Source of the DNA: an uncultured Gammaproteobacteria bacterium
Lineage (GTDB): Bacteria > Patescibacteriota > Patescibacteriia > 2-01-FULL-39-33
Direction of reading: 5' to 3'
DNA: 64,000 bases
Assembly: GCA_964573235.1 (NCBI GenBank)
Contig: CAZNIV010000002.1
Coordinates: 6,102 to 70,101, forward strand
How positions within the stretch are numbered: the first letter of the stretch is position 1; every line of letters starts with the position of its first letter. Of this stretch, positions 1 through 64,000 are shown piece after piece. The notes under the pieces were generated by a model. The model saw only the letters and a program-made list of their open reading frames with translations, was not told the origin of the DNA and did not search any database. Both the position numbers and the translations under genes were made by a program.

Positions 1-1329
1 ACCAAAAGAATCTTTTTCTAGTAAATTAAGTTTTTCCATTATCTTGGCAGTGGCCAATTTAGGATCATCATTTAAACGACGAAAATCAATTAAGGTCATA
101 TTACCCAATTCTTCTACTGGACCAACTAATTTTTTAACAAATTTAACATCATCCAATTTAGGACGCCTCGCTTCAATATTAATTGGGGGAATAATAGTAT
201 TAGGCGAGAGGCGCGGAGCAGGATAGGGCGCTAAACTTTCGTATTTAATCACTGGCTGTGGTTTTACTGTAACTGACTGAGTCTCAATTACTGCTACCTT
301 TTTTTCTTCCGGCAAACTCTTTAATTCAGGCAATTCCACCTTCTTTTCTTCTTTTGGCATTTTAATCACCGGCAAGCCATTTTCATAGCCAATTTTTGGC
401 ACCGATTTTTCATCGATAGGTGAAATGTCTTTTTTAACTTTATCTTTACCAGTTAGTAAATCATTAATTTTGGATTGCAAGTCTAAAATCTTAGCCCCAG
501 CTGGTTTTTCAGCCACTGGCGCAATTTCTTTTGGTTCAATTAACTCCTTAGGCTCAGTCAACTCTTTTGGTTCCGTCAATGCCTTGAATTCTACCGTCGA
601 TTTCTTTTCAGCCAACATTTTTTCTTTTAAATCCATTGGCATTTTTGGCACAAACGGCAATGACTTTTCTGGCGCTAACAAAACCTTATTAACTACCGCC
701 TCTTTTTTCACAACAACAGCAGGGGGGCAAATACCATCCGAGCATTTTTTAATCAAAGTTAATAATTTATCCACTTGAGCATCATCAAACTCTAAACCGC
801 CAATTTTTTTAGCTTTTTGTAAGATATTTCTAGTTTCTAAATCATCACGAACACCCTTAATTGAAGCGATGATTGTATTTTCTAAGCGCTTTAAAACCAC
901 CAAATCATCAGTAAAATAACCAAAAGCTTTAATAATATCCTGCGCCAACTGCTGAAAGTGATTAGAGGATGGCATTTCGGATGCTATTTTTCTAAACTGA
1001 TCAATTTCATTTTCATCTTCCATCGAAACATTAAAATTAGCCTTATTTTTATCAACCTTAACCAATTGCTGATATCTTTTAAACAACGCTAAAAAATTAA
1101 ATAGCACATCATGATTAATCCCACCCGCTACGCCCACTTCATTCATTAAATAATTACCAATATTTTCCTCAGTCACATCACCAACTACTAATTTAACAAA
1201 AGCCATAGTTAAATCAACACCGTATTTTGTCTCTAATGCTTCAATCACGCCAAAAAAATCTGAACCAGATAATTTGTTTCTAATATCAAGCGGTAATTGA
1301 TTAAACTTTTGTAAACTGGTTAATTCCAT
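1..1329 (-). CDS. Hypothetical protein, 5' part (start ATG at 1329, runs off the left edge); Lys/Glu/Pro-rich with short KELTEPKE-like repeats in the C-terminal half
   Basis: Manual reverse-complement translation from 1329 gives MELTSLQKFNQLPLDIRNKL... with no stop before position 1. It is absent from the ORF track because it is open-ended. AT-rich host-like codons, first gene of the minus-strand cluster. Confidence 0.5.
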   Translation of the reverse strand, partial: MELTSLQKFNQLPLDIRNKLSGSDFFGVIEALETKYGVDLTMAFVKLVVGDVTEENIGNYLMNEVGVAGGINHDVLFNFLALFKRYQQLVKVDKNKANFNVSMEDENEIDQFRKIASEMPSSNHFQQLAQDIIKAFGYFTDDLVVLKRLENTIIASIKGVRDDLETRNILQKAKKIGGLEFDDAQVDKLLTLIKKCSDGICPPAVVVKKEAVVNKVLLAPEKSLPFVPKMPMDLKEKMLAEKKSTVEFKALTEPKELTEPKELIEPKEIAPVAEKPAGAKILDLQSKINDLLTGKDKVKKDISPIDEKSVPKIGYENGLPVIKMPKEEKKVELPELKSLPEEKKVAVIETQSVTVKPQPVIKYESLAPYPAPRLSPNTIIPPINIEARRPKLDDVKFVKKLVGPVEELGNMTLIDFRRLNDDPKLATAKIMEKLNLLEKDSFG

Positions 1330-1331
1330 AT

Positions 1332-2402
1332 TTATTTATTTTTTCTTTTTTGTTCGGCTAACGCCCTTAACTCTAATGGTGTGGCATTATCCAAAATAAT
1401 CTCTTCCGATTTATTTTTTTGATCGCTAGACTGGTCTGTGTTATCAATGATTTGATCCTCCACGGGAATAATCATCCATTGTTCAACTGGAATGCGATCA
1501 AATGCTTGGGGAAAAAATTTAATATTACGATAAACATTAAGCATTTTTTTAAGTTTCATTCTATCGGTTGAATCTAATCTCTTGGCGTTCTCTGAGCTGA
1601 TTAAATATTGAGTTAAAGCAATATTTTCAAAAAAACTAGAACCATTTTTTTCAATAAAATCTTGAATATAATTAGCCACAGTAGCTGAAACCATTTTACC
1701 TTTCAAATAAATTTGACCACTAGTTAGTAATTGCTGATTACTATAAAGCGCCGATTCTAAGCTATGCTTAAATTTTGGGTCTTCAATTAATAATTTTAAT
1801 AATACAAGATTATAATCCGTTAAAACTATAGCCATTGCTTCATCAGGAGTAAAAAATTGCACCAAACTTTCTTGAAATAATTTAGGTGCCCATTTTTTTT
1901 CTTCGGCATCATCACTCTCCACGTAAGTCAATTCGCTTTGAGCATCTTCCACTATATCTTCTGGGGTTGGTTCTTCTGCCTTTTTAGCCTCTTCCGCCTC
2001 GCGTTCACGCTCTGCTTCGGCTTCTTGGATAATCTGCTGTTGCCTTTCTACATATTCGCGATAATCAACTACATCACCACCATTATCGGCAATAAATTGA
2101 CTAACTCCACCGTTAAAATAGTTATCGAAGGTTAATAATCGCTTGCCAGCAATTTCTAAAGCTTTAGCCGTAGCCTCTTTGGGCTTAAGTTGCCAATTAT
2201 CTTGAAGATATTTTATCAAATCAGATACTTTTAAATCTTTAGCAAACAAATCAACACTAAGATCAGCAATTTTAGCATAACGATTTTCATCACTAATCAT
2301 AAAAACGGTTAATTCCCCATTTAAATCACCAAAAGATTCAGAAAAAATAACATCTTGAATGTTTAGTGGTAAATTTTTAATTTTAGGTATTAAATTACCC
2401 AT
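1332..2402 (-). CDS. Hypothetical protein with strongly acidic central stretch (EAEAEREREAEEAKKAEE)
   Basis: 356-aa ORF; only a 2-nt gap to the next gene, so it reads as an operon with the flanking minus-strand genes. Confidence 0.5.
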   Translation of the reverse strand: MGNLIPKIKNLPLNIQDVIFSESFGDLNGELTVFMISDENRYAKIADLSVDLFAKDLKVSDLIKYLQDNWQLKPKEATAKALEIAGKRLLTFDNYFNGGVSQFIADNGGDVVDYREYVERQQQIIQEAEAEREREAEEAKKAEEPTPEDIVEDAQSELTYVESDDAEEKKWAPKLFQESLVQFFTPDEAMAIVLTDYNLVLLKLLIEDPKFKHSLESALYSNQQLLTSGQIYLKGKMVSATVANYIQDFIEKNGSSFFENIALTQYLISSENAKRLDSTDRMKLKKMLNVYRNIKFFPQAFDRIPVEQWMIIPVEDQIIDNTDQSSDQKNKSEEIILDNATPLELRALAEQKRKNK

Positions 2403-2425
2403 AACTTACTTTAGAAAAACTTAAT

Positions 2426-5400
2426 TTAACTTATATAACTCTGCTTTCTTAGAGCATTTAAAATATCATCAGAACTCGTATCTCCGGCCGCAGCCCTAGC
2501 CTTTAATGCTTGCAAAAGAATATTAAATTTTTCTTCATTTCCGGTTTTAGCTAAACCATTAACCTGATTTGCTTTTAATGCATCAAGTAATTCAGGCGAT
2601 TGCAATGCGAGATCATCAAGATGTTCTAATGTAGCACCATTAATTGATTTATAAAATTCTTCCCTTCTACCTGGATTAGAAAAAATATTATTTACATTAA
2701 CACCCAAAGATACGCCACGGGCTGCCCAATCATTATCCTTTTTCTTACCATTAGCATCCGTTCTGTCGAGCGCATTCAATTTAATATAAGATTCAAAAGC
2801 TTTAATTGCCTTGGCCGTATGTTTATTAGATTCCTTAATGGTATCAAAAAATCTCTTATTATCAGCATCCGAAGCGTTATCCTTCATAGCTTTAATCATA
2901 TTCTCAGTAATGGAATTTTCATCCATTTTATTAAATTCAAATTTACCACTTCTGATTCCCTTATAAAAATCCAAACGACCGGCAATAGTGGTAAGATCAT
3001 TGGCCCAATCAGGGCGATTTTTATTCATTTCGTCATCAAACTTATCAACAGTAATATCATTACTAATTGAATCTCTAGCGCGCTCCATTGAAGCTTTGCT
3101 ATTAAAGCCATTTTTAATGGCTAATTGCAGAGCAATAGCTTGTCTCTTGGTGGCATCTTTTTCCATGTCAAATAAATTTTGAAGCATCTCCTTATTCAAG
3201 CCTTTAAGCTCTTTCATGGCATCACTAATATTCTTATCCTCCGCTTCTTCGGTAATGTTTTTAGTTTTATTTGTTGATGCTTGATAAGCGCTAACAAATC
3301 GTTTGCCCGCTCCACCTATGGTAGTAATTTCATTGCCAAGCAATGTGCCTTTGGCAATTTCCGACTTAAACTTATCATCCACTCCCGGATCCGCAACTCC
3401 TTTAACTTTGTCTCCTCTTTCGTTTATTAAGGTTCCATCATTAGTTAATATTAATCCCGGATCTCCAGCATCATTCTTTAACTGCAACACGCCTCTTTCA
3501 TCAATCTGCTTATACTGTTGATCTTTTTTGCCACGAGCAAAACGATTACCTTTTTCATCGGTATATTCATTATAACGCTGTACTACCTTACCATCCTTTT
3601 GATAAACCTTACCATCATCATCAATAAAGGCTCTGGCACTATCATTCCATTTATATGCACTTCTTACTGCTGCCGCATCAATTGGCCCACTACCATCTTC
3701 CTTCATGGCAATAGCCTGACCATTTTTATCAACCATTCCACCACGATCACCAGCCTCAACCGTAATATTACGCTTTAACTTATCTTCTTCTGGAATTTCA
3801 CCGGCAGCGTTAGCTTCCATTGACTGACCATTTTTATCTAACATATACTTTTTTCCGCCGGCATCAGCAAAAACATACCCACCCAGTTTTTCATTATAAG
3901 TGTGCTCCTTATCCTTTCCAGGTCCACCAGCATTAGCTTTAATACTCTCTTGTCTGGTTTGCGTTCCCTCATTAGAAGCGGCCAATAACCTTTCATCTTG
4001 CGCTCGCTTACTCTTTAATCTTTCGCCAAGCTTTAATTTATCAAGACCCAATCTAGTAAATGGATTTCCAAACGCACCAACAAGAAGACCGGCAGTCGTA
4101 CCCAGTCCAGGAATTACCGAGCCAGCCGCCGCACCTAGGGCAGCGCCCTTAGCCATGCTTTTAGCGGCACCAAAAGTTCCACTGATATGTCCACCAGCCA
4201 TTTTATCTATTCCAACGCCCACACCTTTAGTAACACCCCAAGTAGATGAAGCTACGCCCTTAGCCCTATCCAAATATTTCTTACGTTGATTATCTACAAA
4301 CTCCCTACCCTTATTCAGTACTGATTTAGCCACGCCAGCCCCGGCCGCACCCAAATCTTGACCCATCTTTAAGCTCATAATAAGCATACCAATAACAACC
4401 ATAGAACTAAGAATCCCTTCGGGAGAAGCTAGTTTTGACAATGCCACATTGGTTGTTGCTGTTCCTGTACTACCTATGGCCTCCGCATCTCCTTCGGCCC
4501 CATTTTTTAACTTATCGCCCTTAGAACACATTATTGAAGAAGTATTTTCGGTCTTTGCACAAAAAGCAGGTTTTTGCTCTTCCGTAGTGGCATTATATTG
4601 TGCCATGCCACTTAAGGTGGCAAAAGATAAATACACAAAAAACATCATTATCGGACCAGTGATTAAATTGGCTCTTAATTTGCTAGACCAATCTTTAGAA
4701 ATAGTGCTTAATTGCGGAATCATTTGACTCAAAAAATACAGCGGAGAGAGAATAACCAAAAACCATAATGTTATTAATCTGGCCAACAGCATAATAGCAA
4801 TAACACCAATAACCACAAAAGAAACTGTGCCCACCAATAATCCAACAATCAAAGCGACCACCATTCCCCAACCACCGGCGACAAAATCTTTAGTCAAACT
4901 AAGACTATTAGATAACCCCAAAGCCATCAATAATATATTTTGCCCTGATGTTTGCGCCAAAGGAGCAGCAAAGGTAAGCAATAATATTTGCGAGAAATCA
5001 ATCGCTATGCCCGTGATCATTTTAGAAAAATTAACCAAAATAGCCGTCATAATTACTTTTGGCAAAATGCTCTTGTAGTGATAAGCTTTTTGATCTAAAA
5101 CAGTACTCAAAGCCATTAGCAACATAACAATGATAAAAGCATTGTTACATAAATCCCTCACAATTACCCAACCACTTTCTACTACAGGAACATTAAGAAA
5201 ATTATTATAGGTGGCGATCCAGAGCATAACTTTTACCATTATGCCCACCATAAAACCGGCAAAATAAACAAATGGATAAATCAACCAAGAAACAATCATG
5301 GCTAACTTTGAACTACTATCCGTTGAAGCCGCGTCTTCGGCGCCAACCTCTCGACCCCAAAAAGCAATTACCACCATCAAAGACACTGCTAAAAATGTAG

Positions 5401-5443
5401 CTAATGCTTTTTTCTTATTTAACCGGTCAAATATCTTTATCAT
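2426..5443 (-). CDS. Polytopic membrane protein: N-terminal multi-TM domain resembling VirB6/TrbL-type proteins, followed by a ~650-aa hydrophilic, Lys/Asp/Gly-rich repetitive extension
   Basis: 1005-aa ORF with at least 7 hydrophobic helices in the first ~330 aa, then low-complexity charged sequence (KDGK, NDAGD, GDKVKG-like repeats). Confidence 0.5.
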   Translation of the reverse strand: MIKIFDRLNKKKALATFLAVSLMVVIAFWGREVGAEDAASTDSSSKLAMIVSWLIYPFVYFAGFMVGIMVKVMLWIATYNNFLNVPVVESGWVIVRDLCNNAFIIVMLLMALSTVLDQKAYHYKSILPKVIMTAILVNFSKMITGIAIDFSQILLLTFAAPLAQTSGQNILLMALGLSNSLSLTKDFVAGGWGMVVALIVGLLVGTVSFVVIGVIAIMLLARLITLWFLVILSPLYFLSQMIPQLSTISKDWSSKLRANLITGPIMMFFVYLSFATLSGMAQYNATTEEQKPAFCAKTENTSSIMCSKGDKLKNGAEGDAEAIGSTGTATTNVALSKLASPEGILSSMVVIGMLIMSLKMGQDLGAAGAGVAKSVLNKGREFVDNQRKKYLDRAKGVASSTWGVTKGVGVGIDKMAGGHISGTFGAAKSMAKGAALGAAAGSVIPGLGTTAGLLVGAFGNPFTRLGLDKLKLGERLKSKRAQDERLLAASNEGTQTRQESIKANAGGPGKDKEHTYNEKLGGYVFADAGGKKYMLDKNGQSMEANAAGEIPEEDKLKRNITVEAGDRGGMVDKNGQAIAMKEDGSGPIDAAAVRSAYKWNDSARAFIDDDGKVYQKDGKVVQRYNEYTDEKGNRFARGKKDQQYKQIDERGVLQLKNDAGDPGLILTNDGTLINERGDKVKGVADPGVDDKFKSEIAKGTLLGNEITTIGGAGKRFVSAYQASTNKTKNITEEAEDKNISDAMKELKGLNKEMLQNLFDMEKDATKRQAIALQLAIKNGFNSKASMERARDSISNDITVDKFDDEMNKNRPDWANDLTTIAGRLDFYKGIRSGKFEFNKMDENSITENMIKAMKDNASDADNKRFFDTIKESNKHTAKAIKAFESYIKLNALDRTDANGKKKDNDWAARGVSLGVNVNNIFSNPGRREEFYKSINGATLEHLDDLALQSPELLDALKANQVNGLAKTGNEEKFNILLQALKARAAAGDTSSDDILNALRKQSYIS

Positions 5444-5460
5444 TTTAACTTGATTAGGTT

Positions 5461-8400
5461 TTATTGTTTGATAACATAAACACCCTTAGTCTGCTCTGCC
5501 GTTCTTTCCCAATTATCAGTTACGGATATATTAATTTTAACACAACACCACGACTCATTACTAGAGATAGGTTTAATTGTTTTATTGCCACAAATAGATT
5601 CCGCTAAAGCATCTTGGCCATCACCACTACAAATAATATTATTTGCTGTTGAAGCTTCTTTAGAGTTTTCTGCCTTAATCTTCCAATAATCATAAGCATG
5701 ATACATTAAATAAGGCGCATCAGGATTAGCTCGATTATCTTTCATAGAAACATTAGAAACAGAGCTGGAATTGCTGTCACCCCAATTAATATTATAATTT
5801 TGAATTGGCAACTGATTAGAGTCAACCGAAACAGTAAAGCCTAATTTAACCGCTTGCTTTTCATAAGCCCAATTTTTATTTGAACCATCTAGAGTAATAT
5901 TAGTAGAAGTAACCACAGGGTCAATATAGCAGTAACTAGAATCATTAGCTCTCACATTTCCCACACAATTAAGGGTAGGTAAATCCCAAACAAATTTATT
6001 TAATGAATCTGTGCTCTCGCCATAGTGATACCAAGACCCTGCTACGTTAGAACAAGAATTGCCCTTATAATCACATGCGGTTGAAATTGTTCTAGAGCAA
6101 TGACCACTAATTATAATACTACTATCACAATCATTACTGTCTGAGCATGGTAATCCTGAATCAAAAATAGTACCACTTGGATCTGTTTTATAGCGACAAT
6201 TTTTATCTACCGTTTTTACTTCAGCGTATTCTAATAAACAAAAATTATTTTTTTCTATATCCGTACTCCCTAAACATTCACGGCCATCAAACTTACCACC
6301 ATCACAAACACCATTATCGCATTTAACATTACTATCACAAGAAACTAAACTATTTAATACAGACGAAGGTGTTGTGGTGCATCCAATTCCATCATTAGGA
6401 CCACCAACACATACATAATTTTTAACCGGATTATATGGGTCCTCCATACAAATACCATCCCTAATATCAATAAATGCGCCATAGCAATCCTTATTAGCCT
6501 CTGCCTGACTCAATCCGAAGCACTCACTAGAAGTACCATAAAATAAACTTGAGAAATCAGTGAAATCAGCACAAATACCCTTACCCGTTGTCGTCTTCCA
6601 ATTTTCGCAACTATTCGATACTGAATTAACACTTAAACAAGTAGTTGAAGCGAATGCGGTTGATGAACTAAACCCATCATTAAACCCGCCCACGCAAGTC
6701 CATTTTGTTATTTTGTTAGTAACTATTGGCCAAGTACATGAGTCACGAGTTGCGGTTTTATCAGAACCCTCATCTTTAACACACATATTTTCTCGATCAA
6801 TTTTTTTATACTCCCATTCACCATAACTTCTAGCAAATATACTCTTTAATAATTCTCTTGATTCACCAATAGAGTTAGTAGTCGCTACGATTTTACAAGT
6901 TGTTCCATTATCAAGACAAGTATCTGGACTAAGCGCTGCAAAAGGATAACACTCTTCACCAGTAGGGCAACCCAAATCACCAAGACCAATTGAAGATCTA
7001 GGTATAGTATTGGTAGAATTTCCTAATTGTAATTGAACACCGCTAAGAATAATAGAATTAACCACACCATATGCTAAACAATTTGTATGAGAAATACTAC
7101 ATAAACCAAAACGCTTACAATTATCCCCATCGCAACCAAAGGTAACACCCTTGCCCATTCCCATAGTATAAGGCTTCCCTCCATCCCACATATAAGGATC
7201 ATAGTCTGACTGTGGCGTAACCAATGAACCAAAGGGATATTTACCTGAGTTAATAGTTATGGGCACTAAGTCATTTCGCAATAAACGCACATTTAATACC
7301 CCACCTGGGTTAGTCAACCAAAAATTATCACCAGCGGAAAGCCTACTATACCAAGCCTTGCTATTGCCCGCATCGTCAACCACTTGCTCTACATACTTAC
7401 AGTAACCAACATTATTAGAACTAACCGCCTTATTATAATCCATTATCGTACCACCATCAACATCTTTCAGATAAACCTGAACACCTTTTTCTTTTTCATC
7501 AAAATAGGAATTATCATTCTTTTTAATTTGTTGCAAATCACCATTATACTCATACCATCCACTAGTATTTGCATCAGTATAAATCGAATCTCTCTTCACT
7601 AAATCTGCCAATACCGGCTTACAATAATCCCATGTTTTAACGCTACCATTTTTAAATAAACCGGCTTTTTTTATTTCATCATCATGATGATAAAAATAAC
7701 CAAATGGACATTCACCACAGCCAGAACCACGACACTGTTGTCTTAGCGTGCCACTTGGATTATAATTTTTATCTTCAATTTCAAAATTATTTATAGGTGA
7801 TCCCAAAACGGCATCCAATAAGTTTCCAGTTAACGCCGTAACCTTAGGAAAGGTATAGCTAGGATGCCAAAAGAAAACAGTATTAACGCCAGCATAAATA
7901 AGACCAGGAGGGCCAAGCCACTTATACCAAGCGGCGCTATTCCAAGCCGATTTTATTGTTTTACTGGTATAATTAAACAAAACCACTTCGCGATGCTCCA
8001 CCAAATGCATATCACCCTCAAGAGCGGCACAATAATAAAGTGGGAAACTCTTAGAGAAATAATAAGGTTCGCCATCACCCTTAATTTTATCAACTGGCCA
8101 CCACTGCAAACAAATCTGTGGGTTATTAGGATCGGAAACCATACAAAAACCTTGCCAGCCATTATACATGTCACCATTTTTAACATAATTACAAGCCTGG
8201 GAATCACCTTCGGGATATAAACGACAACTACGAGAAATATAAATATTGCTATTATTTACATCCTTTCCGGCCTCTAAAATTGGCTTTAAACTAATTAGGT
8301 CAAACAAAGAATAACCACTAACATCACATTGTCCATCAAGATTGGAATCCAAGCACCCAGTTGTTACCGTAGTACTAGCCTGCTGAATTGTCATACACTT

Positions 8401-11400
8401 AGTATTTTGACCAGAGCCAACGGTAGCAAAACAATTTTGCACACTTACATATAAAGCGCCACCATTTTGATAAACCTCAGGTGGTAATGGCTTACTAATT
8501 CGTTGCCAAGGCAAACCAGCAGAAACGGTATCAATGACACGACCATTAACCGAAATCAAAACTTTAGCCTGAGGTGACGGATAAAGGTAGCTAGTATTAA
8601 TCCAGGCGGAGAAAGAATATGCATTATCGCCATCAACACTTATAGGATTAGAACGAACAGTTCCATCAGCATTAACTTTTAAATAACCAATTCCTTCTTT
8701 TCTATCTGTTTTACTAGTTGCAACCGAAAATTTATCTATTGTCCAGGCAGTATCAACTCCTGGTTTCCAACCAATTGGTTTTGGCTGATCGGCATTATAA
8801 ATATATTCAAAATCAGAGTTAGCAATGTTAGCATCCTCACCAACTTGCGACATTAAATGATAAGGATAATAACCCAATACCGTAGAACTACTCTTGCCGG
8901 ATGCATTAGGTATTTGTTTCCCTAACATTGAGTAACCAGTCTTGTTAATATCTAACCCTTTATCATAAACCGAAATTTTATTCTGATTATTAACAAACAA
9001 AGAACAATTACCCATACCATCTAAGGCGGAACATAACGCTAGACCTAAGCACTGGTCACTAGATCCAAGCACCGGATTAGGATCGTTAACATTTCCTTTC
9101 TCAAAGGTATTACAATATAACCAAGAAGCACACTGTCTATCTGGTTGAACTTTAATCACGGCATTAGCGCTAACATTAGACTTTAAGCCACTACTATCGT
9201 CATTCGCCTTATTAACAGCTATTGCCTGACTAGTGCCTACATTCTTATTTTCAATATAGTCCGCATCATAAATCAAATAAGAGCGATCTCTAGTACTAGG
9301 GTTATCGGCATAATTAACAGCACCGCGATCATTTAATAAAACACACCCCTTACGATAATCCACCATACCCTGACAACTAGCTCTACTATCAGTCATCTGA
9401 TCTGATAAATTATAATAAACTCCTGATTCTGTTAATTTTACATCAGTAACACTACCACTGGCGCCAACTAATAGGGTGCAATTTTTAGTGTCCCTTGCAT
9501 ACAAGCGACCACTGACCGAAGATGATGCTATTAAATTATAATTCAAAGATGCTGAACTGCCATCACTAGAAATAACCATGGAACCATCTGGCGACCGCAT
9601 TGAACCTTCACTACACTTAACATCAATGGCCACTTGACCATCTGCTAACATTGATAAGGAGTATAACCTATCATCTATCAAGTTAACATCCTGACTTACT
9701 ATTCCAGTCACAAAAGAATGAGTGACCTCTTTTTTATAATTAAACCCAATACTATTAATCTCCCAACCGTCTGGACGATTTATATCTCCTAAGTTTTGAC
9801 TAAAATCACCATTATATAATAAGCTGGCATAATTATTAGTTAATGGATCAATGAATTCCGTACAAGAGCTTTGTGAACTAGGGCAAACACCAGCCCATTT
9901 CATATTCTGATCTGGTTGTAACTTTTCAGAAACCACACCCAAACCAATAGTTTGATAAGGCGAAGTATCACACAAACCATCTTCGCCCATTCTGTACCAA
10001 GCCGGAGTCGAACTAGTCGTTAAAGATTTAAACTCACATACTTGCTGGCGAGGATCTTTAAAATAATTATAAGTATTATTAGTTGCGTATTCACCACACC
10101 ATAAATTTTCCGCTCGACATAAAGATCTAGAATATGTTTGCGGATCATTCTTAATATAGACCGTACTATAACCCATTACCTCGTTGCGATTATTAATAAC
10201 TGGCTGACCATAGGCCGAGCAACCCTTGTTCTCTGCTAAACAACTAAACTTTTTATCATTTACAATAAACGCTAAATTATCTTTTACCACTGAAACCGAA
10301 TCGGCTGTGGCCACAGTTCCGCCAAAACTTTCAGAAGAAGTAGCATTAGAATTATGGGTATCAATCATCGCTTCACAACCAACCGCCTCAGCGCGACATA
10401 GACTAGTAAATGATCTCAAATAAATAGGGTCAACATTATCAGTTTTATTATTATATGCTTGGCAACCTAACATTTCACCGGGATTGCAACGACCATTAGC
10501 GCAAGCCGTGCCAGTTGGATCGTCTAATTTATTATCACAACTATTGGGAGTGAACCAAGAATTTTCAATAACATAAACATTACCCTTCACCTCTTTGAGG
10601 GTTATATTGTCTATATACAAGTCATTGCCAATACTATTAGTAGCTCCTGGATTAATTGTTAAATCCTGCCAACCATCATCAGCAAAAGTAACAAAAACTG
10701 GACCCAAATCATAGCGTTGCCATTCATTGCCAATATGCACTTTAGGCACATTCAACGAAATGTTTTGCAACTGACTCTTAGCAAAATAATCACTCTGCTC
10801 TGAAGCGCTACTAAATTTAATACTCTCTAAGTCAAATCCAGCGCTACTGGCATGATCATTGTCGCCACCCGGATACCCCTTAGCCCAAAAACTTAAAGTA
10901 TAGGTATGATTTCTTTTAACATAAACCTGCTTAGAGGTAGTGGCCTTAGTGAACCAAGAAAAACCACCCACGGCAGTAGAAACAATACTTAAATTACTAT
11001 TACTACCACTCCAATTACTATAGCTATTATCAAAATTATCATTAACTAAGAAATTAATATCATTACTCAAATTGCCCGTATATTCTCGGCAACCCACAAA
11101 AGAAGCTGAGCAAGATTGCCCCATTTTTGGAACCGCCATATACACGCACTCCTTTTCATCACTCCAAAAACCATTATTACTAACACAATCACATTGCGTA
11201 ACAGAAACATTTTCATTATTCAACTCTGCGCATTGCGTAGTTAGACTTGGGTCTTGAGTTAGCGTACGACGATATGGATGACAATCATCCGTAACATAAA
11301 TAACCTTAGACAATAAGCGATAATAAACATCGCCATTGGAATCATAAAATTCTCGACAATCGGCATTAGGCGCAATATCAACACCATTAGCGTTATACCC

Positions 11401-14400
11401 ATGGGTTTCTAATTTTAAACAAATACCATATTCATGAAGCTTATCGGCCACAGACTGAGAAACAGCTCCGGTAGGAATCTGAGTGGCATCGGTGGTAGAG
11501 GAAATGTACGCTAGATAGGAAACTAAATTGTGATTTGTAATTGGCGCTAAATCAACCGCAGTCTGAATTAACTCGTCAGTAATATTAGACGCATCGCCAC
11601 ATTGGGCATCTTTATCGCTAGCACCATTATACTGCATTTTAGTACAAGGAGATCCAGACTCTACTCCAGTACTATTAGACTGTTTTAATTTAAAAGTAAC
11701 CAACTGATAACCTGTAGTTTCTGCGCCCTCCCAAGTATAATAAGTCTTAGCATCACTTGGCCCAATCGGTGCATTCTTTTGGCAAATACGCAAATTTGTA
11801 TAATATTCTTTAGATTCACCGCCAGCAACTAATTCATCAAGATTAGTAAATTCATCGCAACCAGCGTAGCTAGCAGAACAATATTTAGCTTTATTGTTAG
11901 CAATAAATTGAGTATAACGAGGGGATGAAAAAGCTGTTTGGCTTTGACGATAAACCTGATAACCATCACACTCCGAAGGACAAGAATCTATAGGCTTAAC
12001 TACTCCCGGAACTTCTGGATCACCATTTTTTGGTTCATAAAGCTTACAACCAACTTCACTTGGAATACAAACACCAGCATAATTCGAGCATTCGCTATTG
12101 CGCTTAATTAAGACATCATCCAACTCACCTTGAGTAGCCGGCCAAGAACCATTTGCACTGGCACTATAACAATTATAATACCAAGGCGCTTTTTTAAGAT
12201 AAGCTATGTCATTAGCCACAATAGTGGAAGGATCATAATCCTGATTAGTGATTGCTAATTTATACCCATCAGTGGTGGTGGTGACTAAACCACTCTGATG
12301 ACCATCGCCAACTCTAATAAACTGACTACAACCAGCCTGATTACTAGCACAAGTTTGAGCATCGCGATCAAAAAATTTGGTATTAGAAGTACTAGTAGTT
12401 ACTCCCAAATTTAAATAAATCTCATAACCACGACTAGTCCATTCCGCTATTTTAGAAGAAGTGGCGACCTTACAAGCAGAACCATTGTAGGGTATTCGAC
12501 ATTCTACTGTACCAATATTACAATCACCCTGCTGATCACATATTTTATTTAATGAATACCCTTGACTAGCCCCAAAATTAGAAGCATTCCATCGATCAAC
12601 ATTCACCTGGACCGAGGCCGTACAACCGCCAGAAATATTACACTTATTCAAAATATTATTAGTATCCGTATTCATCCAAGTAGCCACGCCCGACAAAATG
12701 CCTGTAGTAGTTGCTATGTTGTTATAATAATCACTATACCACTTACAACCAACATTATCAGCTGAACAATTTTGATAATCAAGGGTATTTTTCAAATAAG
12801 AAACGGCCACATCGCTACCTATCTGATAAGTTTGACAGGTATTATAAACTGGCTCGCACTTTGGCGCATCAAACTTCCAAACGCGCTTTTCGTTAGTACA
12901 ATAACCATAGGCTTGGCAACTACCATTAATATCTTCTTTAATACACTGTTGCTCATCACCACAATAATTATCACGACTAACGTTACCGCCCTGACTATTA
13001 GACATATCTGGGCCAAAGCCCTCACGACGACAAAATAGCTCTGGCGCCTTTAAGACCCAATACTGATCAATTAAACCAGAAAATTCCGATCCATCCTCAA
13101 ATTTATTTAATAAGTCACCCAAGGTATATGATTTACCAGTACCACCTTGTTCTACAATATATCTAGCCGCAATCTCCCAACCCACTGGAACAATGCGATA
13201 TTTACGAAGAATAATAATATTACGAAGAGTGAAAGCGGTTTGCGGATTAGTAACCTGATTAACATTTGGGGCAAAAATACGATTCTTAATAGAGTCAGGC
13301 AAATCGAAAAGTTGTTTTTTATCTCTAATCGCCTGAGCAAATTCCTGATCAATCACACAACCATCATAAGATGGGCGAGCTGGATCTATACAGCTTGCTA
13401 AGCGATTTAATAAATCATAAGGACCACCAACAGTAAAGGCTCCTTGTTTTAAATTTTGAAATTTAACTTCTGCATCGGCCTGACCACTAACGGCAGGCGC
13501 AGACTGAGAATTATATAATGGATTAGCGCTATAATTATAACTACGACCATAATCGGCATTTTTACTAAAAAAACCAGAAATTAAAGTCTTCACTAATTCT
13601 GATGTCAAAGTGTTTAAAAATGTTTCCACAAAATCAGCTGCCGTTCCACCAAGATACTGTGGTAAGGTCTGAGCCTTATCTATGCTCTGGCCCCACTGCT
13701 CTTTAATAAAACTTCCAGGGGTTAAGATGTTTTTAGCAACATCAGTAATACTCTTCCATCTACCATCCGTTATTGCGGTTAAAAAAACTTTCTTTTCCGC
13801 CGCCACCTGCCTATCGGCTACGCTGGTTTGAACAGTTAAGATAGAACCGATATCATTTTGATTTGGCTGAAAATATTCATAATAGCCCAAAGAAAAATTA
13901 GCATTATTAATGGCCGTGTCCCAATTTTTAATTGCCGTCGATAAAGAACATCTTGGTTTAGGTGGTTCTTTTACACCCAATATTGGCAAAAGATTCAACT
14001 TAATATTAAAATCTGGTTGACAAATATTAAAACCAGCGGCGCTCATAAATTTATCTACCATTTCACCCAAGGCATTATCAACAGCGTCTTGCATAATTTT
14101 ACTAGCATCTCTAGTATCATATTGTGCCTGCTGACCCTTACCACCAGATGCTACCCACTTGGCTGATTCATAAGCAATGGTTTTGGTTAACATGGATAAA
14201 CCAGACTTAAAAGCGCTCGCTATAGCATTTTTCCAAGCTTCATCTCTTGCTTTTTTTTGCAACTCCTTAGCCCAAACATTCAACTGCTCTTCATTAACCT
14301 CACCAGAGGAGTACATACTATTAGCCTTTAAACACTCCGCCTGAACGTCTAAATTGACCGAGTCCTTAACTACATTATACTTAGTAAGATTAATTAATCC

Positions 14401-14661
14401 CCCCGTACCTAATAGAAAAAAATCAGGGGCAAGATTAGATGTAATTACCCCCTTAGCAGCAGCGCCACCGGTGAGACAAGTCGCATAGGCAGCCGCCGCT
14501 TTTGCCTGTTCTGCTGAAGCTTCGGCTAATGTTATGGTGGATTCAATAGTATCCGCCCCACCATCTGCTCTAACTAGAAGGGAAAAAGAAAAGTTTAAAC
14601 CTAACAATAAAATAAAAATTAAACTTGGCCACCCACGCAAAAACCATTTTTTATTAACCAT
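5461..14661 (-). CDS. Giant secreted/cell-surface protein (3066 aa), very cysteine-rich, Asn/Ser/Thr/Gly-rich, no recognisable catalytic motif
   Basis: N-terminal signal peptide (MVNKKWFLRGWPSLIFILLLGLNFSFSLLVRA), several hundred Cys spaced as in disulfide-rich extracellular modules, single uninterrupted 9.2-kb ORF. Confidence 0.7.
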   Translation of the reverse strand: MVNKKWFLRGWPSLIFILLLGLNFSFSLLVRADGGADTIESTITLAEASAEQAKAAAAYATCLTGGAAAKGVITSNLAPDFFLLGTGGLINLTKYNVVKDSVNLDVQAECLKANSMYSSGEVNEEQLNVWAKELQKKARDEAWKNAIASAFKSGLSMLTKTIAYESAKWVASGGKGQQAQYDTRDASKIMQDAVDNALGEMVDKFMSAAGFNICQPDFNIKLNLLPILGVKEPPKPRCSLSTAIKNWDTAINNANFSLGYYEYFQPNQNDIGSILTVQTSVADRQVAAEKKVFLTAITDGRWKSITDVAKNILTPGSFIKEQWGQSIDKAQTLPQYLGGTAADFVETFLNTLTSELVKTLISGFFSKNADYGRSYNYSANPLYNSQSAPAVSGQADAEVKFQNLKQGAFTVGGPYDLLNRLASCIDPARPSYDGCVIDQEFAQAIRDKKQLFDLPDSIKNRIFAPNVNQVTNPQTAFTLRNIIILRKYRIVPVGWEIAARYIVEQGGTGKSYTLGDLLNKFEDGSEFSGLIDQYWVLKAPELFCRREGFGPDMSNSQGGNVSRDNYCGDEQQCIKEDINGSCQAYGYCTNEKRVWKFDAPKCEPVYNTCQTYQIGSDVAVSYLKNTLDYQNCSADNVGCKWYSDYYNNIATTTGILSGVATWMNTDTNNILNKCNISGGCTASVQVNVDRWNASNFGASQGYSLNKICDQQGDCNIGTVECRIPYNGSACKVATSSKIAEWTSRGYEIYLNLGVTTSTSNTKFFDRDAQTCASNQAGCSQFIRVGDGHQSGLVTTTTDGYKLAITNQDYDPSTIVANDIAYLKKAPWYYNCYSASANGSWPATQGELDDVLIKRNSECSNYAGVCIPSEVGCKLYEPKNGDPEVPGVVKPIDSCPSECDGYQVYRQSQTAFSSPRYTQFIANNKAKYCSASYAGCDEFTNLDELVAGGESKEYYTNLRICQKNAPIGPSDAKTYYTWEGAETTGYQLVTFKLKQSNSTGVESGSPCTKMQYNGASDKDAQCGDASNITDELIQTAVDLAPITNHNLVSYLAYISSTTDATQIPTGAVSQSVADKLHEYGICLKLETHGYNANGVDIAPNADCREFYDSNGDVYYRLLSKVIYVTDDCHPYRRTLTQDPSLTTQCAELNNENVSVTQCDCVSNNGFWSDEKECVYMAVPKMGQSCSASFVGCREYTGNLSNDINFLVNDNFDNSYSNWSGSNSNLSIVSTAVGGFSWFTKATTSKQVYVKRNHTYTLSFWAKGYPGGDNDHASSAGFDLESIKFSSASEQSDYFAKSQLQNISLNVPKVHIGNEWQRYDLGPVFVTFADDGWQDLTINPGATNSIGNDLYIDNITLKEVKGNVYVIENSWFTPNSCDNKLDDPTGTACANGRCNPGEMLGCQAYNNKTDNVDPIYLRSFTSLCRAEAVGCEAMIDTHNSNATSSESFGGTVATADSVSVVKDNLAFIVNDKKFSCLAENKGCSAYGQPVINNRNEVMGYSTVYIKNDPQTYSRSLCRAENLWCGEYATNNTYNYFKDPRQQVCEFKSLTTSSTPAWYRMGEDGLCDTSPYQTIGLGVVSEKLQPDQNMKWAGVCPSSQSSCTEFIDPLTNNYASLLYNGDFSQNLGDINRPDGWEINSIGFNYKKEVTHSFVTGIVSQDVNLIDDRLYSLSMLADGQVAIDVKCSEGSMRSPDGSMVISSDGSSASLNYNLIASSSVSGRLYARDTKNCTLLVGASGSVTDVKLTESGVYYNLSDQMTDSRASCQGMVDYRKGCVLLNDRGAVNYADNPSTRDRSYLIYDADYIENKNVGTSQAIAVNKANDDSSGLKSNVSANAVIKVQPDRQCASWLYCNTFEKGNVNDPNPVLGSSDQCLGLALCSALDGMGNCSLFVNNQNKISVYDKGLDINKTGYSMLGKQIPNASGKSSSTVLGYYPYHLMSQVGEDANIANSDFEYIYNADQPKPIGWKPGVDTAWTIDKFSVATSKTDRKEGIGYLKVNADGTVRSNPISVDGDNAYSFSAWINTSYLYPSPQAKVLISVNGRVIDTVSAGLPWQRISKPLPPEVYQNGGALYVSVQNCFATVGSGQNTKCMTIQQASTTVTTGCLDSNLDGQCDVSGYSLFDLISLKPILEAGKDVNNSNIYISRSCRLYPEGDSQACNYVKNGDMYNGWQGFCMVSDPNNPQICLQWWPVDKIKGDGEPYYFSKSFPLYYCAALEGDMHLVEHREVVLFNYTSKTIKSAWNSAAWYKWLGPPGLIYAGVNTVFFWHPSYTFPKVTALTGNLLDAVLGSPINNFEIEDKNYNPSGTLRQQCRGSGCGECPFGYFYHHDDEIKKAGLFKNGSVKTWDYCKPVLADLVKRDSIYTDANTSGWYEYNGDLQQIKKNDNSYFDEKEKGVQVYLKDVDGGTIMDYNKAVSSNNVGYCKYVEQVVDDAGNSKAWYSRLSAGDNFWLTNPGGVLNVRLLRNDLVPITINSGKYPFGSLVTPQSDYDPYMWDGGKPYTMGMGKGVTFGCDGDNCKRFGLCSISHTNCLAYGVVNSIILSGVQLQLGNSTNTIPRSSIGLGDLGCPTGEECYPFAALSPDTCLDNGTTCKIVATTNSIGESRELLKSIFARSYGEWEYKKIDRENMCVKDEGSDKTATRDSCTWPIVTNKITKWTCVGGFNDGFSSSTAFASTTCLSVNSVSNSCENWKTTTGKGICADFTDFSSLFYGTSSECFGLSQAEANKDCYGAFIDIRDGICMEDPYNPVKNYVCVGGPNDGIGCTTTPSSVLNSLVSCDSNVKCDNGVCDGGKFDGRECLGSTDIEKNNFCLLEYAEVKTVDKNCRYKTDPSGTIFDSGLPCSDSNDCDSSIIISGHCSRTISTACDYKGNSCSNVAGSWYHYGESTDSLNKFVWDLPTLNCVGNVRANDSSYCYIDPVVTSTNITLDGSNKNWAYEKQAVKLGFTVSVDSNQLPIQNYNINWGDSNSSSVSNVSMKDNRANPDAPYLMYHAYDYWKIKAENSKEASTANNIICSGDGQDALAESICGNKTIKPISSNESWCCVKINISVTDNWERTAEQTKGVYVIKQ

Positions 14662-14669
14662 ATATATAA

Positions 14670-15590
14670 TTACTGTTGATAATTCGCTTTATTTTTTTCT
14701 AACTGCTGAGTAAAGATTGTTTTTATATCAGCGTCAGAAATTTGCGATAACATATTGGCGTCGGCGCCTTGACTCAACATTAACTGGCGAATTTGCGGGC
14801 CAGTTAATTTAGCTAAATCATCAATGGATTTAATAGCGCTTAAATCAACAGAACTACCATTAAAGCTGGTTGAACTTGAAACATTAACCGAACTAGTACT
14901 TGAGCTATTTTGCATCTGCTTATTTGCTTCGATCATATTTTGATAAGTGGTCATTAGGTCAGTATCAGAAATTTGCGCCAAAACCTCAACCGAAGCGCCA
15001 CCCTGTTGCAATAATTGCCTTAACATACTAGGAGTAGCTTGACCAGAAGTAATTTGTTCTGGACTAAAGCCTAAGCTATTTGTTGGAGCATCTTGCAATG
15101 TTGGCACCGAAACCGATTGGGCAACATCAGCCCCAGAAACTACCACGCCTTTGCAATTTTCACCCAAACAATTTGGATCAACACCCAAGGCAATAGATTT
15201 TTTATCATCAATACCATCACCATTACTATCTTTTAAGTAAGGGCTAGTTTTATAAACATTAATTTCATCATAATCATTTAAGCCATCCATGTCAGTATCT
15301 TTACCCTGTTGCTCAACATTAACCGCTAGTTGATTTTTCAACTGTTCACTAGTGATTTCTTTTTGCACCATAGGGGTAACTCGGGACCAAGTTGGCTTGC
15401 TAATATTGTAATATGAAGAAAAAAAGCCATAAAAAATTGCTACCACACCCACTAGCATCAAAGTAATTGTAGCTAATTTTTCACCCTTTGGTTTGTGCGC
15501 CAAAAAACCCCTTTTGACCCTTTGGTCAACCGAGTTTTGTTCATTAGAATCTTCGACAAACTTAGAATCTAAATTGTTCTCACCTTCCAT
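14670..15590 (-). CDS. Membrane-anchored protein with thrombospondin-type-3/dockerin-like calcium-binding motifs and two copies of a ~55-aa C-terminal repeat
   Basis: One TM helix (LATITLMLVGVVAIFYGFF); DTDMDGLNDYDE and DSNGDGIDD motifs; repeated LAQISDTDLMTTYQNMIE / LSQISDADIKTIFTQQLE modules. Sits 8 nt upstream of the giant gene. Confidence 0.55.
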   Translation of the reverse strand: MEGENNLDSKFVEDSNEQNSVDQRVKRGFLAHKPKGEKLATITLMLVGVVAIFYGFFSSYYNISKPTWSRVTPMVQKEITSEQLKNQLAVNVEQQGKDTDMDGLNDYDEINVYKTSPYLKDSNGDGIDDKKSIALGVDPNCLGENCKGVVVSGADVAQSVSVPTLQDAPTNSLGFSPEQITSGQATPSMLRQLLQQGGASVEVLAQISDTDLMTTYQNMIEANKQMQNSSSTSSVNVSSSTSFNGSSVDLSAIKSIDDLAKLTGPQIRQLMLSQGADANMLSQISDADIKTIFTQQLEKNKANYQQ

Positions 15591-15709
15591 AGGCTTTGAT
15601 AGACAATTTTGCTAATCAATTTATTACCTTAATTATATCACAAATAAAAAAAGATGGCTAGTATATTAAACCATAAATCGCCATCTCTTTTCTACTACTA
15701 AATTTTAAA

Positions 15710-16534
15710 TTAACTCTTAATTTTTTGCGCTAATTGAATCCAATTATCTAAAGACAAATCTTGAGCTCTAATTTTTTCATTTAAGCCTAGCCCCAATAGA
15801 AGAACCTTCACTTCTTCGTTGCTTATTTTTAATCCGCCCGACAAATTATTCTGCAACTGCTTACGCTTGGCCGCAAAACCAATATTCACTAGACGAAAAA
15901 AAGTTTTTAAATCTACTTTTGGCAAATCAGTTTTAATCTTAAAACTAACCACTGCCGAATCAACCTCAGGAGCTGGCCAAAACTTTTCTCGACCAACTTT
16001 AAATAAAATTTTTGGCTCACTATAAAATTGTGCCATTACCCCCAAACGACTCAGCTCTCCCGGTTTGGCCACAATACGCTCGGCTACTTCTTTTTGCACC
16101 ATTAAAATCATTTCACTTGGCTTAATAGCTACCACCTCTAAAAACATGCGTAAAAAAAACGAGGTAATATTATATGGCAAATTAGCCACTACCTTATATT
16201 TGCCGGTTTCTAGCTTTAAATCAGTTAATTTAACCCGCAAAATATCGCCATCGATAATTTCTAAGTTTTTAGCGCTAATAAACTCAACGCGCAAATATTC
16301 CAAAACTTTGCGATCTAATTCTACAGCAATTACTCGACCAGAAGCGTCAATTAATTTATTAGTTAAAACCCCCAAGCCCGGCCCAACCTCTAAAACGGTG
16401 CTATTTTTATCTAATTTTGACTCTTTTATAATATTATCAATTACTCCGTCATCCACTAAAAAATTCTGTCCGCGGTTTTTACTCGGATAAATACCATACT
16501 TTTGGCAAACTAATTTGATTTCTGTCGCTTTCAT
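15710..16534 (-). CDS. rsmA: 16S rRNA (adenine1518/1519-N6)-dimethyltransferase
   Basis: RGQNFL motif, SAM-binding VLEVGPGLGVLT, typical KsgA length. Confidence 0.9.
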   Translation of the reverse strand: MKATEIKLVCQKYGIYPSKNRGQNFLVDDGVIDNIIKESKLDKNSTVLEVGPGLGVLTNKLIDASGRVIAVELDRKVLEYLRVEFISAKNLEIIDGDILRVKLTDLKLETGKYKVVANLPYNITSFFLRMFLEVVAIKPSEMILMVQKEVAERIVAKPGELSRLGVMAQFYSEPKILFKVGREKFWPAPEVDSAVVSFKIKTDLPKVDLKTFFRLVNIGFAAKRKQLQNNLSGGLKISNEEVKVLLLGLGLNEKIRAQDLSLDNWIQLAQKIKS

Positions 16535-16537
16535 AAT

Positions 16538-17722
16538 TTAGAGTAATAAATATAAGGTAGTAAATAAGCCCGCTAAAATAAACACCGCATTCCAACCCGG
16601 TTCAATAAATTGAAATATCACTAACGATAAAATCAAGGCTAAAATCTTACCAAAAACCAAAGCCATTTCAAAAAACACCACCGCCCGCATCACATGATGG
16701 CCATCGTTCGCTTTTTGATAAGTAAAGGCTACAAATGGTATGGCGATTACCTGCTTAGCTACGCGAGACAGGGTATCGACGGCAAAAACAGGATAAATAG
16801 TGCGCGACAATAATCTAAAAAACCAAGCTAAGACATAAAAAAATACACCGTATCGCATCACGCTTTGTTTATCGCGACCATCAATAATCTTGCCCACATA
16901 TAAAGAAACGATCGTGGTAATTAATACCGCAACAGCCGCCAAGGTACCTAACTTTAAAAAATCAGCCACTACGATATAAATAAAAATTGGCCACACCACT
17001 AAAACAATCAACTCTTCACCAAAACCCAAGTGAGCAAAAAAACGACGACGATGTTTTTTATCAAACAAAGTAGAAAACGCCTCCCGATACGAAAACTCTG
17101 ACGGGGTGAATTGCTCTTTAGTGAGCAACATCGGCACATTAGATAATAAAATAATAATTGAAGCGATCAAAAATAATACATTAAAACCAAAATAGTTTAA
17201 GACTAAACCGCCAAATAACGGCCCGAGCACAAACACAATCGCATCTAACACGCTTAAGTTACTAATCTGCTTGCCCTGAGCGCCATCGGTGGCAAAATAA
17301 GCAAAATCCGCATGATAAGCAGGCCAAAAAAAAGATTTAGAGGCAATATAACACAAAACCGAAATACCCAAAAACCAGAAATTTTGTTGAGAGGCAAACA
17401 AAGTTAAATACAACAAAACCGTAAACACTGAACCCAAAGCAATAGAATGCTCAAAACCAAAGCGCTTGGCAAATTTTGCTCCCAACGGCACTACAAAAAA
17501 ATAAATGAGGTACACAGACAAATAATAGAGCAATACACCCTGCACCGCCTGTGCCACTGACCAAGATTTAGCAAATAACAAATAGATAAAAACCGGCTCA
17601 AACAGATTAACCGCCGATAAAGCAAAGTTTAAAATAAAAATTGAAGCATAAAGTTCTTTAATCTCGCGTTTGAGATTCAAGCAAAAAAAACTAGAACCTA
17701 ATTGTTTAATTTTATCTAGCAT
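16538..17722 (-). CDS. MFS-type transporter (about 12 TM helices)
   Basis: 394 aa, hydrophobic throughout with a basic central loop (KKHRRRFF). Confidence 0.6.
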   Translation of the reverse strand: MLDKIKQLGSSFFCLNLKREIKELYASIFILNFALSAVNLFEPVFIYLLFAKSWSVAQAVQGVLLYYLSVYLIYFFVVPLGAKFAKRFGFEHSIALGSVFTVLLYLTLFASQQNFWFLGISVLCYIASKSFFWPAYHADFAYFATDGAQGKQISNLSVLDAIVFVLGPLFGGLVLNYFGFNVLFLIASIIILLSNVPMLLTKEQFTPSEFSYREAFSTLFDKKHRRRFFAHLGFGEELIVLVVWPIFIYIVVADFLKLGTLAAVAVLITTIVSLYVGKIIDGRDKQSVMRYGVFFYVLAWFFRLLSRTIYPVFAVDTLSRVAKQVIAIPFVAFTYQKANDGHHVMRAVVFFEMALVFGKILALILSLVIFQFIEPGWNAVFILAGLFTTLYLLL

Positions 17723-18724
17723 TTATTTTTTTATCTTTTTAACTAACTGATATAAATTATACCAAAAAATTCCATAACCTGTCTCATACGCACCAACATA
17801 ATCAGTAAATTTGGCATTTTCCGCAAAGCCCTGTTTAAATCTAGTTACGCCCGGCCACTTAACTTCATCCACGCCCCAAAAATCATAATATTTTTTACCT
17901 TGGGCTTTAGCTTTTAAAATTGTTTGCCATTGCAACAAATAAGGCGCCATTTTTTGGCGATATTCATAATCAGAAGCCCCGTGTAAATACACACACCAAT
18001 CATTTAAATTAATCACCAAATTGGCCGTCACTACTTTATTATCAATTTTGGCCACTACTACTTCTAAAATATTTTTAACGGATAAAACAGCTACCATTTT
18101 TTGATAATATTCTCCGCCATGGGCCATAAATTCATCACGCTCAGCTGTTAATTTAATCAAGCGTAAAAAATCAGCCAAATATTCAGCGCCGGAATGAATA
18201 GTTACGCCACTCTTTTGCGCCACTTTAATATTGTAGCGGGTCTTAGCTTTCATTTGAGATAGAAGCGCCTCTTCGTTTAGCGTCAAATCCAAAATCAAAG
18301 TTTGTTTCGGTTGAATCATATTGATTTTTTTATAACCAAAATCAGTCAACTCTATGGCGTCTATAAACCAAGCCGGATCCAACCGCGTTAAGATAGCTTT
18401 TTCTTTTACTGCCAAAGATTTTAATTCCGCCAAAAAAAATTTTAGCACTTCCTTTTGTTTTTCTATTTCCAACCCCGCCAATAAGATTGGTCCGCGAGGA
18501 ATGTAAAAATAAGTTTTGCCAAAAACCAATGGATTAACTATTGCCTGAGCGACTAATACTATTTTATCTCCGTCCATCACGCCAATTCTAAAAACTTTTC
18601 GCCCTAAAGCGATTTGTAAATCTCCCCATGACGCATTTTGTAACAAACCAAAATCTCCAGCCTGAGTTTTTACAAACTCCTGCCACTGATTAAGCTCAGC
18701 ATCATTAAAATATTTAATCGTCAT
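17723..18724 (-). CDS. FemAB-family peptidoglycan interpeptide-bridge aminoacyltransferase-like protein
   Basis: YLHGASD...APYLLQWQTILKAKAQGKKYYDFWGV region matches the conserved FemAB/GNAT-like C-terminal motif. Confidence 0.6.
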   Translation of the reverse strand: MTIKYFNDAELNQWQEFVKTQAGDFGLLQNASWGDLQIALGRKVFRIGVMDGDKIVLVAQAIVNPLVFGKTYFYIPRGPILLAGLEIEKQKEVLKFFLAELKSLAVKEKAILTRLDPAWFIDAIELTDFGYKKINMIQPKQTLILDLTLNEEALLSQMKAKTRYNIKVAQKSGVTIHSGAEYLADFLRLIKLTAERDEFMAHGGEYYQKMVAVLSVKNILEVVVAKIDNKVVTANLVINLNDWCVYLHGASDYEYRQKMAPYLLQWQTILKAKAQGKKYYDFWGVDEVKWPGVTRFKQGFAENAKFTDYVGAYETGYGIFWYNLYQLVKKIKK

Positions 18725-21700
18725 TAAATTACAAAACTAATCAAACGCCCCGGTACAAAAATAATTTTCTTAATTTCCGCTCCAGCTAAATACTGTTTAA
18801 TCCGCTCATCTTTTTTAGCTGCTACCACCGCCTCTGCTTCAGAGATTTCTACCGGCAATTCTAACTTAGCACGCACCTTACCATTAACTTGAATGGCAAA
18901 TTGAGCCGTTTTCTTGCTTACCTTATTAACATCATAAACTGGCCACTTTTCTTGATTAATACTGGCCTTGTAGCCTAAATTCTGCCACAACTCTTCGGAT
19001 AAATGAGGCGCAAATGGCGACAACATCACCGCCTCTGCTTCAGAGATTTCTACCGGCAATTCTAACTTAGCACGCACCTTACCATTAACTTGAATGGCAA
19101 ATTGAGCCGTTTTCTTGCTTACCTTATTAACATCATAAACTGGCCACTTTTCTTGATTAATACTGGCCTTGTAGCCTAAATTCTGCCACAACTCTTCGGA
19201 TAAATGAGGCGCAAATGGCGACAACATCACCAAAAATTGTTCCGACATGTCTTTGGTAAACGCTTTTACCTCTTGAATGCGATTAACTAAAATCATCATC
19301 GTAGAAATAGCGGTATTAAAACCCATTGTTTCAACATCACTACCCACTTTCATCACGGTTTGATTAAACAAGATTTCTGTTTCTTCATCAACTTGTTCCA
19401 CGATTTTTATTTCACCACTAGTATACACCGCCCAAACTTTTTCTAAAAATCTCTTTAAACCTACCATGCCTTTAGTGCTCCAAGGCTTAGCATCTTCTAA
19501 TGGACCCATGAACATTTCATACAATCTAAAAACATCCGCGCCATATTCACGCAAAATATCATCAGGATTAACCACATTGCCACGCGACTTACTCATCTTC
19601 TCGCCATCTTCACCTAAAATCAAACCTTGATTAACTAATTTTACAAACGGTTCTTCTTGAGGTACATAACCTAAGTCAAATAACACCATGTTCCAGAATC
19701 TGGCATACAATAAATGTAACACCGCATGCTCGGCACCGCCCAAATAAACATCTACCGGCAACCAATATTTTAATTTTTCCGCCGAAGCAAATTCATTCGG
19801 ATTTTTAGAATCAATATAGCGCAACCAATACCAAGAAGATCCGGCCCATTGAGGCATAGTATTGGTTTCGCGCTGGGCCTTGCCACCACAAACTGGGCAT
19901 TTTACTTCTACCCATTCTTTAATGTTCACCAATGGTGATTCACCGGTACCTGATGGTTCATATTTTTCTACCATCGGCAAAGTTAATGGCAATTCGGATT
20001 CTGGTACTGGCACAATACCGGTATTTTTGCTACGCAAAACTAGCTCCAATAATTCTGGGGTAACTGGATTATTAAAATGACCAAAACCATGCCAAACTTT
20101 AAACATCCAACCAGCTGGAATATTCTCATGCGTCTTACGACTAATCCACGGATCATCGTCAGACAAAATAATATTTTTATCCTCCACTAAATTGCTCACT
20201 TTTTCCCAACTAAAATCTGTTTCCCAAATTTTCTTCAATGATTCAACGTCGGAATTTGGCCATTGCTCTTTAAGCCACTGCCAATCGCGCTCGTTACGCT
20301 CACCAATTGCCGAGGCAATCAAATAAACATGGCCGATTTTTTTATTCGCCTGCTCAATTAAATGTAACGCCGCCTTACTACCCAGACTGTGGCCAATAAC
20401 CACATCATTAGCGCCCATTTTTTGCATATAAGGCTCAAGCGCCTTTAACCAATCAGCTAAAACCGGGTGCTCGCTATTTGGCATATCAGGCGCAAATACC
20501 TCATAGCCATTCTTTTCTAATTCCTGCTTTAAATATGGAAACCAGTTATTACTACCATTGCCCTCAAAACCATGAATCAACAACGCTTTTTGTTTTTGTT
20601 TTTTGCAATAATCACAATGAATTAACGGCATCGGTTCACCCCAATAACGCTGGCGAGAAAATACCCAGTCACGCAATTTATAGTTAACTGCCATCTTGCC
20701 TAAGTTATTAGCTTCTAGCCAGGTAATCATTTTTTTGATGGCATCTTTAGGCAATAACCCATTTAAAAAATCAGAATTAACCATTTTACCAGAGTCAATA
20801 TCCGTAAAGGCTTCGTTGGTAATATCGCCACCGCTAATTACCTCAATAATTGGCAAATCAAATTTCTTCGCAAAAGCATAATCGCGTTCATCATGCGCCG
20901 GCACTGCCATAATCGCGCCCGTACCGTAAGTACTCAAAACATAATCCGAAATCCAAATAGGAATCTCGGTATCATTGACCGGATTAATCGCTTTTATACC
21001 CTCAAGTTCTACGCCAGTCTTATCTTTATTTAATTCTGTACGCTCTAAATCAGATTTATTTTTAGCTTCCGTCGCATACCTAGTTACTTCGGCAAAATTA
21101 GTAATTTTATCTTTTAATTTTTGCACTAATTCATGCTCTGGTGATAACACCATATAAGTCGCACCAAACAAAGTATCTGGGCGAGTGGTATAAACCACGA
21201 TATCAGCCAACTCATCACCATCTTGCGCTACTTTAAAAGTCACTTCGGCGCCTTCACTGCGACCAATCCAATTACGTTGCAAGGTTTTGATTGATTCCGG
21301 CCAATTCATTTGCTCTAAACCACTCAATAAGCGATCGGCATAAGCAGTAATGCGTAACATCCATTGGCGCAAGTTCTTTCTTTCTACGACCGTGCCACAA
21401 CGCTCACATTTGCCATTAACCACCTCTTCGTTGGCCAAGCCAGTTTTACAAGATGGGCAGAAATTAATTGGCACAAAAGCTTCATATGCCAAACCTTTTT
21501 TAAATAACTGTAAAAAAATCCATTGCGTCCATTTATAATATTCCGGATCGGTCGTATCTACTTCACGCTCCCAATCATAAGAAAAACCCAAACTCTTAAT
21601 TTGCTTTCTGAAAGTATTAACATTGCTTTGAGTAGTCACACTCGGATGTGTACCAGTTTTAATCGCATAATTTTCTGCTGGTAAACCAAAAGCGTCCCAA

Positions 21701-21936
21701 CCCATCGGATGTAAAACATTAAACCCCTTTAATCTCCAATAACGAGAAAAAATATCGGTCGCTGTATAACCTTCTGGATGACCAACATGCAAACCCATAC
21801 CTGATGGATAAGGAAACATATCCAAAATATATTTCTTGGGTTTGGTGGAAAAATCTTCAGCTTTAAAAGTTTTATTATCTTCCCAGAACTTCTGCCATTT
21901 TGGCTCAATTTCACTAGGGTTATACTTAGCGTTCAT
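18724..21936 (-). CDS. leuS: Leucine--tRNA ligase carrying a ~195-aa YdeN/RBBP9-like serine-hydrolase insertion and a duplicated 67-aa C-terminal segment
   Basis: HVGHPEGY (HIGH) motif, CP1 editing domain, KMSKS, C-terminal domain. Insert runs from about 20020 to 20604; tandem duplication at 18826..19227. Confidence 0.9.
18826..19227. repeat. Perfect tandem duplication, 2 x 201 bp, in frame inside the leuS 3' region
   Basis: Unit 18826-19026 is identical to 19027-19227 in the displayed sequence; the protein shows [67 protein letters not shown] twice. Confidence 0.85.
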
Positions 21937-22022
21937 AAACGGGCGATAAATATGATTTAAACAAGGTTAATTTAACATAAAATTGGGTTTTTTTCAATTA
22001 AAACGAAACGAAAGCGCTAGTA

Positions 22023-22051
22023 TTGACAATTTAGCCAAATTAAACTAAGAT
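22023..22051 (+). promoter_or_regulatory. Sigma70-type promoter for island A gene 1 (TTGACA-17-TAAGAT)
   Basis: -35 at 22023-22028, 17-nt spacer, -10 at 22046-22051. Confidence 0.5.
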
Positions 22052-22110
22052 ATTCCTCACGTACATTACAGCGAATTAACGCCAACCAACCGGAAAGGAT
22101 ACATGAGTGT

Positions 22111-22491
22111 ATGTGTAAAAACGCACTTTTGTTTCTCTTTTCCCTGATTCTGATTTTTTCGTGGTTTTCTGCGGTAATTGCGACAAAAGTGATTCCGAGC
22201 CAATCCGGCACTGTCACTTTCGTTCAATCCAGCGACCACGAGCTGAAATTTACCCCGTATTTTCCCAAATCGGAGCGTGACCCTCAACCGTCACTCGCCG
22301 TTTTGCCAGAAGAACCGGTAAAAATCAACAAAATCAGACACCTTCCACCAAGCAAAATCGCGTACAAAGCGAAAACTTGGGCGGATGAAAACAGGGAAAT
22401 TCCAGGGTTTTTGACTCTGCCGGGCCCGGCACGCAACAAAGATCCGTGTTGCCAAGAGGCACGGAAACTTGTAGTCTCGACACGGACCTAG
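22111..22491 (+). CDS. Island A gene 1: secreted 126-aa protein of unknown function (GC-rich, foreign codon usage)
   Basis: Signal-peptide-like N-terminus MCKNALLFLFSLILIFSWFSAVIA; GGAAAGGA SD at 22092-22099; CTG/CCG/GCG-rich codons unlike flanking host genes; terminator follows. Confidence 0.5.
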   Translation: MCKNALLFLFSLILIFSWFSAVIATKVIPSQSGTVTFVQSSDHELKFTPYFPKSERDPQPSLAVLPEEPVKINKIRHLPPSKIAYKAKTWADENREIPGFLTLPGPARNKDPCCQEARKLVVSTRT

Positions 22492-22520
22492 CAGAGAAAA
22501 ACAAGAGTCTGTGCCTCTCC

Positions 22521-22546
22521 AGCGCCATAACATGGCGCTTTTTTAT
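22521..22546 (+). terminator. Intrinsic terminator after island A gene 1
   Basis: 8-bp stem agcgccat/atggcgct with 3-nt loop, followed by TTTTTTATTT. Confidence 0.6.
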
Positions 22547-22591
22547 TTGTCTAAATTTAAACAATTTAATTGATTTTAAAACCAAAATATA

Positions 22592-22620
22592 TTGACAACA
22601 TAACTTTTATGTGGTATAAT
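22592..22620 (+). promoter_or_regulatory. Perfect-consensus sigma70 promoter for island A gene 2 (TTGACA-17-TATAAT)
   Basis: -35 at 22592-22597, -10 at 22615-22620. Confidence 0.65.
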
Positions 22621-22663
22621 ACAGAAGTCGTACATTTAACCGCAACCTCAACTGGAGGATCTC

Positions 22664-22768
22664 ATGAAAGACCTCGTCTTTGTGCTGGCCGTCGGAGTGA
22701 TCTTCGTTTTCATCAAAATCATGAAAGTGCTCCTTGGTGAAAACAAGCAGGCGAAAAAACCCGCTTGA
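22664..22768 (+). CDS. Island A gene 2: 34-aa hydrophobic single-helix peptide MKDLVFVLAVGVIFVFIKIMKVLLGENKQAKKPA (type-I-toxin-like or small membrane peptide)
   Basis: GGAGGA SD at 22654-22659, 4 nt before the ATG; GC-rich codons; sits between the consensus promoter and the terminator. Confidence 0.55.
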   Translation: MKDLVFVLAVGVIFVFIKIMKVLLGENKQAKKPA

Positions 22769-22794
22769 ACACCTCAACCGCCACCACAACCAAA

Positions 22795-22823
22795 AGGCCC
22801 CCGCTGATCACGGAGGCCTTTTA
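22795..22823 (+). terminator. Intrinsic terminator after island A gene 2
   Basis: ggcccccg / cggaggcc stem with palindromic loop tgatca, then a T-run. Confidence 0.6.
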
Positions 22824-22867
22824 ACTTTTATCCTATTTTATAATGTAATATATAAAATTTAGCAAAA

Positions 22868-23266
22868 CTATTTAACAATATAACTACATTTATTCTCGCT
22901 GCAAATAGCACTCAACTTATCCGATGCATCATCTAAATAATATTGGCACACACCACACGCGATACCATTTTCACATTTCTTTCTCTCTAAAGAATCCCAA
23001 TAAGTAACATACTTTTTATTTATTACCTCCAGACAACCACAGCACTCTTTAGAATCAGCGAATGCGCAATCTTCCTTAGTAACACAAGAAAGCAACTCTT
23101 CGCGATCTTTTGGTATCAAATAACCCACGGGCACTTTAGATGAATCTATTTGCTTGCCAGTCATTTGAGTGGGGATACCATTATTTATTATTAAAAAATA
23201 AGTAATCACACCGACTAAAACAATAATAATAGCGCTCAAAATTAAAACTAAACTTTTTTGCTTCAT
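22868..23266 (-). CDS. Small membrane-anchored cysteine-rich protein (host)
   Basis: 132 aa; N-terminal TM (LVLILSAIIIVLVGVITYFLII) then about 10 Cys; AT-rich codons. Confidence 0.5.
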   Translation of the reverse strand: MKQKSLVLILSAIIIVLVGVITYFLIINNGIPTQMTGKQIDSSKVPVGYLIPKDREELLSCVTKEDCAFADSKECCGCLEVINKKYVTYWDSLERKKCENGIACGVCQYYLDDASDKLSAICSENKCSYIVK

Positions 23267-23334
23267 ATTTTTATTGATTTATAAATTATTATGTTCTCTT
23301 TATTTGAACTATTTTGATATCCAAATTTTATTCC

Positions 23335-26187
23335 CTACTTTATACTCAATAATTTCTTTAAATACTGACCGGTATAACTATCCTTAACTTTCGCCACATC
23401 CATTGGTGTACCCGAAGCTACTAACTTACCACCAGCCACGCCACCTTCGGGACCTAAATCAATAATCCAATCCGCCGCCTTAATCACATCTAAATTATGT
23501 TCGATCACTAAAATTGAATTACCTTTATCCACCAAGCGATGTAACACTTGCAACAAACGACTAATATCATCAAAATGTAAACCGGTCGTTGGCTCATCCA
23601 AAATATATAAGGTCTTACCTGTTGGACGACGAGATAACTCGGTCGCCAACTTAACTCTTTGCGCTTCACCACCAGATAAAGTAGTCGCACTTTGGCCTAA
23701 ACGCAAGTAACCCAAGCCCACCTCTTCTAAAATCGATAATTTATCAATTACCTGAGGCTCATCAGCAAAAAACTTCTTCGCTTCCGCCACCGACATATCC
23801 AAAACATCGGCAATATTTTTATCTTTATAATGAATTTCTAAGGCATCCTGATTATAGCGCTTGCCATGACATGCTTCACACTCGACAAATACATCAGGCA
23901 AAAATTGCATTTCAATTTTTACATAACCATCGCCGGAACAATTTTCACAACGGCCACCACCTTTAACATTAAAGCTAAAATGACCTTGTTTAAAACCACG
24001 CATTTTACTTTCTGGTAACTCAGCATACAAATCACGAATGTAAGTGAATACACCAGTATAAGTGGCAGGATTAGAGCGAGGAGTGCGACCAATTGGCGAC
24101 TGATCAATGTCAATTACCTTGTCTAAATTTTCTAAACCACGCACTTCTTTATGTTTGCCTGGCAAATCACGAGTACGATAAAACCTATTAGACAAAACTT
24201 TAGTTAAAATTTCACTCATTAAGGTAGATTTACCAGAGCCAGAAACGCCCGTGACGCAAACCAATTTACCTAACGGAATTTTAACATCAATATTCTTTAA
24301 ATTATGTTCCGTGGCACCAATAATTTCAATGTTTTTACCATTACCTTGGCGATAAGACTTGGGCAAAGGAATACATTTTTTGCCGGATAAATATTGACCA
24401 GTTAAAGATTTTTTATCATTTTTTACTTCTTCAAAAGTGCCTTCAGAAACTACTTCGCCACCTAAGCTGCCCGCCCCTGGGCCAATATCAATTACATGAT
24501 CAGCTGATTGCATCATTTGTTCATCGTGCTCTACCACAATTACCGAATTGCCCTTATCTCGCAAGCGTTTTAACGCTTCAATTAACTTAGCAGTATCGCG
24601 CGCATGCAAGCCGATTGAAGGTTCATCAAGCACATAAGTAACTGATTCCAAACCGGAACCAATTTGCGTGGCTAATCTAATTCTTTGCGATTCACCACCG
24701 GCTAAAGTATTAGCACTGCGAGACAAAGTTAAATAATTCAAACCGACTTGTTGTAAAAAGATTAAACGCTTATCTACTTCTTTAATAATTTGTTTAGCAA
24801 TCTTGCCTTCACGCGATTCGCTCTTCCACTTTCTAGATAATTCATCAAATAATTTAGCCAAACTATCAATATCCAAATCAGTCATATCAGCAATCGACAA
24901 ATTATTGATTTTAATCGCCAAACTTTCTGGACGCAATTTGCGACCTTGGCAAGTGGGACAGGTAGAAACACGCATGTATTCCTCAAGAGTTTTCTGCATG
25001 TATTCACTCTTGGCTTCTAAATATTTTTCATTCAAAAATTCAATCACGCCCGGAAATTTTACCGTTGTACCTTCAACCACATATTCTTCTTGACCAGTAC
25101 CTTTCATAATCAATTCAAAAACTTTGTCGGATAATTCCGCCACCGGCACATTCAAACTAAATTTATATTTTTTCGCCACCACCTCTAACAACTTCATGTT
25201 GCTATTTTGAGAAGAAAAATTTCTGGACCAAGGCTTAATCGCGCCTTCGGCTAAAGTTAAACGCTTATTGGGAATAATTAATTCCGGATCCGGAATTAAA
25301 CGCGTACCTAAACCACGGCAAGCCGGACAAGCGCCAAAAGAAGAATTAAAAGAAAAAGAATGCGGTTCAATCTCCGGCAAGCTTATGCCACAATTGCGAC
25401 AAACATAATATAAATTAAAATTATGTTCTTGATTAGTTTCTGGCAAAAAGATATTAATAAATCCGTTACCAAAATCCAATGCTAAGTTAATCGTTTTTTC
25501 TAAGCGTTGCCAATTAACATCTTCTACTTTTTTGGCTTTAGTTTCTGAAGTCAGCGTAACAGTATCCACTAAAATTTCAATAGTATGACTAATATTTTTA
25601 TCAATCTCTAATTTTTTTGCTTCCGTAATATTATAAAAATTGCCATCGATGCGTAACAGTTCGTAATTAGCTTTATCGATCGCTTCAATTTGTTTAGTGT
25701 GAGAACCTTTTTTATTCATGACTACTGGCGCCAAGATTTGCATTTTCACGCCTTCCTTCCAGGTAGTAATCGTATCTAAAATTTGCTTTGGAGTTTGACG
25801 CTCTACTTTTTGCCCACATTTATGACAAAATACTTCGCCGATGCGCGCATAAAGCAAGCGCAAATAATCATAAATTTCTGTGACTGTACCCACAGTAGAG
25901 CGTGGATTAACCGAAGATGATTTTTGATCAATGGCAATGGTTGGCGATAAACCATCGATACTATCGACATCTGGCTTATCCATCAAATCTAAAAATTGCT
26001 TAGCATAAGAAGATAAGCTTTCGGCGTAGCGTCTTTGCCCTTCAGCATACAGCGTATCAAAAGCTAACGAAGACTTGCCAGAACCAGACAAACCAGTGAT
26101 AACCACCAATTTATTTTTGGGGATTTCTAGCGAAACATTTTTTAAATTATTAACTCGCGCACCCTTGATCGTGATCTTATCGGTCAT
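23335..26187 (-). CDS. uvrA: Excinuclease ABC subunit A
   Basis: Two ABC ATPase modules ([14 protein letters not shown]; [10 protein letters not shown]), zinc-finger Cys clusters, 950 aa. Confidence 0.95.
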
Positions 26188-26283
26188 GGGAATAAATTAT
26201 TTATCGCTAATAAAAAAGATAACCCCCATTTTACAATAATAAAGCCACCGTGTCAAATACCCGTAAAGGTTATTTTGAAAATT

Positions 26284-26322
26284 AAAAAAGGTGCCCCATC
26301 GACTTGTGGTCGACGAGCACCC
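26284..26322 (-). terminator. Intrinsic terminator after island B gene
   Basis: Minus-strand hairpin ggtgctcgtcgac...gtcgatggggcacc followed by TTTTTT; a second smaller hairpin lies at 26331-26357. Confidence 0.5.
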
Positions 26323-26369
26323 GTAAACAAGAACTGAGTGGGGAGGAACTCAGCCCCTGCTTCGATATT

Positions 26370-26930
26370 TTATCTGGATTTAACGAGCAATTCTCCGGCT
26401 TTGATGGGTGGGTCTTCTTTGAGCCCTGCATCATGCCGAAAACGCCCATAAATATCAGTGACTTTGGCATCAGTGATATCACTCTGCCCACAACGCTGAC
26501 AGCGACTACTGGCATTTGCTAAATTAATAGCCATTTGCCAATAGCGCTCTTTACTTGCCTCCTCTTGTGCCGTTACCGCCCAAACCTTTTGGCGATTATA
26601 AACAACACAAGCAACAACCACGGCCAACATCATAGCGGTAAACGTCATGCCCACTAAGTGACGATGATGTCGCACCCAGCGCTTGGCTAACACCCAAGTG
26701 ACAACCGTCGGGTAAGCCACCATCAGAGTTAAGACTACCGGCCAAGCCAATAAGTCTTTAAACCGAATCAACGACTGGTTGCACTGAAGCTTTTTTTCGT
26801 TTTGCCGATGATTGCCCCAGCATTTTTGCATGTAATCCAGCTGAGTCGCGCTAACAATATGGTTATCTACGCGATCAGTTGGCACTGTGTCACTGCTCCA
26901 CGGGACAAAGGGGTGACAGATTTTCATCAT
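26370..26930 (-). CDS. Island B: 186-aa protein with two TM helices and a Cys/His-containing C-terminal domain, unknown function
   Basis: AAGGAGGA SD at 26945..26938, 7 nt before the ATG; GC-rich E. coli-like codons; TM segments WPVVLTLMVAYPTVVTWVL and LVGMTFTAMMLAVVVACVV. Confidence 0.55.
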   Translation of the reverse strand: MMKICHPFVPWSSDTVPTDRVDNHIVSATQLDYMQKCWGNHRQNEKKLQCNQSLIRFKDLLAWPVVLTLMVAYPTVVTWVLAKRWVRHHRHLVGMTFTAMMLAVVVACVVYNRQKVWAVTAQEEASKERYWQMAINLANASSRCQRCGQSDITDAKVTDIYGRFRHDAGLKEDPPIKAGELLVKSR

Positions 26931-27022
26931 AGAAACATCCTCCTTGGGTTGTGGTTGACTGATAAATTATCATTATATAAACAGCTCTAAGCTGATTGAT
27001 AAGGTACGATAAATAACTCATT

Positions 27023-27051
27023 AGTATTTCATATTTTACCACTTTTGTCAA
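27023..27051 (-). promoter_or_regulatory. Promoter for island B gene (TTGACA-17-AATACT), -35 overlapping the divergent truD -35
   Basis: Minus-strand TTGACA at 27051..27046; -10 at 27028..27023. Confidence 0.4.
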
Positions 27052-27073
27052 CCCAACTCAAATTTGATATAAT
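27045..27073 (+). promoter_or_regulatory. truD promoter TTGTCA-17-TATAAT; the transcript would be essentially leaderless
   Basis: -10 ends at 27073 and the ATG is at 27083; there is no SD. Confidence 0.45.
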
Positions 27074-27082
27074 AAATATATT

Positions 27083-28462
27083 ATGGAAGATTTTTTAACT
27101 ATCTTAGCGAAACAAAAAAGTTTTTTAGATAAACTGCAAAAAGAGCAGCCGTCTTTATTTACTATTGAACAAATTTTAGATGAAGAAACAACTTTAAAAA
27201 ATATTGGCATCACCACCTTAAGCAATAATCGCCCTGATGGCTATATTAAATTATATCCCCAAGATTTTATTGTGGAAGAGGTTCGTCAAAATGGCACTAT
27301 TAGTGTCATTGAACCAAAAGATGATTTTCCCCTGGCACAAGACGGCAAAAAAACTTTATATTGCAATTTAGTTAAAGCTAATGTTTCTACTATTGATGCC
27401 ATTGCTCGGTTAGCCAAAGCACTTAATCTGGCGCCAGAAAAAATTGGCTATGCTGGTATTAAAGATAATCAAGCTATTACTAGCCAACTAATCGCCTTAC
27501 CTAATATTAACGCTGGTCAAATCACCAGACTAAAAACGGAAAGCTTTTTTTTAACCAACTTTTATTATGGCACCGGCTCACTAAATGTGGCTGATTTAAC
27601 TGGTAATTCATTTACTATTCTAGTGCGTACCAAAGAAAAAATTGATCAGGAGCATTTAAAGCGGGAATTCAAAAAAATAAAAGATAACGGCTTTTTAAAT
27701 TTTTACCAAACTCAACGCTTTGGCACTCCGCGCTTAATTGGCCACCACTTAGGTAAAATGATTTTGCAAGGCAACTATGAGCACGCCATTAAAGCTTTTT
27801 TACTTTACTCCAGTATTCATGATTTAAAATTAGTGCGCATGATTCGCACCGAAGCGCAACAACTTTACGGTTATTGGGATAAAATGAAAAAAGTTTTTGC
27901 TTCTATGCCTGTTACTTTTCAACATGAACTAAAAATCTTATCTCACCTAGAGCAACACCCCCAAGATTTTATTGGTGCTTTACACGCCGTAAAAGATCAA
28001 AGCACTTTATGGATTTATGCTTACCCCAGTTATTTATTTAATTTATTACTTTCCGAGAATCAAAATAATTTACCACCAGAACTGCCTTTACTATTAAATG
28101 ACAATGAAAAAGATATAGCCTTATATCAAAATTATTTAACGCGTGATGGTATTACTAATTTTGCTAAAGCATTAAAACCATTTAAGTTCATTCAGCTTAA
28201 GCGTCGTTTAACGCCAACCCGTGTATATCCTAAAAATATTATGTTTATGTCGACGGATGAGGGTGTGATTTGTCATTTTGATTTGGATAAAGGTTCTTAC
28301 GCTACTTCATTTTTGATGAACTTATTTAAATTATCTAACGGGTTACCTTATCCGGCTTGGACTAAAAAAACACCTTGTGATATTAAAAAATATCTACAAT
28401 TAGGCACTAATGCCGAGGTAGTTAAGAGATTGGGTGATTATATAAAAAGAGAGCAAGTTTAA
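27083..28462 (+). CDS. truD: tRNA pseudouridine(13) synthase TruD-family protein
   Basis: GYAGIKDNQAITSQ and FGTPRLIGHH motifs typical of TruD/Pus7; 459 aa. Confidence 0.7.
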   Translation: MEDFLTILAKQKSFLDKLQKEQPSLFTIEQILDEETTLKNIGITTLSNNRPDGYIKLYPQDFIVEEVRQNGTISVIEPKDDFPLAQDGKKTLYCNLVKANVSTIDAIARLAKALNLAPEKIGYAGIKDNQAITSQLIALPNINAGQITRLKTESFFLTNFYYGTGSLNVADLTGNSFTILVRTKEKIDQEHLKREFKKIKDNGFLNFYQTQRFGTPRLIGHHLGKMILQGNYEHAIKAFLLYSSIHDLKLVRMIRTEAQQLYGYWDKMKKVFASMPVTFQHELKILSHLEQHPQDFIGALHAVKDQSTLWIYAYPSYLFNLLLSENQNNLPPELPLLLNDNEKDIALYQNYLTRDGITNFAKALKPFKFIQLKRRLTPTRVYPKNIMFMSTDEGVICHFDLDKGSYATSFLMNLFKLSNGLPYPAWTKKTPCDIKKYLQLGTNAEVVKRLGDYIKREQV

Positions 28463-28478
28463 TTTTAAAATACCATAT

Positions 28479-28523
28479 AAAAAGTTTTAGAGCTCCAAAT
28501 CGACATAGTCGACGCGGAGCTCT
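28479..28523 (-). terminator. Hairpin terminator downstream of island C gene 1 (nested SacI-SalI-SacI palindrome)
   Basis: 8-bp stem agagctcc/ggagctct around a 19-nt loop; a T5 run follows on the minus strand. Confidence 0.4.
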
Positions 28524-28550
28524 TGGTTTGTGAGGCTGGGCTTACCTCAG

Positions 28551-29135
28551 TTATTTGACGCAGGAGAAATGAACACTGCCCGCGGTGTCCATGGAGATAC
28601 CCATGTGGTTGATCTCCTCCAACTTGTAGCAATCAGCCGTCCGGGAATGGGACGGGTTAATGGTGATCGAGCGATCCGGGTTGTCGAAAACATGGACAAA
28701 CTCGAACACTCGCTCCATGATCGCCTGGATGGCAACTTCCGCCTCCTTGCTCAGCTGAACGGGTTCACCGTCAGCAAAGTTCAGATACAGAAAGCTCATG
28801 TGATCTCCGGCCTTCTTGATGATGTTGGTGCCAATCAGGTTGAACCCGATCGCCTTCATCTCGGCCATAATGCGATCGAACGAAATCATCGTCCAACCCG
28901 TGGGCCCCCAACCAGTGCGGGGCTTGCCGGAATCAGCCTGGCGATTGCCGGCCGCGTCCGTGCGATTGCCACGGAACGCATCCTTGCCAAGCTGCTCGGC
29001 CTGAAACGCGTGATTCTCGATGATCTCGCGCTGTTTGGCCTGACTCAGCACGGCCTTGGCGATACCACCAACCTTGCGAAGCTCTTCAGCGGCGGAGTCG
29101 GCAATACGGACACGAATCAGAATTTTGGTAACCAT
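28551..29135 (-). CDS. Island C gene 1 (194 aa), unknown function
   Basis: AGGAGA SD; its own consensus promoter; strongly GC3-biased codons (ctg, cgt, gcc, ggc, atc, aag). The overlapping plus-strand 225-aa ORF is rejected. Confidence 0.65.
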   Translation of the reverse strand: MVTKILIRVRIADSAAEELRKVGGIAKAVLSQAKQREIIENHAFQAEQLGKDAFRGNRTDAAGNRQADSGKPRTGWGPTGWTMISFDRIMAEMKAIGFNLIGTNIIKKAGDHMSFLYLNFADGEPVQLSKEAEVAIQAIMERVFEFVHVFDNPDRSITINPSHSRTADCYKLEEINHMGISMDTAGSVHFSCVK

Positions 29136-29213
29136 TTTTTTCTATCTCCTGTTTGTTGGGCATTATTGCCCGTTGTTGATGTACGATACACTTACTTGTA
29201 CAAGTGACCCATT

Positions 29214-29242
29214 ATTATAGCACACATCGCCAAAAATGTCAA
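29214..29242 (-). promoter_or_regulatory. Perfect-consensus sigma70 promoter (TTGACA-17-TATAAT) for island C gene 1
   Basis: Minus-strand -35 at 29242..29237 and -10 at 29219..29214; the 5'UTR carries the palindrome GGGCAttatTGCCC at 29158-29171. Confidence 0.65.
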
Positions 29243-29334
29243 TACATTTGACCTTATTTTACCCTATTTTAGCTATTTTAAACCAAATTTAGCCAAAATA
29301 AAAAGCCCCACTTATTGCAGGGCGTAAAGATTAC

Positions 29335-29820
29335 TTAGCCTCGATGACTCAGAACAATCTGGCCATCGATAACGTGCATATCCAAGTAAGCACGCTTTTT
29401 GACCGGGCAATCCAAGCGATTGCTCGAGCCAGTTAAACGCAACACGGTTAGTTCGGGCTGTTCCTTGACGGCAAACACCTCAGCCAGGTGGCGATATTCC
29501 ACTAATTGCCGACGCAATACATAACCCACCATCTCGGGAATGCCACTGCTTTTCTCTTCGCTTATATCCACGGCCAGCCAAAGACTTTTGCCATCGGCTC
29601 CCTTCCAGAACCAAAAAGTCTGGAGTTTTAGGTTACAACTATTAAGGGCGCTGATAGCTTCCCCAATAAAGATATTTTTCCGTCCGCCCATCTCCCAACC
29701 CTTGACCAAAACGCGGGTCTGAGTGGGAATGGGATTGACCGATTGTGGCACCAGACCAGAATCCAGCAACTTTCTTGCCAAGTCTGGTAACAGACACACT
29801 CTGATTTGAATTGTTTGCAT
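29335..29820 (-). CDS. Island C gene 2 (161 aa), unknown function
   Basis: AAGGAG SD 6 nt before the ATG; GC-rich codons; no dedicated promoter, sits downstream of an attenuator hairpin. Confidence 0.6.
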   Translation of the reverse strand: MQTIQIRVCLLPDLARKLLDSGLVPQSVNPIPTQTRVLVKGWEMGGRKNIFIGEAISALNSCNLKLQTFWFWKGADGKSLWLAVDISEEKSSGIPEMVGYVLRRQLVEYRHLAEVFAVKEQPELTVLRLTGSSNRLDCPVKKRAYLDMHVIDGQIVLSHRG

Positions 29821-29844
29821 TACTACTCCTTACGATTGAGTGTT

Positions 29845-29867
29845 AAAAAGGCTCGCGAGTGCGAGCC
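29845..29867 (-). terminator. Intrinsic terminator or attenuator between island C gene 3 and gene 2
   Basis: ggctcgc-actc-gcgagcc hairpin followed by TTTTT on the minus strand, only 12 nt before the gene 2 SD. Confidence 0.55.
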
Positions 29868-29888
29868 AAAATTGTCACCATCGCAATG

Positions 29889-30395
29889 CTAGCGACAGAT
29901 TATCTCCAACAGACCAGATGTATCGTCGCGACTGACCACAAAGGTGAACAAGTGGCCATCAAACTTGTGATCGGGAATGGGATTAGCCGCCTTGATTTGC
30001 ATTACCATGTCCGGATTTTCCGAATCATTCGCATTGCTAAAGGCGATAACACTTTCAAACACATGATCATTCAGCCAGTTGCGAATGAACTCCATCTGCA
30101 GGGGGCGTTTCGAGTTGCGACGAGTGAACTCCAACCGCAGATAACGCCGATGCGCTTCTTCGGTTAGTCCCACTTCGGTCAAGCGAAGCGCAACCGAGTC
30201 AACATCTTCCAGTAACCCCGCCAAACTGACACCATGGACGGTGTTCTTGGCGCCATTGATGCCGTGCTGGGTACCGACGAGACGCATCTTCGCCTTGTCG
30301 ACCGTAATGCCAATCTCTTGACAGCGATCATGCGCCGCCAAAGTAAGACCAACAAAGATAGTCAACACCTCTTCCTGCTCTCTTCTCTTTGGCAT
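29889..30395 (-). CDS. Island C gene 3 (168 aa), unknown function
   Basis: AAAGGGAGGAA SD 7 nt before the ATG; GC-rich codons. Confidence 0.6.
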   Translation of the reverse strand: MPKRREQEEVLTIFVGLTLAAHDRCQEIGITVDKAKMRLVGTQHGINGAKNTVHGVSLAGLLEDVDSVALRLTEVGLTEEAHRRYLRLEFTRRNSKRPLQMEFIRNWLNDHVFESVIAFSNANDSENPDMVMQIKAANPIPDHKFDGHLFTFVVSRDDTSGLLEIICR

Positions 30396-30457
30396 GGTTC
30401 TTTCCTCCCTTTATTGCTTGGTTGAACACTTATCAAACTAATTAAACGTACAAAAAA

Positions 30458-30496
30458 CTTAGTTATTGGTTTACCACATAACTAAGCTTCTGTCAA
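30458..30496 (-). promoter_or_regulatory. Island C operon promoter (TTGACA-17-TAAACC) overlapped by a perfect 9-bp inverted repeat, a candidate operator
   Basis: IR arms cttagttat (30458-30466) and ataactaag (30478-30486) with an 11-nt spacer cover the -10 region; -35 at 30496..30491. Confidence 0.45.
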
Positions 30497-30510
30497 TGCT
30501 TTAAATATTT

Positions 30511-31407
30511 TTAAACTAAGCCGTATTTTTTGATATTTTCATCAGCAATAACTTGAATTTTAGCCAATTCTTGCTGACTAGACTCCTTTTTAAATAAATG
30601 TTTAAAACGCTTTTGTATTTTTAAATACTCTTCCGCCGGAACGCGCTGGGTAATCTTTTGTACTTTTACCAATTGACCATTAACATACTCGACAATTGGA
30701 TAAATACCCGACTGCACCGCCAACTGACCAACTTTAATTGTTTGATTAGGCTCAATACCCCAACCCGGAACGCATGGCACATGAATCTGTAAATATTTTG
30801 GGCCTTTTATTGATAAAGCCTTTTTGATTTTTAATTCTACATCAATTGGATAAGCAATTGAAGCCGTAGCCACATAAGGCAAATGATGTGCCAAAGCAAT
30901 GCCGATCATATCTTTTTTCAACTGTTGCGCGCCATTAGAATCTTTGCCCGGTGGAGTGGTGGTAGTATTAGCATCAAATGGTGTAGAGCTACTGGATTGA
31001 TAACCAGTATTCTGATAAGCCTCGTTATCATAACAAACATACAAAATATTATCTCCACGCTCCCACATGCCAGACAAATGAATTAAACCAATATCAAAAG
31101 TGGCACCATCGCCACCAACAGCAATTATATTAGTATTATTATCCGCCTTCTTATACCTTAAGGCCGCCTGAATACCCGTGGCTACCGGAGCCGCATTTTC
31201 AAATAAAGAATGAATCCAAGGCATTTTAAAGGAACTCATCGGAAATTGTGTAGTAGTCACCTCACTACAACCAGTAGCATTAGAAACAATAGTATTTTTA
31301 CCAGCGATATCCATTAATATGCGTGCCGCAATAATCATACCGCAACCAGCGCAAGCGCTATGACCGGGATTTAATTGATGATGTAATGGCGCTTTATATT
31401 TACCCAT
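30511..31407 (-). CDS. porB: Pyruvate/2-oxoacid:ferredoxin oxidoreductase beta subunit (TPP-binding)
   Basis: CAGCG Cys motif, GDG thiamine-PP binding region, 298 aa. Confidence 0.85.
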   Translation of the reverse strand: MGKYKAPLHHQLNPGHSACAGCGMIIAARILMDIAGKNTIVSNATGCSEVTTTQFPMSSFKMPWIHSLFENAAPVATGIQAALRYKKADNNTNIIAVGGDGATFDIGLIHLSGMWERGDNILYVCYDNEAYQNTGYQSSSSTPFDANTTTTPPGKDSNGAQQLKKDMIGIALAHHLPYVATASIAYPIDVELKIKKALSIKGPKYLQIHVPCVPGWGIEPNQTIKVGQLAVQSGIYPIVEYVNGQLVKVQKITQRVPAEEYLKIQKRFKHLFKKESSQQELAKIQVIADENIKKYGLV

Positions 31408-31415
31408 ATCTTAAT

Positions 31416-32219
31416 CTAAAATTTCTTAATTAACTTTTTATAATTCTCGCAAAATTCTTTAGTGGCTTCTTCCATAATGGGATGAAACTTTTTAGAAATT
31501 CCTCTTTCCCGAACCATCATGCTGGAATCTAATAATGAATCATGCGTTCCAGCGTCAAGCCAGGCGCCATCAAAAATCTTAGCTTGCAATTCACCATTTT
31601 TTAAATAAAAATTTTGTACATCAACAATTTCTAACTCGCCGCGAGAAGATGGTTTTAAGTTTTTAGCCACCTCAACGGCGCGATGATCAAATAAATAAAA
31701 ACCAGCTACGGCCAAATCACTCACAAACTCCTGTGGTTTTTCGACAATTGCTTCTGGCTCACCTTGAGCATTTAATTTAATTACACCAAATCGTTCTGGA
31801 TCAGAAACTTTTTTAGCAAAAATACGACAACCAGACTCAAAACTCTTAATCTCTTCGGCAAAATTGTATTCAAAAATATTATCGCCAAAAATCAAAGCGA
31901 CATTATTTTCATCAACATGATTTTCACCCAAAATCAAAGCATCGGCCGTGCCACGCGCTACGCGCTGAACTTTAAAAGATATTTTAATGCCATATTTATC
32001 AAACATAGAACCAAGCAGATTAATAAAAGCACCACTATGATCTGGCGGTACGATTACTAAAATATCGGTAATACCACCGGAAATTAAAATATTAAGCGGA
32101 TAAAAAATCATGGGGCGATCATAAACCGGTAACAGCGGTTTAGCTATTACAGAAGTTGAGGGAAACAAACGCGTGGACATGCCACCGGCCAAAATAATTC
32201 CTTTTATTTCTTTTTTCAT
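31416..32219 (-). CDS. Sugar-phosphate nucleotidyltransferase (glucose-1-phosphate thymidylyltransferase-like)
   Basis: N-terminal GIILAGGMSTRLFP nucleotidyltransferase signature. Confidence 0.7.
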   Translation of the reverse strand: MKKEIKGIILAGGMSTRLFPSTSVIAKPLLPVYDRPMIFYPLNILISGGITDILVIVPPDHSGAFINLLGSMFDKYGIKISFKVQRVARGTADALILGENHVDENNVALIFGDNIFEYNFAEEIKSFESGCRIFAKKVSDPERFGVIKLNAQGEPEAIVEKPQEFVSDLAVAGFYLFDHRAVEVAKNLKPSSRGELEIVDVQNFYLKNGELQAKIFDGAWLDAGTHDSLLDSSMMVRERGISKKFHPIMEEATKEFCENYKKLIKKF

Positions 32220-32227
32220 AAATAAGT

Positions 32228-33358
32228 TTATTTACCAACAAACACGACCGACTCTTTAGTAGTGGCCGCGGTTTTATAAACTATCTTAATCATTTCTTTA
32301 GTAATATCACGCCCACCTAAACCCATTATAAAGCTAGTAATTTTTTGCTCACTGCCCAAAACGCGACGCATCTCGGAAGCCAAAATACCTTCGGCGCCAA
32401 GCGAAATTGATTTATCAATGACAGCAATATTTTTTGCCTTAACTAACTTCTTTTTAATTTCTTCTCCAGGGAATGGCCGTAAAGCTACTACTTTTAAAAT
32501 ACCTACTTTTTGACCGGATTGTTTTAATTCCGCTACCGTTTCTTTAATCGTACCCAACACCGAACCCATAGCTACAATCACCGTTTCAGCATCTTTATCA
32601 CCAGAATATTCTACTAAATTTAATTCGCGATCAAAAATTTCACCAAACTTTTTCATCTCTTCTTTAATCACTTCTTTTGAGGCTACTAAATCATCATGAA
32701 GCTCTTTACGAATTTCAAAATAATGCGCCGGGGTAGCAAAGGCGCCAAAAGTCACTGGATTATTAACATCTAAAAATTCTTTCGGGGAAAAGGCAGGCAA
32801 ATATTTTTTAATTTTAGTGGCGCTTTCAATTTCTACGGGCTCTACCACATGAGTTAAAATAAAACCATCCAAATTAACTATTACTGGAATAGCTAATTGT
32901 TCTGCAATTTTAAAAGCTAAAATGTGTAAATCACAAACTTCTTGATTATGTTCACCATACAACATAATCCAACCGGAATCACGCACCGTCATCGCATCTT
33001 GCTGATCGTTCCAAATATTAATTGGACCGGAAATAGCGCGATTAGCGCAAGTCATCACTACCGGTAAGCGCATGCCACCGATACAAAAAACCACTTCCGT
33101 CATTAACATTAAGCCTTGAGCACAAGTAGCCGTATAGGTACGAACGCCCGCCGCTGAAGCCCCTTGAACAATAGAGGCGGCAGCAAATTCACTTTCCGCG
33201 CGAATGTATTCAAAATCACCCTCGCCGTCAGCTTTAATTTGCGCCAACTCTTCTACGATATGTGTTTGGGGCGTAATTGGATAGGCACTAATTACCGCCG
33301 GTAAACAGGCATTTACCGTTTCGGCAATAGCGCGACTACCTTCTAATATCTTTTTCAT
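32228..33358 (-). CDS. porA: Pyruvate/2-oxoacid:ferredoxin oxidoreductase alpha subunit
   Basis: PFOR domain I/II sequence; 376 aa. Confidence 0.85.
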   Translation of the reverse strand: MKKILEGSRAIAETVNACLPAVISAYPITPQTHIVEELAQIKADGEGDFEYIRAESEFAAASIVQGASAAGVRTYTATCAQGLMLMTEVVFCIGGMRLPVVMTCANRAISGPINIWNDQQDAMTVRDSGWIMLYGEHNQEVCDLHILAFKIAEQLAIPVIVNLDGFILTHVVEPVEIESATKIKKYLPAFSPKEFLDVNNPVTFGAFATPAHYFEIRKELHDDLVASKEVIKEEMKKFGEIFDRELNLVEYSGDKDAETVIVAMGSVLGTIKETVAELKQSGQKVGILKVVALRPFPGEEIKKKLVKAKNIAVIDKSISLGAEGILASEMRRVLGSEQKITSFIMGLGGRDITKEMIKIVYKTAATTKESVVFVGK

Positions 33359-33369
33359 AATAAATTATT

Positions 33370-34116
33370 TTACTTCAACTCAATACTGGTTACTACTACA
33401 TCTTTAATTGGGCGATCGGCGCCCTCAGTAGTAACGGCTTGAATTTTCATTACAATATCTAAACCTTTAATTACTTCACCAAAGTTAGTATGACGACCAT
33501 CCAACCAAGGAGTGCTTTCGGCCGTCACAATAAAAAATTGACTGCCGTTTGTATTAGGGCCGGCATTGGCCATAGCCAATGATCCTTGAACTAATTTATG
33601 CGCATTAAACTCATCAGCAAATTTATAATCCGGACCACCAGTTCCCCAAGCGTTTTTCATACTATCTTCTTTTGAAAGCGGGTCACCACCTTGAATCATA
33701 AAATCTTTAATTACACGATGAAATTTAGTGCCATTATAAAAACCGGTCGAAGCTAATTTTAAAAAATTATAAACCGTTTTTGGAGAGTCAGCACCATAAA
33801 GTTTAACCGTAATATCGCCGTAATTAGTTTTAAATGTCGCCTGAGTGATGTTTTTAAATTCTTCCATCATATTATTTTGATTATTATTAATAGTAGTAGT
33901 AACTTTACTAGTTGCCATTGAAGAAGAGGCAACCGGATCTGTGTTATCTAATATAGTAGCATTCTCAGAAGATGTGATTGAAGATTGATTACTACTACCC
34001 AGTTCCGCCACTATCCCCGAAGGAACATTAGATGTTTCTTCAGAAATTTCTTGATTCATACAGCCACTAAGTGTTAAAAGTGTCATTGGTAAAACTAACA
34101 AAAATATTTTTTTCAT
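33370..34116 (-). CDS. Cyclophilin-type peptidyl-prolyl cis-trans isomerase with N-terminal lipoprotein-like signal and a Ser/Thr-rich linker
   Basis: FHRVIKDFMIQGGDP ... NGSQFFI core; signal peptide ending LSGC. Confidence 0.85.
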   Translation of the reverse strand: MKKIFLLVLPMTLLTLSGCMNQEISEETSNVPSGIVAELGSSNQSSITSSENATILDNTDPVASSSMATSKVTTTINNNQNNMMEEFKNITQATFKTNYGDITVKLYGADSPKTVYNFLKLASTGFYNGTKFHRVIKDFMIQGGDPLSKEDSMKNAWGTGGPDYKFADEFNAHKLVQGSLAMANAGPNTNGSQFFIVTAESTPWLDGRHTNFGEVIKGLDIVMKIQAVTTEGADRPIKDVVVTSIELK

Positions 34117-34121
34117 AATAT

Positions 34122-34397
34122 TTATTTTATTTCTTTTTTCATCATAATCGCCTTAACCGGACAAATTTCGGCACACAAGCCACAACCCTTGCAATAATCT
34201 AAATCAGCTTCAAAAAATATCTTGCCCTTACTATTTTTTTCACCCGTAGGAAAGCAAATACCCTCGGGACAAATGCGCTCACACATCCCACAAGAAATGC
34301 ATTTTTCATGATCAATTTCAGGATAATTTAATTCACGCCAATTACCCGTTTTAACTTGACTAGTTGATCCCGGTTGCGCTGTTAACTTTATCTTCAT
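34122..34397 (-). CDS. porD: 4Fe-4S ferredoxin, PFOR delta subunit
   Basis: Two CxxCxxCxxxCP clusters in 91 aa. Confidence 0.8.
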   Translation of the reverse strand: MKIKLTAQPGSTSQVKTGNWRELNYPEIDHEKCISCGMCERICPEGICFPTGEKNSKGKIFFEADLDYCKGCGLCAEICPVKAIMMKKEIK

Positions 34398-34399
34398 AA

Positions 34400-34939
34400 C
34401 TATTTGGTTAATAATTCAAAACCGCGACGAGCCGCTAAAACATTTTTTTCCGCAATCTCAGAAGTAAAGCGTTCGCGAATCGCTTTTTCTACGGAAGCCA
34501 TCTTAATTAATCCAGTTAAGCCCGCAAACGCGCCAAGTAAAATAGTATTAATAATTGGCCGACCAATAATTTCTAAACCAATCTTAGTGGCCGAAAGCGT
34601 TTTAACTATTACCCCCTTTGGCACTTCGATTTCCGAAGCGTCTTTTTCAGTGTTAATTAAAACCACCGTGCCCGCCTTAGCGCCAGCAAACACATTGGTA
34701 CCACTAATTAAGGTAGCATCTTGTACTAGAATATAATTGGGTTCATAAATTTGACTGCGCAATTGAATGAAACGATCATCCAAGCGGGCAAAAGCCACCA
34801 CCGGAGCCCCTCGTCGTTCAACGCCAAAATTAGGAAAAGCTTGAGAAAACTTACCATCAAAAAAAGCGGCTTCCGCAATTAATTCTGCCGCGGTTACTGA
34901 ACCCTGTCCTCCGCGACCATGTATTCTGATTTCTACCAT
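34400..34939 (-). CDS. porG: PFOR gamma subunit
   Basis: IHGRGGQGSVTAAELIAEAA motif; 179 aa. Confidence 0.8.
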   Translation of the reverse strand: MVEIRIHGRGGQGSVTAAELIAEAAFFDGKFSQAFPNFGVERRGAPVVAFARLDDRFIQLRSQIYEPNYILVQDATLISGTNVFAGAKAGTVVLINTEKDASEIEVPKGVIVKTLSATKIGLEIIGRPIINTILLGAFAGLTGLIKMASVEKAIRERFTSEIAEKNVLAARRGFELLTK

Positions 34940-34941
34940 AA

Positions 34942-35703
34942 TTATTTTAAATTTTTTATTCCTTCAATTACGCTAATCCAATTTTCCTTAGATATTTCAC
35001 CAGTTGCCTCATAACCATTAATGAAGAAAGTTGGCGTCCCTTGTAATCCCAAGCTAGTGGCATCAGTATTATCTTGTAAAATTTTAGCTTTTTCTTCTTC
35101 GGAGCTCATGCAACTTTGATACTTAACCAAATCCAATCCAGACTGCTTAGCTACTGCCTCTAGTTGGGTCATTTGAAAATTACCGGCCCCAATTGTGGTA
35201 AATAAGCGATCATGCATTTGCCAGAATTTACCCTGTTCATCAGCACAATAAGCCGATTGCGCAACAACGACTGAATTTTCATCTATTGTCGGATAAGAAC
35301 GGAAAATAAATCTTACCTCATTTTGGTATTTATTCATAATTTCACGAATAATCGGAAATTCTATTTGGCAATGAGCACACTGAAAATCGGCAAATTCTAC
35401 TATTACAATAGAAGAACTCGCACTACCCCAACTTGGACGATCACCTCTTTCGACGATAGAACGAATTTGACCTATATCTAAGGTTTGAGCGGTTTTAACT
35501 GGAACTTGACTATAGCCATCTTTCATAATCAAATAAAAACCATAAGCCAAAAACCCCGATAAAATTAATAATATAGTAACCAAAATAATCAAAAAAATCC
35601 CCCAAGATTTTTTATACCAACGCTTGACCGGCGTCTGATTAATCTCGCCTTCAGGCTTTTCTGGGCTTGAATTATTAATAATAATGTATTGGGGTTCGGT
35701 CAT
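34942..35703 (-). CDS. Membrane-anchored DsbA-like thiol:disulfide oxidoreductase
   Basis: N-terminal TM, thioredoxin fold with a CAHC active site. Confidence 0.7.
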   Translation of the reverse strand: MTEPQYIIINNSSPEKPEGEINQTPVKRWYKKSWGIFLIILVTILLILSGFLAYGFYLIMKDGYSQVPVKTAQTLDIGQIRSIVERGDRPSWGSASSSIVIVEFADFQCAHCQIEFPIIREIMNKYQNEVRFIFRSYPTIDENSVVVAQSAYCADEQGKFWQMHDRLFTTIGAGNFQMTQLEAVAKQSGLDLVKYQSCMSSEEEKAKILQDNTDATSLGLQGTPTFFINGYEATGEISKENWISVIEGIKNLK

Positions 35704-35786
35704 GTTTTTGTTAATTTATAACTTATTTTACAACGAAATTAAAAATACTTTTTAAGTATAACACAATTATTAAAAACGCAAAATAG

Positions 35787-35815
35787 TTGACTTATACCTA
35801 AAAAAGTGCTAGAAT
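35787..35815 (+). promoter_or_regulatory. Host promoter for secG (TTGACT-17-TAGAAT)
   Basis: Read directly from the sequence. Confidence 0.45.
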
Positions 35816-35842
35816 TATTTTACTTTAGTAAGTGAATTTTTT

Positions 35843-36058
35843 TTGTTTATGATTATTGATATCATTCAAATTATCGCCTCAATCTTGTTAGTGATCGCTA
35901 TTATTATGCAAAATCGCAGTGCCGGCTTGGGTTCTACTTTCGGTGGCGATGGCAATGTCTATTCTACTAGACGCCACATGGAAAAGTCTTTGTTTAATTT
36001 TACCATCATTTTGGCCGCTATATTTTTAGTGACCGCTCTCATTAACACGATACTGTAG
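35843..36058 (+). CDS. secG: Preprotein translocase subunit SecG
   Basis: 71 aa, two TM helices, conserved LGSTFGG-like glycine-rich loop. Confidence 0.8.
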   Translation: MFMIIDIIQIIASILLVIAIIMQNRSAGLGSTFGGDGNVYSTRRHMEKSLFNFTIILAAIFLVTALINTIL

Positions 36059-36099
36059 TCGATTTTCAATTGAGAAAATCCTCTAAAAACAGCTAAAAC

Positions 36100-37935
36100 G
36101 TGAATCTTATATCCAATTGGGGAAAAAAGTTATCCGACTATTTTTCTCCGCAACAACGCAAGCTAAAGAAACTTCAAAAACAACACCAAGCTGATAAGCG
36201 GTTGGTTAGTTCTTTGAATAAATCTAAATGGCCTAATTGGGCTCAATTTAGGCTTTTACCTAAGGTTTTAACTAAAACTGAAAAAAAAATAGTTAAAATT
36301 TTATCAAGTGCTATCTTTTTAGCTTTAATTGCTCTTTTTACTAATATTTACTTTCAGCAAACCGTTGCCGTACCTATGGTTGGTGGCATTTATACCGAGG
36401 GCTTGATTGGAGCTCCTCGCTTTATTAACCCCATCTTAGCACCCACTAACGATGCTGACACCGATTTATCTTCTTTGATTTTTTCTGGCTTATTAAAATA
36501 CGACAAGAATAATCAATTAGCTCCTGATTTAGCAATTAGCTTACCGATTATGTCAGCTGATCAGCTAACTTATACCTTTAATCTAAAGCCCAATGTCCAA
36601 TGGCAAGACGGCCAACCACTAACGGCCGACGATATTATTTACACTATTGCTTCAATTCAGGATTTGGAATTTAAATCCCCCCTATGGCGTAGTTTTCAAA
36701 ATATTATTGCTGAAAAGATTGATGATCAAACTTTAACTTTCACCCTCAAAGAGCCTTATGCGCCTTTCTTGGATTTAATGACAGTGGGAATTTTGCCCCA
36801 ACACTTATGGAGTGATATTCCAGCCGGTACTGCCGACTTAGCCGAATTAAATAAGCGCCCAGTTGGTACCGGGCCATGGAAATTTGATAGCTTCAAAAAA
36901 GATAAGATCGGCAATATTAAGTCATACACTCTGGCCGTCAATGAAAGCTATTATGGCGATAAACCGTATTTAAGCAAATTAGTTTTTAAATTCTACGGTG
37001 ATTTTATTTCAGCTGTAGAGGGTTTAAAAAATAAAGAAGTTGAAGGCATCGCCTCTTTACCAAAAGAGTTGCGCGATTCGTTAAAAAAATATAACAACAT
37101 TAACTATCACGAACTAGATCTTTCCCAATACACTGCGATTTTTTTCAATCCTAAGAAAAATGAATTATTAAGTTCCGAGTACATTCGCCAGGCTTTGGCT
37201 ATGGCCTTAGATAAACAATCTATCGCCAACGATCCTAATAATTTTGGCAGTCATGTAATTGACGCCCCTATCTTACCTAATATCAAAACCAGTCCCGACA
37301 TTCAAAAATATGGCTATAACCAACAAGAGGCTATTAACCTATTAGAAAAAAATAATTGGAAACTAATTTCTTCTACTACCGCTGATGGCACCACAATTCA
37401 ATACCGCAAAAAGGGTCAGTATGATTTATCTATTACTATTACTACCGTTGATAAGCCAGAAAATAATAAAGTAGTAGGATTGATTAAAACAGCCTGGGAA
37501 AAAATCGGTTTTAAAGTAACAATTAACACGATAGATAAAAATCGCATTCGCCAAGATGTAATTAACAGTCGCGATTATGAAGCTTTGTTATTTGGTGAAA
37601 ATTTGGGCTCCGATCCTGATCCTTATCCATTCTGGCATTCTTCACAAGTTGACCCTCCAGGGCTAAACCTAGCCATGTACGCATCAAAGGATGTAGACAA
37701 ATTAATTGGAGATGCTCGCAAAACCGCCGATTGGCAAGAGCGCCAAACAAAATACTGGTCATTTCAAACACAAATAACCAAAGATTTACCAGCTATATTT
37801 TTATATGCTCCCACTTATACTTATCCTCAAGATGAGCAAGTTAAGGGCTTTAATGTAATAAATATAACTCAGCCTTCGGATCGCTTCAACAATCTATCCG
37901 ATTGGTATATTAAAACTAAACGAGTCTGGAAATAA
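36100..37935 (+). CDS. ABC transporter substrate-binding protein, family 5 (Opp/Dpp-like), membrane-anchored
   Basis: 611 aa, N-terminal TM anchor, SBP_bac_5-like sequence. Confidence 0.8.
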   Translation: MNLISNWGKKLSDYFSPQQRKLKKLQKQHQADKRLVSSLNKSKWPNWAQFRLLPKVLTKTEKKIVKILSSAIFLALIALFTNIYFQQTVAVPMVGGIYTEGLIGAPRFINPILAPTNDADTDLSSLIFSGLLKYDKNNQLAPDLAISLPIMSADQLTYTFNLKPNVQWQDGQPLTADDIIYTIASIQDLEFKSPLWRSFQNIIAEKIDDQTLTFTLKEPYAPFLDLMTVGILPQHLWSDIPAGTADLAELNKRPVGTGPWKFDSFKKDKIGNIKSYTLAVNESYYGDKPYLSKLVFKFYGDFISAVEGLKNKEVEGIASLPKELRDSLKKYNNINYHELDLSQYTAIFFNPKKNELLSSEYIRQALAMALDKQSIANDPNNFGSHVIDAPILPNIKTSPDIQKYGYNQQEAINLLEKNNWKLISSTTADGTTIQYRKKGQYDLSITITTVDKPENNKVVGLIKTAWEKIGFKVTINTIDKNRIRQDVINSRDYEALLFGENLGSDPDPYPFWHSSQVDPPGLNLAMYASKDVDKLIGDARKTADWQERQTKYWSFQTQITKDLPAIFLYAPTYTYPQDEQVKGFNVINITQPSDRFNNLSDWYIKTKRVWK

Positions 37936-37955
37936 TCCTATCTTTTAGGATTTAA

Positions 37956-38039
37956 GCCGAAATGGTGAAATTGGCAGACACGCAACGTTCAGGTCGTTGT
38001 GGGCTCACGCTCGTGAGGGTTCAACTCCCTCTTTCGGCA
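37956..38039 (+). tRNA. tRNA-Leu (anticodon CAG), no encoded CCA
   Basis: 7-bp acceptor stem gccgaaa/tttcggc, anticodon loop ttCAGgt, long variable arm, T-arm agggTTCAACTccct. Confidence 0.8.
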
Positions 38040-38104
38040 ATAAAAATAAAAAATATTTATCCCCAAATTTGGGGAACGATTTAAATAAAACTTAATTAAA
38101 AGTA

Positions 38105-40192
38105 ATGAACTCGAACAATCCGATTCGTAATCATCATTTTGGTGACACTCATCAAAATAATCAAAAACCACGAATCAACCCAGAACCGAATACTCGGCCC
38201 AACCGCCAGTCTTTCACAAGACCGTTGGCAAACAAAACGACTCCAAATAATAAAGGTAACGACCTTAATTTAATGGATCCATTAAATTTGGATTTGGCTT
38301 CTTTGCAGGCCACCAAAATTACCCCTAGACCAATCAATGCCCAGCCACTTAAACCAGCCATGCCGGCAATGCACATGACTAAAATTGTGCAATCAATGCA
38401 CAATGCTGCTAAAATTAATTTACCGTCACTTACTAGCGATCAAAAACAAAAGACTCGTTTTAAACCAACTCCGACCATCATGAAAGTAACTCCGGCCCAA
38501 CAACCTGCAACTCATCAAGATAGTCGCGATGTTTTAAAAATTATTCCTTTAGGTGGTTGCGAAGAAGTTGGCCGAAATATGACCGTTTATGAATACAAAA
38601 ACGATATCATTATTCTGGATATGGGTATTCAATTTCCCGAAGAAGATATGCCAGGTATTGATTATATTATTCCTAATATCGATTACCTCAAAGGTAAAGA
38701 AAAAAATATCCGTGGTGTAATTTTATCCCATGGTCATTTAGATCACATCGGAGCGGCGCCAATCTTATTGGAAAAATTAGGCAACCCAACGGTGATTGCC
38801 CGTAATTTAACTTTGGCCATGGTTAAGCATCGCTTAGAAGACTACAAATCTGGGAGTTCCAAGCAATTGAAAACCATCATGATTAACCGCATCGAAGATA
38901 CCATCAAACTTGGCGCCTTTACTGTCAATTTTTTTCAAATTGAACATTCCATTATGGATGCGGTCGGCACCATTATCCACACTCCGCATGGCACCATTAT
39001 TCACCCTGGTGACTGGACAATGGAAAAAGATGCCAACAATCAACCTATTTTAGATTACTCTTACTTATCAGATTTACCTCGTCCTACTATTCTAATGTTA
39101 GAAAGCTTAGGCGCTATTGATGTCAGAAAGAGTGCGTCTTCTGAAGAAATGAAAAAGAATCTAGAAGGCTTAATTACCAATGCCCCAGGTCGGGTTATTA
39201 TTGGCACCTTTTCTTCTCAAATCGAAAGAATTGGTTGGATTTTACAAACTTGCCAAACTATGGGCAAAAAAGTAGCCCTTATCGGATATAGCATGAAGAT
39301 GAATGTGGAAATCGCTCAAGAATTGGGTTATATTAAAGTCAAAAAAGATACTCTGATTGATATTAACAAGGTTGAAGATTATCCAGAAAACAAAACCGTA
39401 ATTATTTGTACCGGCGCTCAAGGCGAAGACAACGCCGCGCTTTCTCGCATCATTGAAGGAAGCGACCGCAACATTAAAATTCGCAAAAACGATACTATTA
39501 TTCTTTCTTCTTCAATTATCCCTGGCAATGAACGCACCATTCAAAGACTAAAAGATAATTTATATCGCCAATGCGATAACGTTATTCATGGTCACATTAT
39601 GGACATTCACGTTTCTGGTCATGGTAACCGTGAAGACATCGCCCACATGTTAAGAATGATTCAGCCTGATTACTTTATTCCAGTTTATGCCAATCATTAC
39701 ATGCTTAAAGAAGCGGCCAAGTTAGCCGAATCGATTGGCTTCTTTAAAGAACGTATTATTGTTCCGGACAATGGTTCTATTATGGAATTCGACCGTAATG
39801 GCGCCAGCGTATCCAGCAAAAAAGCTAACACTGACTACATCTTTGTTGATGGATTAGGTATTACCGATAGTAATAATGTCGTATTGCGTGATCGTAAAAT
39901 GATGGCTGAGGATGGTATGATTGTGGTTATCGCCACTGTCAATTCCAAAACTGGCCGACTGATTCATAATCCTGACATTATTTCTCGTGGCTTTGTTTAT
40001 ATGAAAGAAAATAAAACATTAATTGAAACCACCAGACAAAAAGTAAAGAAAATTATTGAATCTTCTGATATGGCGCATACCGCTCCGGACGACAAATTAT
40101 TAAAAGACAATATCCGTAACGAAATTGGTAAATTCTTATTTCAAAAAACCGAGAAACGCCCGATGGTTTTGCCCGTAATCATTCCTGTCTAA
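38105..40192 (+). CDS. rnj: Ribonuclease J (metallo-beta-lactamase/beta-CASP) with an N-terminal low-complexity extension of about 140 aa
   Basis: ILSHGHLDHIGA motif, beta-CASP and C-terminal domain; the true start may lie downstream. Confidence 0.85.
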   Translation: MNSNNPIRNHHFGDTHQNNQKPRINPEPNTRPNRQSFTRPLANKTTPNNKGNDLNLMDPLNLDLASLQATKITPRPINAQPLKPAMPAMHMTKIVQSMHNAAKINLPSLTSDQKQKTRFKPTPTIMKVTPAQQPATHQDSRDVLKIIPLGGCEEVGRNMTVYEYKNDIIILDMGIQFPEEDMPGIDYIIPNIDYLKGKEKNIRGVILSHGHLDHIGAAPILLEKLGNPTVIARNLTLAMVKHRLEDYKSGSSKQLKTIMINRIEDTIKLGAFTVNFFQIEHSIMDAVGTIIHTPHGTIIHPGDWTMEKDANNQPILDYSYLSDLPRPTILMLESLGAIDVRKSASSEEMKKNLEGLITNAPGRVIIGTFSSQIERIGWILQTCQTMGKKVALIGYSMKMNVEIAQELGYIKVKKDTLIDINKVEDYPENKTVIICTGAQGEDNAALSRIIEGSDRNIKIRKNDTIILSSSIIPGNERTIQRLKDNLYRQCDNVIHGHIMDIHVSGHGNREDIAHMLRMIQPDYFIPVYANHYMLKEAAKLAESIGFFKERIIVPDNGSIMEFDRNGASVSSKKANTDYIFVDGLGITDSNNVVLRDRKMMAEDGMIVVIATVNSKTGRLIHNPDIISRGFVYMKENKTLIETTRQKVKKIIESSDMAHTAPDDKLLKDNIRNEIGKFLFQKTEKRPMVLPVIIPV

Positions 40193-40282
40193 AAAACATC
40201 TCAATACCTAAACCGCCTACCTTTTAGTAAGTTAGGCGGTTTTGTTATATAATTAAGTGGTAATTAATAATAATTATTAAAA

Positions 40283-40963
40283 ATGGAGCAACCAATAAAC
40301 ATCCCCAGTTCTGGCTGGAAAAACTACACCCTACTTAATTTTAGCCCCGTCGTGCGCTGGTTAATTATTAGCGACTTTTTACTTCTTGGTGGCTTTGGTT
40401 TAATTGGTCCAATTTTTGCTATTTTTATCACTAACAATGTTACTGGCGCCAACCTACAAACCGCCGGTATTGCCGCCTCAATTTATTTATTAACCAAAAG
40501 CTTAGGACAAATTCCGGTCGCCAGCCTACTAGACAAAATAAAGGGTGAGATTGACGATTTTTGGGCGCTATTTCTCGGTATGTTTATGATGTCAATAATT
40601 CCATTAGCCTACATATTCGCCTCTACGCCAGGCTGGCTCTATTTAATCCAATTCATCTATGGCCTAGCAGCTGCTTTTGTTTTTCCGGCTTATATGGCCA
40701 TTTTTACCAGACACGTAGACAAGGACAAAGAAGGTTTAGCTTGGGGCACTTATTTTACCTTTACTGACTTAGGCGCGGCTGGAGCAGGAGCTATTGGTGG
40801 CACATTAGCTCAATATATTGGCTTTCAATCATTGTTTATTGTTGTAAGTGGTTTTTCTTTATTAAGCACTCTTTGCTTGTTGGCTATTAAAAGTCATCTC
40901 CGTCATCACTTGCGTCATGAGATTATTAACGAAAAATTAACCATTAAAAAAACCGCTAACTAG
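40283..40963 (+). CDS. Six-TM membrane protein resembling one half of an MFS transporter
   Basis: 226 aa, hydrophobic, MFS-like loop motifs; may be a split or truncated transporter. Confidence 0.45.
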   Translation: MEQPINIPSSGWKNYTLLNFSPVVRWLIISDFLLLGGFGLIGPIFAIFITNNVTGANLQTAGIAASIYLLTKSLGQIPVASLLDKIKGEIDDFWALFLGMFMMSIIPLAYIFASTPGWLYLIQFIYGLAAAFVFPAYMAIFTRHVDKDKEGLAWGTYFTFTDLGAAGAGAIGGTLAQYIGFQSLFIVVSGFSLLSTLCLLAIKSHLRHHLRHEIINEKLTIKKTAN

Positions 40964-40987
40964 CGGTTTTTTTAAAGCCAAAATGTT

Positions 40988-43531
40988 TTAATCAAATCCA
41001 TACTTTCTAATAAACCACCCCTTAATTAATTGCGTTAACAATAAATAAATTAAAGCAATAATTAATAATAAGCCAAAATAGATTAATGGTAACGGTACAA
41101 AACCCAAGGAAGCACCCAATCTAGTATATGGCAATAGACAACCTAAAACCACAATAAATATGGCGGACCAACCAAGAGCCTTGCTTGGCCAACTCTGAAG
41201 AAATGGAACCTTATTAGTTCGAATAATAAAAATAATTAGCGTTTGAGTAAATAGCGACTCCACAAACCAACCAGTTCTAAACATTTCTGGCGACGCCTGA
41301 AAAACATACCACATCAAACCAAAAGTGGCGAAATCAAAAATAGAAGAAATCGGCCCAAAAATCAAAACGAAGCGCTGAATAAAATTAATTTTCCATGGAC
41401 GCGGTTTAAGCAAGTATTCCTCATCCACATTGTCAGTTGGAATTGCCGCCTGAGAAGCGTCATATAAAAAATTATTCAACAAAATTTGCGCTGGCAACAT
41501 TGGCAAGAAAGGCAAAATCATACTAGCACCGGTCATCGATAACATATTGCCAAAATTAGAACTCGCCCCCATTTTAATATACTTTAAAGTATTAGCAAAA
41601 GTTCGACGACCCTCTTTAACGCAATCCGCTAAAACGTTTAAATCTTTTTCCAATAAAATAATATCCGCTGTTTCTTTCGCAATATCAAAAGCCGTATCTA
41701 CCGATATTCCCACATCCGCCGCCTTAATTGCCGGCGCATCATTAATACCATCTCCCAAATAACCAACAATATGACCATTGCGCTGTAACATGGCAATAAT
41801 TCTTTCTTTTTGTAATGGATTGGTGCGGGCAAAAATATTATTCAACTCTACGGCCTTAGCCAATTCCACATCATTCATTTCTTCAATTTGCATGCCCGTT
41901 AAAACACCAGTACCGTTAACCGCCACATCGTGACAAATTTTTTCGGTTACGAGCGCATTATCACCAGAAATAACTTTTAAAGTAATACCCAGGGCCTCTA
42001 GGTTGTCTACCGCTTGCTGGGCGGTTGGTTTTGGTGGATCTAAGAAGGCTACAAAACCCTTAAATATCAAATCAGACTCATCTTGCTTACTAAAAATTTT
42101 ACTAGCATCATCAATTTCTTTGTAAGCCACGGCTAAAACCCTAAAGCCTTCCTTAGATAAACGATCATAACCATCCTGCAAATCAACTAATTTTTGTTTT
42201 GTGACTTTAATATTTTTACCACCAACTTCAATTAAAGAAATTCTAGAAAAAATACCTTCTGGGGCACCCTTGGTAATTAGGCGTAACTTTTTATTTTCTT
42301 TAATCACTACCGACATCAAACGTCGTTCAAAATCAAAAGGAATTTCGGTTATCTTTTTTACACCATCTTGGCACAATTGTTTATAATTAATAATTGCGTC
42401 ATCCAAAACATTTTTAGCACCTCCTTGTAAGGCACTGGTGATACAAGCTTCGCGCCAAACATCATCACTATCTTTTAAATTAGCATCACAATGTCTTACT
42501 AAAGCAATTTCATCCAAGGTTAAGGTGCCAGTTTTATCAGTACATAAAACATCCATGGCGCCGAAATTTTGAATCGCATCTAATCGTTTAATAATCACTT
42601 TCTTTTTCGACATCGCCATCGCGCCCTTAGATAAAGTGAGCGTTACAATCATTGGCAACATTTCTGGCGTTAAACCCACCGCTACCGCTAAAGAAAAAAG
42701 TAAAGATGCAATAAAATCCCCTTTTAATAATGTATTAATTAAAAAGATAAAAATTACCAAACCGGTAATTAAACGAATCATCAACCAAGTAAATTGCTTA
42801 AGACCCTGATCAAATGGGGTGTCTGGAGCAGACTCGGCTATATCTTTAGCCATACGGCCAAATTCTGTTTTTAAGCCCGTAGCAATGACCAACCCTTTGC
42901 CCATGCCACTAACTACACTTGAACCCATTAAGGCAATAGAAGATAATTCATAAATATTATTAATACCAACTTTACCCTGATCATTTTTTTCTACCGGGAA
43001 AGACTCCCCATTAAGCGTAGCTTGATTAAAGGTTAATCCATTACCACTAATAATTTTTATATCTGCCGGAGTCATACCACCGGGAACCAGCTCTACAATA
43101 TCACCCGGCACAATTTCACGAATTGGCACTTTAATTATTTTACCGTCACGCATTACTTCTATTTGCACGTGCACCATGGCTTTTAGTTTTTTGGCGCTAT
43201 TACTTGCCTTTAATTCTTGAACCGAAGATAAAACCACACTCACGCCCGCCATAGCAATGACAATTATGGCACTAATATTTTGCCCAAAATAAAAAGAAAA
43301 GCCAGCCACCACAAACAACATCACTGAAAGTGGGCTAGTTAATTTAGCAAAAAATTCTCTAACAAACTTCCCTTGTTTTTCATGAACCGTTTCATTGGCA
43401 CCATAAACCAAGCGCCGATTAAGCACCTCGGTTTTTGTTAATCCAGAAATACGCGTTTTAAAACGATCCAGAACCACTTGGGGGCTGGAAATATTTAGAT
43501 CAAATAATTCTTGATATTTTTCATTACTCAT
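40988..43531 (-). CDS. Cation-transporting P-type ATPase (MgtA/Ca-ATPase-like)
   Basis: DKTGTLT phosphorylation site and the GDGINDAPAIKAADVGI hinge. The start is placed at MSNEKYQ (43531) to avoid overlap with the upstream methyltransferase; the track ORF extends to 43561. Confidence 0.85.
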   Translation of the reverse strand: MSNEKYQELFDLNISSPQVVLDRFKTRISGLTKTEVLNRRLVYGANETVHEKQGKFVREFFAKLTSPLSVMLFVVAGFSFYFGQNISAIIVIAMAGVSVVLSSVQELKASNSAKKLKAMVHVQIEVMRDGKIIKVPIREIVPGDIVELVPGGMTPADIKIISGNGLTFNQATLNGESFPVEKNDQGKVGINNIYELSSIALMGSSVVSGMGKGLVIATGLKTEFGRMAKDIAESAPDTPFDQGLKQFTWLMIRLITGLVIFIFLINTLLKGDFIASLLFSLAVAVGLTPEMLPMIVTLTLSKGAMAMSKKKVIIKRLDAIQNFGAMDVLCTDKTGTLTLDEIALVRHCDANLKDSDDVWREACITSALQGGAKNVLDDAIINYKQLCQDGVKKITEIPFDFERRLMSVVIKENKKLRLITKGAPEGIFSRISLIEVGGKNIKVTKQKLVDLQDGYDRLSKEGFRVLAVAYKEIDDASKIFSKQDESDLIFKGFVAFLDPPKPTAQQAVDNLEALGITLKVISGDNALVTEKICHDVAVNGTGVLTGMQIEEMNDVELAKAVELNNIFARTNPLQKERIIAMLQRNGHIVGYLGDGINDAPAIKAADVGISVDTAFDIAKETADIILLEKDLNVLADCVKEGRRTFANTLKYIKMGASSNFGNMLSMTGASMILPFLPMLPAQILLNNFLYDASQAAIPTDNVDEEYLLKPRPWKINFIQRFVLIFGPISSIFDFATFGLMWYVFQASPEMFRTGWFVESLFTQTLIIFIIRTNKVPFLQSWPSKALGWSAIFIVVLGCLLPYTRLGASLGFVPLPLIYFGLLLIIALIYLLLTQLIKGWFIRKYGFD

Positions 43532-43538
43532 AATGATA

Positions 43539-44276
43539 TTATACCATTTTTTTACTCGCAATGACTACTGTATTATAACCAAATATAAAATTTGTGCGCT
43601 TACCTCTCGTATCATAATAAATATCTTCAATAAAAAACCCCGCTTGTTTTAATAACTGACGCAATTCCCTCTTAGTAAAAGAATGCACATAGCGTTTATC
43701 GGTTTTATTAAGTGGCTTCCAAGGAATTAGAGCATCGCGCCAATCGGTTAGCCCATATTCTTTTTTCTCTTTGAAGTTAAGCAAACTAGACCAATAGCGT
43801 TTACGATAAGACCAAGACCACAAATGCCAATTATACATTACAAATTTAGCTCCTGGTTTCAATAATTTAAATACGCTTTGCAAAGCCTTCAAACGCAACT
43901 CTTTAGTTGGCAAATGATGCAAGGCAGCAATCATAATAATCAAATCGAACTGGCCAGTGGTTTTTAAATCCACCATATCATCAACGGCAAATTTGATTTT
44001 TTTGTCGCTCGCATATTTTTGTTGAGCAATTTTAATCAACTCTTCGCTATTATCAACGCCTAGATAATCCACATTCTTAATTTTAAACACTTCTGCCATA
44101 CGACCATTACCACAGCCAACATCTAAAACCTTTCCACCTTCTAGCGCTAAATCAGCCAACTTTTCTAGCCCCGTCCACCATTTATTGCGGGTATTAGAAA
44201 AATCAGGGGCAATCGCATTGTAAATTGCCTTAGTTTGGTGTAATATTTGATTAACCTGTTTGTTTGAAATATTCAT
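43539..44276 (-). CDS. Class I SAM-dependent methyltransferase
   Basis: VLDVGCGNGRM SAM motif I. Confidence 0.7.
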   Translation of the reverse strand: MNISNKQVNQILHQTKAIYNAIAPDFSNTRNKWWTGLEKLADLALEGGKVLDVGCGNGRMAEVFKIKNVDYLGVDNSEELIKIAQQKYASDKKIKFAVDDMVDLKTTGQFDLIIMIAALHHLPTKELRLKALQSVFKLLKPGAKFVMYNWHLWSWSYRKRYWSSLLNFKEKKEYGLTDWRDALIPWKPLNKTDKRYVHSFTKRELRQLLKQAGFFIEDIYYDTRGKRTNFIFGYNTVVIASKKMV

Positions 44277-44279
44277 ATT

Positions 44280-45848
44280 ATGACCGATAAAATTTTAGCT
44301 CAAATTATTATTTCTATCACTACCAACACGCCTAGTAATGACGTGGATCTTTATAATTTGATTCGTAAAACATCTGGCGCTTTAAAAATGGCACCACCGC
44401 AAAAATCAGCGTTATTAAAAGCTTACCATAAATTAGTAAAAAGTAAAAAAATTACTCCTAATGAAATCTTAGAAAGATTATTACGCAAACGCGCCGTGCG
44501 CACCCTAAGCGGAGTGGCTGTTGTTTCCGTTTTAACCAAGCCATACCCTTGCCCCGGAAACTGCTTATACTGCCCGAGCGAAAAAGAAATGCCTAAAAGC
44601 TACCTTTCCAACGAACCGGCGGTAATGCGCGCTATCATGAATCAATTTGATCCATTCAAACAAGTAACGGTACGCCTTAAAGCACTTAAAGAAACTGGCC
44701 ATGATACTTCTAAAATTGAATTAATCGTGATGGGTGGCACGTGGTCATACTTTTCTAAGCAATATCAAAGTTGGTTTATTAAGCGTTGCTTTGAGGCTTT
44801 AAATGGCAAATCATCATCCGGCTTAGCTGTTGCCCAAAAGAAAAATGAAACCGCTAAGCATCGTTGCATCGGTTTAACATTAGAAACGCGTCCTGATTAT
44901 GTTGATGAAAAAGAAATCAAACAAATGCGCAAATTAGGTTGTACTCGCGTCGAGTTGGGCATTCAACATATTGATGATCAAATATTAAAAATGAATCGCC
45001 GTGGTCACAACACCGCTCAAAGCATTAAAGCGATCGAGCTATTGCGTCGTGCCGGTTTTAAATTAAATTTTCATCTCATGCCAGCACTTTACGGCTCTAC
45101 GCCAAAAAAAGATTTGCTCATGTTTGAAATATTATACAATGCACCAGAATGGTTGCCAGATATGATTAAAATTTATCCGTGTGTAGTTACTGATAATTCT
45201 GATTTATATAAATTGTGGAAACAAAAAAAATATCGCCCCTATTCTGATAAAAACTTATTAGAACTTTTGATTGCGATTAAAAAAATTACTCCGCCTTATG
45301 TGCGCATTGCCCGCTTAATTCGTGATATTCCTGAAGAAAGTATTAAGGCCGGCAATAAAATTACCAACTTACGCCAACTCATTCAAAATGACGCTAAAGT
45401 AAATGGCTGGGCGTGCCAATGCATTCGCTGTCGCGAAGCAGGTCATCAACTTTATGACATTGAAACACCAAAATTAAATACCTTAGTTATGCCAGCGTTA
45501 GGTGGCACAGAATATTTTATTTCTTTCGACTCACCAAATAAAAAAGTGCTATACGCTTTTACCCGCTTGCGTATTAATAATTCGGATGTTAAACAATTTA
45601 TTCCCGAGTTGCGAGGCGCTGGCTTAATCAGAGAATTACACACCTACGGTGAAGTAACCGCTATGGGCCAAAAAGGCGATGTACAGCATTCTGGTTTTGG
45701 CCGAAAATTATTAACTGAAGCCGAAACTATTTGTCGCGAACAAGGCTTAAAAAAGATTGCCGTTATCGCGGGCATTGGGGTCAGAACTTACTACCAAAAA
45801 ATGGGTTACTCTCTGCAAGGAACTTACATGGTAAAAAATTTAAAATAA
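44280..45848 (+). CDS. elp3: Elp3-family radical SAM/GNAT tRNA uridine(34) modification protein
   Basis: Cys cluster KPYPCPGNCLYCP, about 520 aa, C-terminal GNAT-like region. Confidence 0.75.
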   Translation: MTDKILAQIIISITTNTPSNDVDLYNLIRKTSGALKMAPPQKSALLKAYHKLVKSKKITPNEILERLLRKRAVRTLSGVAVVSVLTKPYPCPGNCLYCPSEKEMPKSYLSNEPAVMRAIMNQFDPFKQVTVRLKALKETGHDTSKIELIVMGGTWSYFSKQYQSWFIKRCFEALNGKSSSGLAVAQKKNETAKHRCIGLTLETRPDYVDEKEIKQMRKLGCTRVELGIQHIDDQILKMNRRGHNTAQSIKAIELLRRAGFKLNFHLMPALYGSTPKKDLLMFEILYNAPEWLPDMIKIYPCVVTDNSDLYKLWKQKKYRPYSDKNLLELLIAIKKITPPYVRIARLIRDIPEESIKAGNKITNLRQLIQNDAKVNGWACQCIRCREAGHQLYDIETPKLNTLVMPALGGTEYFISFDSPNKKVLYAFTRLRINNSDVKQFIPELRGAGLIRELHTYGEVTAMGQKGDVQHSGFGRKLLTEAETICREQGLKKIAVIAGIGVRTYYQKMGYSLQGTYMVKNLK

Positions 45849-45873
45849 AAAAGCTGAGCACATGGCCCAGCTG
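45841..45873 (-). terminator. Weak hairpin plus T-run downstream of island D gene
   Basis: agctg...cagct stem and the ccagctgg palindrome; TTTTTTATTTTA on the minus strand. Confidence 0.3.
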
Positions 45874-45913
45874 GTTGCTTGTTAATCGTTAGTCTCGTTA
45901 GTCGTGATGGCGA

Positions 45914-46201
45914 TCAGATATGGACCGCTACGGAGCGACCGTGAAGATGCTCCTCGCGCTTCTTGAACTCTTTGGCACACTTGTCATTGCAAACATGGCC
46001 GATATGCACGTCGATTGACCGCACCGGAATGCGGTAATGACCATGCGGATCCTTGTCGCTCAGCGGATTCAAGCACAGCAGACACTGTTCGGGGATCTCG
46101 ACCTGCGGCCGGTGATGCTCAGCCGAAATTTCCGGCGGAATCATCGTCGCAACATCGTCACCTTGAACACCCGCACCGCCCGTCCCTGTTGATCCTCCCA
46201 T
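45914..46201 (-). CDS. Island D: 95-aa Gly-rich N-terminus plus Cys/His-rich putative zinc-ribbon protein, unknown function
   Basis: AGGAGG SD 7 nt before the ATG; CxxC...HxH...HIGHVCNDKC pattern; GC-rich codons. Confidence 0.55.
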   Translation of the reverse strand: MGGSTGTGGAGVQGDDVATMIPPEISAEHHRPQVEIPEQCLLCLNPLSDKDPHGHYRIPVRSIDVHIGHVCNDKCAKEFKKREEHLHGRSVAVHI

Positions 46202-46285
46202 GGCTGTTCCTCCTCTTGCTTGGTTGGTTTAGGCACTACTCACACAAATTTTAAAAATAAAAGAACGATTTTACACGGTCTTCTG

Positions 46286-46314
46286 ATTATAGGATAAAAT
46301 CGCCTTTATGTCAA
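46286..46314 (-). promoter_or_regulatory. Perfect-consensus promoter TTGACA-17-TATAAT for island D, abutting the rsmE stop codon
   Basis: -35 at 46314..46309 sits directly next to the rsmE TAG at 46315-46317. Confidence 0.65.
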
Positions 46315-47025
46315 CTACTTAATCATCACCACGCTAGCAACGGCCAACACAGCCGTTTCAGCCCGTAAAATGCGTCGCCCCAAAGAAACTATTTGCCATT
46401 TAGCCTTCTTAGCTGATTCCGCTTCGTTTTTACTTAATCCACCCTCTGGGCCAATCAAAATTGCTACCGAACCGCTAATATTTTTTAATTCTTTCGCTAA
46501 AGATAAATCCGTCGCCTCCTCCCAAGCAAAAAACTTATTTTTCTCCGCACTATTTTTTAAGACAAAATTTAAATCTACTTCTGGCGCCAATTCCAATAAC
46601 TTATTAGCTCCACATTGTTCCGCCGCTTCCTTAATAATTTCTTGATAACGCTTTAATTTCTGCTCTGAGATACTTCTGACAATACAGCGCTCCGTTATTA
46701 CTGGCACCACTCTTTTCACTCCTAATTCCGCGCATTTTTGCAAAACCAATTCAAACTTATCCGCTTTAAGCAAACCGATATACATCGTTAAATCTACTTC
46801 GGGATCAGGTTTGGCAAATTGCTTATCGATCAATAAAAAAACAGCTTGCTTATCATCCACCTCAACTAATTGCCCAATATATTCAAAGCCATCACCATTG
46901 AATAAACCAAAGCGATCGCCCAACTGAACGCGCAACACCTTTTTTAACTGATGGCAAAACTCCCTATCCACTACATTGATATAATCGGATTTAAACAAAT
47001 CGGCTGATAAATAAAATCTTTGCAT
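46315..47025 (-). CDS. rsmE: 16S rRNA (uracil1498-N3)-methyltransferase RsmE-like
   Basis: PUA-like N-terminus plus SPOUT C-terminal domain (GPEGGLS). Confidence 0.75.
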   Translation of the reverse strand: MQRFYLSADLFKSDYINVVDREFCHQLKKVLRVQLGDRFGLFNGDGFEYIGQLVEVDDKQAVFLLIDKQFAKPDPEVDLTMYIGLLKADKFELVLQKCAELGVKRVVPVITERCIVRSISEQKLKRYQEIIKEAAEQCGANKLLELAPEVDLNFVLKNSAEKNKFFAWEEATDLSLAKELKNISGSVAILIGPEGGLSKNEAESAKKAKWQIVSLGRRILRAETAVLAVASVVMIK

Positions 47026-47087
47026 AATATTGAGAAAAAAAGCATTATTTGCTAATATAGATCTATTACTCCTTTACCCATTATACT

Positions 47088-48338
47088 ATGGAAAACAACA
47101 TCAAGACAATCCTTGGCCTAATTGACCAAGAAACCAAGAGGCAACAAGACGGTTTGGTGATGATTGCTTCGGAAAATTACGCTTCCGAACAAGTGCTTCA
47201 GGCCATGGGCACCCCACTTTCCAATAAGTATAGTGAGGGCTACCCAGGAAAACGCTATTACACCGGTAATCAGTTTGTCGATCAAATTGAATCCATGGCG
47301 CAAAAATTAGCGTTGCAAATGTTTAATATCAGTGAAAATAATTGGCACGCCAATGTTCAGCCTCATTCCGGCTCTTCGGCCAATATTGCCGTTTACATGG
47401 CTACTCTTAAGCCGGGTGATAAAATTTTAGGCTTAGATCTAGGCGCTGGCGGTCATTTAACTCATGGCTCTCCGGTTAACTTCTCTGGAAAATTATTTCA
47501 TTTCATTCATTACACCGTTAATCCTAAAACTCATGTTTTTGATTATGATGAAATTGAAGCCATCGCTAAACGCGAACAACCAAAAATGATTGTTTGTGGT
47601 GCTACCGCTTACACTCAAATCATTGATTTCAAGCGGTTTGCGCAAATCGCTAAAAGTGTTAACGCTTTATTATTAGCTGACATTTCTCATATCGCCGGAT
47701 TAATTATTGGCGATGTCCATCCAACCCCATTTCCTGATGCCGATATTATCACCACCACCACTCACAAGACTCTAGGTGGCCCACGTAGTGCCATTATTAT
47801 TTGTCGCAAATCTTTGGCGCCCGCTATTGATAAAGCGGTTTTCCCGGGTATGCAGGGCGGTCCTCAAGATCATGTCACCGCTGCTAAGGCGATTTGTTTT
47901 GCTGAAGCCATGACCCCAGAATTTAAACAACGCCAAAAACAAACCGTGCTTAATGCGGAAGTGATGGCTAAAACTTTAAAAGATAATGGCATTAAGCTAG
48001 TGGCCGATAGCACCCAAAATCATTTGGTTTTATTAGATTGCCAAAATTTAGGTATTAGTGGTAAAGAAGGCGCGAACATTATGGCCGAAGCGGAAATTTA
48101 TACTAACGCTAACATGATTCCATTTGACCCCGCTACTCCAATGAACCCTTCCGGTATTCGCTTGGGTACTCCGGCTTTAACCGCTCGTGGCATGAAAGAA
48201 GCCGAGATGGTTATTATTGGCAATTGGATCGCGCAAATTTTAAAAGCACCAACCGATAAAGCGCTTCGTGATAAAATTAAAACCGAAGTATTGGCTTTGA
48301 CTAAAAAATTTCCTATTTACCAACATGGCGAAAAGTAA
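47088..48338 (+). CDS. glyA: Serine hydroxymethyltransferase
   Basis: Conserved TTTTHKTL(G)GPR PLP-lysine region. Confidence 0.95.
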   Translation: MENNIKTILGLIDQETKRQQDGLVMIASENYASEQVLQAMGTPLSNKYSEGYPGKRYYTGNQFVDQIESMAQKLALQMFNISENNWHANVQPHSGSSANIAVYMATLKPGDKILGLDLGAGGHLTHGSPVNFSGKLFHFIHYTVNPKTHVFDYDEIEAIAKREQPKMIVCGATAYTQIIDFKRFAQIAKSVNALLLADISHIAGLIIGDVHPTPFPDADIITTTTHKTLGGPRSAIIICRKSLAPAIDKAVFPGMQGGPQDHVTAAKAICFAEAMTPEFKQRQKQTVLNAEVMAKTLKDNGIKLVADSTQNHLVLLDCQNLGISGKEGANIMAEAEIYTNANMIPFDPATPMNPSGIRLGTPALTARGMKEAEMVIIGNWIAQILKAPTDKALRDKIKTEVLALTKKFPIYQHGEK

Positions 48339-49149
48339 AGTCGGCACTTATCTAGACGGAAAGGAATTAGCCGAAAAATTAAAATTAGATTTACGCAAAA
48401 AAATTGTCGCTAGCAATAAAGAATTTGGTTTAGCTGCCATCTTAATTGGTGATGACCCCGCTTCCCATTTGTATGTTAAGCTCAAAGAAAAAGCGTGCCA
48501 AGATTTAGGTATTAATTTTCATCGTTATTTATTTGACCCTAAATTAACTAGCGAAAAAGAAGTTTTAGAAGCGATCGCTTTTTTAAATAAAGACGAAGAT
48601 ACGACTGGTATTTTAGTGCAGTTACCTTTACCGGAAGGCTTTGATGCTAATAAAATTGTTGGTACTATTACTAAAGAAAAAGATGTAGATGGTTTTATTA
48701 CTGACAACAGTAAAATTCAATCCCCAGTCTCCGTAGCGGTTACTGAATTACTAAATGCCGCTGGTGATTTTGCAAAAAACAAATCTAAACTTAACGCCTT
48801 AATTATTGCTAAAGATGGCGTACTGGCTAATGATTTAAAAAAGCAACTTCAGCAATTAAATTTAAAAACTGTTACTCACGAAACTAATATTCCAAAAAAC
48901 AGTACTGATTATGATGTAATTGTAATTGCTTTGGGTAAACCACAAGCATTGAATAAAACTATGATTAAAAAGGATGCGATTATTATCGATATTGGCATCA
49001 ATAAACTTAAAGATAAAACCGTTGGTGATGTAGCTGAAGATGCCATTAAACAAGCCTCTTTTATCTCTCCCGTTCCTGGTGGGGTTGGCCCACTAACCGT
49101 AGCCGGGCTCATGAAAAATCTTTGCATTCTAGCAGAAGTAGAAAAATAG
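48325..49149 (+). CDS. folD: Bifunctional methylenetetrahydrofolate dehydrogenase/cyclohydrolase
   Basis: Typical FolD N-terminus and GGVGP motif. Confidence 0.9.
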   Translation: MAKSKVGTYLDGKELAEKLKLDLRKKIVASNKEFGLAAILIGDDPASHLYVKLKEKACQDLGINFHRYLFDPKLTSEKEVLEAIAFLNKDEDTTGILVQLPLPEGFDANKIVGTITKEKDVDGFITDNSKIQSPVSVAVTELLNAAGDFAKNKSKLNALIIAKDGVLANDLKKQLQQLNLKTVTHETNIPKNSTDYDVIVIALGKPQALNKTMIKKDAIIIDIGINKLKDKTVGDVAEDAIKQASFISPVPGGVGPLTVAGLMKNLCILAEVEK

Positions 49150-49154
49150 AAATT

Positions 49155-49193
49155 AAAAAGCCGCCTCCGTTTCCCGGGGGCGGCGTTGTTTTT
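49155..49193. terminator. Bidirectional GC-rich terminator shared by folD (+) and island E gene 1 (-)
   Basis: gccgcc...ggcggc stem containing cccggg, with an A-run before and a T-run after. Confidence 0.6.
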
Positions 49194-49201
49194 ATCATTG
49201 A

Positions 49202-50155
49202 TCAATTCACACCGACCAAATCCTCTTTGTTTATCACAGCAATTTGCCAATTGTGACAAAACTTAAATTGAATGTCATTAGAGCAACAATTAAACTCCTC
49301 CATAATCAGGCGAATTACCACATTATGCGTTAACCGCATCAACGCATCCAAGCGGTTATTGCGACTGGAAAAAATATCCCAGTCTGTCGTCATCTGTTGA
49401 CGTCGCCAAATCTTCACTCCCTCCGCGCTATCCTCAACATTATCCGGCCAGTAATCCTGACGGACCTGATCGAAAAAATGTGTCAATGAATAGAGTTGCT
49501 TAATCGGCTCAGAAATAACCACTCCCAAAACCGAGTCACGCGAACTGGCCGCCGGAAACCGATCACCCAAAGAGCTTTTGATTTTTGAGCGACCGGTAAT
49601 GATTTCTTCTACACAACGGAAGTAATCATTTAGGAAATGATAGCCCGACCTAAACATCAGTGGCAATTGCTCATCGAAATCAGCGGCCACAATAACATGC
49701 CAGCCGTAGCAGATGTCCCACTCGCTGGCCGGATAAGCCAACAATGGGTGCTGAGAAATAATCGACTCATCAAACATGTCGGCAATGATATTCAAGCACT
49801 CATCTTCCGCCTTCAAAAAACTGAGAAACTCAAGCTTTTTTTCGGGCGGCAGAATAGCTGCGTGAGCGATATCAATCGGGCCACTGGGAACAATTCCCGC
49901 ATTCAAGCCATAATCGGCCACCATACAATCCTTCATGAAAAGCCGTTTTTGCCTTTCATAATATTTCTCCGCCAACTGGTAAAGATACCACCAGCGCTTT
50001 GGCCCATCGCCATTAACCACACCCCAAACTCGGCTATTTTCTTCCACCTCGTCTTCATTCGGCTCAATACCGGAAAACTTTCTGAGCGGAACCTTATCCT
50101 TAAAACCTAAGCGTAAAACTTCGCTCAAACGAAGGGGTTTCATTTTGTAGCTCAT
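49202..50155 (-). CDS. Island E gene 1 (317 aa), unknown function
   Basis: Start MSYKMKPLRL with AAGGAGGA SD 5 nt upstream; the track ORF is over-extended to 50212. GC-rich codons. Confidence 0.6.
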   Translation of the reverse strand: MSYKMKPLRLSEVLRLGFKDKVPLRKFSGIEPNEDEVEENSRVWGVVNGDGPKRWWYLYQLAEKYYERQKRLFMKDCMVADYGLNAGIVPSGPIDIAHAAILPPEKKLEFLSFLKAEDECLNIIADMFDESIISQHPLLAYPASEWDICYGWHVIVAADFDEQLPLMFRSGYHFLNDYFRCVEEIITGRSKIKSSLGDRFPAASSRDSVLGVVISEPIKQLYSLTHFFDQVRQDYWPDNVEDSAEGVKIWRRQQMTTDWDIFSSRNNRLDALMRLTHNVVIRLIMEEFNCCSNDIQFKFCHNWQIAVINKEDLVGVN

Positions 50156-50218
50156 AACTTCCTCCTTGGGTTGTTTGGTTGCTATTTTTACTGACTTTTT
50201 TATAAAGAACACCCCTTT

Positions 50219-50247
50219 CTTTTACTCCAATGGGCTTATTTTGTCAA
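50219..50247 (-). promoter_or_regulatory. Promoter TTGACA-17-TAAAAG for island E gene 1
   Basis: Lies immediately downstream of the E2 terminator T-run. Confidence 0.45.
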
Positions 50248-50249
50248 TT

Positions 50250-50286
50250 AAAAAACCCGCCGCAGTTTTAGACAAACTTTGGCGGG
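50250..50286 (-). terminator. Intrinsic terminator after island E gene 2
   Basis: cccgcc...ggcggg stem then TTTTTT on the minus strand. Confidence 0.65.
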
Positions 50287-50307
50287 TAACACGATAACCC
50301 TGGCGAT

Positions 50308-51273
50308 TTAGTGGGCGAACTTTTTGATGGTAACCACTTGCCACCCTTGACGCAACCCAATAACTCTGGGGCAATTGGCACCGACGGCATCGCGCATCGC
50401 GATTTCGTTCAGGCCATTAACAAGATTGATCATCTCGTTGACTCTGGCAAACTGATCATCCAGAAACCGCGCCCGATCAACCGTTTGCTTGCCCATCCAA
50501 ACATCGAAGGCAAGTTTATTGTTTATGTTGTCGGGAACAATCCCGCTGGCATATTCTCCGATGCGCTCCAGCAACAGACACAGCCGCGGAATAATCGGAT
50601 CATCAACTTCGCAAAGCACCGTTTCTTCGTCGCCAACTGGCGGGAGATTAAAACCATGGGCTTTGGCGACAATCAGGTCGGAGCTATCAGAGAAAATCTC
50701 CGTCAGTCGAGCGAACAAATCGCCGACATACTCGCTCTTGGGAATGGGCTCATAATCCATTTTCCTGGCAACGGCAACACACCAGCCGTTAGTGATTTGC
50801 GGTATGGCTTCCTGGCAAGCCGTGATCGGGAATTCCGAGTGCACCGCCTCCCAAAAAAGAGCGCGCCACAATGAAGCCTGAGACCTGGCATGGATAACCG
50901 CCTCGTAAAGCTGTTTGGCCTTTGGATCGGTTTCAACGACACTCTTAACCTTGCCCGCCCCTTGACTCACCTCTTCCAGGTCAATCGCGAGCATCATCTG
51001 GTCTTGGGAAAATTGACACATCGTGATACCCTGACCAAAACCAGGAGCACCCGACATGTTCCGGCGGAGAAGCTCCACCAGTTCCTTGTGACCGTTATTC
51101 GCTTCGTCGATTTTCTTATCAACCAGCGCCAAAATGGCCTGGCCGATCGGATTTTTCATCGTACCGATCACGACACGACCATCTTCCAGTTCTCCATTCG
51201 GCTCAAAGCCAGAAACCGGTACTTGGCCAGAAAAAATCCGGCACAACAATTCACTCGTTCCGCGACGATTCAT
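50308..51273 (-). CDS. Island E gene 2 (321 aa), unknown function
   Basis: Start MNRRGTSELL with AAGGAGA SD 7 nt upstream; the track start at 51279 is a GTG. GC-rich codons. Confidence 0.6.
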   Translation of the reverse strand: MNRRGTSELLCRIFSGQVPVSGFEPNGELEDGRVVIGTMKNPIGQAILALVDKKIDEANNGHKELVELLRRNMSGAPGFGQGITMCQFSQDQMMLAIDLEEVSQGAGKVKSVVETDPKAKQLYEAVIHARSQASLWRALFWEAVHSEFPITACQEAIPQITNGWCVAVARKMDYEPIPKSEYVGDLFARLTEIFSDSSDLIVAKAHGFNLPPVGDEETVLCEVDDPIIPRLCLLLERIGEYASGIVPDNINNKLAFDVWMGKQTVDRARFLDDQFARVNEMINLVNGLNEIAMRDAVGANCPRVIGLRQGWQVVTIKKFAH

Positions 51274-51332
51274 GGTCACTTCTCCTTATGCTTTCTTGGT
51301 TGACTAACATTTTATACAAAGAACGACTCATA

Positions 51333-51361
51333 TTATTAACATATTAAAGCTAATTTGTCAA
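51333..51361 (-). promoter_or_regulatory. Promoter TTGACA-17-TAATAA for island E gene 2
   Basis: Read directly from the sequence; follows the host exonuclease terminator at 51373-51408. Confidence 0.4.
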
Positions 51362-51419
51362 AGGCTCAAATTAAAAAACCGCCAAGTAATAATTATACTT
51401 GACGACCGATAATTTAATT

Positions 51420-51974
51420 TTAATTAGTGCTTTCGGAATTTAATAACAATTCCATCAACTTTACAAATACTAACGCATTAGTTTCTACGTCCGCCATGGC
51501 TCGATGTGCCACCTTCGGCTCATACCCAAAATATTTAGCCACTTCCCCTAAATTATTTTTTGGCAAACGCAATAATTTTCTAGTTAATTCTAGCGTATCA
51601 ATCATTTTATTTTGCATTATACCTAGCGATAAGCGCTTTAAATGATTTGTTACAAACAGCCAATCAAAATCACGAATATTATGCCCAACCACAATATTAT
51701 CGCCCACAAATTTTACAAAATTAGTCATCGCTTTACGCGCCTCTTGACCGTTAACTAATAAAAAAATTTCATTCAAGCCATGGATTTTTTCTACCTCCCT
51801 TGGAACACCTTTAGTTGGCGCGATTAAGGCTTCAAAGCGCTCTACAATTTCGCCATTACGCACTCGGCAAGCAGCAATTTCTACAATTTCATGATTAACC
51901 GGATCTAGCCCAGTCGTTTCAATATCAAACACTACAAAATCCGTAATTAAAAATTTTTGGTATTTCTCATGCAT
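51420..51974 (-). CDS. DEDDh 3'-5' exonuclease (DnaQ/epsilon-like)
   Basis: FDIETTGL exo I motif, H-x4-D exo III. Confidence 0.75.
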   Translation of the reverse strand: MHEKYQKFLITDFVVFDIETTGLDPVNHEIVEIAACRVRNGEIVERFEALIAPTKGVPREVEKIHGLNEIFLLVNGQEARKAMTNFVKFVGDNIVVGHNIRDFDWLFVTNHLKRLSLGIMQNKMIDTLELTRKLLRLPKNNLGEVAKYFGYEPKVAHRAMADVETNALVFVKLMELLLNSESTN

Positions 51975-52064
51975 ACCACTATCTTAAAGCAAAAACCGCC
52001 TAGTGGCAAGACCTTGAAAAAATAGTGCTTTTCGGCTATACTAAATGGGAAATAAATAAACCCT

Positions 52065-53114
52065 ATGTCATTTTCTATCGGCATCGTCGGCTTACCAAAT
52101 GTGGGCAAATCCACTCTTTTTAAAGCTTTGACCAAAAAACAAGTAGACGCAGCTAATTATCCGTTCTGTACCATCGACCCAAACGTTGGCGTGGTAGCTG
52201 TACCCGATGAAAGATTGCGCCAATTATCCGAAATGGCTCATAGCGCTCGAACCATCCCGACCATTATTAATTTTGTGGATATTGCCGGATTGGTTAAAGG
52301 TGCTAGCGAGGGTCAAGGATTAGGAAATAAATTTTTATCTCATATCCGTGAAACTGATGCCATCGTTCAAGTCTTGCGTCATTTTTCTGATAAAAATATC
52401 ATTCATGTAGAAAATCGCGTTGACCCAGAAGCTGATAAAGATATTATCAACTTAGAGTTAATTTTAGCTGACATGCAAACTCTAGAAAAACGCATGAGCA
52501 CCAATGAAAAAATGGTACGCGCCAAAGATAAAGATGCTGTTAAACTACAAGGCATTTATGAAAAATTAAAAGCCGGTTTTGATGCTGGCAAACCGGGTCG
52601 CGAAATAATTACCGACGAAGAAGAAAAATTTCTATTAAAAGACTTAGCCCTTTTGACCATGAAGCCAATGATGTACGTACTAAATGTTGATGAAGATAAT
52701 GTTTTTCAAGAAACTGATTATATCGCTATTTCTGCCAAAATAGAATCTGAATTAGCTGAATTAAATGAAGCAGAAGCAAAAGAATATTTATCCGCCTTAC
52801 AATTAAAAGAATCTGGCTTAGATAAATTAATTCGCAAGGCTTATGAAACCCTAGGGCTCATTACTTATTTCACTACCGGCGAAGATGAAACTAAGGCTTG
52901 GACAATCAAAGTGGGTACTAAGGCACCTCAAGCTGCCGGTGTTATCCATACTGATTTTGAAAAAGGTTTTATTCGCGCAGAAACTATTTTCTGGAAAGAT
53001 TTAGTCGATGCTGGTGGCGAAGCCAAGGCTCGTGAAAAAGGCTTATTACGCTTAGAGGGTAAAGAATACGTTATGAAAGATGGCGACTGTTGTAATTTTA
53101 AGTTTAGCAATTAA
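52065..53114 (+). CDS. ychF: Ribosome-binding ATPase YchF
   Basis: GLPNVGKSTLF P-loop, TGS domain. Confidence 0.9.
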   Translation: MSFSIGIVGLPNVGKSTLFKALTKKQVDAANYPFCTIDPNVGVVAVPDERLRQLSEMAHSARTIPTIINFVDIAGLVKGASEGQGLGNKFLSHIRETDAIVQVLRHFSDKNIIHVENRVDPEADKDIINLELILADMQTLEKRMSTNEKMVRAKDKDAVKLQGIYEKLKAGFDAGKPGREIITDEEEKFLLKDLALLTMKPMMYVLNVDEDNVFQETDYIAISAKIESELAELNEAEAKEYLSALQLKESGLDKLIRKAYETLGLITYFTTGEDETKAWTIKVGTKAPQAAGVIHTDFEKGFIRAETIFWKDLVDAGGEAKAREKGLLRLEGKEYVMKDGDCCNFKFSN

Positions 53115-53151
53115 AATTTTTGTGCTATAATAAAAGCATAATAAAACTTAT

Positions 53152-53304
53152 ATGCTATTTCAAGACGACACAAAGTTAAAAATGCTTTTTTGGCTCATTG
53201 TAGTAATGGCTATCACTATTGTAATTGGTGTTTGGGAGTTAGGACTAAAGCCCCTATACTATTTAATTATCAGTGTTGTTCAATTAAAATTTGGCGTTTA
53301 ATTT
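53152..53304 (+). CDS. Small 50-aa membrane protein (host, below the ORF-track threshold)
   Basis: MLFQDDTKLKMLFWLIVVMAITIVIGVWELGLKPLYYLIISVVQLKFGV; extended -10 tgcTATAAT upstream; host-type terminator at 53319-53345. Confidence 0.35.
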
Positions 53305-53377
53305 AAATTTTTATCTCCATCCCGCCCTACTGGCGGGATTTTTTGTGCCTAATTTAGATAAATTATACCTAAAGCTA

Positions 53378-53406
53378 TTGACAAATAGGCAAATATGTGC
53401 TATACT
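53378..53406 (+). promoter_or_regulatory. Promoter TTGACA-17-TATACT for island F, followed by a perfect 7-bp inverted repeat at the predicted +1 (53413-53427)
   Basis: TCGTCAC-a-GTGACGA lies right at the transcription start; about 148-nt 5'UTR with a GGCC-caaaa-GGCC hairpin before the SD. Confidence 0.55.
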
Positions 53407-53560
53407 CCAGAGTCGTCACAGTGACGATTTTAGATATAATTGTTCCTTTCATTTTTATTTGAAATTAACAAGCCGGGTGGTTTGTTGATGATAGGATAGG
53501 GGCATGTCGCCCGCAGTATCTGGAAAAGTAGGCCCAAAAGGCCAAAGGAGGAGAGTTCCC

Positions 53561-54343
53561 ATGAATACGACAAACACAAACCCCGCCACCGTCACCGTCG
53601 CCAAGGGATTGATCGAGTTCAACTCGACAGTCTTGGCAGGAATCGTTTTCCGCAAGGAAGACAAGCCGGCCATCAAAGAAGCAACCGAGAAAGTCGCCAA
53701 CGGGCAGTTTCTGGTTCCGCCGGACAACTCCGACGAGCTCCAGCAAATCGGCATCAGTGATGCCAGCCAGAGCGAGAATCTGCTCGAGTTGCAGAAGGAA
53801 CTCATCAAGCTGGTGAAAACTGGCAAAATGGGTCCGATATGCTTGACTCCGGCTGTTCCCCAGACCACCGTGACCGATGTTCGCATGGAAAACGGCGTAG
53901 TCAAGCGCGAGTTCCCCTCGCACTTGGGTCTGCCGGTTATCGTGGCACAGAACGGCCGCAAGGAGTTTCTCCAGCCCCGCTGGTGGTACATTGGTGCTGA
54001 GATCGGTACCGATCTCGTTCCCAGGTTCACCTGCTGGCAGTACGTCGCCACCCTCGACCGGGAAACTGGTCAGTGGTGCTGGAAGCCGGTTCTGGATGAT
54101 CGTGGCGAACATCGTTGCGCCATGGCAACCGGCGATCGGGTAAAACATTTGGTCGGAGCGAGCTGGAGCCATATGGACCACTTCGTGGTTCCGTTGGTGA
54201 ACAAAGCACGCGAATTGGCCAAGAAGGAAGCTAAGGCGAGCACCATTGTCGCCGCTGCCTTCACCCCGCCCAAGCCCCGGCCCCTCGGCACCATCGGCGA
54301 CGCCATGGCCGCCAAGTCCAAAGGCGCCCACCAGGCCGCCTAA
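53561..54343 (+). CDS. Island F (260 aa), unknown function
   Basis: AAGGAGGAGAG SD before ATG 53561 (the track start 53504 is in frame upstream); GC-rich codons; Ala/Lys/Pro-rich C-terminal tail. Confidence 0.6.
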   Translation: MNTTNTNPATVTVAKGLIEFNSTVLAGIVFRKEDKPAIKEATEKVANGQFLVPPDNSDELQQIGISDASQSENLLELQKELIKLVKTGKMGPICLTPAVPQTTVTDVRMENGVVKREFPSHLGLPVIVAQNGRKEFLQPRWWYIGAEIGTDLVPRFTCWQYVATLDRETGQWCWKPVLDDRGEHRCAMATGDRVKHLVGASWSHMDHFVVPLVNKARELAKKEAKASTIVAAAFTPPKPRPLGTIGDAMAAKSKGAHQAA

Positions 54344-54364
54344 ACCAAACAAACCACCCAAACC

Positions 54365-54442
54365 CAGCCGGGCCTACGAAAGTACGCCCGGCTGTTCAAT
54401 TTTTAAGCGAAACAAAAAACGGGCTTTCACCCGTTTTTTATA
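54365..54442 (+). terminator. Tandem double terminator after island F
   Basis: cagccggg...cccggctg (8-bp stem) followed by aaaacgggc-tttca-cccgtttttt. Confidence 0.65.
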
Positions 54443-54452
54443 TTTAGAACAA

Positions 54453-55586
54453 TTAAACTTTTTCAAAAATATGAATGCGTCTTTGCACTTTCTGCCCTTC
54501 ACGCTTATACAATAAAGTATTGTCATCAATACGCCTAAAACCCATTTCTTGCACTTCTTCGTCAATTTTAATGGCTACGCGACCTTCAGTTACTTGCCAT
54601 TCAGGAAACACCATCACCACTTTGCCACCCGGATTTAAAATTTTAATAAATTCCTTAAATGCATCAACATAAAGCTTTAATAAATCATGAGCAATCTTTT
54701 GCGCTTCACGCAACTGAGGTACGCCACGCATTGGTGGCCCTAAAAATGGCTCAGTCACAATCGCCTGAATATTTTGCACCCGACTGCTAATCTGACGCAC
54801 ATCAGCGCTCAAAACTTCGTAATTAGCATCGGTTAAACCAAACTCATCTTTAACCCAAGCCAAATTAGTTAAAGTGTCTTTATAAGCGCGATCAGAAATA
54901 TCAGCACCAATCACTTTGCGATAACCCATAGCCATCGCTTCCATTAAAACTGTACCAGAACCGCAAAACGGATCCAAAATTGTATCATCATCATCTTCTA
55001 AGCAAGCTAAGTTGATCATCATCTTACAAAGTTTTGGTGGTAACATGCCGCTTTTAGCATCGGCCGCTGGGCGACCAAAATCTTTAAAACCATATTCTTC
55101 AAAATCCTGTACTGCCTCAGTTACCCCAAGGTAACCAGGGAACACCAAAAAGTCAGTCACTTTTTCTTTAGTTACAATAACTGAAGATAAAGTTTTTTGT
55201 TTACTCACTACTAAACGACTAGAAATATCTTTTTCTTTTAAAGCGTTTTTTACTTCCATACCAATCTTGCGATTTTCTGGCACACCGTAAAAACTAAAAC
55301 CAAATTTAGCCTTACCACCAATATTGCGCGTCATAATTTCTTCAACAATCACCGGCACCTCTAGGGTTTCGCCCAAAACTCGGCCAATCTTAATCGTGCC
55401 ACCTAATTGCTGAATTAAGCCTTTAGGTTCGATATTTTCAGTTTCTACCACTAAAAAATCTTTGCCCTCCGCTAATGACTTAACATTTGTTAAAACAGAA
55501 TAAATTTCGGCCTTAGATAACTCTGGATTATTGCCCAAAATAAAGATAAATTTCATAGTCTTACTTATTTCTAATGGCTTTATCAT
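54453..55586 (-). CDS. SAM-dependent RNA (m2G-type) methyltransferase, Trm11/RlmL-like
   Basis: DPFCGSGT motif I and EPFLGPP motif IV; N-terminal substrate-binding domain. Confidence 0.6.
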   Translation of the reverse strand: MIKPLEISKTMKFIFILGNNPELSKAEIYSVLTNVKSLAEGKDFLVVETENIEPKGLIQQLGGTIKIGRVLGETLEVPVIVEEIMTRNIGGKAKFGFSFYGVPENRKIGMEVKNALKEKDISSRLVVSKQKTLSSVIVTKEKVTDFLVFPGYLGVTEAVQDFEEYGFKDFGRPAADAKSGMLPPKLCKMMINLACLEDDDDTILDPFCGSGTVLMEAMAMGYRKVIGADISDRAYKDTLTNLAWVKDEFGLTDANYEVLSADVRQISSRVQNIQAIVTEPFLGPPMRGVPQLREAQKIAHDLLKLYVDAFKEFIKILNPGGKVVMVFPEWQVTEGRVAIKIDEEVQEMGFRRIDDNTLLYKREGQKVQRRIHIFEKV

Positions 55587-55821
55587 AGCAAAAATAAGCT
55601 AAAAGCGCCACCCTTGATCTTTTTGTTTATTTATGCTATCATTATCTCACTTTAAAAACACCTTTCCCACCTGCGCTAGTCGCGGGAGTATCTTCCGGAA
55701 AACGGAAGAAAAGGCAATTTTCTCAAAAGTCATTTTTGGCCGGATCACGCTTTCGGCGAAAAATATAAAACCTTGAGGCTTGCCTTGAGGTTTTTTAAGT
55801 TTTAATTAACTATACCCGAGT

Positions 55822-56337
55822 ATGAACAATTATGAATTGCTCTACATCGTCTCCAACCAATACACCGAAAAGGAATTGGTAACCATCCAGGAGAAAGTCA
55901 ACGCTTTGATTACCAAGCTTGGCGGCCAAGTGCACTACAAAGATTTCATGGGCAAGAAAAAACTTGCTTATCCAATCGATAAAATGTTACATGGCTATTA
56001 CACTGTTTGTGAATTTGAAATCACCGACAACAACAATGTCAAAGAATTAAGTGAAAACTTAAGATTAGACAAAGAAGTCTTACGCCATATCATCATTGCT
56101 AAGGCTAAAATCACCCCTGATGAAATTAAGAAAAAAGAAGAAATGAAAAAGCGCGAAGAAGCTGATGAAAGAGAAGCTTCCCGCCCAGTTGCTCGTGAAC
56201 GCCGTTTTGAAGATAAAGAAACTCCAACACCTACTCCAGTAACTGAAGAAAAAGTTGAAGAAAAGAAAGCTAAAGTTAAAACTAAAGCTTTAGATGAGAA
56301 ACTTGATGAAATTTTAAAGGAAGACACTGTCGTCTAA
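55822..56337 (+). CDS. rpsF: 30S ribosomal protein S6 with an acidic/lysine-rich C-terminal extension
   Basis: MNNYELLYIV... S6 fold; extension of about 70 aa. Confidence 0.9.
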   Translation: MNNYELLYIVSNQYTEKELVTIQEKVNALITKLGGQVHYKDFMGKKKLAYPIDKMLHGYYTVCEFEITDNNNVKELSENLRLDKEVLRHIIIAKAKITPDEIKKKEEMKKREEADEREASRPVARERRFEDKETPTPTPVTEEKVEEKKAKVKTKALDEKLDEILKEDTVV

Positions 56338-56365
56338 CTAAATTCAGTCACTCATAACCAAAAAT

Positions 56366-56800
56366 ATGAACTTAAACAAAGTGATCATTATCGGCAACTT
56401 GACTCAAGCGCCAGAAATGAGAACTACCACTAATGGTAATAATGTCGCCTCATTCGCCATTGCAACTAATCGCGTTTGGAAAGATCAGGCTGGGCAAAAA
56501 CAACAGAAGGCAGAATTCCACAGCATTGTCGCTTGGGGTAAACTAGCCGAAATTGCCGGTCAATACCTAACCAAAGGCCAGCTTTGCATGGTAGAAGGAC
56601 GATTAGAAACCCGCAGTTGGGATGACCAGGAAAGCAAGCGCCACTGGAAAACAGAAATTATCGCTGAAAACTTTCAGATGGGCCCTAAAACTGGAGAAAA
56701 GATGGGCGACGAACCAGTTATGACTGCCGTTTCCAGTTCTAAACCCGCTTCCCGCAAAAACGATGAGGAAGAAATAAAAATTGAAGACATCCCATTTTAA
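56366..56800 (+). CDS. ssb: Single-stranded DNA-binding protein
   Basis: OB fold and the C-terminal DIPF tail. Confidence 0.9.
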   Translation: MNLNKVIIIGNLTQAPEMRTTTNGNNVASFAIATNRVWKDQAGQKQQKAEFHSIVAWGKLAEIAGQYLTKGQLCMVEGRLETRSWDDQESKRHWKTEIIAENFQMGPKTGEKMGDEPVMTAVSSSKPASRKNDEEEIKIEDIPF

Positions 56801-56818
56801 TTAATTTGAATCGCATTT

Positions 56819-57046
56819 ATGGAAAAGAATAAATTGAACCAAAAAGAGCGTTATTGCTTTTTCTGTGTCAACGGCATTGACCAAATCGATTACAAGAACA
56901 CCAATTTATTAAGAAGATTTATCTCTTCTTATTCTAAAATTGTTTCTCGTAAGAGAAGCGGCGTTTGCTCTTTGCACCAGAGAAAATTGGCTATGGCCAT
57001 CAAGCGCGCTAGAATTATGGCTTTCTTGCCATTTATTACCCGTTAA
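56819..57046 (+). CDS. rpsR: 30S ribosomal protein S18
   Basis: CFFC...YKNTNLLRRFIS... conserved S18 core. Confidence 0.9.
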   Translation: MEKNKLNQKERYCFFCVNGIDQIDYKNTNLLRRFISSYSKIVSRKRSGVCSLHQRKLAMAIKRARIMAFLPFITR

Positions 57047-57067
57047 TAAATAAGTCAGCCAAGATAT

Positions 57068-57637
57068 ATGATGCTCGGTACTCTTAATGATATTAAAAAA
57101 GGCGTTAAGCTTTTACACGAAAACGAGCCATACGTAGTGATGGAATCTAATTTTGTGAAAATGTCGATGCGCAAGCCGGTGATGCAAACCAAAATGAAAA
57201 ATTTGCTCAACGGTAAGGTGGTAGAAATCAATTATCACCAAGGTGATAAAATGGAAGAAGCCGATATGATGAAAAAGAAAGTTGATTACCTTTATAATGA
57301 TGGTGACAATTATTTTTTCATGAGCCAAGATGATTTTGAGCAATTTTCTTTGCCAAAAGAAAACTTAGGCGCCGTTACCGGCTACATCAAAGATGGTGAT
57401 AAAGTTGATGCTTTATATTTCAACAATGTCGCTGTTTCTATTTCCGCCGCTCCAAAAGTAGAATTGAAAGTGATTTCCGCCCCAGAAGCTGTCAAAGGCA
57501 ACTCGGCTAGCGGTCGTACTACTAAAATGGTTACCATGGAAACTGGATTAGAATTGGCGGTGCCAATTTTCATCAAAGAAGGTGAAATTCTTCGCGTCAA
57601 CACCGAAACCGGTGAATATGTAGAAAGAGCGCAGTAA
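57068..57637 (+). CDS. efp: Elongation factor P
   Basis: KPGKG-type loop region; 189 aa. Confidence 0.9.
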   Translation: MMLGTLNDIKKGVKLLHENEPYVVMESNFVKMSMRKPVMQTKMKNLLNGKVVEINYHQGDKMEEADMMKKKVDYLYNDGDNYFFMSQDDFEQFSLPKENLGAVTGYIKDGDKVDALYFNNVAVSISAAPKVELKVISAPEAVKGNSASGRTTKMVTMETGLELAVPIFIKEGEILRVNTETGEYVERAQ

Positions 57638-57703
57638 AAAACTTTTTACTAGCTAATAACAAAAACCGCCCTAGTGGCGGTTTTTGTATTGACTAAATTT
57701 ATT

Positions 57704-58801
57704 TTACTCACTTAAATCAGCTGCTTCTCCGGCTTCGAGCGGTTGCTCGGCGGGATTAGAACTATTTAATTCCGCCATAGTAGCGGCTTTCTGTTTTTTA
57801 AATTCTTCCCAAACCTTTTCTTTAATTGAATCAATTAAATGACGATTAGCCCGCAAATGATTTTTAGCATTTTCTCGGCCAACGCCCAATTTTTCTTCAC
57901 CAAAAACATAACTATTACCTTGCTTTTTAACAATACCAGCAATTACGCCTGTATCCAAAGCATCACCAGCAATAGAAATACCTTCATTGTACATGATATC
58001 AAATTCGCAAGTGGTAAATGGCGGAGCCACTTTATTTTTAACCACTTTAACCTTAACGCGATTACCAATAATCTTTTCACCTTGCTTAATTTGAGCGCTA
58101 CGTCTAACCTCAATACGCACTGAAGAATAAAATTTTAACGCAGTACCACCGGTAGTAGTTTCTGGATTACCAAAAACAATACCAATTTTCATACGAGTCT
58201 GGTTAATAAAAACCAAAACTACATGACTCTTAGAAATAGCTGAAGTTAACTTTCTAAGTGCTTGACTCATCAACCTAGCTTGCAAGCCCATGTGCTGATC
58301 ACCCATATCGCCCTCAATTTCTGCTTTTGGCACCAAGGCAGCCACGGAATCGACAACAACCACATCCACTGCATTAGAACGCACTAAAGTTTCTACGATT
58401 TCTAAAGCTTGCTCACCGGTGTCTGGCTGGGAAATAAACAAATCCCTAATATTAACACCGATTTTTTGAGCATACTCTGGATCTAAGGCATGTTCTGCAT
58501 CCACAAACGCCGCTACACCACCCATTTTTTGCACTTCGGCCACAATATGCTGAGCCAAAGTAGTTTTACCAGAAGCTTCAGGTCCAAAAATCTCTACGAT
58601 TCTACCTCGTGGAACACCACCAGCTCCTAACGCAAGATCGAGGGACAAACAACCAGTCGGCACAACCTCTACCTGCATTGTTTTTGCTTCCCCTAAGCGC
58701 ATAATAGCTCCATCACCAAAACGCTCTTTAATTTGGTCAATAGCGGCATTTACGGCTTTCATCCTTTCGGCCAAAGCCTCATTTTCTCCTTTTTTCCCCA
58801 T
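57704..58801 (-). CDS. recA: Recombinase RecA
   Basis: GPEASGKTT Walker A, L1/L2 loops. Confidence 0.95.
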
Positions 58802-58816
58802 ACTTTATTAAAATTA

Positions 58817-59464
58817 TTAATCGGTGTATAAAACTCGAAGATTAACTTCATTTTCTCTACCGTGTCTCTTCTTCGCAGTTATTTTAATTAAATTCAAACC
58901 TTTTTGCAAGTCAAACTTAGTACCAAAGTTTCCATCATTATCTACAAAAATTAAGCGATTATTAATAAAAATTTCTGCCTCCTTTTCTGACTGACCAACT
59001 AAATCCATTTCTTTAACGCTAGTTTTAAAGCCGTCGGGCGGAAAACTGATTTTTAATTCTGGGGGCGTAAAAATATTTACCACCTTAACCACTAAAAAAA
59101 CAGCCACCGCTACTGCCAATAAACTAATTAAAAAATAACGAATCAATTTGGGCCAAGGTAAAAAATATTTATGATCCACTTTTGCAAAAGAATGTTTTTC
59201 GTTACAACCAATGTGTTTAGCTTCTTCCCAAAACTCATTACACGACAAACCCAAATACTGACAATAAATAGTTAAGTAATTACGCAAATATGCCTGACCA
59301 GGCAAATCACTAAAACGATCATTTTCTAAGGCTTCTAAATATTTGAAAGCCACGCTCAATTCGCGAGAAGCCTGTTCTAAGCCAACACCTAAGTCAGAAC
59401 GAGCCGCCTGTAGGCGTTCACCAATACTAAGCGGCCTGATATTTTTAGAATTATTTACTGACAT
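58817..59464 (-). CDS. RodZ-like HTH/transmembrane protein
   Basis: N-terminal XRE-type HTH, single TM, C-terminal beta-rich domain. Confidence 0.55.
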   Translation of the reverse strand: MSVNNSKNIRPLSIGERLQAARSDLGVGLEQASRELSVAFKYLEALENDRFSDLPGQAYLRNYLTIYCQYLGLSCNEFWEEAKHIGCNEKHSFAKVDHKYFLPWPKLIRYFLISLLAVAVAVFLVVKVVNIFTPPELKISFPPDGFKTSVKEMDLVGQSEKEAEIFINNRLIFVDNDGNFGTKFDLQKGLNLIKITAKKRHGRENEVNLRVLYTD

Positions 59465-59467
59465 GAA

Positions 59468-62236
59468 TTAAGTCCATTCATCATCATCAAATTTAGATTT
59501 TTTACTTTCTTTTTTAACCGTATTGTCATCATGATCATCTGTTACTGCTTTAATTTCTCTTGATGGTAATTTAATACCCTTTTTAATAATCGCCTCTTCT
59601 AAGATTTTATCGGCTTCAGTCTCTTCCATGTCACCTTCTTCTTTTTCATCTTCTGCTTCTTCTGTTTTTAATTCCTCTTCTGCCTCTGATGCATCTGCTA
59701 TTTTTTCAACCTCTTCTTCTACGATTTCTTCGGCTTCTTCTTGAACCTCCTCTTCTTCTTGCGCTAACTCATCCGTAATAACGCCGGCTTCTTCATTTTG
59801 TTCTTTATCAAATACCCTCATATCTAAGCGACCACTACCAATGTTTTCATCATTATCCTCTTCAGCTATTTCTTCAAAATTATTGCCCGAATTAATAATA
59901 GTGGCTTCTATTGGCTCAGCCCTTTTAAATATGGTTGGCGTAGGAATTTCTTTTAACTCACCGGTTAAATTATGTTCTTTGGCGGCAAATTCTAACGCAT
60001 CCACACCACCTAGCGCATCTAAAAATACTTCGCGTGGCTTAGCCCCATCAGATGCCCCAATTATTCCTTTTTCTTCTAATAAATCCAAAATACGAGCCGC
60101 TCTTGAATAGCCAATCTTTAATCTTCTCTGCAATAACGAAGCTGAGGCCTTGCCGGCTTCTCTAATTACTTGCTTTGCCTCACTCAATAAATCATCACCG
60201 TCATCAGCACTAGAAAAATCAGCAATCCCCAAACCACCAGATGCCTGTTTATCAACCATTAAAGAATCAACAAAATCACTGCCGACTTGCTTTTTAATAC
60301 AATCAACAACATTTTTAATTTCTTCATCCGCCAAAAACACACCTTGAATGCGTTTAGGCTTAGCCGTTTCTGGACCGATATATAACATATCACCACGACC
60401 CACTAATTTCTCAGCACCAGAAGCATCTAAGATAGTACGGGAATCCATTAAGGATACAACGGAAAAAGCAATACGAGCCGGAATATTTGCTTTAATCAAG
60501 CCGGTAATTACTTCTACCGATGGGCGCTGGGTAGCTAAAATCAAATGAATACCCACTGCGCGCGCCATCTGCGCGATACGCACAATCAGCGCTTCCAAAT
60601 CTGCTCCAGCCGAACCCATTAAATCGGCTAACTCATCAATCACATAAACGATGTATGGCAATTTATCATTTGGCTCGGCCTGATTAAATGTTTCTATGTT
60701 ACGATAACCCTTTTTGGATAATAATTCAAAACGACGCTCCATTTCAGAAATACCCCACTTTAAAGAATTGATGGTTTTTTTAACATCCGTAATAACCGGG
60801 GTAAGCAAATAAGGCAAACCATTATAAATTGGCAACTCCACACGTTTAGGATCAACCAAAATAAATTTTAATTCATCTGGAGAATTTTCATACATCAAAG
60901 AAACAATGATCGAATTAATACAAACCGATTTACCAGAACCAGTTGCACCGGCAATCAAACAATGAGGCATGCGATCTAGGCGAGCAAAAATACAATTACC
61001 ACTGACATCCTTACCCAATGCCATTTGTAAATTATTGGAACGATTTTTATATTCTTTACTCATCAATAAATCACGCATTGTTACTTTGGCTTGAATCTGG
61101 TTAGGAATTTCGATACCCACTAATGCCTTACCCGGAATAGGCGCCTCAATGCGCAATGGATAAGCTGCTAACGCCAAAGATAAATCATTATTTAAAGTAA
61201 CAATTTTTGATAACTTAACACCATCAGCCGGACGGAAAGTATATTGCGTAACCGTTGGGCCAACATGAACATCACTCATCTCTAAGGGGATGCCAAAATT
61301 ACTTAAAGTCTTTTTGATAATTTCCTGATTGCGTGCAATGTCTCCAGAAGTTGGCTTGCCTGATTTACTAGTCAAAACATCAAACGGAATATTAATTTTT
61401 TTACCAAATTTTTTTGGCTTAGCAATTTCTTCTACTTTTTCAGTCACTACTACTTGCTCTTTTACTTCTGGCTTAGCGTTGGCCAATGGCATTGCCTTGA
61501 ATTGCGACATTTCTTCTTCCTCTTCTTCGGCCGCCTCTTCTAATTCTGCTTCAACCTCTTCTGCATTTTCTTCTTCATAATCCTCATCATCTACTTCTTT
61601 TAATTTTTCTTTAGCATGACTAAAAAAATGATTAGCCTTATCGACTAAATACTTAAATAAACGAACTGGCCACATTAAGCCGTATATAGAAGTTTCAAAA
61701 GTTAACAAAACACCAACCAAAAAGATAGCGATTGCCACTACTAACGCACCCCAAAAACCCATGTACTTTAATAACAATAAGGAATTAAGCCAAGCACCTA
61801 TGTAGCCACCGCCTTGACTAGCCCAAGCCGCCGCATCAGCACCATCAATACCATATTGTAGATGAGATAATGAACCCAAGCCTAGAATCAACATCAGGCC
61901 ACCAATATAATTTACAATTTTAACTTCATATTTTCCTAACCACAAAAAATAAACCAAGGTGGCGATTAAAATCGGAAACAACCATTTCATCCAGCCAAAG
62001 GTAATACCCAAAAACCAAGCAATAGCTCGGCCAAATTCACCCGACAAATCAAATAGACCCAAAAAACTCAACAAACCAATAACCACTAAAAAAATAATAA
62101 AAATTCCTTTCTTAGTTTCTGCGCTTAGGTTATGAATTTTTTCGGAAATCTTTTCTACTGGCCCCTCTTTGCCCCCGTGATTATTTCCATTATTAAAAAA
62201 ACTTAAAATACCTCCCTTTTTCTTCCCCTTTGACAT
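59468..62236 (-). CDS. ftsK: DNA translocase FtsK/SpoIIIE
   Basis: N-terminal TM domain, acidic linker, AGATGSGKS Walker A, gamma domain. Confidence 0.9.
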   Translation of the reverse strand: MSKGKKKGGILSFFNNGNNHGGKEGPVEKISEKIHNLSAETKKGIFIIFLVVIGLLSFLGLFDLSGEFGRAIAWFLGITFGWMKWLFPILIATLVYFLWLGKYEVKIVNYIGGLMLILGLGSLSHLQYGIDGADAAAWASQGGGYIGAWLNSLLLLKYMGFWGALVVAIAIFLVGVLLTFETSIYGLMWPVRLFKYLVDKANHFFSHAKEKLKEVDDEDYEEENAEEVEAELEEAAEEEEEEMSQFKAMPLANAKPEVKEQVVVTEKVEEIAKPKKFGKKINIPFDVLTSKSGKPTSGDIARNQEIIKKTLSNFGIPLEMSDVHVGPTVTQYTFRPADGVKLSKIVTLNNDLSLALAAYPLRIEAPIPGKALVGIEIPNQIQAKVTMRDLLMSKEYKNRSNNLQMALGKDVSGNCIFARLDRMPHCLIAGATGSGKSVCINSIIVSLMYENSPDELKFILVDPKRVELPIYNGLPYLLTPVITDVKKTINSLKWGISEMERRFELLSKKGYRNIETFNQAEPNDKLPYIVYVIDELADLMGSAGADLEALIVRIAQMARAVGIHLILATQRPSVEVITGLIKANIPARIAFSVVSLMDSRTILDASGAEKLVGRGDMLYIGPETAKPKRIQGVFLADEEIKNVVDCIKKQVGSDFVDSLMVDKQASGGLGIADFSSADDGDDLLSEAKQVIREAGKASASLLQRRLKIGYSRAARILDLLEEKGIIGASDGAKPREVFLDALGGVDALEFAAKEHNLTGELKEIPTPTIFKRAEPIEATIINSGNNFEEIAEEDNDENIGSGRLDMRVFDKEQNEEAGVITDELAQEEEEVQEEAEEIVEEEVEKIADASEAEEELKTEEAEDEKEEGDMEETEADKILEEAIIKKGIKLPSREIKAVTDDHDDNTVKKESKKSKFDDDEWT

Positions 62237-62304
62237 ATAAAATTAATTGAGAAAATAGTACATTAATAACTTAATTTTAACACCTTTAGGTAAGAAAATC
62301 AAAA

Positions 62305-62331
62305 TTAAAAAAGCGAGGGTGATTCCTCGCT
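62305..62331 (-). terminator. Intrinsic terminator after island G gene
   Basis: agcgagg-gtgattc-cctcgct followed by TTTTTT on the minus strand. Confidence 0.6.
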
Positions 62332-62349
62332 TGATAAAACTGCCAAACC

Positions 62350-62559
62350 CTATCGGTTCAAATGGGTTTTGATCGGCGCTGACTCGTGCTTCTTCTGAAT
62401 GTTCTTGTCTAAGCCGTAATATTCAGAAGCCAAAATCATACAAATAGTTACTATCACCACTGCCGGCAAAGCCAAGAACTGAAACCAAAGCTCAAACCTG
62501 GTCATTTTGCTGGTGTTTTTCATCCAACCAACCCTTGCTCTCCTGAAAAAAGTACACAT
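62350..62559 (-). CDS. Island G: 69-aa small single-TM membrane protein, unknown function
   Basis: GGGGGAGGA SD 7 nt before ATG 62559 (MCTFFRRARVGWMKNTS...); TM FLALPAVVIVTICMILA; codons more GC-rich than host. Confidence 0.5.
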   Translation of the reverse strand: MCTFFRRARVGWMKNTSKMTRFELWFQFLALPAVVIVTICMILASEYYGLDKNIQKKHESAPIKTHLNR

Positions 62560-62624
62560 AAAAGAATCCTCCCCCACTTACCGTTTTGTTTAGCACTATA
62601 AAGAACACAACTTAATGACTAAAA

Positions 62625-62653
62625 AATATATCATATTTTAGCGATATTGTCAA
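62625..62653 (-). promoter_or_regulatory. Promoter TTGACA-17-TATATT for island G
   Basis: Read directly from the sequence. Confidence 0.5.
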
Positions 62654-62755
62654 TAATCATAACAATTTAATAAAGTATATCATAATTATCTTTACCAAAA
62701 AAGCTTTTTAGGAGTAAAATGATTATATCAACTAATCAACCCCCCAATATAACAT

Positions 62756-63220
62756 ATGAAAAAACCGATTGGCCAGCTCATTATTACCAGTGAAGCGTTC
62801 AAAAACGGAGCAGTCATTCCTATGACCTATGGTTGCCAAGGAAAAAATATTCACCCACCACTTAATATAGATGGGGTACCTACTGGCACTAAAAGCTTAG
62901 TTATCATAGTTGACGACCCCGATTCTCCTAGTGGCAACTGGGTGCATTGGCTAGTTTGGGACATTGCCCCCAACACCACTCGACTTGAAGCGGGTATCGT
63001 TCCACCCAACGTCACTCAAGGTCCAAACGATTATTCTCACCGTCAATATGACGGCCCCTGCCCAATATCCGGTATTCATCATTATCTATTCAAAGTTTAC
63101 GCCATAAACACCACTCTACATGTTAAATCAAAATACCCAACCAAACCTGATTTAGAGCGCGCCATGGACGGACACATTTTAGCTCAGGGTCAACTAATGG
63201 GAACTTGCTCTCACAAATAA
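62756..63220 (+). CDS. YbhB/YbcL-family PEBP (Raf-kinase-inhibitor-like) protein
   Basis: DPDSPSG...HWLVWDI and GxHHY motifs; no SD; host-type terminator at 63236-63262. Confidence 0.8.
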   Translation: MKKPIGQLIITSEAFKNGAVIPMTYGCQGKNIHPPLNIDGVPTGTKSLVIIVDDPDSPSGNWVHWLVWDIAPNTTRLEAGIVPPNVTQGPNDYSHRQYDGPCPISGIHHYLFKVYAINTTLHVKSKYPTKPDLERAMDGHILAQGQLMGTCSHK

Positions 63221-63269
63221 TTTATCACAACATAAAAACCGCCCAGTGGGCGGTTTTTATTATGAAATT

Positions 63270-64000
63270 TTAAGCAACTATTTCTTTAGCCTTAGCTTCA
63301 ATTATTTCATCTTTCTTTTTGCGCTTACCTTGGGTGATGTCTCTTACCGGAATCAAACGACCAACAATAATATTTTCTTTCAAGCCGACTAAATTATCCA
63401 CCTTACCGGTGCAAGCAGCGTTAATTAAGACTCTAGAAGTTTCTTGGAAAGAAGCAGCCGCTAACCAACTTTGAGTAGATAAAGACACCTTTGTAATACC
63501 TAATAACATTTGTTCATATTCACAAAGCTTCTTCTCCTCTTTCTTTAAGTCACGGTTAGCTAACATCACATCGCTATATTCAGATACTTCACCAGCAGCA
63601 AATTCACTATCTCCAGATTCTTTAATATAAACCTTGGAGAACATCTGACGAGCAATAATTTCTACATGCTTATCAGAAATCTTTTGACCCTGAGAAGAAT
63701 AAATTCTCTGAATATCTCTCATGATATAGCGCTGAGTAATTTCACGACCCTTATACATATACAATTGATGTAAGTCGATAGAGCCCTCAGTGATCTGATC
63801 ACCCATTTCTACATGGGAACCATCTTTAACTAAAACTGTTCTAGAAAGCGGAACAATATATTCTTTAGTTGCCATTTCTTGACCAATCAATAATACTTGT
63901 TTCTTTTCAATTTTGATTTTGCCAACAACTGGAGAAATAATTTGTTCGCCATTGTCTACAAATAATATCTGACCAACCGTAATAGCATCGCCATCTTTAA
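63270..64000 (-). CDS. rpoC: DNA-directed RNA polymerase subunit beta-prime, C-terminal part (continues beyond the right edge)
   Basis: GITKVSLSTQSWLAAASFQETSRVL...LKENIIVGRLIP matches the RpoC C-terminus; the frame stays open upstream of the track start. Confidence 0.85.
   Translation of the reverse strand, partial: KDGDAITVGQILFVDNGEQIISPVVGKIKIEKKQVLLIGQEMATKEYIVPLSRTVLVKDGSHVEMGDQITEGSIDLHQLYMYKGREITQRYIMRDIQRIYSSQGQKISDKHVEIIARQMFSKVYIKESGDSEFAAGEVSEYSDVMLANRDLKKEEKKLCEYEQMLLGITKVSLSTQSWLAAASFQETSRVLINAACTGKVDNLVGLKENIIVGRLIPVRDITQGKRKKKDEIIEAKAKEIVA

Follow-up and report, generated by a model that had tools for sequence, protein, structure and literature searches.

The five genes that fill positions 1-15590 of the window (the whole 64-kb stretch of DNA that was analysed) are probably the promoter-proximal part of a chromosomal type IV secretion system (T4SS) locus of an ABY1-class Patescibacterium (Buchanan- or Falkowbacteria-like); an MPF-FATA-like system accompanied by a surface module, i.e., a giant protein and a TSP3-motif protein, appears to be the best explanation. 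Only the 5' part of the system lies within the window. The initial annotation had likened the cluster to the T4SS-like host-interaction apparatus of CPR bacteria, which proved to be the right category; the host-contact role of the giant protein is putative. The T4SS core is not new, as the Patescibacteria system was already described in 2023 and 2025 (PMC10633639, PMC12102498). No earlier description was found for the accessory module (the giant, the TSP3 protein, p356, and p507), and the giant family is mentioned in neither of these papers. The T4SS is essential in Southlakia (PMC10633639), and Saccharibacteria need it to grow as epibionts; no other T4SS had been shown before to be indispensable to the bacterium that carries it. 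The published survey of Patescibacteria detected no PrgB-like adhesins (PMC12102498). The four families tied to the ABY1 T4SS operon are candidates for the parts, so far missing, that contact the host and handle the cargo. The giant family is very large (more than 1000 clusters), uniformly giant, and strongly conserved, and in groundwater and wastewater ABY1 ranks with the CPR classes of highest abundance.

The co-directional five-gene arrangement reported initially was borne out by the ORF coordinates and products (Table 1). The genes are separated by 8, 17, 23, and 2 nt; the range of 2-20 nt given previously holds for three of these gaps (8, 17, and 2 nt) but not for that of 23 nt. Terminator-like sites were not found in the cluster's intergenic gaps. 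The total count of promoter-like sites across the region does not exceed that of shuffles, and the promoter listed in Table 1 is therein a candidate only. The clustering is not due to chance, as gene order is kept across dozens of species. None of the five window proteins had a match above threshold when scanned directly against Pfam and NCBIfam.

Table 1. Features of the gene cluster (positions are those of the window; aa, residues of the respective protein).
Feature	Position	Strand	Basis or remark
p507, first 443 codons; soluble, K/E/P-rich middle	1..1329	(-)	runs off the window's left end
p356, acidic soluble orphan, conserved between virB6 and prgI	1332..2402	(-)	356 aa, pI 4.66, no TM segment
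1005-aa polytopic protein	2426..5443	(-)	ORF
VirB6/TrbL-like polytopic membrane domain, aa 1-400	4244..5443	(-)	family Pfam matches, hydropathy, AF2, Foldseek
Hydrophilic, charged, fast-evolving C-terminal extension, aa 401-1005	2426..4243	(-)	composition, conservation, AF2
3066-aa secreted Cys-rich giant; Patescibacteria family of mostly 2400-3900-aa proteins	5461..14661	(-)	ORF and family search
Sec-type signal peptide of giant, aa 1-33, ...SLLVRA|DG	14563..14661	(-)	hydrophobic segment 12-30; cleavage site inferred
Low-Cys N-terminal domain of giant, aa 140-560, mostly helical, orphan	12982..14244	(-)	conservation profile
Cys-knot region of giant, aa 561-1200	11062..12981	(-)	recurring motif C-x6-C-x-[EKQ]-[FY]
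First CBM_4_9-like jelly-roll domain of giant, aa ~1204-1340	10642..11052	(-)	PF02018 scores, N-x-D-F-x...W start motif
Putative second CBM_4_9-like domain of giant, from aa 1617	about 9412-9813	(-)	start motif; extent inferred
Putative third CBM_4_9-like domain of giant, from aa 1948	about 8362-8820	(-)	start motif; extent inferred
Lineage-specific Cys-rich insertion of giant, aa ~2500-2900, 31 Cys	5962..7164	(-)	alignment occupancy 0.06-0.45; Cys map
306-aa type-II (N-in) single-pass membrane protein; candidate anchor/partner of giant	14670..15590	(-)	TM, two TSP3 motifs, duplicated C-terminal unit
Candidate operon promoter, TAGCCA-17-TATAAT with TG	15632..15660	(-)	best promoter-like site in the 119-nt rsmA/gene-1 spacer; consensus match only

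The 1005-aa protein is an extended VirB6, i.e., a polytopic channel subunit. The topology check showed it to be polytopic, with at least seven hydrophobic helices within residues 12-360 (hydropathy segments from 12 to 356), and the helices of the AF2 model span residues 43-289 with pLDDT >90. Within the membrane domain, residues W92, R96, D97, N100, N138, F139, S140, D149, R222, S233, and P234 are invariant. Pfam TrbL (PF04610) gave no match at E<=1 on the window protein itself, whereas 11 of 36 aligned trimmed family members match it (best E 1.3e-7) and PF04610 or PF19590 is precomputed on 21 of 81 homologues; VirB6/TrbL membership thus rests on transitive homology. In a Foldseek search with the AF2 TM domain, R388 TrwI/VirB6 provided the only specific PDB matches (prob 0.95-0.97, but E-values of only 0.015-0.08), while profile searches of the PDB returned only coiled-coil/low-complexity noise from the tails (full-length alignment) or no matches (trimmed profile). 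The VirB6/TrbL likeness originally attributed to the N-terminal domain is therefore upheld by the family TrbL matches, the TrwI fold, and the VirB3-TrsD-VirB4 operon setting. The tail, described as ~650 aa, charged, and repetitive, is indeed charged (16.4% D+E, 16.4% K+R), but its length is about 535-600 aa and its repetition is weak, consisting of six short D-x-[NDRK]-G motifs, with no long repeats detected by self-BLAST. The extension is conserved in only 2 of 80 homologues and is modelled by AF2 mostly at pLDDT <50, with helical islands. The 'extended VirB6' category includes Rickettsiales VirB6 paralogues (PMC12857230), which likewise combine an N-terminal multi-helix VirB6 membrane domain with a long hydrophilic C-terminal extension; however, the extension in the window is about 600 aa long, charged, mostly predicted to be disordered or helical, and unrelated in sequence, and it belongs to a monoderm CPR host.

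Beyond the left end of the window, the operon of this genome continues on two contigs, one of which (L001) matches the window's left end with 100% identity over 3030 bp, while the other (L092) matches the window over 204 bp and L001 over 505 bp, likewise with 100% identity. On these contigs, p507, read there at its full length of 507 aa, is directly followed by prgI and then by a TraC-like gene, inside which both contigs end. The L092 PrgI matches PF12666 (31.2 bits vs. a cut-off of 27), and the ORF after it, the start of TraC-like/TrsD, aligns with the N-terminus of the TraC-like protein (PF26593) of the related locus L007. A VirB4 in the window's own genome would be expected from synteny in relatives: L007 VirB4 matches P-loop_TraG at 5.3e-30, and about 50 related ABY1-class genomes (Buchanan- and Falkowbacteria) have the gene order giant, VirB6, p356, p507, PrgI, TrsD, VirB4. 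In three related loci (L004, L007, and L010), the order is rsmA, TSP3, giant, VirB6, (p356), p507, PrgI, TraC-like, VirB4. Among GTDB loci with enough flank, VirB4 is found in 48/55, PrgI in 51/55, and TraC-like in 50/55.

The published Patescibacteria T4SS (Southlakia epibionticum SEML1_0006-0019; Quinonero-Coronel et al. 2025, PMC12102498) consists of VirB4, TrsD, VirB3, and VirB6, with KsgA as a neighbour. The two systems are alike in being chromosomal and of monoderm type, in their VirB6-VirB3/PrgI-TrsD (TraC-like)-VirB4 core, and in the adjacent ksgA/rsmA gene. Published ABY1 loci also carry comF, recG, and radA and no relaxases (PMC12102498), and in L004, L007, and L010, comF-like (Pribosyltran), recG, and radA genes are likewise located downstream of the T4SS. 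Neither a relaxase nor a VirD4-type coupling protein (T4CP) was detected in the 64-kb window, which contains only a housekeeping FtsK, or in the Pfam-annotated contexts of these three loci; because neither is present nearby, the cargo is probably not conjugative DNA. Unlike the published system, the window adds a giant Cys-rich exoprotein and a TSP3 protein just upstream, and p356 and p507 are inserted between virB6 and prgI. A VirB2-like pilin array was not seen in the window or its closest relatives. The MPF-FATA systems (pCF10 prgH-prgI-prgJ, pGO1 trsC-trsD-trsE, and pIP501) share the set of VirB6 (PrgH), VirB3 (PrgI), TrsD, and VirB4, and they work with a surface protein in place of an outer-membrane complex, a role that is putative for the giant here. 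In contrast to these systems, the window cluster resides on neither a plasmid nor an ICE and lacks a relaxase and T4CP, and the 3066-aa protein that would be its surface partner is secreted by Sec and has neither an LPXTG signal nor similarity to PrgB.

The giant was initially annotated as a signal-peptide-bearing Cys-rich protein, in agreement with its N-terminal hydrophobic segment (Table 1) and its 116 Cys (3.8%), 58 of which are kept in at least 80% of 62 homologues. Its family comprises 1331 clusters at E<=1e-3, almost all of 2400-3900 aa. The C-x6-C-x-[EKQ]-[FY] motif occurs in about 12-15 copies over the whole protein, and the Cys pairs of Cx6C are invariant throughout the family; identification of this motif as the 'Myxococcus cysteine-rich repeat' had no NCBIfam support. 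The insertion at residues ~2500-2900 is missing from most homologues, and self-BLAST revealed no long internal repeats. A WGDG...YH.Y motif, which would suggest a PKD-like C-terminal domain, has no Pfam match. For most of the giant's length, there is no PDB, Pfam, or NCBIfam family, and phmmer/profile searches with the giant and its N-terminal domain found no relatives in the PDB and NCBIfam. The AF2 model of residues 140-1200 is poor (mean pLDDT 58.7), with low confidence in the N-terminal domain and pLDDT 80-93 for residues ~900-1190, and its Foldseek matches in the PDB were at chance level, so no fold was assigned. Domain-wise searches, suggested by the initial annotation, for which an ordinary S-layer family match would have been a refutation, recognised only CBM_4_9-like domains and no S-layer/SLH match in Pfam, NCBIfam, PDB sequence, or PDB fold searches. 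PF02018 scores 15.9 bits on the window protein, below the cut-off of 25.9, and 32.5-43.5 bits on three homologues (P0085, P0092, and P0107), above it. Large Cys-rich extracellular proteins with signal peptides, averaging about 1650 aa, have been proposed to serve attachment in Peribacteria (PMC4736985). Compared by description, these resemble the giant in being large, equipped with signal peptides, and very Cys-rich; however, they were not linked to a T4SS, and the giant's family is marked by a C-x6-C motif of its own and by CBM4/9-like domains.

The 306-aa protein encoded upstream of the giant was correctly described as a TM protein with TSP3-type Ca-binding motifs and internal repeats. It has a single TM segment (residues 39-57), two DxDxDGxxDxxE calcium motifs, at residues 98 (DTDMDGLNDYDE) and 121 (DSNGDGIDDKKS), and a C-terminal 39-aa internal repeat that scores 81, compared with 27.9 +/- 5 for shuffles. 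NCBIfam gave weak matches to MtsD and CglD (5e-4 to 9e-4), and Pfam TSP3_bac (PF18884), which has no match on the window protein, matches faintly in orthologues; motifs of the DxDxDGxxDxxE type are present in 8/8 orthologues. In all eight loci where this is visible, and also in L004, L010, and L011, the ORF immediately preceding the giant gene is a homologue with TSP3 motifs.

The connection between the surface module and the T4SS is a matter of gene neighbourhood. The giant gene lies at most 10 kb upstream of virB6 in 35/46 species-level genomes, and none was detected within 10 kb of virB6 in the other 11/46 loci. Direct adjacency (a few to tens of nt) is seen in about 16 of the 35 loci, as in the window (17 nt), whereas in about 19 the two are parted by housekeeping genes (LysRS/AsnRS, MetRS, ArgRS, or MacB/FtsX). 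Being aaRS or MacB genes, these intervening ORFs were ruled out as T4SS parts. L011 has a transposase and SerRS between giant and virB6, and in L008, from a distant class, the T4SS occurs without a giant. The link is thus not obligatory. It is conceivable, if somewhat doubtful, that the TSP3 protein and the giant form an independent surface module (a general adhesin, an envelope scaffold, or an S-layer-like coat) that neighbours the T4SS by way of the conserved rsmA-proximal region, with no mechanistic link to secretion. The interruptions and the giant-free T4SS of L008 favour such independence, as does the fact that CPR genomes commonly encode large Cys-rich exoproteins, whether or not they have a T4SS (PMC4736985). 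However, the retention of the giant upstream of virB6 in most genomes, the direct adjacency in many of them, the lack of terminator-like sites in the window's intergenic gaps, and the absence of an S-layer or SLH family match for the giant all argue against it.

The two genes between virB6 and prgI conform to their first description, p356 being acidic (Table 1) and p507 containing EPKEL three times in its K/E/P-rich middle region (the Lys/Glu/Pro-repeat protein of that description). Both proteins share a ~100-aa N-terminal domain (hhalign 98%, E 1.7e-13), in which they are paralogous. Among related loci, p356 is present in 41/55 and p507 in 50/55. Neither has Pfam or PDB relatives, and no relation to the VirB6 tail was found.

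In the favoured reading, the apparatus would operate as follows. VirB4, VirB3, and VirB6 would form the membrane translocon, whereas p356 and p507 may be lineage-specific cytoplasmic accessory factors or substrates. The giant would be exported by Sec, stabilised by disulfides, and held on the cell surface with its CBM4/9-like lectin domains, possibly by the product of the preceding gene, the Ca-binding TSP3 membrane protein. There, it could contact the host cell surface and fill the adhesin role of PrgB-type proteins in Gram-positive conjugation; the giant and the TSP3 protein may thus be the T4SS's attachment part. This view of the giant is favoured by its signal peptide and conserved Cys, the CBM_4_9 scores of homologues, a DsbA-like oxidoreductase gene within the 64-kb window, and the large, uniformly giant family; the CBM-like domains are the one fold or domain that would point to adhesin function. 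A bolder proposal, which we regard as unlikely, holds that the giant and the TSP3 protein are extracellular structural T4SS components, i.e., a stalk or docking platform, made rigid by disulfides and tipped with lectin domains, that takes the place of both pilus and PrgB-type adhesin and connects the epibiont with the envelope of its host, with p356 and p507 as dedicated cytoplasmic chaperones or substrates. If true, monoderm T4SSs would include an architectural class not recognised before.

A different function for the whole system was also considered. Instead of conveying effectors or nutrients, the ABY1 T4SS might take up DNA (ComB-like) or exchange it, with the surface module capturing DNA or cells; the comF-like, recG, and radA genes downstream of the T4SS in L004, L007, and L010 and in the published ABY1 loci (PMC12102498) speak for this. 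It nevertheless appears quite unlikely: Southlakia requires its T4SS but not competence (comEC), so that DNA uptake is hardly the essential role (PMC12857230), none of the five window proteins had a DNA-binding domain in the Pfam and NCBIfam scans, and the CBM-like domains point to glycans, not DNA. Finally, although VirB4, VirB3, and VirB6 have their origin in monoderm conjugation systems (PMC12102498), the notion that the cluster is part of an integrative conjugative or other mobile element is highly improbable and was rejected, as searches for a relaxase, coupling protein, integrase, or repeats were negative, the region shows uniform GC content and skew, and the housekeeping flanks (rsmA, MFS, FemAB, LeuRS, and UvrA) occur in the same order as in the Falkowbacteria locus L010.

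The minus-strand cluster reported in the initial annotation is confirmed: five closely packed genes occupy positions 1-15590 of the window with intergenic gaps of 8, 17, 23 and 2 nt, and the protein properties are as described, including the pI of 4.66 of the 356-aa protein (p356) and the EPKEL repeats of the 507-aa protein (p507). Pattern matching detected no terminator-like sites in the short gaps and placed the best promoter-like site of the region upstream of gene 1 (see the table). The further proposal that this is a gene set of CPR bacteria resembling a type IV secretion system (T4SS) is supported by VirB6 family matches and by a conserved VirB3/TraC-like/VirB4 gene order.

Features of the window and of two related contigs (L001, identical to the window where they overlap; L008, from a distant class)
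Feature	Position	Strand	Remarks
Gene 1, TSP3 protein	14670-15590	-	306 aa
Gene 2, giant protein	5461-14661	-	3066 aa
Gene 3, VirB6-like protein	2426-5443	-	1005 aa
Gene 4, p356	1332-2402	-	356 aa
Gene 5, p507	starts at 1329, exits window at left	-	full length 507 aa from identical contigs
Best promoter-like site of the region	15660-15632	-	in 119-nt spacer after rsmA; pattern match only
rsmA/ksgA	15710-16534		directly upstream of T4SS-associated block
LeuRS	18724-21936	-	1070 aa
Tandem duplication inside leuS 3' end	18826-19231		perfect, 201 bp x 2.0, 100% identity
GC-rich region	28000-30000		local GC 0.449 vs about 0.37-0.39 elsewhere
Overlapping ORF, first	28530-29207	+	
Overlapping ORF, second	28551-29135	-	
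DsbA-like membrane thioredoxin	34942-35703	-	N-terminal extension; PF13462, 8.5e-24
L001, contig end	3336-3376		Nextera adaptor-like sequence (CTGTCTCTTATACACATCTCCGAGCCCACGAGAC)
L008, gene after virB4	17171-20830		1219-aa Peptidase_M23 protein

By the terms of the 2025 nomenclature review (PMC12857230), the polytopic 1005-aa protein is an 'extended VirB6'. Pfam and NCBIfam scans of the protein itself gave no match; its 81 homologues, all from Patescibacteria and 560-1280 aa long, match it over residues ~40-290 and have divergent tails, and precomputed PF04610 (TrbL/VirB6) or PF19590 assignments are found in 21 of them. Of 36 N-terminal domains, trimmed and scanned one by one, 11 matched TrbL (best E 1.3e-7); any other family that turned up did so in two of them at most. 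In the AF2 model, the membrane domain has a pLDDT >90 and the tail mostly <50; the only specific PDB matches to the membrane domain found by Foldseek are TrwI/VirB6 chains from the R388 T4SS (prob 0.92-0.97, E 0.015-0.08, target TM 0.35-0.46). The tail, thought to comprise ~650 charged, repetitive residues, is indeed charged, but it is shorter (about 535-600 aa) and shows only weak repetition.

Beyond the left end of the window, the locus can be followed on two identical contigs, L001 (100% identity over 3030 bp) and L092 (100% identity over a 204-bp overlap with the window and over 505 bp with L001). The p507 stop codon is followed there by a 144-aa PrgI-family protein (PF12666, 31.2 bits, cut-off 27) and then by an ORF that can be aligned at its N-terminus to the TraC-like protein encoded on the related contig L007; synteny suggests that VirB4 is encoded in this genome beyond the reach of these contigs. 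L001 ends in adaptor-like sequence, so this public contig was not adaptor-trimmed.

Gene order is kept on long contigs carrying homologues. On L004 it runs rsmA, a TSP3_bac protein, a 2700-3800-aa protein, the VirB6-like gene, one or two unknown genes, PrgI (VirB3), a TraC-like protein (PF26593, TrsD type), a VirB4-type ATPase (matching DUF87/AAA_10/P-loop_TraG), small membrane proteins and radA; L007 and L010 (Falkowbacteria) agree with this order and finish with comF-like and recG, and L010 shares upstream LeuRS, FemAB, MFS and rsmA with the window. At least 580 relatives came up in the GTDB species genomes scanned; of these, the best 80 belong to Buchanan-, Falkow- and Uhrbacteria, i.e., class ABY1. 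Among the GTDB loci with enough flank (55 downstream and 46 upstream of virB6), PrgI is present downstream in 51, TraC-like and p507 in 50 each, VirB4 in 48 and p356 in 41, and a giant homologue is present upstream in 35. Many of the species-representative records with this Patescibacteria-type locus (L012-L091) are titled 'uncultured Gammaproteobacteria bacterium', and these TPA MAG records are probably mislabelled.

This locus matches the published Patescibacteria T4SS, which forms a distinct VirB4 clade related to the MPF-FATA systems of monoderms, contains TrsD, VirB3/PrgI and VirB6, and is nearly devoid of relaxases; the survey detected no PrgB-like adhesins (PMC12102498). The core is a further member of an already described system. 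KsgA (rsmA) often neighbours this T4SS (PMC12102498), and the position of rsmA directly upstream of the block in the window, L004, L008, L010 and L011 agrees with that enrichment; the linkage extends to distant Patescibacteria classes. The Peptidase_M23 protein of L008 may be a VirB1-like wall hydrolase; the ABY1 loci examined showed no equivalent.

The giant protein has a signal-like segment at its N-terminus and 116 cysteines, 58 of which are kept in >=80% of family members. Many of these lie in invariant C-x6-C pairs that precede [EKQ]-[FY] (about a dozen recurrences, e.g., CSASYAGCDEF and CRAEAVGCEAM). The protein also has three N-x-D-F...W starts of CBM_4_9-like jelly rolls (sub-threshold here at 15.9 bits, 32-43 bits in homologues), and residues ~2500-2900 form a lineage-specific Cys-rich insertion. 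A word-indexed search found 62 homologues of 1700-3900 aa, mostly about 3000 aa, aligned over most of their length; exhaustive phmmer with residues 140-1200 gave 1331 clusters (50% identity) at E<=1e-3 and 1088 at E<=1e-30, the top 150 being nearly all 2400-3900 aa. No NCBIfam family, no PDB sequence relative of the whole protein or its conserved N-terminal domain, and no PDB fold match for the well-modelled region of an otherwise poor AF2 model were found; a search for an S-layer match returned no S-layer signature. The DsbA-like thioredoxin is consistent with extracytoplasmic disulfide formation and is a plausible oxidase for the giant protein.

The TSP3 protein has one TM segment, two DxDxDGxxDxxE motifs and a significant 39-aa internal repeat. 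In all eight loci that show the start of the giant gene and an ORF upstream of it, this ORF has one or two TSP3 motifs, as it does in L004, L010 and L011; the TSP3 and giant proteins are thus a conserved pair. An N-terminal domain of about 100 aa is common to p356 and p507 (hhalign 98%, E 1.7e-13); no TM segments, no Pfam or PDB relatives and no relation to the VirB6 tail were found for either.

The giant gene and virB6 are direct neighbours in about 16 of the 46 relatives, separated by anything between a few nt and about 1.4 kb (17 nt here), housekeeping genes (LysRS/AsnRS, MetRS, ArgRS, MacB/FtsX) intervene in about 19 others, and in 11 no giant gene was detected within 10 kb; L008 has the T4SS without it. 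Thus, the association is a conserved neighbourhood rather than an obligate operon, and a functional link is no more than plausible. VirB4, VirB3 and the extended VirB6 would form a cytoplasmic-membrane translocon, of which VirB6 and VirB3 are seen in this genome and we infer the remainder from family knowledge. The giant protein, Sec-secreted, rich in disulfides and equipped with lectin-like modules, would sit on the outside of the cell, where the Ca-binding TSP3 membrane protein may hold it, and would bring about contact with the host surface, while p356 and p507 might be cytoplasmic accessory factors or cargo. That the giant and TSP3 proteins are instead an independent surface module, a reading that the intervening housekeeping genes favour, has a substantial though lesser chance of being correct. 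A role in DNA uptake is unlikely. In its favour, comF, recG and radA are carried by ABY1 T4SS loci (PMC12102498); against it, Southlakia epibionticum cannot grow as an epibiont without its T4SS (PMC10633639), whereas competence is dispensable (PMC12857230). A mobile element is highly improbable, the rest of the window being ordinary chromosome (UvrA, TruD, PFOR, RNase J, P-type ATPase, SHMT, RecA, FtsK) with no relaxase, T4CP or integrase found. The accessory module (giant Cx6C/CBM protein, TSP3 protein, p356 and p507 beside the extended VirB6) is a variant that was not found described, and it supplies candidates for the missing adhesin.

Elsewhere in the window, the GC-rich region contains ORFs overlapping on opposite strands; it has no Rfam match, and the two small ORFs after the overlapping pair have no Pfam match. 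LeuRS carries a Ser_hydrolase/alpha-beta-hydrolase domain (PF06821, E 2e-16, aa 452-622), an unusual insertion in a LeuRS, between the editing domain and the remaining catalytic core. The tandem duplication within leuS doubles 67 aa of the C-terminal domain and is either an assembly artefact or very recent.

What the first reader, a model, noticed from the sequence alone, without database searches (positions are those of the whole stretch)
20020..20604. LeuS contains an inserted YdeN/RBBP9-family serine hydrolase domain
The insert lies between the conserved HCDYC knuckle and the [15 protein letters not shown] segment, where bacterial LeuS normally has only about 2 residues. It is about 195 aa with an alpha/beta-hydrolase signature: [18 protein letters not shown], nucleophile elbow GHSLGS, SDDDPW, and HGFGHF. 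These align well with the Bacillus YdeN / human RBBP9 serine hydrolase family (catalytic Ser-Asp-His). There is no intein signature (no N-terminal Cys/Ser, no HN-C/S/T junction). The insert's codon usage is host-like, so this is a native domain fusion inside an essential aminoacyl-tRNA synthetase and may be a moonlighting esterase or proofreading function.
Basis: partly seen in the sequence, partly recalled or inferred. Interest (0 to 1): 0.65.

Follow-up and report, generated by a model that had tools for sequence, protein, structure and literature searches.

The report
Serine hydrolase nested inside LeuRS
An essential protein-synthesis enzyme (leucyl-tRNA synthetase) of an ultra-small uncultured bacterium carries a complete, apparently active esterase-type enzyme spliced into one of its surface loops, and the same esterase has been inserted at several different places in this synthetase across related bacteria, which hints at an undescribed functional partnership.

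Summary
Window 18724-21936 (-) is one uninterrupted leuS ORF. Residues 445-639 (20020-20604) are a 195-aa YdeN/RBBP9-type alpha/beta serine hydrolase (Pfam PF06821, 65.7 bits against a cut-off of 22). The AlphaFold model has pLDDT 96, and its nearest solved folds are YdeN and RBBP9. The domain sits exactly between the first CxxC knuckle (HCDYC) and GIVPVPE, residues that are adjacent in T. thermophilus LeuRS and in insert-free relatives.

It is not an artefact. A second assembly carries identical sequence. Eleven other database LeuRS, and about 46 clusters at 50% identity, have the hydrolase at this site.

New here: the same hydrolase subfamily sits at five or more different positions in LeuRS of Patescibacteria/CPR. 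It often occurs together with a NUDIX insert, and stand-alone NUDIX-hydrolase fusions exist. Catalytic Ser and His are kept in 80/80 embedded copies, and Asp/Glu in 74/80.

My best reading is an active hydrolase physically coupled to LeuRS that acts on a water-soluble (amino)acyl ester, thioester or amide. The substrate is unknown. No paper describing this was found. I rate it a new variant of a known kind, interest about 0.65.

The parts
18724..21936 (-). leuS CDS, 1070 aa as assembled here. It is 1003 aa in a second assembly that lacks the 201-nt duplication.
   Evidence: ORF. TIGR00396 scores 1104.8 bits against a cut-off of 548.4. Pfam finds tRNA-synt_1, the LeuRS editing domain PF13603 and Anticodon_1.
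20605..21936 (-). LeuRS residues 1-444: first half of the Rossmann fold with HIGH (HVGH 50-53), ZN-1 (CPSC/CERC 160-180), the CP1 editing domain (TTRPDT 250-255, AHDERD 347-352) and the [14 protein letters not shown] motif.
   Evidence: Aligns to T. thermophilus LeuRS 3-442. Motifs located.
20605..20619 (-). First CxxC knuckle of the second zinc module (HCDYC, residues 440-444). The insert follows immediately.
20020..20604 (-). Inserted YdeN/RBBP9-type alpha/beta serine hydrolase domain, residues 445-639, with a basic linker KKQKQK at its start.
   Evidence: PF06821 at 65.7 bits. AF2 model pLDDT 96.1, pTM 0.92. Foldseek top hits are 1uxo (TM 0.80) and RBBP9 (TM 0.77-0.79).
20569..20574 (-). 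Oxyanion-hole His-Gly (H455, G456).
   Evidence: Invariant in alignment A1. Kept in 78/80 (His) and 76/80 (Gly) of embedded copies.
20380..20394 (-). Nucleophile elbow GHSLG (515-519). The catalytic Ser517 codon is 20386-20388.
   Evidence: Invariant in A1. Ser is kept in 80/80 embedded copies. Coordinates.
20152..20154 (-). Catalytic Asp595, the third D of SDDDPW.
   Evidence: Invariant in A1. Asp in 66 and Glu in 8 of 80 embedded copies.
20077..20079 (-). Catalytic His620 (in GFGHF).
   Evidence: Invariant in A1. Kept in 80/80 embedded copies.
18727..20019 (-). LeuRS residues 640-1070: [15 protein letters not shown], the second knuckle CPVCGG (680-685; 19882-19899), KMSKS (780-784; 19585-19599), the anticodon-binding domain and the C-terminal domain. 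There is no leucine-specific domain.
   Evidence: Aligns to Tth 442-581 and 638-876, with Tth 581-638 missing. Motifs located.
18826..19227 (-). Perfect 2 x 201-nt tandem duplication inside the 3' part of leuS (residues 904-970 equal 971-1037).
   Evidence: It is absent from the otherwise identical ENA contig L081 and protein P0015.

Best explanation
SHOWN.

- The gene is a complete bacterial-type leuS. Its HIGH, KMSKS, CP1-editing and zinc-knuckle motifs are intact.
- A whole lid-less YdeN/RBBP9-family alpha/beta hydrolase of 195 aa is nested in the loop that follows the first CxxC of the second zinc module.
- The hydrolase keeps Ser517-Asp595-His620 and the His-Gly oxyanion motif.
- The insertion is genuine and inherited, and it belongs to a larger pattern. 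In Patescibacteria/CPR LeuRS the same hydrolase subfamily is found at five or more distinct positions. In coordinates of the insert-free LeuRS P0022 these are residue 210, about 245 at the entry of CP1, about 370 at the end of CP1, about 444 at this zinc knuckle, and about 655 in the anticodon-binding domain.
- The hydrolase often accompanies a NUDIX domain inserted at about residue 370. Stand-alone NUDIX-hydrolase fusions also exist.

INFERRED.

1. The domain is catalytically active. Confidence about 0.8, because the catalytic residues are essentially invariant across deeply diverged embedded copies.
2. Its physical linkage to LeuRS is selected rather than accidental. Confidence about 0.55, because at least five separate insertion events joined the same two partners.
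3. By analogy with the only characterised relatives, it hydrolyses a small water-soluble (amino)acyl ester, thioester or amide connected with LeuRS chemistry. The relatives are RBBP9 and the esterase ML-005. RBBP9 needs a free alpha-amine, forms acyl-enzymes with Leu/Ile/Phe/Tyr/Trp and activates the L-valyl nucleoside ester valacyclovir. ML-005 acts on short-chain esters, and YdeN has no lid.

Candidate substrates, in my order of preference:
- an aminoacyl ester on the tRNA 3' end or on a nucleotide, which would make it an extra clearance or proofreading step;
- cyclic editing by-products such as homocysteine thiolactone;
- N-terminal hydrophobic residues of peptides, which would supply leucine.

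The confidence for any one substrate is 0.3 or less. The canonical CP1 editing site is intact, so the hydrolase adds to it and does not replace it.
For: Identity and position.

Fold: the AF2 model of the insert has pLDDT 96.1. Foldseek ranks YdeN 1uxo (E 7e-14, TM 0.80) and RBBP9 (E 1e-13 to 5e-12) first. The next hits are at least four orders of magnitude weaker and are larger, lidded hydrolases.

Full-length model: pLDDT 92.2, pTM 0.87, with blocks of 89-98 through the insert and both linkers.

Catalytic residues: they are invariant in 26 aligned sequences. In 80 embedded domains from clusters at 50% identity, Ser is kept in 80/80, His in 80/80, Asp/Glu in 74/80 and the His-Gly motif in 78/80 (His) and 76/80 (Gly).

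Not an artefact: window 19027-23343, which includes the insert, is 100% identical over 4317 nt to ENA contig L081. A third, partial NCBI record also exists.

Spread: 13 of the 120 best LeuRS hits carry the hydrolase. Of the best 150 library representatives, at least 72 are LeuRS or LeuRS fragments with it.

Distinct insertion positions: confirmed by BLAST junctions in full-length proteins and in a Peregrinibacteria MAG.

Specificity: no other synthetase appears among the 77 non-LeuRS top hits. The ten multi-domain ones scanned pair the hydrolase with NUDIX, GNAT, peptidase S51 or other alpha/beta hydrolases, or have no second Pfam domain.

Biochemistry of relatives: PMC8866121, the Shenoy 2020 title cited in PMC7730578 and PMC6119806. 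LeuRS edits homocysteine (PMC5370406 abstract). The valacyclovirase BPHL is a homocysteine thiolactonase (PMC4198189).
Against: - No activity or substrate has been tested.
- The same loops also hold unrelated inserts: NUDIX, a 131-aa domain with no Pfam match, a 112-130-aa unknown domain and GIY-YIG. They may simply be permissive.
- On the LeuRS backbone tree the site-444 hydrolase is patchy. Close insert-free relatives share 73% backbone identity, so LeuRS works without it.
- The closest free-standing relative (P0001, 54% identity) has a signal peptide. A secreted esterase is hard to link to tRNA.
- The RBBP9 residue that binds the substrate alpha-amine (Glu108) aligns with E549 here, but that column is not conserved among embedded copies.
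- The representative search used a profile with LeuRS flanks, which favours LeuRS in the ranking.
The distance from Ser517 to the synthetic site, the editing site or the tRNA path is therefore unknown.
Confidence: 0.6

Rival explanations
1. Passenger enzyme. The hydrolase is an ordinary housekeeping esterase or aminopeptidase that landed in a permissive surface loop of a constitutively expressed essential gene. It is kept for its own activity, as economical gene packaging in a roughly 1-Mb genome, and has no mechanistic link to leucylation.
For: - The same LeuRS loops tolerate unrelated domains: NUDIX, a 131-aa unknown domain, a 112-130-aa unknown domain and GIY-YIG.
- The distribution on the LeuRS tree is patchy, with close insert-free relatives.
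- The nearest free-standing homologue is a signal-peptide protein.
- Free-standing family members are fused to peptidases and to other hydrolases, not to tRNA-related domains.
- The RBBP9 amine-binding Glu is not conserved.
Against: - The same hydrolase subfamily was joined to LeuRS at five or more different positions.
- No other synthetase or essential protein appears among the 77 non-LeuRS top hits.
- P0040 carries two copies and P0140 carries two tandem copies within LeuRS.
- AF2 predicts both linkers with high confidence and gives pTM 0.87, which suggests a fixed packing rather than a dangling domain.
Confidence: 0.3
2. Non-catalytic module. The fold has been co-opted as a structural, tRNA-binding or protein-docking domain, and the hydrolase chemistry is irrelevant.
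For: Many appended domains of synthetases are non-catalytic binding modules (established knowledge). The basic linker KKQKQK could touch RNA.
Against: Ser is kept in 80/80, His in 80/80, Asp/Glu in 74/80 and the oxyanion His-Gly in 78/80 (His) and 76/80 (Gly) of embedded copies, which otherwise share only about 33-55% identity. Pseudo-enzymes normally lose such residues.
Confidence: 0.06
3. Artefact or mobile element. The insert would be an assembly chimera, an intein, or a recently acquired mobile insertion that disrupts leuS.
For: The same assembly contains a suspicious perfect 201-nt tandem duplication in leuS. CPR genes are known to carry insertions.
Against: - The ORF is uninterrupted.
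- Identical DNA occurs in an independent ENA contig.
- Orthologous inserts at 33-59% identity sit at the same residue in many genomes.
- There are no intein termini and no Hint domain.
- Composition matches the host.
- Both zinc knuckles and all LeuRS motifs are intact.
Confidence: 0.02

Closest known systems
Bacillus subtilis YdeN (PDB 1UXO; Pfam PF06821 / COG3545)
   Same: It is the best sequence match (E 4e-15) and the best structural match (TM 0.80). It shares the size of about 190 aa, the lid-less alpha/beta fold, the xHSLG nucleophile elbow (GHSLG here, AHSLG in YdeN) and the Ser-Asp-His triad.
   Different: YdeN is a free-standing protein of unknown physiological substrate. Here the domain is nested inside LeuRS, and the structure-based alignment shows only about 22% identity.
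Human RBBP9 (PDB 2QS9, 7OEX, 9FCR)
   Same: Same family and fold (TM 0.77-0.79). It is the only member with a defined chemistry. It removes N-terminal hydrophobic or aromatic residues, requires a free alpha-amine and forms acyl-enzymes with Leu/Ile/Phe/Tyr/Trp (PMC8866121). It is also reported to activate valacyclovir, an aminoacyl ester of a nucleoside analogue (reference in PMC7730578).
   Different: RBBP9 is a eukaryotic stand-alone protein. Its amine-binding Glu108 is not demonstrably conserved in the LeuRS-embedded copies, so the substrate class cannot be transferred with confidence.
ML-005 metaproteomic esterase (YdeN homologue)
   Same: It is a characterised bacterial member of the family with a Ser-Asp-His triad. 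It hydrolyses short-chain p-nitrophenyl esters (PMC6119806). Like P0001, the closest free-standing relative of the insert, it has a signal peptide.
   Different: It is a secreted stand-alone esterase. Its similarity to the insert was not measured here.
Thermus thermophilus / E. coli LeuRS (PDB 1H3N, 4AQ7 and others)
   Same: The backbone aligns end to end (745 bits). It shares ZN-1, CP1 editing, the second Cys4 knuckle pair, KMSKS, and the anticodon-binding and C-terminal domains.
   Different: The solved enzymes have nothing between the first knuckle and GxVPVP, and they possess a leucine-specific domain that is absent here.
Cis- and trans-editing modules of synthetases (CP1 of Leu/Ile/ValRS, INS/YbaK of ProRS, N2/AlaX, DTD-like domain of archaeal ThrRS)
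   Same: All are hydrolytic domains inserted in, appended to or working alongside a synthetase. They cleave an aminoacyl ester that carries a free alpha-amine. This is what the insert would resemble if it acts on aminoacyl-tRNA.
   Different: To my knowledge none has an alpha/beta-hydrolase fold or a Ser-Asp-His triad. No deacylase activity has been shown for the insert, and CP1 is still intact in this protein.
Other synthetases with an embedded accessory enzyme, e.g. IleRS with a GNAT domain (NCBIfam NF040702 ileS_w_GNAT)
   Same: It is a precedent for an unrelated catalytic domain carried within a class Ia synthetase. The model appears in the NCBIfam hit list.
   Different: The synthetase and the inserted enzyme class both differ. 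The window protein scores far below that model's cut-off (74.8 against 1999 bits).

Membership tests
Bacterial-type leucyl-tRNA synthetase (TIGR00396 leuS_bact) | Whole-protein HMM score above the curated cut-off | tested here: met
   1104.8 bits against a cut-off of 548.4.
Bacterial-type leucyl-tRNA synthetase (TIGR00396 leuS_bact) | Class I signature motifs HIGH and KMSKS | tested here: met
   HVGH at 50-53 and KMSKS at 780-784.
Bacterial-type leucyl-tRNA synthetase (TIGR00396 leuS_bact) | CP1 editing domain with the Thr-rich peptide and the conserved Asp | tested here: met
   PF13603 at 208.7 bits, residues 221-408. TTRPDT at 250-255 and AHDERD at 347-352.
Bacterial-type leucyl-tRNA synthetase (TIGR00396 leuS_bact) | Leucine-specific domain before KMSKS | tested here: not met
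   Tth residues 581-638 have no counterpart: query 777 continues at 781. The closest relatives of about 800 aa appear to lack it as well, judging by their length, so this looks like a lineage trait and does not disqualify membership.
Bacterial-type leucyl-tRNA synthetase (TIGR00396 leuS_bact) | Leucylation of tRNALeu | not testable with these tools
   Needs an enzyme assay.
YdeN/RBBP9 serine hydrolases (Pfam PF06821) | Pfam score above the gathering threshold | tested here: met
   65.7 bits, E 6.4e-18, against a cut-off of 22. Profile positions 2-155 of 172 are covered.
YdeN/RBBP9 serine hydrolases (Pfam PF06821) | Compact, lid-less alpha/beta-hydrolase fold of about 190 aa | tested here: met
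   AF2 pLDDT 96.1. Foldseek ranks 1uxo and RBBP9 chains at places 1-7, with TM 0.77-0.80. Other hydrolases follow at E 3.6e-9 or weaker with target lengths of 224-283 aa.
YdeN/RBBP9 serine hydrolases (Pfam PF06821) | Ser-Asp-His triad with a GxSxG elbow and the His-Gly oxyanion motif | tested here: met
   H455, G456, S517, D595 and H620 are invariant in A1. They are conserved in 74-80 of 80 embedded copies.
YdeN/RBBP9 serine hydrolases (Pfam PF06821) | RBBP9-type free alpha-amine anchor (Glu108) | tested here: inconclusive
   HMMER aligns RBBP9 'NER' with insert 'NER', that is E549. The column is gapped and variable among embedded copies: E in 15, D in 10, K in 13 and a gap in 28 of 80.
YdeN/RBBP9 serine hydrolases (Pfam PF06821) | Hydrolase activity | not testable with these tools
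   Needs activity-based probes or substrate assays.
Inteins | N-terminal Cys/Ser/Thr, C-terminal His-Asn and a Cys/Ser/Thr at position +1 | tested here: not met
   The insert begins with K445 and ends ...SKNT639, followed by G640.
Inteins | Hint or homing-endonuclease domain | tested here: not met
   No such Pfam hit on the protein or on the insert.
Synthetase editing (aminoacyl-tRNA deacylase) domains | Hydrolysis of mis-acylated tRNA | not testable with these tools
   Needs deacylation assays with Ile-, Met- and Nva-tRNALeu.
Synthetase editing (aminoacyl-tRNA deacylase) domains | One of the known editing folds (CP1, INS/YbaK, AlaX/N2, DTD-like) | tested here: not met
   The fold is an alpha/beta hydrolase. 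This lowers the claim 'is a known editing domain' but not the claim 'could work like one'.

The most novel reading that the evidence does not exclude
The embedded domain would be a previously unknown kind of synthetase quality-control site. It would be an alpha/beta-hydrolase-fold, Ser-Asp-His aminoacyl-(thio)ester hydrolase working in cis with LeuRS. It would deacylate mischarged or damaged aminoacyl-tRNALeu, or destroy reactive by-products of leucine activation and editing such as aminoacyl-adenylate or homocysteine thiolactone. With the co-inserted NUDIX domain it would form a multi-enzyme 'clean-up' LeuRS specific to CPR bacteria. Repeated independent insertions at five or more sites would then record strong selection for this coupling.
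Probability: 0.22. Interest if true: 0.85.

Novelty: new variant of a known kind. Interest (0 to 1): 0.65.

Why it matters
Synthetases are among the best-studied enzymes, and the catalogue of their editing and accessory domains is considered nearly complete. An intact Ser-Asp-His hydrolase joined to LeuRS at least five separate times, often with a NUDIX hydrolase, in the reduced genomes of CPR/Patescibacteria suggests an undescribed activity linked to leucylation. That activity could be proofreading, by-product detoxification or amino-acid supply.

The finding also gives the orphan YdeN/RBBP9 family, whose bacterial function is unknown, a concrete physiological partner to test. It shows that two or three LeuRS surface loops are natural sites for domain insertion, which is useful for protein engineering.

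If the hydrolase proves to be only a passenger, it is still a clear example of essential genes in streamlined genomes serving as carriers for accessory enzymes.

Tried and rejected
1. The word-indexed search with the insert alone returned only 14 mostly free-standing proteins. It missed every LeuRS that carries the domain, even the 100% identical P0015. It therefore wrongly suggested that the insertion is unique. The full-length search and the exhaustive HMMER search corrected this.

2. The single genome-contig scan chose its patterns from the LeuRS flanks and was swamped by ordinary LeuRS. Only L001 (Peregrinibacteria) and L002 carried a hydrolase. L040 and L050 looked like inserts but were only matches that extended into CP1. 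As a result I have no systematic taxonomy.

3. I tested the idea that the hydrolase goes with the femAB-MFS operon immediately downstream.
- femAB follows leuS in WIN, P0016, P0018 and P0020, which carry the hydrolase.
- It also follows leuS in the insert-free P0024.
- It is absent next to the hydrolase-bearing P0070 and P0063.
- It is absent in 80 control loci.
I rejected this as a specific link. It is lineage synteny.

4. I tried to transfer RBBP9's amine-binding Glu108 to the insert. The column is not conserved.

5. I checked whether CP1 has decayed in hydrolase-bearing LeuRS, which would point to replacement of editing. The CP1 motifs are intact here, and strict motif matches are found in most of the 50 near-full-length representatives.

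6. AFDB Foldseek was unavailable, and model coordinates are not exposed. I could not measure where Ser517 points.

7. Rfam searches of the GC-rich gap upstream of leuS gave nothing significant.

8. Six literature searches for LeuRS or synthetase inserts in CPR found no description.
Full report
WHAT IS THERE.

Window 18724..21936 on the minus strand is one open reading frame of 1070 codons. It is a bacterial-type leucyl-tRNA synthetase. TIGR00396 scores 1104.8 bits against a curated cut-off of 548.4. Pfam finds tRNA-synt_1, the LeuRS editing domain PF13603 (208.7 bits) and Anticodon_1.

The class I motifs HVGH (50-53) and KMSKS (780-784) are present. So are the ZN-1 cysteines, the CP1 editing motifs TTRPDT (250-255) and AHDERD (347-352), and both knuckles of the second zinc module, HCDYC (440-444) and CPVCGG (680-685).

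THE INSERT AND ITS POSITION.

On its own the 195-aa segment scores 65.7 bits (E 6.4e-18) on Pfam PF06821 Ser_hydrolase, whose gathering cut-off is 22. Its best matches among solved structures are B. subtilis YdeN (1uxo, E 4e-15) and human RBBP9 (E 1e-7).

HMMER alignment of the whole protein to T. thermophilus LeuRS (1h3n) places query 4-444 on Tth 3-442 and query 639-777 on Tth 442-581. The segment therefore lies between residues that are adjacent in the Thermus enzyme. Insert-free close relatives such as P0022 read HCDKC|GIVP at this point.

The same alignment shows that this LeuRS lacks the leucine-specific domain (Tth 581-638).

An AlphaFold2 model of the insert, built on 26 aligned sequences, has mean pLDDT 96.1 and pTM 0.92. 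Foldseek against the PDB ranks YdeN first (E 7e-14, TM 0.80) and RBBP9 chains next (TM 0.77-0.79). All other alpha/beta hydrolases follow at E 3.6e-9 or weaker and are larger, lid-bearing proteins.

In an alignment of 13 LeuRS-embedded and 13 free-standing homologues the invariant columns are H455, G456, W465, H516, S517, L518, G519, D595 and H620 in LeuS numbering. These are the oxyanion His-Gly, the nucleophile elbow and the Ser-Asp-His triad.

There are no intein termini and no Hint domain. GC, GC3 and codon preferences resemble the rest of the gene.

NOT AN ARTEFACT.

An independently assembled ENA contig (ERZ27300137, 5432 nt; locus L081) is 100% identical to the window over 4317 nt, window 19027-23343, which includes the insert. 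The protein collection also holds the window's own 1070-aa product from a 71.8-kb NCBI contig, and a partial 938-aa NCBI record.

The assemblies differ in only one respect. The window has a perfect 2 x 201-nt tandem duplication (18826-19026 and 19027-19227, residues 904-970 repeated as 971-1037). The ENA contig and its 1003-aa product P0015 lack it. The partial record ends inside the first copy. I cannot tell whether the duplication is real or an assembly error. It does not touch the insert.

A full-length model of the 1003-aa form has pLDDT 92.2 and pTM 0.87. Ten-residue blocks score 89-98 through the insert and both linkers. The nested architecture is therefore structurally plausible and probably packs rigidly.

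*Among the 120 best LeuRS relatives*
- Eleven carry a 195-202-aa hydrolase at the same residue: P0015-P0020, P0040, P0055, P0063, P0070 and P0084.
- Two carry it after the CP1 segment ...IIEVI (P0040 again, and P0103).
- One carries it just before the NYKLRDW motif (P0094, annotated 'Patescibacteria group bacterium').
- P0040 therefore has two copies.
- Other proteins carry different inserts. About 20 have a NUDIX domain at the CP1-end site. Six have a 131-aa domain with no Pfam match at the very same zinc-knuckle site. Several have a 112-130-aa unknown domain. P0064 and P0065 have a GIY-YIG domain inside CP1.

*Exhaustive HMMER search*

I searched a profile of the site-444 insert plus LeuRS flanks against 1.84 billion cluster representatives. 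It gave 8394 hits at E 1e-3 or better and 111 at E 1e-30 or better.

I mapped the best 150 representatives onto the insert-free LeuRS P0022. At least 72 of them are LeuRS or LeuRS fragments with the hydrolase embedded.

With the earlier proteins added, 80 embedded domains fall at these P0022 positions:

| P0022 position | Number of domains | Location |
|---|---|---|
| ~444 | 46 | zinc knuckle (this window's site) |
| ~245 | 19 | a few residues before the TTRPDT editing peptide |
| ~370 | 12 | end of CP1 |
| 210 | 1 | between ZN-1 and CP1 |
| ~655 | 1 | anticodon-binding domain |
| ~33 | 1 | N-terminal position in a 270-aa fragment (P0280), unresolved |

The junctions were confirmed by BLAST in full-length proteins: P0177, P0240 and P0191 (~245), P0154 and P0149 (~370), P0175 (210) and P0184 (~655). 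The ~245 site was also confirmed in a Peregrinibacteria MAG (L001).

A domain cannot change position without a new insertion or an intragenic transposition. Five distinct positions therefore mean at least five events. A neighbour-joining tree of the domains interleaves embedded and free-standing copies and mixes the sites. This agrees with multiple events, but the tree carries no support values.

On a LeuRS backbone tree the site-444 hydrolase is patchy, and insert-free proteins share up to 73% backbone identity with the window's enzyme. The insert has therefore been gained, lost or both, repeatedly.

*Conservation and partner domains*

Across the 80 embedded domains, Ser is kept in 80, His in 80, Asp in 66 plus Glu in 8, and the oxyanion His and Gly in 78 and 76.

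None of the 77 top-scoring proteins without LeuRS similarity is another synthetase. Most are free-standing proteins of 178-243 aa. The ten multi-domain ones I scanned pair the hydrolase with NUDIX (P0251, P0205), GNAT (P0276), peptidase S51 (P0262) or another alpha/beta hydrolase (P0211, P0220, P0202). Three have no second Pfam domain (P0215, P0239, P0245).

HOW IT MOST LIKELY WORKS.

Shown: an intact LeuRS with an intact, well-folded hydrolase domain whose catalytic residues are under strong conservation.

Inferred, in three steps:

1. The domain is an active serine hydrolase. Pseudo-enzymes do not keep Ser and His in 80/80 copies across lineages that share only 33-55% identity.

2. The linkage to LeuRS is selected. 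The same two partners were joined at least five times. Some proteins hold two copies. NUDIX and this hydrolase travel together both inside LeuRS and as stand-alone fusions.

3. The substrate class comes from the characterised relatives.
- YdeN has no lid, and its crystallographers proposed that it acts on water-soluble esters or thioesters. Its homologue ML-005 hydrolyses short-chain esters (PMC6119806).
- RBBP9 forms acyl-enzymes with Leu/Ile/Phe/Tyr/Trp and needs a free alpha-amine. [quoted passage not shown]
- RBBP9 has also been reported as a valacyclovir-activating enzyme, which means a hydrolase of an L-valyl ester of a nucleoside analogue (Shenoy et al. 2020, cited in PMC7730578).

An aminoacyl ester with a free amine on a nucleoside ribose is precisely the chemistry of aminoacyl-tRNA. 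A second lead comes from editing by-products. LeuRS is one of five synthetases that edit homocysteine (PMC5370406 abstract). From my own knowledge, the product of that editing is the thiolactone. The other human valacyclovirase, BPHL, is an efficient homocysteine thiolactonase (PMC4198189).

I therefore favour a cis-acting (amino)acyl-ester or thioester hydrolase that adds a clearance step to LeuRS. Supply of leucine from peptides is a third option. None of these was tested. CP1 is intact, so the hydrolase supplements the canonical editing site and does not replace it.

The three major insertion sites lie within about 5-25 residues in sequence of active-site peptides: TTRPDT, AHDERD and RQRYWGEP. 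This is compatible with cis action. It is equally what one expects of the variable connective-polypeptide loops.

RIVALS.

- Passenger enzyme. This is the main rival. The same loops accept unrelated domains, the trait is patchy, and the closest free-standing relative (P0001, 54% identity) has a signal peptide. I give it about 0.3.
- Non-catalytic scaffold. This is unlikely given the conservation of the triad (about 0.06).
- Artefact, intein or recent mobile insertion. This is effectively excluded (about 0.02).

COMPARISON WITH WHAT IS KNOWN, AND NOVELTY.

Both parts belong to known families, and the membership tests are met. The exceptions are the leucine-specific domain, which is missing, and the stand-alone architecture of the hydrolase family, which does not apply here.

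Synthetases with inserted or appended hydrolytic editing domains are well known. NCBIfam even has a model for an IleRS with a GNAT domain. To my knowledge no known editing module has an alpha/beta-hydrolase fold.

The proteins are in public databases, labelled simply 'leucine--tRNA ligase'. Six full-text searches found no description of hydrolase or NUDIX inserts in LeuRS or in CPR synthetases. This library does not cover subscription journals, so absence there is not proof.

I rate it a new variant of a known kind with interest 0.65. It is surprising to a synthetase specialist and directly testable, but its function is still open.

LIMITS.

- There are no coordinates or PAE for the models, so the orientation of the Ser517 pocket is unknown.
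- The representative search was biased toward LeuRS by its flanks.
- The trees are neighbour-joining without support values.
- Taxonomy rests on a handful of source names: Patescibacteria group, Peregrinibacteria, and Buchananbacteria and Komeilibacteria for close insert-free or NUDIX-bearing relatives.
- The AFDB library was unavailable.

Noticed in passing
window 18826-19227: A perfect 2 x 201-nt tandem duplication in the 3' part of leuS duplicates 67 aa (residues 904-970 repeated as 971-1037) across the boundary between the anticodon-binding and C-terminal domains. It is absent from an otherwise identical ENA contig (P0015, 1003 aa). A partial NCBI record ends inside the first copy. It may be real strain variation or an assembly error.
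   Followed up: partly
window 16538-18724: The leuS stop codon overlaps the start codon (TAATG) of a FemAB-family gene (PF02388, E 3.7e-47). This family transfers amino acids from aminoacyl-tRNA to cell-wall precursors. An MFS transporter gene follows. The order uvrA-leuS-femAB-MFS recurs next to P0016, P0018, P0020 and the insert-free P0024. It does not recur next to P0070, P0063, P0022 or P0035. A LeuRS-FemAB operon may mean a Leu-tRNA-dependent cell-envelope modification.
   Followed up: partly
window 21937-22867: A gap of about 930 nt lies between leuS and the next gene. Its GC reaches 0.49 against a background of about 0.37. It holds only short overlapping ORFs with no Pfam hits and has no significant Rfam match. 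It could be an unrecognised RNA or a decayed gene.
   Followed up: partly
window 19585-19620 (around KMSKS): This LeuRS lacks the leucine-specific domain found in the T. thermophilus enzyme (Tth 581-638 has no counterpart). Its closest relatives, at about 800 aa, appear to lack it too.
   Followed up: no
related proteins P0021, P0034, P0054, P0056, P0071, P0095 (same zinc-knuckle site): A different 129-131-aa domain (motif ...TVE[ST]RALNPE...) occupies exactly the same insertion point in other Patescibacteria LeuRS. It has no Pfam match.
   Followed up: partly
related proteins P0016-18, P0027, P0030, P0035, P0042 and others (end of CP1, P0022 residue ~367): About 20 of the 120 closest LeuRS carry a NUDIX domain (PF00293, E 3e-14 in P0035) inserted at the end of the CP1 editing domain. 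Seven of these also carry the hydrolase at the zinc knuckle. P0019, P0021 and P0054 have an unrelated 112-130-aa insert there with no Pfam match.
   Followed up: partly
related proteins P0064, P0065: A 94-aa GIY-YIG domain (PF01541) is inserted inside CP1, after P0022 residue 304, in two LeuRS. This hints at a nuclease of mobile-element origin.
   Followed up: no
related proteins P0040 and P0140: LeuRS with two hydrolase copies. P0040 has one at the CP1 end and one at the zinc knuckle. P0140 has two tandem copies ahead of CP1.
   Followed up: partly
related proteins P0174, P0178, P0185, P0269: Long proteins (759-1004 aa) start with the hydrolase and continue with LeuRS from about residue 228-247 onward. 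They lack the N-terminal HIGH region. They may be split LeuRS or truncated gene calls.
   Followed up: no
proteins P0251, P0205, P0262, P0276, P0211, P0220: Free-standing members of the same hydrolase subfamily are fused to NUDIX, peptidase S51, GNAT or a second alpha/beta hydrolase. The NUDIX-hydrolase pairing mirrors the pairing seen inside LeuRS.
   Followed up: partly
protein P0001 / P0286: The closest free-standing relative of the insert (54% identity, 228 aa) has an N-terminal signal-peptide or lipoprotein-like leader. It is closer to the window's insert than many LeuRS-embedded copies are.
   Followed up: no
window 37956-38039: The only tRNA gene in the 64-kb window is tRNA-Leu(CAG).
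   Followed up: no

Follow-up and report, generated by a model that had tools for sequence, protein, structure and literature searches.

Compositionally foreign gene islets with their own expression signals between housekeeping genes of a Patescibacteria genome

Seven islets and their genes

The window, i.e. the whole 64-kb stretch of DNA analysed here, comes from a metagenome-assembled genome whose host, read from YchF, belongs to Patescibacteria (CPR, of Parcubacteria type). Seven islets of 0.4-2.3 kb with one to three genes each make up about 12% of the window, and they have chromosomal housekeeping genes as neighbours (leuS, uvrA, truD, glyA/folD, ychF and the rpsF operon). The original prediction had placed GC-rich islands at these coordinates, and they are present there: the first six have, in order, a GC content of 43.8, 45.5, 49.0, 49.9, 46.7 and 54.5%, as opposed to 37.3% in the rest of the window. 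The seventh (62300-62660) reaches only 38.2% as a region, with a coding sequence GC3 of 0.57. All 11 ORFs of the prediction exist, and the coordinates of A2 and G are corrected here. The activity of the promoters, Shine-Dalgarno (SD) sequences and terminators described below is predicted from the DNA sequence.

The first islet lies on the forward strand. Gene A1 (22111-22491, 126 aa, GC3 0.51, SD GGAAAGGA) has a promoter of the form TTGACA-17-TAAGAT (22023-22051) and a hairpin with a T-run (22521-22544); by eye, the N-terminus of its product is hydrophobic and signal- or anchor-like. A2 (22664-22768, GC3 0.63, SD GGAGGA) encodes a 34-aa hydrophobic peptide (MKDLVFVLAVGVIFVFIKIMKVLLGENKQAKKPA) between a TTGACA-17-TATAAT promoter that matches at 12 of 12 positions and carries a TG extension (22592-22620) and a terminator (22796-22822). 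Islets B and C are on the reverse strand. The B promoter (27023-27051, TTGACA-17-AATACT) and the truD promoter on the other strand (27045-27073) overlap at their -35 elements. The B gene (26370-26930, 186 aa, GC3 0.49, SD AAGGAGGA) ends at a terminator of -20.5 kcal/mol (26284-26321), and its protein shows, by eye, a pair of hydrophobic segments and a CxxC at the C-terminus. In islet C, C3 (29889-30395, 168 aa, GC3 0.59, SD GGGAGGA) follows a TTGACA-17-TAAACC promoter with TGTG upstream (30468-30496), and its terminator (29845-29867) lies directly upstream of the SD (AAGGAG) of C2 (29335-29820, 161 aa, GC3 0.53). C2 lacks its own promoter, as predicted, and ends at a hairpin of -11.7 kcal/mol (29300-29323). 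C1 (28551-29135, 194 aa, GC3 0.71, SD AGGAGA) has a 12/12 promoter, TTGACA-17-TATAAT with a TGTGC extended -10 (29214-29242), a structured leader of 72 nt (z -2.5) and a terminator of -23.2 kcal/mol (28490-28522).

Islets D and E are also on the reverse strand. D (45914-46201, 95 aa, GC3 0.61, SD GAGGAGGA) has a 12/12 promoter (46286-46314) and a terminator at 45847-45872; its protein appears Cys/His-rich by eye (CLLC...HVCNDKC). E2 (50308-51273, 321 aa, GC3 0.57, SD AAGGAG) is preceded by TTGACA-18-AATAAT (51332-51361), and its terminator (50250-50286) abuts the -35 of the E1 promoter (50219-50247, TTGACA-17-TAAAAG). E1 (49202-50155, 317 aa, GC3 0.51, SD AAGGAGGA) ends at a bidirectional hairpin (49155-49184) common to the folD 3' end. 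On the forward strand, the F promoter (TTGACAAA...TGTGCTATACT, 53378-53406) is followed by a leader of about 148 nt (53413-53560, SD AAGGAGGAG) that is strongly structured (MFE -44.5 kcal/mol, z -2.83), by the coding sequence (53561-54343, 260 aa, GC3 0.74, alternative ATG at 53504) and by a terminator hairpin of -23.3 kcal/mol (54366-54393), with a second hairpin and T-run at 54420-54433. The last gene, G, on the reverse strand (62350-62559, 69 aa, GC 0.42, GC3 0.57, SD GGGGGAGGA), has a TTGACA-17-TATATT promoter (62625-62653) which is 75% identical to the B promoter region across 40 nt, a terminator at 62307-62330 and a product with one hydrophobic segment, as judged by eye. A1, A2, B and G are predicted to be secreted or membrane peptides, D a Cys/His-rich small protein, and C1-C3, E1/E2 and F soluble proteins.

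Expression signals, composition and provenance

When an SD is defined as five or more nt matching AAGGAGGT, it is found upstream of all 11 islet genes but of none of the 38 host genes (Fisher p = 3e-11), which bears out the contrast originally claimed, and a scan of the whole window for an SD plus start codon detected real gene starts at islet genes only. The islet leaders are 37-150 nt long, usually unstructured and CA-rich (7/11 islet genes, 0/38 host genes), with a consensus SD 5-9 nt 5' of the ATG, whereas the core genes lack an SD and frequently a leader as well. Of the 12 intergenic TTGACA sites in the window, ten stand in front of islet genes; the prediction had assigned all ten a 17-nt spacer, which holds for nine of them, while 18 nt is the better fit for E2. 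The promoters are near-consensus and sigma-70-type (TTGACA, 17 nt, often TGTGnTATAAT), and A2, C1 and D have a perfect TATAAT as their -10, as had been noted. The expected hairpin and T-run are present after all 11 genes (-11.7 to -23.3 kcal/mol, host median -5.9 kcal/mol), and the best promoter and terminator matches of the window are mostly islet-owned. The same promoter type and CA-rich/SD leader recur before ORFan genes in other Patescibacteria, and in related CPR loci the SD-led genes are almost all Pfam-less ORFans and the core genes have no SD. Promoter and leader look like a native CPR mode for a class of genes rather than something imported from E. coli.

In composition the islets are foreign to the host genome, as originally proposed, and this holds for GC3, codon choice and dinucleotide signature alike. 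The GC3 of the 11 ORFs (0.49-0.74) has zero overlap with that of the host genes (0.23-0.44, n = 38; Mann-Whitney p = 6e-7). Islet codon use (CTG 0.28, TTA 0.08, CCG 0.51, AAG 0.51) differs from that of the host (0.02, 0.52, 0.20 and 0.30, respectively), and the highly expressed host genes lean to AAA, GAA, CCA and GCT, i.e. the reverse of the islet direction. The dinucleotide distance delta* is 42 between two halves of the islet set as opposed to about 145-150 between islets and host; the likeness of the two halves fits a common kind of source. The relative abundance of TA is 0.48 in the islets and 0.86 in the host. Like the host, the promoters and the greater part of the leader are rich in AT.

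The textbook regularity of the units (consensus -35/-10, consensus SD, clean terminators) and their mid-GC codons could suggest engineered or synthetic insertions, or a chimera produced by assembly or contamination. However, at least six independent public datasets (NCBI, ENA, Logan and JGI, several runs) contain the islets and their junctions at 100% identity, across groups, assemblers and runs; the records are GCA_037133135.1, ERZ27300137, ERZ27300010, ERZ27300065, ERZ27300082, SRR7053536, ERZ4201038 and JGI Ga0194054. No megablast match was obtained among 72,556 plasmids and 5,426 E. coli genomes, and no tblastn/blastn match across 50,697 phage records. The "E. coli-like codons" of the original prediction stand as mid-GC usage only. 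Contig breaks inside E2 and D reflect Nextera adapter read-through and low coverage, not chimeric joins, and the E family described below recurs, with its architecture unchanged, in unrelated metagenome-assembled genomes of environmental CPR. We therefore regard such an artificial origin as extremely improbable; it is effectively refuted, and the seven islets are natural, not engineered DNA.

Protein families and conserved slots

As anticipated, the islet proteins have no family match in Pfam, NCBIfam, PHROGs or PADLOC. The largest protein collections were searched with E2 and F only, and the other nine proteins were compared with curated family libraries, a phage collection (C1) and fetched loci only. 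F has no homologue among 5.8e9 protein clusters. In related CPR loci, one of ten related ORFans has a single weak PHROG match (E 0.0035), to a family without assigned function.

E1 and E2 are distant paralogues (21-23% identity), and the AF2 model of E2 (pLDDT 85.9) is a confidently predicted fold without a known match. Both align over about 200-300 residues with a sparse set of about 20 distant homologues among 1.84e9 representative proteins (E-values 1e-14 to 1e-3), sharing an internal duplication (two repeats) and FWxxVxxEFP ... GLRxGWxVV motifs. All matches with an organism name are CPR (Paceibacterota, Saccharibacteria, Taylorbacteria, Patescibacteria), so by its sequence matches this is a CPR-restricted family, as yet unnamed, of hypothetical proteins of Ca. 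Paceibacterota, Saccharibacteria and Taylorbacteria. At every locus read, the homologue stands alone as a single gene behind a TTGACA promoter and CA-rich leader and is followed by a terminator. E1/E2 is the one islet family that could be traced, and none of the other ten islet proteins is encoded within 6-10 kb of its homologues in other CPR genomes; the idea of one multi-gene system spread over several loci is not supported, and we find no evidence for such a system.

Two positions are conserved as slots, on comparison of family-level relatives rather than strains. Directly 3' of ychF there is a GC-rich Pfam-less ORF (GC3 0.64-0.79) in the window and in four relatives (L004, L005, L023 and L022), in genomes with a host GC3 of 0.25-0.64, and the F-type promoter is present at this site in the four relatives as well. 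The proteins are mutually unrelated save for L005/L023, even by profile-profile comparison. The block cargo-dnaQ-ychF-cargo of L022 is syntenic with the window and differs from it in its cargo. The second slot, 3' of the dnaQ-like gene, likewise carries unrelated GC-rich ORFans in relatives.

These conserved positions would also be expected if the islets were a resident gene class, i.e. old, vertically inherited, fast-evolving lineage-specific genes whose composition is functional, not historical. Selection for very high or conditionally SD-dependent translation, and for mRNA stability via UA avoidance, would then keep both the promoter/CA-leader/SD/terminator design and the GC-rich, TA-poor coding sequence. 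The E-family architecture is kept across CPR genomes of 29-62% GC, and each of the six E homologues examined in other genomes is TA-depleted by comparison with its flanks. The E gene exceeds its flanks by about 10-12 GC points in five out of seven genomes, with no single fixed value (42 vs 29.5 in L007, 51 vs 41 in L008/L010, 57 vs 46 in L011, 59 vs 47.5 in L012). The syntenic orthologues of L011 and L012 have a GC3 of 0.68-0.70 (neighbours 0.39-0.53) at a dS of about 1.0, i.e. past synonymous saturation, under purifying selection (dN/dS 0.22); such retention is difficult to square with simple amelioration and hints that a constraint has been maintained. The mostly unstructured leaders are in line with efficient initiation, and the near-restriction of SDs to Pfam-less ORFans in related loci points the same way. 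On the other hand, the purine-ending and four-fold codon shifts run opposite to those of highly expressed host genes, the E homologue of L006, in a 62% GC genome, is GC-poorer than its flank (51 vs 62), and L022 holds two paralogous cargo genes with GC3 of 0.34 and 0.73 in one genome. Same-slot cargo is unrelated between genomes, and other lineage-specific Pfam-less host genes (ORFs of 3066, 1005 and 132 aa) are host-like in composition and have no SD. Constraint on resident genes is a tentative explanation, possible though on the unlikely side.

Origin of the islets

It is useful to compare the islets with known systems. Phage morons (lambdoid, HK97-type) reportedly carry their own promoter and terminator and deviate in composition. 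Like the islets, they are single genes or gene pairs with a sigma-70 promoter and a factor-independent terminator, inserted between conserved genes, unlike their neighbours in composition and with products of accessory or unknown function. In contrast to morons, the islets have chromosomal housekeeping neighbours and lack phage context and similarity to phage proteins. Streamlined bacteria (Prochlorococcus, SAR11) have replacement-type flexible genomic islets at conserved sites, and here too the positions 3' of ychF and the dnaQ-like gene bear different, compositionally deviant cargo in relatives; the present units are however tiny, and each gene has full expression signals. Integron cassettes are also modular single-ORF units, mostly of unknown function, but they are promoterless, whereas the islets own promoter and terminator and have no attC-like common repeat, integrase or array. 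Bacteroidota are SD-poor with few SD-led genes, e.g. rpsU. A core without SDs next to a small special set with strong SDs is found here as well, except that the set consists of GC-rich ORFans and not of a ribosomal-protein autoregulatory gene. Many Parcubacteria have lost the anti-SD (Tsurumaki et al. 2022, PMC9297842).

The resemblance to the classical moron definition raises the question whether the islets are leftovers of decayed CPR phages, plasmids or integrative elements, i.e. true morons or cargo. Small membrane or secreted products are typical of lysogenic-conversion genes, and some SD-led ORFans of relatives adjoin tRNA genes and an AT-rich bAvd-like gene. Yet no integrase, flanking direct or inverted repeats, transposon ends, adjacent tRNA or phage structural genes were found in the 64-kb window, and the islets occupy seven separate sites, not one prophage. 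Neither the islet proteins nor nine of ten related ORFans match PHROGs, the phage records gave no hit, F, C1 and the E family have no IMG/VR relatives and the E2 fold has no match in BFVD. We thus consider an origin from decayed elements quite improbable. Recent mobilisation, which the original prediction had suggested, is not supported as a general claim either: the marks of mobility are absent, two sites are conserved cargo slots in relatives, and E orthologues in two other genomes stay high in GC3 despite their divergence.

The reading we favour, with somewhat better than even confidence, is that the islets are accessory cassettes, similar to morons, which come from a CPR gene pool subject to horizontal exchange and occupy conserved slots. 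We infer their horizontal origin from composition: since it is non-host and common to the islets, acquisition of the coding sequences from a pool of CPR-specific ORFan genes appears most likely, although a donor was not found and an empty-site allele was not seen. In Patescibacteria, horizontal transfer takes place mostly between members of the phylum and amounts to up to 13% of genome length (PMC12455944). Each islet gene would be part of a self-sufficient, insulated transcription unit consisting of promoter, leader with SD, short ORF or ORF pair and Rho-independent terminator, with an initiation mode unlike that of the core genes. Because of this anatomy, the units could be placed between housekeeping operons with no polar effect and could be expressed at any site of insertion, and at conserved intergenic slots, such as those 3' of ychF and the dnaQ-like gene, cassettes would be either kept or replaced. 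As to function, a role of the products in epibiont cell-cell or conflict interactions is our guess. The islets point to a separate, exchangeable class of accessory genes in the CPR group.

Composition and expression signals of the islets

The sliding GC profile of the window shows GC-rich islands at 22.0-22.8, 26.3-27.05, 28.48-30.5, 45.84-46.31, 49.15-51.41, 53.37-54.44 and 62.3-62.66 kb on a background of about 37% GC, as the original prediction had stated, and all of its 11 ORFs (A1, A2, B, C1-C3, D, E1, E2, F and G) are present; refined coordinates place A2 at 22664-22768 (34 aa) and G at 62350-62559 (69 aa). In order, the islands have 43.8, 45.5, 49.0, 49.9, 46.7, 54.5 and 38.2% GC as compared with 37.3% in the rest of the window, i.e. 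six of the seven are GC-rich and the last one, island G, is not when taken as a region. The difference is sharper at the codon level: GC3 is 0.49-0.74 in the islet genes and 0.23-0.44 in the host genes (n=38), with zero overlap (Mann-Whitney p = 6e-7). CTG and TTA are used at 0.28 and 0.08 in the islands versus 0.02 and 0.52 in the host, CCG and CCT at 0.51 and 0.02 versus 0.20 and 0.26, and AAG at 0.51 versus 0.30. Host translational selection was considered as the source of this bias and rejected, because highly expressed host genes shift not only to NNC codons but also favour AAA, GAA, CCA and GCT, and the shifts seen in ribosomal-protein genes, efp and recA differ from those of the islets (r = 0.36).

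Karlin dinucleotide signatures lead to the same picture. The two halves of the islet set differ by a delta* of 42, each half lies 145-150 from the host, and for equal-size chunks of the host the mean distance to the whole host is 65 (95th percentile 114). The relative abundance of TA is 0.48 in the islets versus 0.86 in the host. GC3, codon usage and genomic signature are all atypical for the resident genome, as is typical of horizontally acquired genes, and as far as composition is concerned the idea of a foreign, common source is borne out.

The expression signals separate the two gene sets equally well. At 4-20 nt upstream of the start, 11 of 11 islet genes have a Shine-Dalgarno (SD) stretch that matches AAGGAGGT over 5 nt or more; among the 38 host genes there is none (Fisher p = 3e-11), and a scan of the whole window for a strong SD followed by a start codon marks true gene starts only at the islet genes. 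Ten of the 12 intergenic TTGACA hexamers stand before islet genes. The claim that the -35 and -10 boxes are spaced by exactly 17 nt holds in general, with the exception of E2, whose -10 box fits better at 18 nt. Six of the eight promoter matches of at least 11/12 belong to islets in the three 20-kb stretches scanned (1-20000, 21900-41899 and 44001-64000, i.e. the window less 20001-21899 and 41900-44000), and the total number of promoter-like sites in these stretches is at chance level. Every unit ends, as had been claimed, in a hairpin with a T-run behind it; the hairpins have -11.7 to -23.3 kcal/mol, as compared with a host median of -5.9 kcal/mol. Altogether ten promoters and eleven terminators are predicted from sequence across the islets.

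The order of elements in a unit is a -35 TTGACA, a 17-nt spacer, a -10 box (often after TGTG(C)), a leader of about 37-150 nt, an SD located 5-9 nt before the ATG, the ORF and the terminator. In their AT-richness the promoter and the larger part of the leader resemble the host, and the GC-rich part begins near the SD and a CA-rich tract of CAAC(C/A)A type which, just upstream of the SD, is present in 7 of 11 islet leaders versus 0 of 38 host genes (p = 4e-6). Leader folding is mostly at the level of shuffled sequences, the exceptions being C1 (z -2.5) and F (148 nt, z -2.8). The F leader (53413-53560) opens with a 5'-terminal hairpin and folds with -44.5 kcal/mol (z -2.83, 0 of 200 shuffles); it has no Rfam match and may have a regulatory or stabilising role. 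Two promoter regions show further features. At 27045-27051 the -35 boxes of truD (TTGTCA, +) and of B (TTGACA, -) lie on the same bases, which gives a back-to-back divergent promoter. The promoter regions of B and G (27012-27051 and 62614-62653) are 75% identical over 40 nt, sharing TTGACAA...TAAAATATGA.ATA, a likeness that may reflect a common operator or a common origin.

Many host genes that are first in their operons lack an SD and carry a TATAAT-like hexamer only about 5-10 nt ahead of the ATG (examples lie upstream of 27083, 43531 and 47088), and the position of these hexamers suggests that host mRNAs are widely leaderless. Tsurumaki et al. 2022 (PMC9297842) detected an anti-SD motif in just 48% of Parcubacteria, a figure that fits the SD-less core of the window and makes the SD-bearing islets more notable. 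Rfam searches of the window and the fetched loci returned tRNAs only and no 16S rRNA.

Provenance of the islets and the E family

Whether the islets are natural is answered by independent assemblies. Between islands B and C the window encodes TruD, with the same neighbours as on contigs of GCA_037133135.1 (recorded as 'MAG: bacterium', locus tags WCL61) and of two ENA assemblies, with 99.98-100% identity across the junctions. Contigs of ERZ27300065, ERZ27300082, Logan SRR7053536, ERZ4201038 and JGI Ga0194054 match islands B, D, E and F with 100% identity, and the islets were found in at least 6 independent environmental datasets. Megablast gave zero matches against 72,556 plasmids and against 5,426 E. 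coli genomes. For practical purposes these results rule out both engineering and a chimeric assembly: the proposal of an engineered system is contradicted by the presence of the same sequence in independent natural samples, and we regard an engineered insertion or artefact as extremely improbable. The contigs often end inside E2 or D, which was considered as a population polymorphism and rejected, since the unaligned tails are Nextera adapter (CTGTCTCTTATACACATCT) and point to a low-coverage artefact. The untrimmed Nextera transposase adapter (CTGTCTCTTATACACATCT...) also stands at the contig ends of L002, L014, L016, L017 and L018 (ENA MEGAHIT assemblies), so the contig breaks in these ENA datasets are technical. 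The best-matching relatives of YchF (70-75% identity) come from Patescibacteria, i.e. Buchananbacteria, Falkowbacteria and the Parcubacteria group. A GTDB genome scan with TruD found no close relatives of the host; in JGI metagenomes TruD retrieved the same organism only and the E profile nothing.

In agreement with the original prediction, the ten islet proteins scanned, i.e. the whole set except the 34-aa A2, are without a match in Pfam, NCBIfam, PHROGs and PADLOC. The PADLOC defence models gave no match for the ten at E <= 1, and a reading of the islets as an anti-phage defence system was dropped on this ground. The 90%-identity clusters of the ten proteins have 1-4 members, all from this organism, and in a word-indexed set of 5.8e9 protein clusters E2 had no homologue and F matched itself alone.

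E1 and E2 are distant paralogues of each other, and an exhaustive HMMER search with their profile detected 22 proteins at E <= 1e-3 among 1.84e9 representatives; all matches that carry an organism name belong to Patescibacteria or Ca. Paceibacterota. Another scan of GTDB genomes, for this family, added homologues from two Saccharibacteria, one Taylorbacteria and one unclassified 'bacterium' MAG. The profile matches are significant over both repeats and the GW motifs are conserved, i.e. E1 and E2 belong to a CPR-restricted two-repeat family, thinly and patchily spread over CPR classes; the AF2 model of E2 has a pLDDT of 85.9. The E orthologues of the CPR loci L011 and L012 have a dN/dS of 0.22, which indicates that the E proteins are real and constrained, and at this short range they are inherited vertically. 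The E homologue is solitary in each of the other genomes examined, with housekeeping genes on either side, and none of the other ten islet proteins occurs within 6-10 kb of it, so the suggestion that the islets form a single multi-gene system is not supported. A TTGACA-type promoter stands about 100-150 nt ahead of the homologues; their leaders are CA-rich (caacaacaaac, ccacaaccaa, gaaaacaac) and their terminators intrinsic.

The GC content of the E homologues departs from that of their flanks in either direction: it is higher in L007 (42% in the gene, 29.5% in the flank), L008/L010 (51 and 41%), L011 (57 and 46%) and L012 (59 and 47.5%), and lower in L006 (51 and 62%). They are also TA-depleted versus their own flanks. 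These values bear on the main rival explanation, namely that the islet genes have long been resident and that selection for a special expression regime keeps up their regular signals and their GC-rich, TA-poor coding sequences. The persistence of high GC3 through a dS of about 1 in L011/L012 speaks for it, as does the offset of about 10-12 GC points above the flanks in most genomes; the reversed offset in L006 does not fit, and neither do Pfam-less host genes that have host-like composition and no SD. We consider residence under selection possible, yet on the unlikely side. Two giant ORFs of the window (2426-5443 and 5461-14661 (-), 1005 and 3066 aa) are likewise AT-rich and host-like in composition and have no SD; they contain no Pfam domain and are probably CPR surface proteins.

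Slots downstream of ychF and of a dnaQ-like gene

In the window (F) and in the related loci L004, L005, L023 and L022, the last a Falkowbacteria contig, ychF is directly followed by a GC-rich ORF without a Pfam match (GC3 0.64-0.79); host GC3 in these genomes is 0.25-0.64. The promoter of this cargo has the form TTGACAAA-N10-(T/A)(G/A)TGCTATAnT. When the cargo proteins (F, L004, L005/L023, L022) were compared by phmmer, HMM and hhalign, only two pairs were significant, X245-Y258 within L022 and L005-L023, and the latter two are 28% identical although their genomes are close. In the related loci an SD is missing from the genes with a Pfam match, and nearly all genes led by an SD are Pfam-less ORFans whose leaders are of the 'aacaaaaAGGAG' type.

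L022 and the window are syntenic (ELP3, glyA-folD, cargo, dnaQ-like gene, ychF, cargo, MTase, rpsF-ssb-rpsR-efp), the block from cargo to cargo being inverted relative to the window. Downstream of the dnaQ-like gene stands the cargo X245 in L022 and E2-E1 in the window; downstream of ychF stands Y258 in L022 and F in the window. X245 (8425-9162, -) and Y258 (12084-12860, +) are paralogues (E 7e-26) with a GC3 of 0.34 and 0.73, respectively, in a genome whose genes average about 0.25. Both the unequal GC3 of this pair and the occupation of the same slots by unrelated cargo argue against selection on long-resident genes.

A few other features of these loci were recorded. A DnaA-box-like sequence, TGTGGATAA (reverse complement of TTATCCACA), lies just upstream of the cargo -35 box in L004 (about 11545-11553) and L005 (about 10329-10337); a similar one stands further upstream in L022 (about 11820), and the window has none. 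Between ychF and the GC-rich cargo, L005 (9656-10021) and L023 (4861-5220) have an AT-rich gene for a bAvd / 23S-rRNA-IVP-like four-helix bundle; its GC3 is 0.24-0.29 versus 0.55-0.64 in the hosts, i.e. it is a second foreign element at the ychF slot, and no reverse transcriptase was found near it in either locus. In L004 (1972-3396) and L005 (5403-7114), SD-led ORFans, and in L004 also an SD-led deoC, are interleaved with tRNA gene clusters.

Comparison with known elements and interpretation

It is instructive to compare the islets with phage morons. Firstly, both have their own promoter and factor-independent terminator on either side of the gene, in the islets as predicted from sequence. 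Secondly, in both cases the composition is unlike that of the adjacent genes. The difference lies in the surroundings: the islets are flanked by leuS, uvrA, truD, POR, glyA/folD, ychF and the rpsF operon, not by a phage genome. The ten scanned proteins have no PHROG match, phage and plasmid searches by blastn and tblastn gave nothing, and so did IMG/VR scans with F, C1 and the E profile. As positive evidence for leftovers of a phage or other mobile element is absent, we hold this origin to be improbable. An integron cassette was rejected, as the hairpins at the 3' ends are GC stems unrelated to each other, each with a T-run behind it and with no shared repeat family, and the units are scattered over 40 kb rather than arrayed; no integrase-like ORF was noticed among the window ORFs, family scans having covered a minority of the host ORFs. 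A classical genomic island was also rejected: the sole tRNA gene (37956-38039) lies away from all islets, and no direct or inverted repeats or transposon ends flank the islands within the window, where the B-G promoter likeness is the one notable repeat. We would place the islets among moron-like, flexible-islet cassettes, here in a CPR chromosome outside any phage and together with a split between core and accessory genes in their translation-initiation signals.

One of the flanking genes deserves a separate remark. leuS (18724-21936, -) has a serine-hydrolase / alpha-beta-hydrolase domain (PF06821, E 2e-16) inserted at residues 452-622, between the editing domain and the remaining catalytic core. 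Its 3' part (18826-19231) contains an exact tandem duplication (201 bp x 2, 100% identity, 67 codons in frame), which may have arisen very recently or may be an artefact of the assembly.

On balance we lean towards the view that the islets are natural, autonomous, moron-like accessory cassettes, drawn from a horizontally exchanged and largely CPR-internal pool of ORFans and placed at conserved intergenic slots. The cassettes would use leadered, SD-dependent initiation, a mode foreign to the core genome. The islets take up about 12% of the window; in aquifer Patescibacteria up to 13% of genome length was ascribed to HGT, a share of which 83% came from inside the phylum (PMC12455944). More speculatively, and with rather more doubt than belief, one may picture the Patescibacteria of this group as running two separate gene-expression 'languages', a leaderless SD-less core and an SD cassette pool. 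The core would be inherited vertically, and the accessory pool would be rapidly replaced, its members having a promoter, a CA-rich leader, an SD, a terminator and a GC-shifted, TA-depleted coding sequence. What is exchanged at the slots 3' of ychF and 3' of the dnaQ-like gene would be the whole cassette from promoter to terminator, without integrase or repeats, and SD-dependent translation would be reserved for cassette genes, perhaps in a conditional state of the ribosome.

A large part of bacterial diversity belongs to the CPR/Patescibacteria, whose lineage-specific genes are for the most part without known function or regulation. In the literature we found no description of SD-led, GC-shifted ORFan cassettes, or of ychF/dnaQ cargo slots, in CPR. 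The window shows an unusually clean split between an SD-less core and orphans with consensus promoters, leaders, SDs, terminators and a shared non-host composition. If this split is general, it would offer a sequence-only route to the flexible gene pool of CPR, which is probably related to host interaction or conflict, as well as a natural test case for the coexistence of SD-dependent and SD-independent initiation in a lineage of which half is reported to be without the anti-SD, and compact natural expression parts for a phylum with almost no genetic tools. The cargo slots by ychF and dnaQ are places where gene turnover can be studied.

Follow-up and report, generated by a model that had tools for sequence, protein, structure and literature searches.

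The DNA between the uvrA and leuS genes of a Patescibacteria (CPR) genome contains a GC-rich unit bounded by a predicted promoter and terminator, which raises the question of whether its transcript is the mRNA of a small exported protein or the product of a structured RNA gene. The preliminary description of the locus favored the former, a secreted protein of 126 amino acids (aa), and kept the latter as a hedge. We analyzed the unit in the context of the whole stretch of DNA in which it lies (64,000 nucleotides, hereafter the window; Table 1), and the evidence set out below indicates that it is probably an orphan, moron-like, horizontally acquired cassette, whose highly structured mRNA encodes a small disordered protein, exported or anchored in the membrane.

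Table 1. Features of the unit and of its surroundings, in positions of the window.
Feature	Position	Strand	Details
Sigma-70-type promoter	22023–22051	+	TTGACA (22023–22028), 17-nt spacer, TAAGAT (22046–22051); 10/12 match
Near-palindromic motif AATTTAGCCAAATT	22027–22042		Within promoter spacer
Predicted transcription start	~22058	+	Placed at the usual ~7 nt past the -10 box
5' UTR, ~53 nt	22058–22110	+	CGTACATT (22060–22067); C/A-rich leader CGCCAACCAACC (22080–22091); weak Shine-Dalgarno sequence (22092–22099)
Overlapping 14-codon upstream ORF, other frame	22103–22147	+	ATG 22103, TGA 22145; 3 nt past Shine-Dalgarno sequence
ORF, 126 codons + TAG	22111–22491	+	Predicted product 14.2 kDa, pI 9.4
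Codons 1–24, MCKNALLFLFSLILIFSWFSAVIA	22111–22182	+	Predicted Sec signal peptide or uncleaved N-terminal membrane anchor
U-rich 5' strand in signal-peptide codons	22139–22166	+	Pairs with three downstream segments, closes main multi-branch domain
Long-range helices	22139–22146/22392–22399; 22149–22157/22330–22338; 22158–22166/22234–22242	+	Perfect, 8, 9, and 9 bp; p 0.85–0.94
Two internal hairpin domains	22244–22327 and 22344–22385	+	Component helices p 0.81–1.00
Long 3' hairpin (11+5+4 bp)	22455–22518	+	p 0.95–0.99; loop region contains stop TAG 22489–22491
Intrinsic terminator	22521–22546	+	8-bp G+C-rich stem, 3-nt loop, T-run
Second unit of island A	~22592–22830	Opposite to uvrA/leuS	Perfect TTGACA-17-TATAAT, GGAGGA Shine-Dalgarno sequence, 34-aa hydrophobic ORF, terminator
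GC-rich islands	~22.1–22.8, 26.3–26.9, 28.5–30.4, 45.9–46.3, 49.2–51.3, 53.4–54.4 kb

Judged by LeuRS homologs, the genome belongs to the Patescibacteria and lies close to the Buchananbacteria and Komeilibacteria. Full-length identity to the nearest LeuRS is no more than ~60%, and the matches listed for a contig search with the LeuRS N-terminus were all remote LeuRS genes (≤68% identity). Three family-level relatives carry uvrA and leuS on one strand, with a gap of 87 nt (L088) or with unrelated genes in between (L089 and L091), and none of the three has the unit. Here, the same spot is occupied by orf132 and two GC-rich units on the opposite strand, the second of which follows the unit under study within island A. 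Because the relatives have uvrA beside leuS or other genes between the two, island A is a lineage-specific insertion and, judged by this gene order, not a conserved housekeeping locus. The absence of the unit from relatives likewise argues against a conserved housekeeping RNA.

The limits drawn in the preliminary description were reproduced. The promoter TTGACA-17-TAAGAT is present, and matches of this quality are as common in shuffled sequence (7 at ≥9/12 vs 6.2 expected from shuffles, 2 kb), so it is credible through its placement, ~60 nt 5' of the 126-codon ORF and back to back with the leuS promoter region, and not through its score. The terminator, described as clean, consists of AGCGCCAT-AAC-ATGGCGCT followed by TTTTTTATTT, with a stem of -11.4 kcal/mol, and ranks best among the 3 terminator-like sites within 2 kb (1.3 expected). 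The GC-rich transcript, put at about 490 nt, would extend over ~22058–22546 (489 nt), with a GC content of about 0.47–0.48 vs ~0.37 in the surrounding genes (0.34–0.39 in orf132, leuS, and uvrA; 0.34–0.40 in ordinary genes of the window). These transcription limits, and the activity of the promoter and terminator, are predictions from sequence.

The motif AATTTAGCCAAATT within the promoter spacer is possibly an operator or a recombination scar. Allowing up to 3 mismatches, it occurs 23 times in the window (12.0 ± 3.5 in shuffles), with further copies beside island units (22543–22557, 22856–22870, 29286–29300, and 53350–53365); it lies at unit edges in three islands, and an inverted copy stands right after the terminator of the unit studied here. 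The unit is flanked by a 17-nt inverted repeat (22028–22044/22541–22557). We rejected a MITE-like reading of this repeat, which comes without a target-site duplication and has its left arm inside the promoter.

The unit has company in the window, which contains at least 10 GC-rich orphan genes. Most share a layout of consensus or near-consensus promoter, C/A-rich leader, Shine-Dalgarno (SD) sequence, ATG, GC-rich orphan ORF, and terminator, with the promoter and terminator checked directly for some of the units. The other island ORFs are clearly coding, as judged by strong 3-base periodicity and good frame-specific codon scores (leave-one-out). Comparison of the island ORFs with one another by blastp connected only o336 and o323, distant paralogs of 336 and 323 aa. 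The island proteins tested had no relatives in the collections searched, none of the island ORFs matched PHROGs, and a profile of the o336/o323 paralogs retrieved itself only from the protein database and nothing from viral contigs. The 5' regions of units 1 and 2 of island A resemble each other in architecture and in the short CGTACATT word; the word alone is not significant (3 matches vs 1.6 expected), and MAFFT alignment did not bring the shared elements into register. The ORF of the second unit (22664–22768) fits type I toxins in size and hydrophobicity better than the 126-codon ORF does.

In agreement with the preliminary description, the longest ORF of the unit encodes 126 aa, and its predicted product includes the peptides VIPSQSGTVTFVQSSDHELK, DPQPSLAVLPEEPVK, and EIPGFLTLPGPAR. 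Were the unit instead a structured noncoding RNA gene of ~490 nt, the ORF would have arisen by chance in GC-rich sequence poor in stops, and the U-rich tract in its first codons would serve base pairing. This would require three coincidences. Of 40,000 dinucleotide shuffles of the transcript, 1.7% contain an ORF of at least 126 codons (p = 0.017). The codon log-odds of the ORF, computed with a model built from the other GC-rich island genes, are +0.096 vs -0.069 ± 0.081 for chance ORFs of at least 100 codons (p = 0.016). Finally, a signal-peptide-like pattern, scored by the crude criteria of positive charge in the n-region, a hydrophobic core free of charges, and small residues at -3 and -1, appears in 0.4% of local shuffles, which cover the first 30 codons and keep local U-richness, and in 1.8% of stop-free shuffles (p = 0.018). 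The three tests are roughly independent, and a chance ORF is jointly very unlikely; a novel structured RNA is expected to carry no protein-coding signal, and here length, codon usage, and the signal-peptide tests favor coding. The ORF frame also scores best of the three in all 11 sliding 25-codon windows, with no frame switch along the 126 codons. Within the island set, it has the lowest codon score and is the sole ORF in which 3-base periodicity was absent (S/N 1.35, p = 0.19), a point in favor of an RNA gene that we did not take as decisive because the frame-specific codon scores are positive. Absent periodicity, a weak or occluded SD sequence, and no homologs are as expected for a gene that is young or weakly translated, short, and disordered in its product.

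The N-terminus has the makings of an export signal. Its n-region carries Lys3 within MCKN and no acidic residue in the first 7, and the h-region (residues 5–24, ALLFLFSLILIFSWFSAVIA) is uninterrupted over 20 residues, with a maximum 15-residue hydropathy of 2.57. By inspection, V-I-A before Thr25 agrees with the -3/-1 rule, and the hydrophobic core is also long enough for an uncleaved membrane anchor. The lipoprotein lipobox L-[AS]-[GA]-C was not found: there is no Cys past the hydrophobic core, and the sole N-terminal Cys is residue 2. AlphaFold, run with no alignment, predicts a helix at residues 3–27 (pLDDT ~90) and disorder elsewhere (pLDDT ~50–55), as would suit a basic, disordered tail behind an export signal or membrane anchor. 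Beyond residue 24, the product is basic and abounds in Pro (13 of 102 residues), Lys, Ser, and Thr, in keeping with the Pro-rich mature part noted previously. The CC pair that was said to end this part is present, but at residues 113–114, 12 before the C-terminus. From these features, we infer translation, Sec export, and cleavage after Ala24. A type I toxin (<~60 aa, hydrophobic, with an antisense antitoxin) was considered and rejected for this ORF, given its 126 codons, its hydrophilic 102-residue tail, and no antisense promoter seen. Of the 2 readings offered at the outset, the primary one, a small protein with an N-terminal export signal, is computationally the better supported, through ORF length, codon usage, the N-terminus, and the AlphaFold helix.

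The start region speaks less clearly. The SD sequence, GGAAAGGA, stands 11 nt before the ATG, and the same order of C/A-rich leader and SD precedes other island ORFs. Its duplex energy of -5.4 kcal/mol bears out the remark that it is weaker than in the other islands, where values run from -5.6 to -12 kcal/mol, with host genes at about -0.5. Across the window, the SD duplexes of all ten island genes lie between -5.4 and -12 kcal/mol, vs a mean of -0.46 kcal/mol for 37 ORFs of host GC content, almost none of which has an SD sequence. Since 15% to 26% of GC-rich island sequence windows contain an SD as strong as that of the unit, it is little evidence for translation. In the fold ensemble, its G residues are paired (p ~0.9), and the region from -30 to +32 around the start folds at -17.1 kcal/mol, the most stable among 18 genes compared; the start codon itself is largely unpaired in the predicted fold, beside a stable hairpin. 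The upstream ORF is probably not used, because the spacing between the SD sequence and its ATG is too short.

A weak, paired SD sequence is a further point for a noncoding RNA, and it also bears on whether the unit is an inert or decaying passenger, a donor gene that is poorly or not translated here and has no function. Such a passenger would account for the weakest coding statistics and SD sequence of all island units and for the most occluded start region; host genes are without SD sequences, so that SD-dependent foreign genes may be badly expressed, and the gene is a strict orphan limited to one population. We nevertheless consider a passenger quite unlikely, as the frame is intact over 126 codons without sign of a frameshift, the promoter and terminator are intact, and the unit, found on 7 contigs from several assemblies and samples, is in all of them 100% identical to the window. 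The source lake samples include the JGI samples 3300021520 and 3300021605. Three assemblies of the population end at 22502, within the 3' hairpin, and the protein has been annotated once, as a hypothetical protein in an NCBI MAG.

The predicted fold is another point for an RNA gene. The transcript has a minimum free energy of -159 kcal/mol, corresponding to z = -6.3 and -6.0 vs dinucleotide shuffles, compared with -3.4 for the opposite strand and a mean of -1.0 (sd 1.8) for 86 control windows. Many helices in the well-defined ensemble exceed p = 0.9, and three perfect long-range helices of 8 to 9 bp, formed by a single 5' strand, are part of it. The structure exceeds what the protein sequence needs: against synonymous-codon shuffles, which keep the protein, the transcript scored z = -4.6 and the ORF by itself about -3, and shuffles confined to 21-codon blocks (~32 nt changed) still gave z = -3.5. 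Similar values were obtained for most of the neighboring foreign genes. Among eight other island ORFs, synonymous shuffles gave z = -4.8, -4.0, -3.95, -2.7, and -1.9, with the remaining three at -1.2 to +0.55, and 21-codon-block shuffles gave -1.7 to -3.9 for five of them; thirteen host genes were near 0, with one exception at -4.2. The excess is shared by most of the other island genes, whose coding nature is clear, and is therefore no argument for an RNA gene; structure z-scores alone mislead here. The hedge of the preliminary description was thus right in that the structure lies far above shuffles, and it fails as far as a separate RNA gene is concerned, the trait being common to most island mRNAs. 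Taken together with the three coincidences that it needs, we judge a noncoding RNA gene to be decidedly improbable.

Coding signals and selected-looking structure within one transcript could also mean that the RNA does both, encoding a small exported protein and acting as a regulatory or scaffold RNA in the manner of Staphylococcus RNAIII or of SgrS. RNAIII of Staphylococcus aureus, a dual-function RNA (RNAIII/hld), is ~514 nt long, and the unit resembles it as a highly structured transcript of ~500 nt that carries an ORF. Unlike in the known dual-function small RNAs, in which a short ORF accompanies a larger noncoding body, the ORF here takes up 78% of the RNA; moreover, there is no similarity in sequence or to Rfam, and no conservation was found. 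Excess structure is also seen in island mRNAs of up to 1 kb, which suits a trait general to them, for instance stability or origin from a donor, better than a specific regulator, and a dual function strikes us as very improbable.

Searches for relatives returned nothing in favor of either type of product. At gathering thresholds, the only Rfam 15 match in the window is the tRNA-Leu at 37956–38039, and a scan of 21900–22900 at E<10 returned terminator-driven chance matches only, far below gathering scores. The families covered include RNase P, tmRNA, SRP, 6S, OLE, GOLLD, ROOL, HEARO, and raiA; together with ARAGORN, which found no tmRNA in the unit, these scans agree with the preliminary description, which had seen no tmRNA, RNase P, or SRP signatures and had proposed Rfam as a check. 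No match was found over 22060–22546, and neither nhmmer nor short-word blastn detected a paralog of the unit within the window, both of which weigh against a structured RNA gene. For the 126-aa protein, in turn, a set of about 15 billion proteins contains no relative, which leaves the RNA reading the absence of a protein homolog on its side. A word-indexed search of 5.8 billion clusters matched the protein to itself alone, an exhaustive phmmer search of 1.84 billion representatives found no homolog besides itself, and nothing was found in Pfam, NCBIfam, PHROGs, PADLOC, or PDB sequences, nothing but itself in JGI metagenome contigs, and nothing in viral contigs.

A protein-coding cassette could work as follows. 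A self-contained foreign expression cassette would sit in the variable uvrA–leuS spot of the CPR genome, with a sigma-70-type promoter presumably driving a ~490-nt transcript that ends at the intrinsic terminator. The transcript would serve as an mRNA, on which ribosomes would start at AUG 22111, aided by the weak AAGGA SD sequence. The product would be a 126-aa pre-protein, whose N-terminal 24 residues would lead it into the Sec pathway; signal peptidase I would cut after AVIA24, or the helix would stay as a membrane anchor. The basic disordered tail of ~102 residues would then lie outside the cell and would most plausibly act at the surface of a presumably host-attached bacterium, although any such surface or host-interaction role is speculative. 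Tight folding of the mRNA probably makes it long-lived and throttles translation initiation, rather than reflecting a separate RNA function.

Taken alone, the unit is one more orphan small exported protein of an uncultured bacterium, and matters little. It is, however, a worked example of a GC-rich, structured, promoter-to-terminator unit that looks like an RNA gene and is better explained as a coding cassette. The class of cassettes is more interesting than the single unit. Its context is unusual, in that a genome whose own genes are without SD sequences holds SD-led, GC-rich orphan cassettes within conserved gene order, which raises the question of how an SD-less host translates SD-dependent foreign genes. 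If expressed, the cassettes would be candidates for a lineage-specific surface or host-interaction repertoire of this CPR bacterium. In a bolder reading, the unit would belong to a class of autonomous foreign cassettes not described before, most of them with a promoter, a terminator, a C/A-rich leader, and an over-structured mRNA, and all led by an SD sequence and inserted into conserved gene order, with the transcript 22058–22546 perhaps also acting as a structured RNA; we hold this to be rather unlikely. Were such a class real, it would suggest that one particular vehicle or donor of genes, so far unsampled, lies behind it, or that accessory genes are translated under an SD-dependent regime of their own.

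Among known systems, the candidates of the GC-IGR approach, in which GC-rich intergenic stretches in AT-rich genomes flag structured RNAs, come close to the unit in appearance (PMC6429828). Like them, the unit is a long GC-rich stretch with an AT-rich genome around it, has a promoter and a terminator at its ends, and is predicted to be strongly structured, and a GC-rich segment in such a genome is a recognized signature of structured RNAs that counts toward an RNA gene (PMC6429828). The same searches also turn up short ORFs (PMC6429828), which counts against it, and the unit differs from the candidates in that its ORF carries codon-usage and signal-peptide signals and in that it has no homologs, hence no covariation, and no Rfam match.

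Phage morons are independent promoter–gene–terminator units of deviating GC content that represent extra DNA relative to related genomes (PMC3594210). The unit shares these traits, having its own sigma-70 promoter and intrinsic terminator, a GC content of 0.48 vs 0.34–0.39 in orf132, leuS, and uvrA, and a position as extra DNA that separates genes adjoining each other in relatives, and it consists of a single small accessory gene. Unlike a moron, it resides in a bacterial chromosome, between the housekeeping genes leuS and uvrA, and not in a phage or prophage; it has no PHROG match and no meaningful similarity to phages, plasmids, or viral contigs (blastn of the islands against phages and plasmids matched nothing beyond short AT-rich stretches or terminators), and no integrase was seen nearby. 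As it comes without a recognizable phage, we call the unit moron-like and not a moron. As for its product, the unit is comparable to the orphan (ORFan) secreted or anchored small proteins of Patescibacteria and other uncultured bacteria, with which it shares a hydrophobic export signal, a disordered remainder, the lack of a family, and lineage specificity, and from which it is set apart by its foreign composition, an SD sequence in an SD-less host, and an unusually structured mRNA.

Shine-Dalgarno use sharply divides the genes of the window into two sets. The ORFs of host-like GC content (n = 37) are practically devoid of a Shine-Dalgarno sequence (mean of -0.46 kcal/mol), whereas all 10 of the GC-rich orphan genes that make up the islands possess one (-5.4 to -12 kcal/mol), and most of them additionally carry a C/A-rich leader (e.g., CAACCAACC) and a promoter at or close to the consensus. 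None of the 9 island genes tested against Pfam, and none of the 8 scanned using PHROG and PADLOC, produced a match. Two adjoining island ORFs (336 and 323 aa) form a pair of distant paralogs, with 21% identity across 325 aa and a pairwise E of 8e-6; a profile of this pair retrieved no further protein from 5.8 billion clusters and nothing from viral contigs.

The mRNA structure of most island genes is well above that of synonymous-codon shuffles, which preserve the protein sequence. The z scores of fold energy ranged from -1.9 to -4.8 in 6 of the 9 island ORFs, whereas those of host genes were near 0, and the 6 island ORFs that were retested with shuffling confined to 21-codon blocks yielded z scores of -1.7 to -3.9. 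The most extreme fold z score in the window (-7.1) belongs to a 489-nt control window starting at 55501, which encompasses a structured leader of higher GC content, where a 12-bp hairpin plus T-run occupies 55767-55794. By eye, the N-terminus encoded by the ORF immediately downstream (55822-56337; synonymous-shuffle z of -4.2) looks like that of ribosomal protein S6. The leader region had no match in Rfam and may represent a ribosomal-protein leader or an attenuator.

Coordinates of the island genes, their signals, and other features of the window
Feature	Position	Strand	Remark
Island genes 1-5 of 10	22111-22491, 22664-22768, 26370-26930, 28551-29135, 29335-29820
Island genes 6-10 of 10	29889-30395, 45914-46201, 49202-50212, 50308-51279, 53504-54343
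Adjoining GC-rich orphan ORFs	49202-50212, 50308-51279	-	336 aa and 323 aa
Example island ORFs with excess mRNA structure	49202-50212, 26370-26930, 28551-29135	-
GC-richer structured leader	55640-55800	+	upstream of ORF 55822-56337
ORF of 3066 aa	5461-14661	-	host-like composition
LeuRS gene	18724-21936	-	inserted domain at residues ~452-622
AATTTAGCCAAATT(A) copies	22027-22042, 22543-22557, 22856-22870, 29286-29300, 53350-53365, 14805-14820, 24851-24865
Second unit of island A	22592-22830	+	promoter, SD, 34-aa ORF, terminator
Promoter of second unit	22592-22620	+	TTGACA-17-TATAAT, perfect, extended TG
34-aa ORF of second unit	22664-22768	+	MKDLVFVLAVGVIFVFIKIMKVLLGENKQAKKPA
Bidirectional terminator	~22792-22822		common to second unit and orf132

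The leuS gene, which borders island A, encodes a LeuRS into which an alpha/beta serine-hydrolase domain is inserted (PF06821, E = 2e-16); LeuRS proteins of related Patescibacteria contain the same domain, a NUDIX domain, or both. In the present assembly, a perfect 201-nt tandem duplication (18826-19227, - strand) adds 67 aa to the protein (1070 aa versus 1003 aa in another assembly of the same population, which has no such duplication). The repeat probably reflects either strain variation or an artefact of assembly. A family-level relative (L089) carries a gene for 3088 aa downstream of leuS, in a position similar to that of the 3066-aa ORF.

The near-palindrome AATTTAGCCAAATT(A) is enriched in the window, with 23 matches at up to 3 mismatches versus 12.0 ± 3.5 in shuffles, and its copies are found at unit edges in three islands. 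The first unit of island A is flanked by a 17-nt inverted pair (22028-22044 and 22541-22557). The motif may serve as an operator or may be the scar of a recombination event. Three assemblies of the same population stop exactly at 22502, within the 3' hairpin of this unit; they may have a common sample of origin. The NCBI MAG contig ends at 22557, directly past the terminator. These contig ends may reflect strain-level variation where the two units of island A join.

The second unit of island A has the Shine-Dalgarno sequence GGAGGA, and its short ORF displays strong 3-base periodicity. The product, a single hydrophobic helix followed by a basic tail, is similar in size and shape to small membrane peptides and type I toxins.
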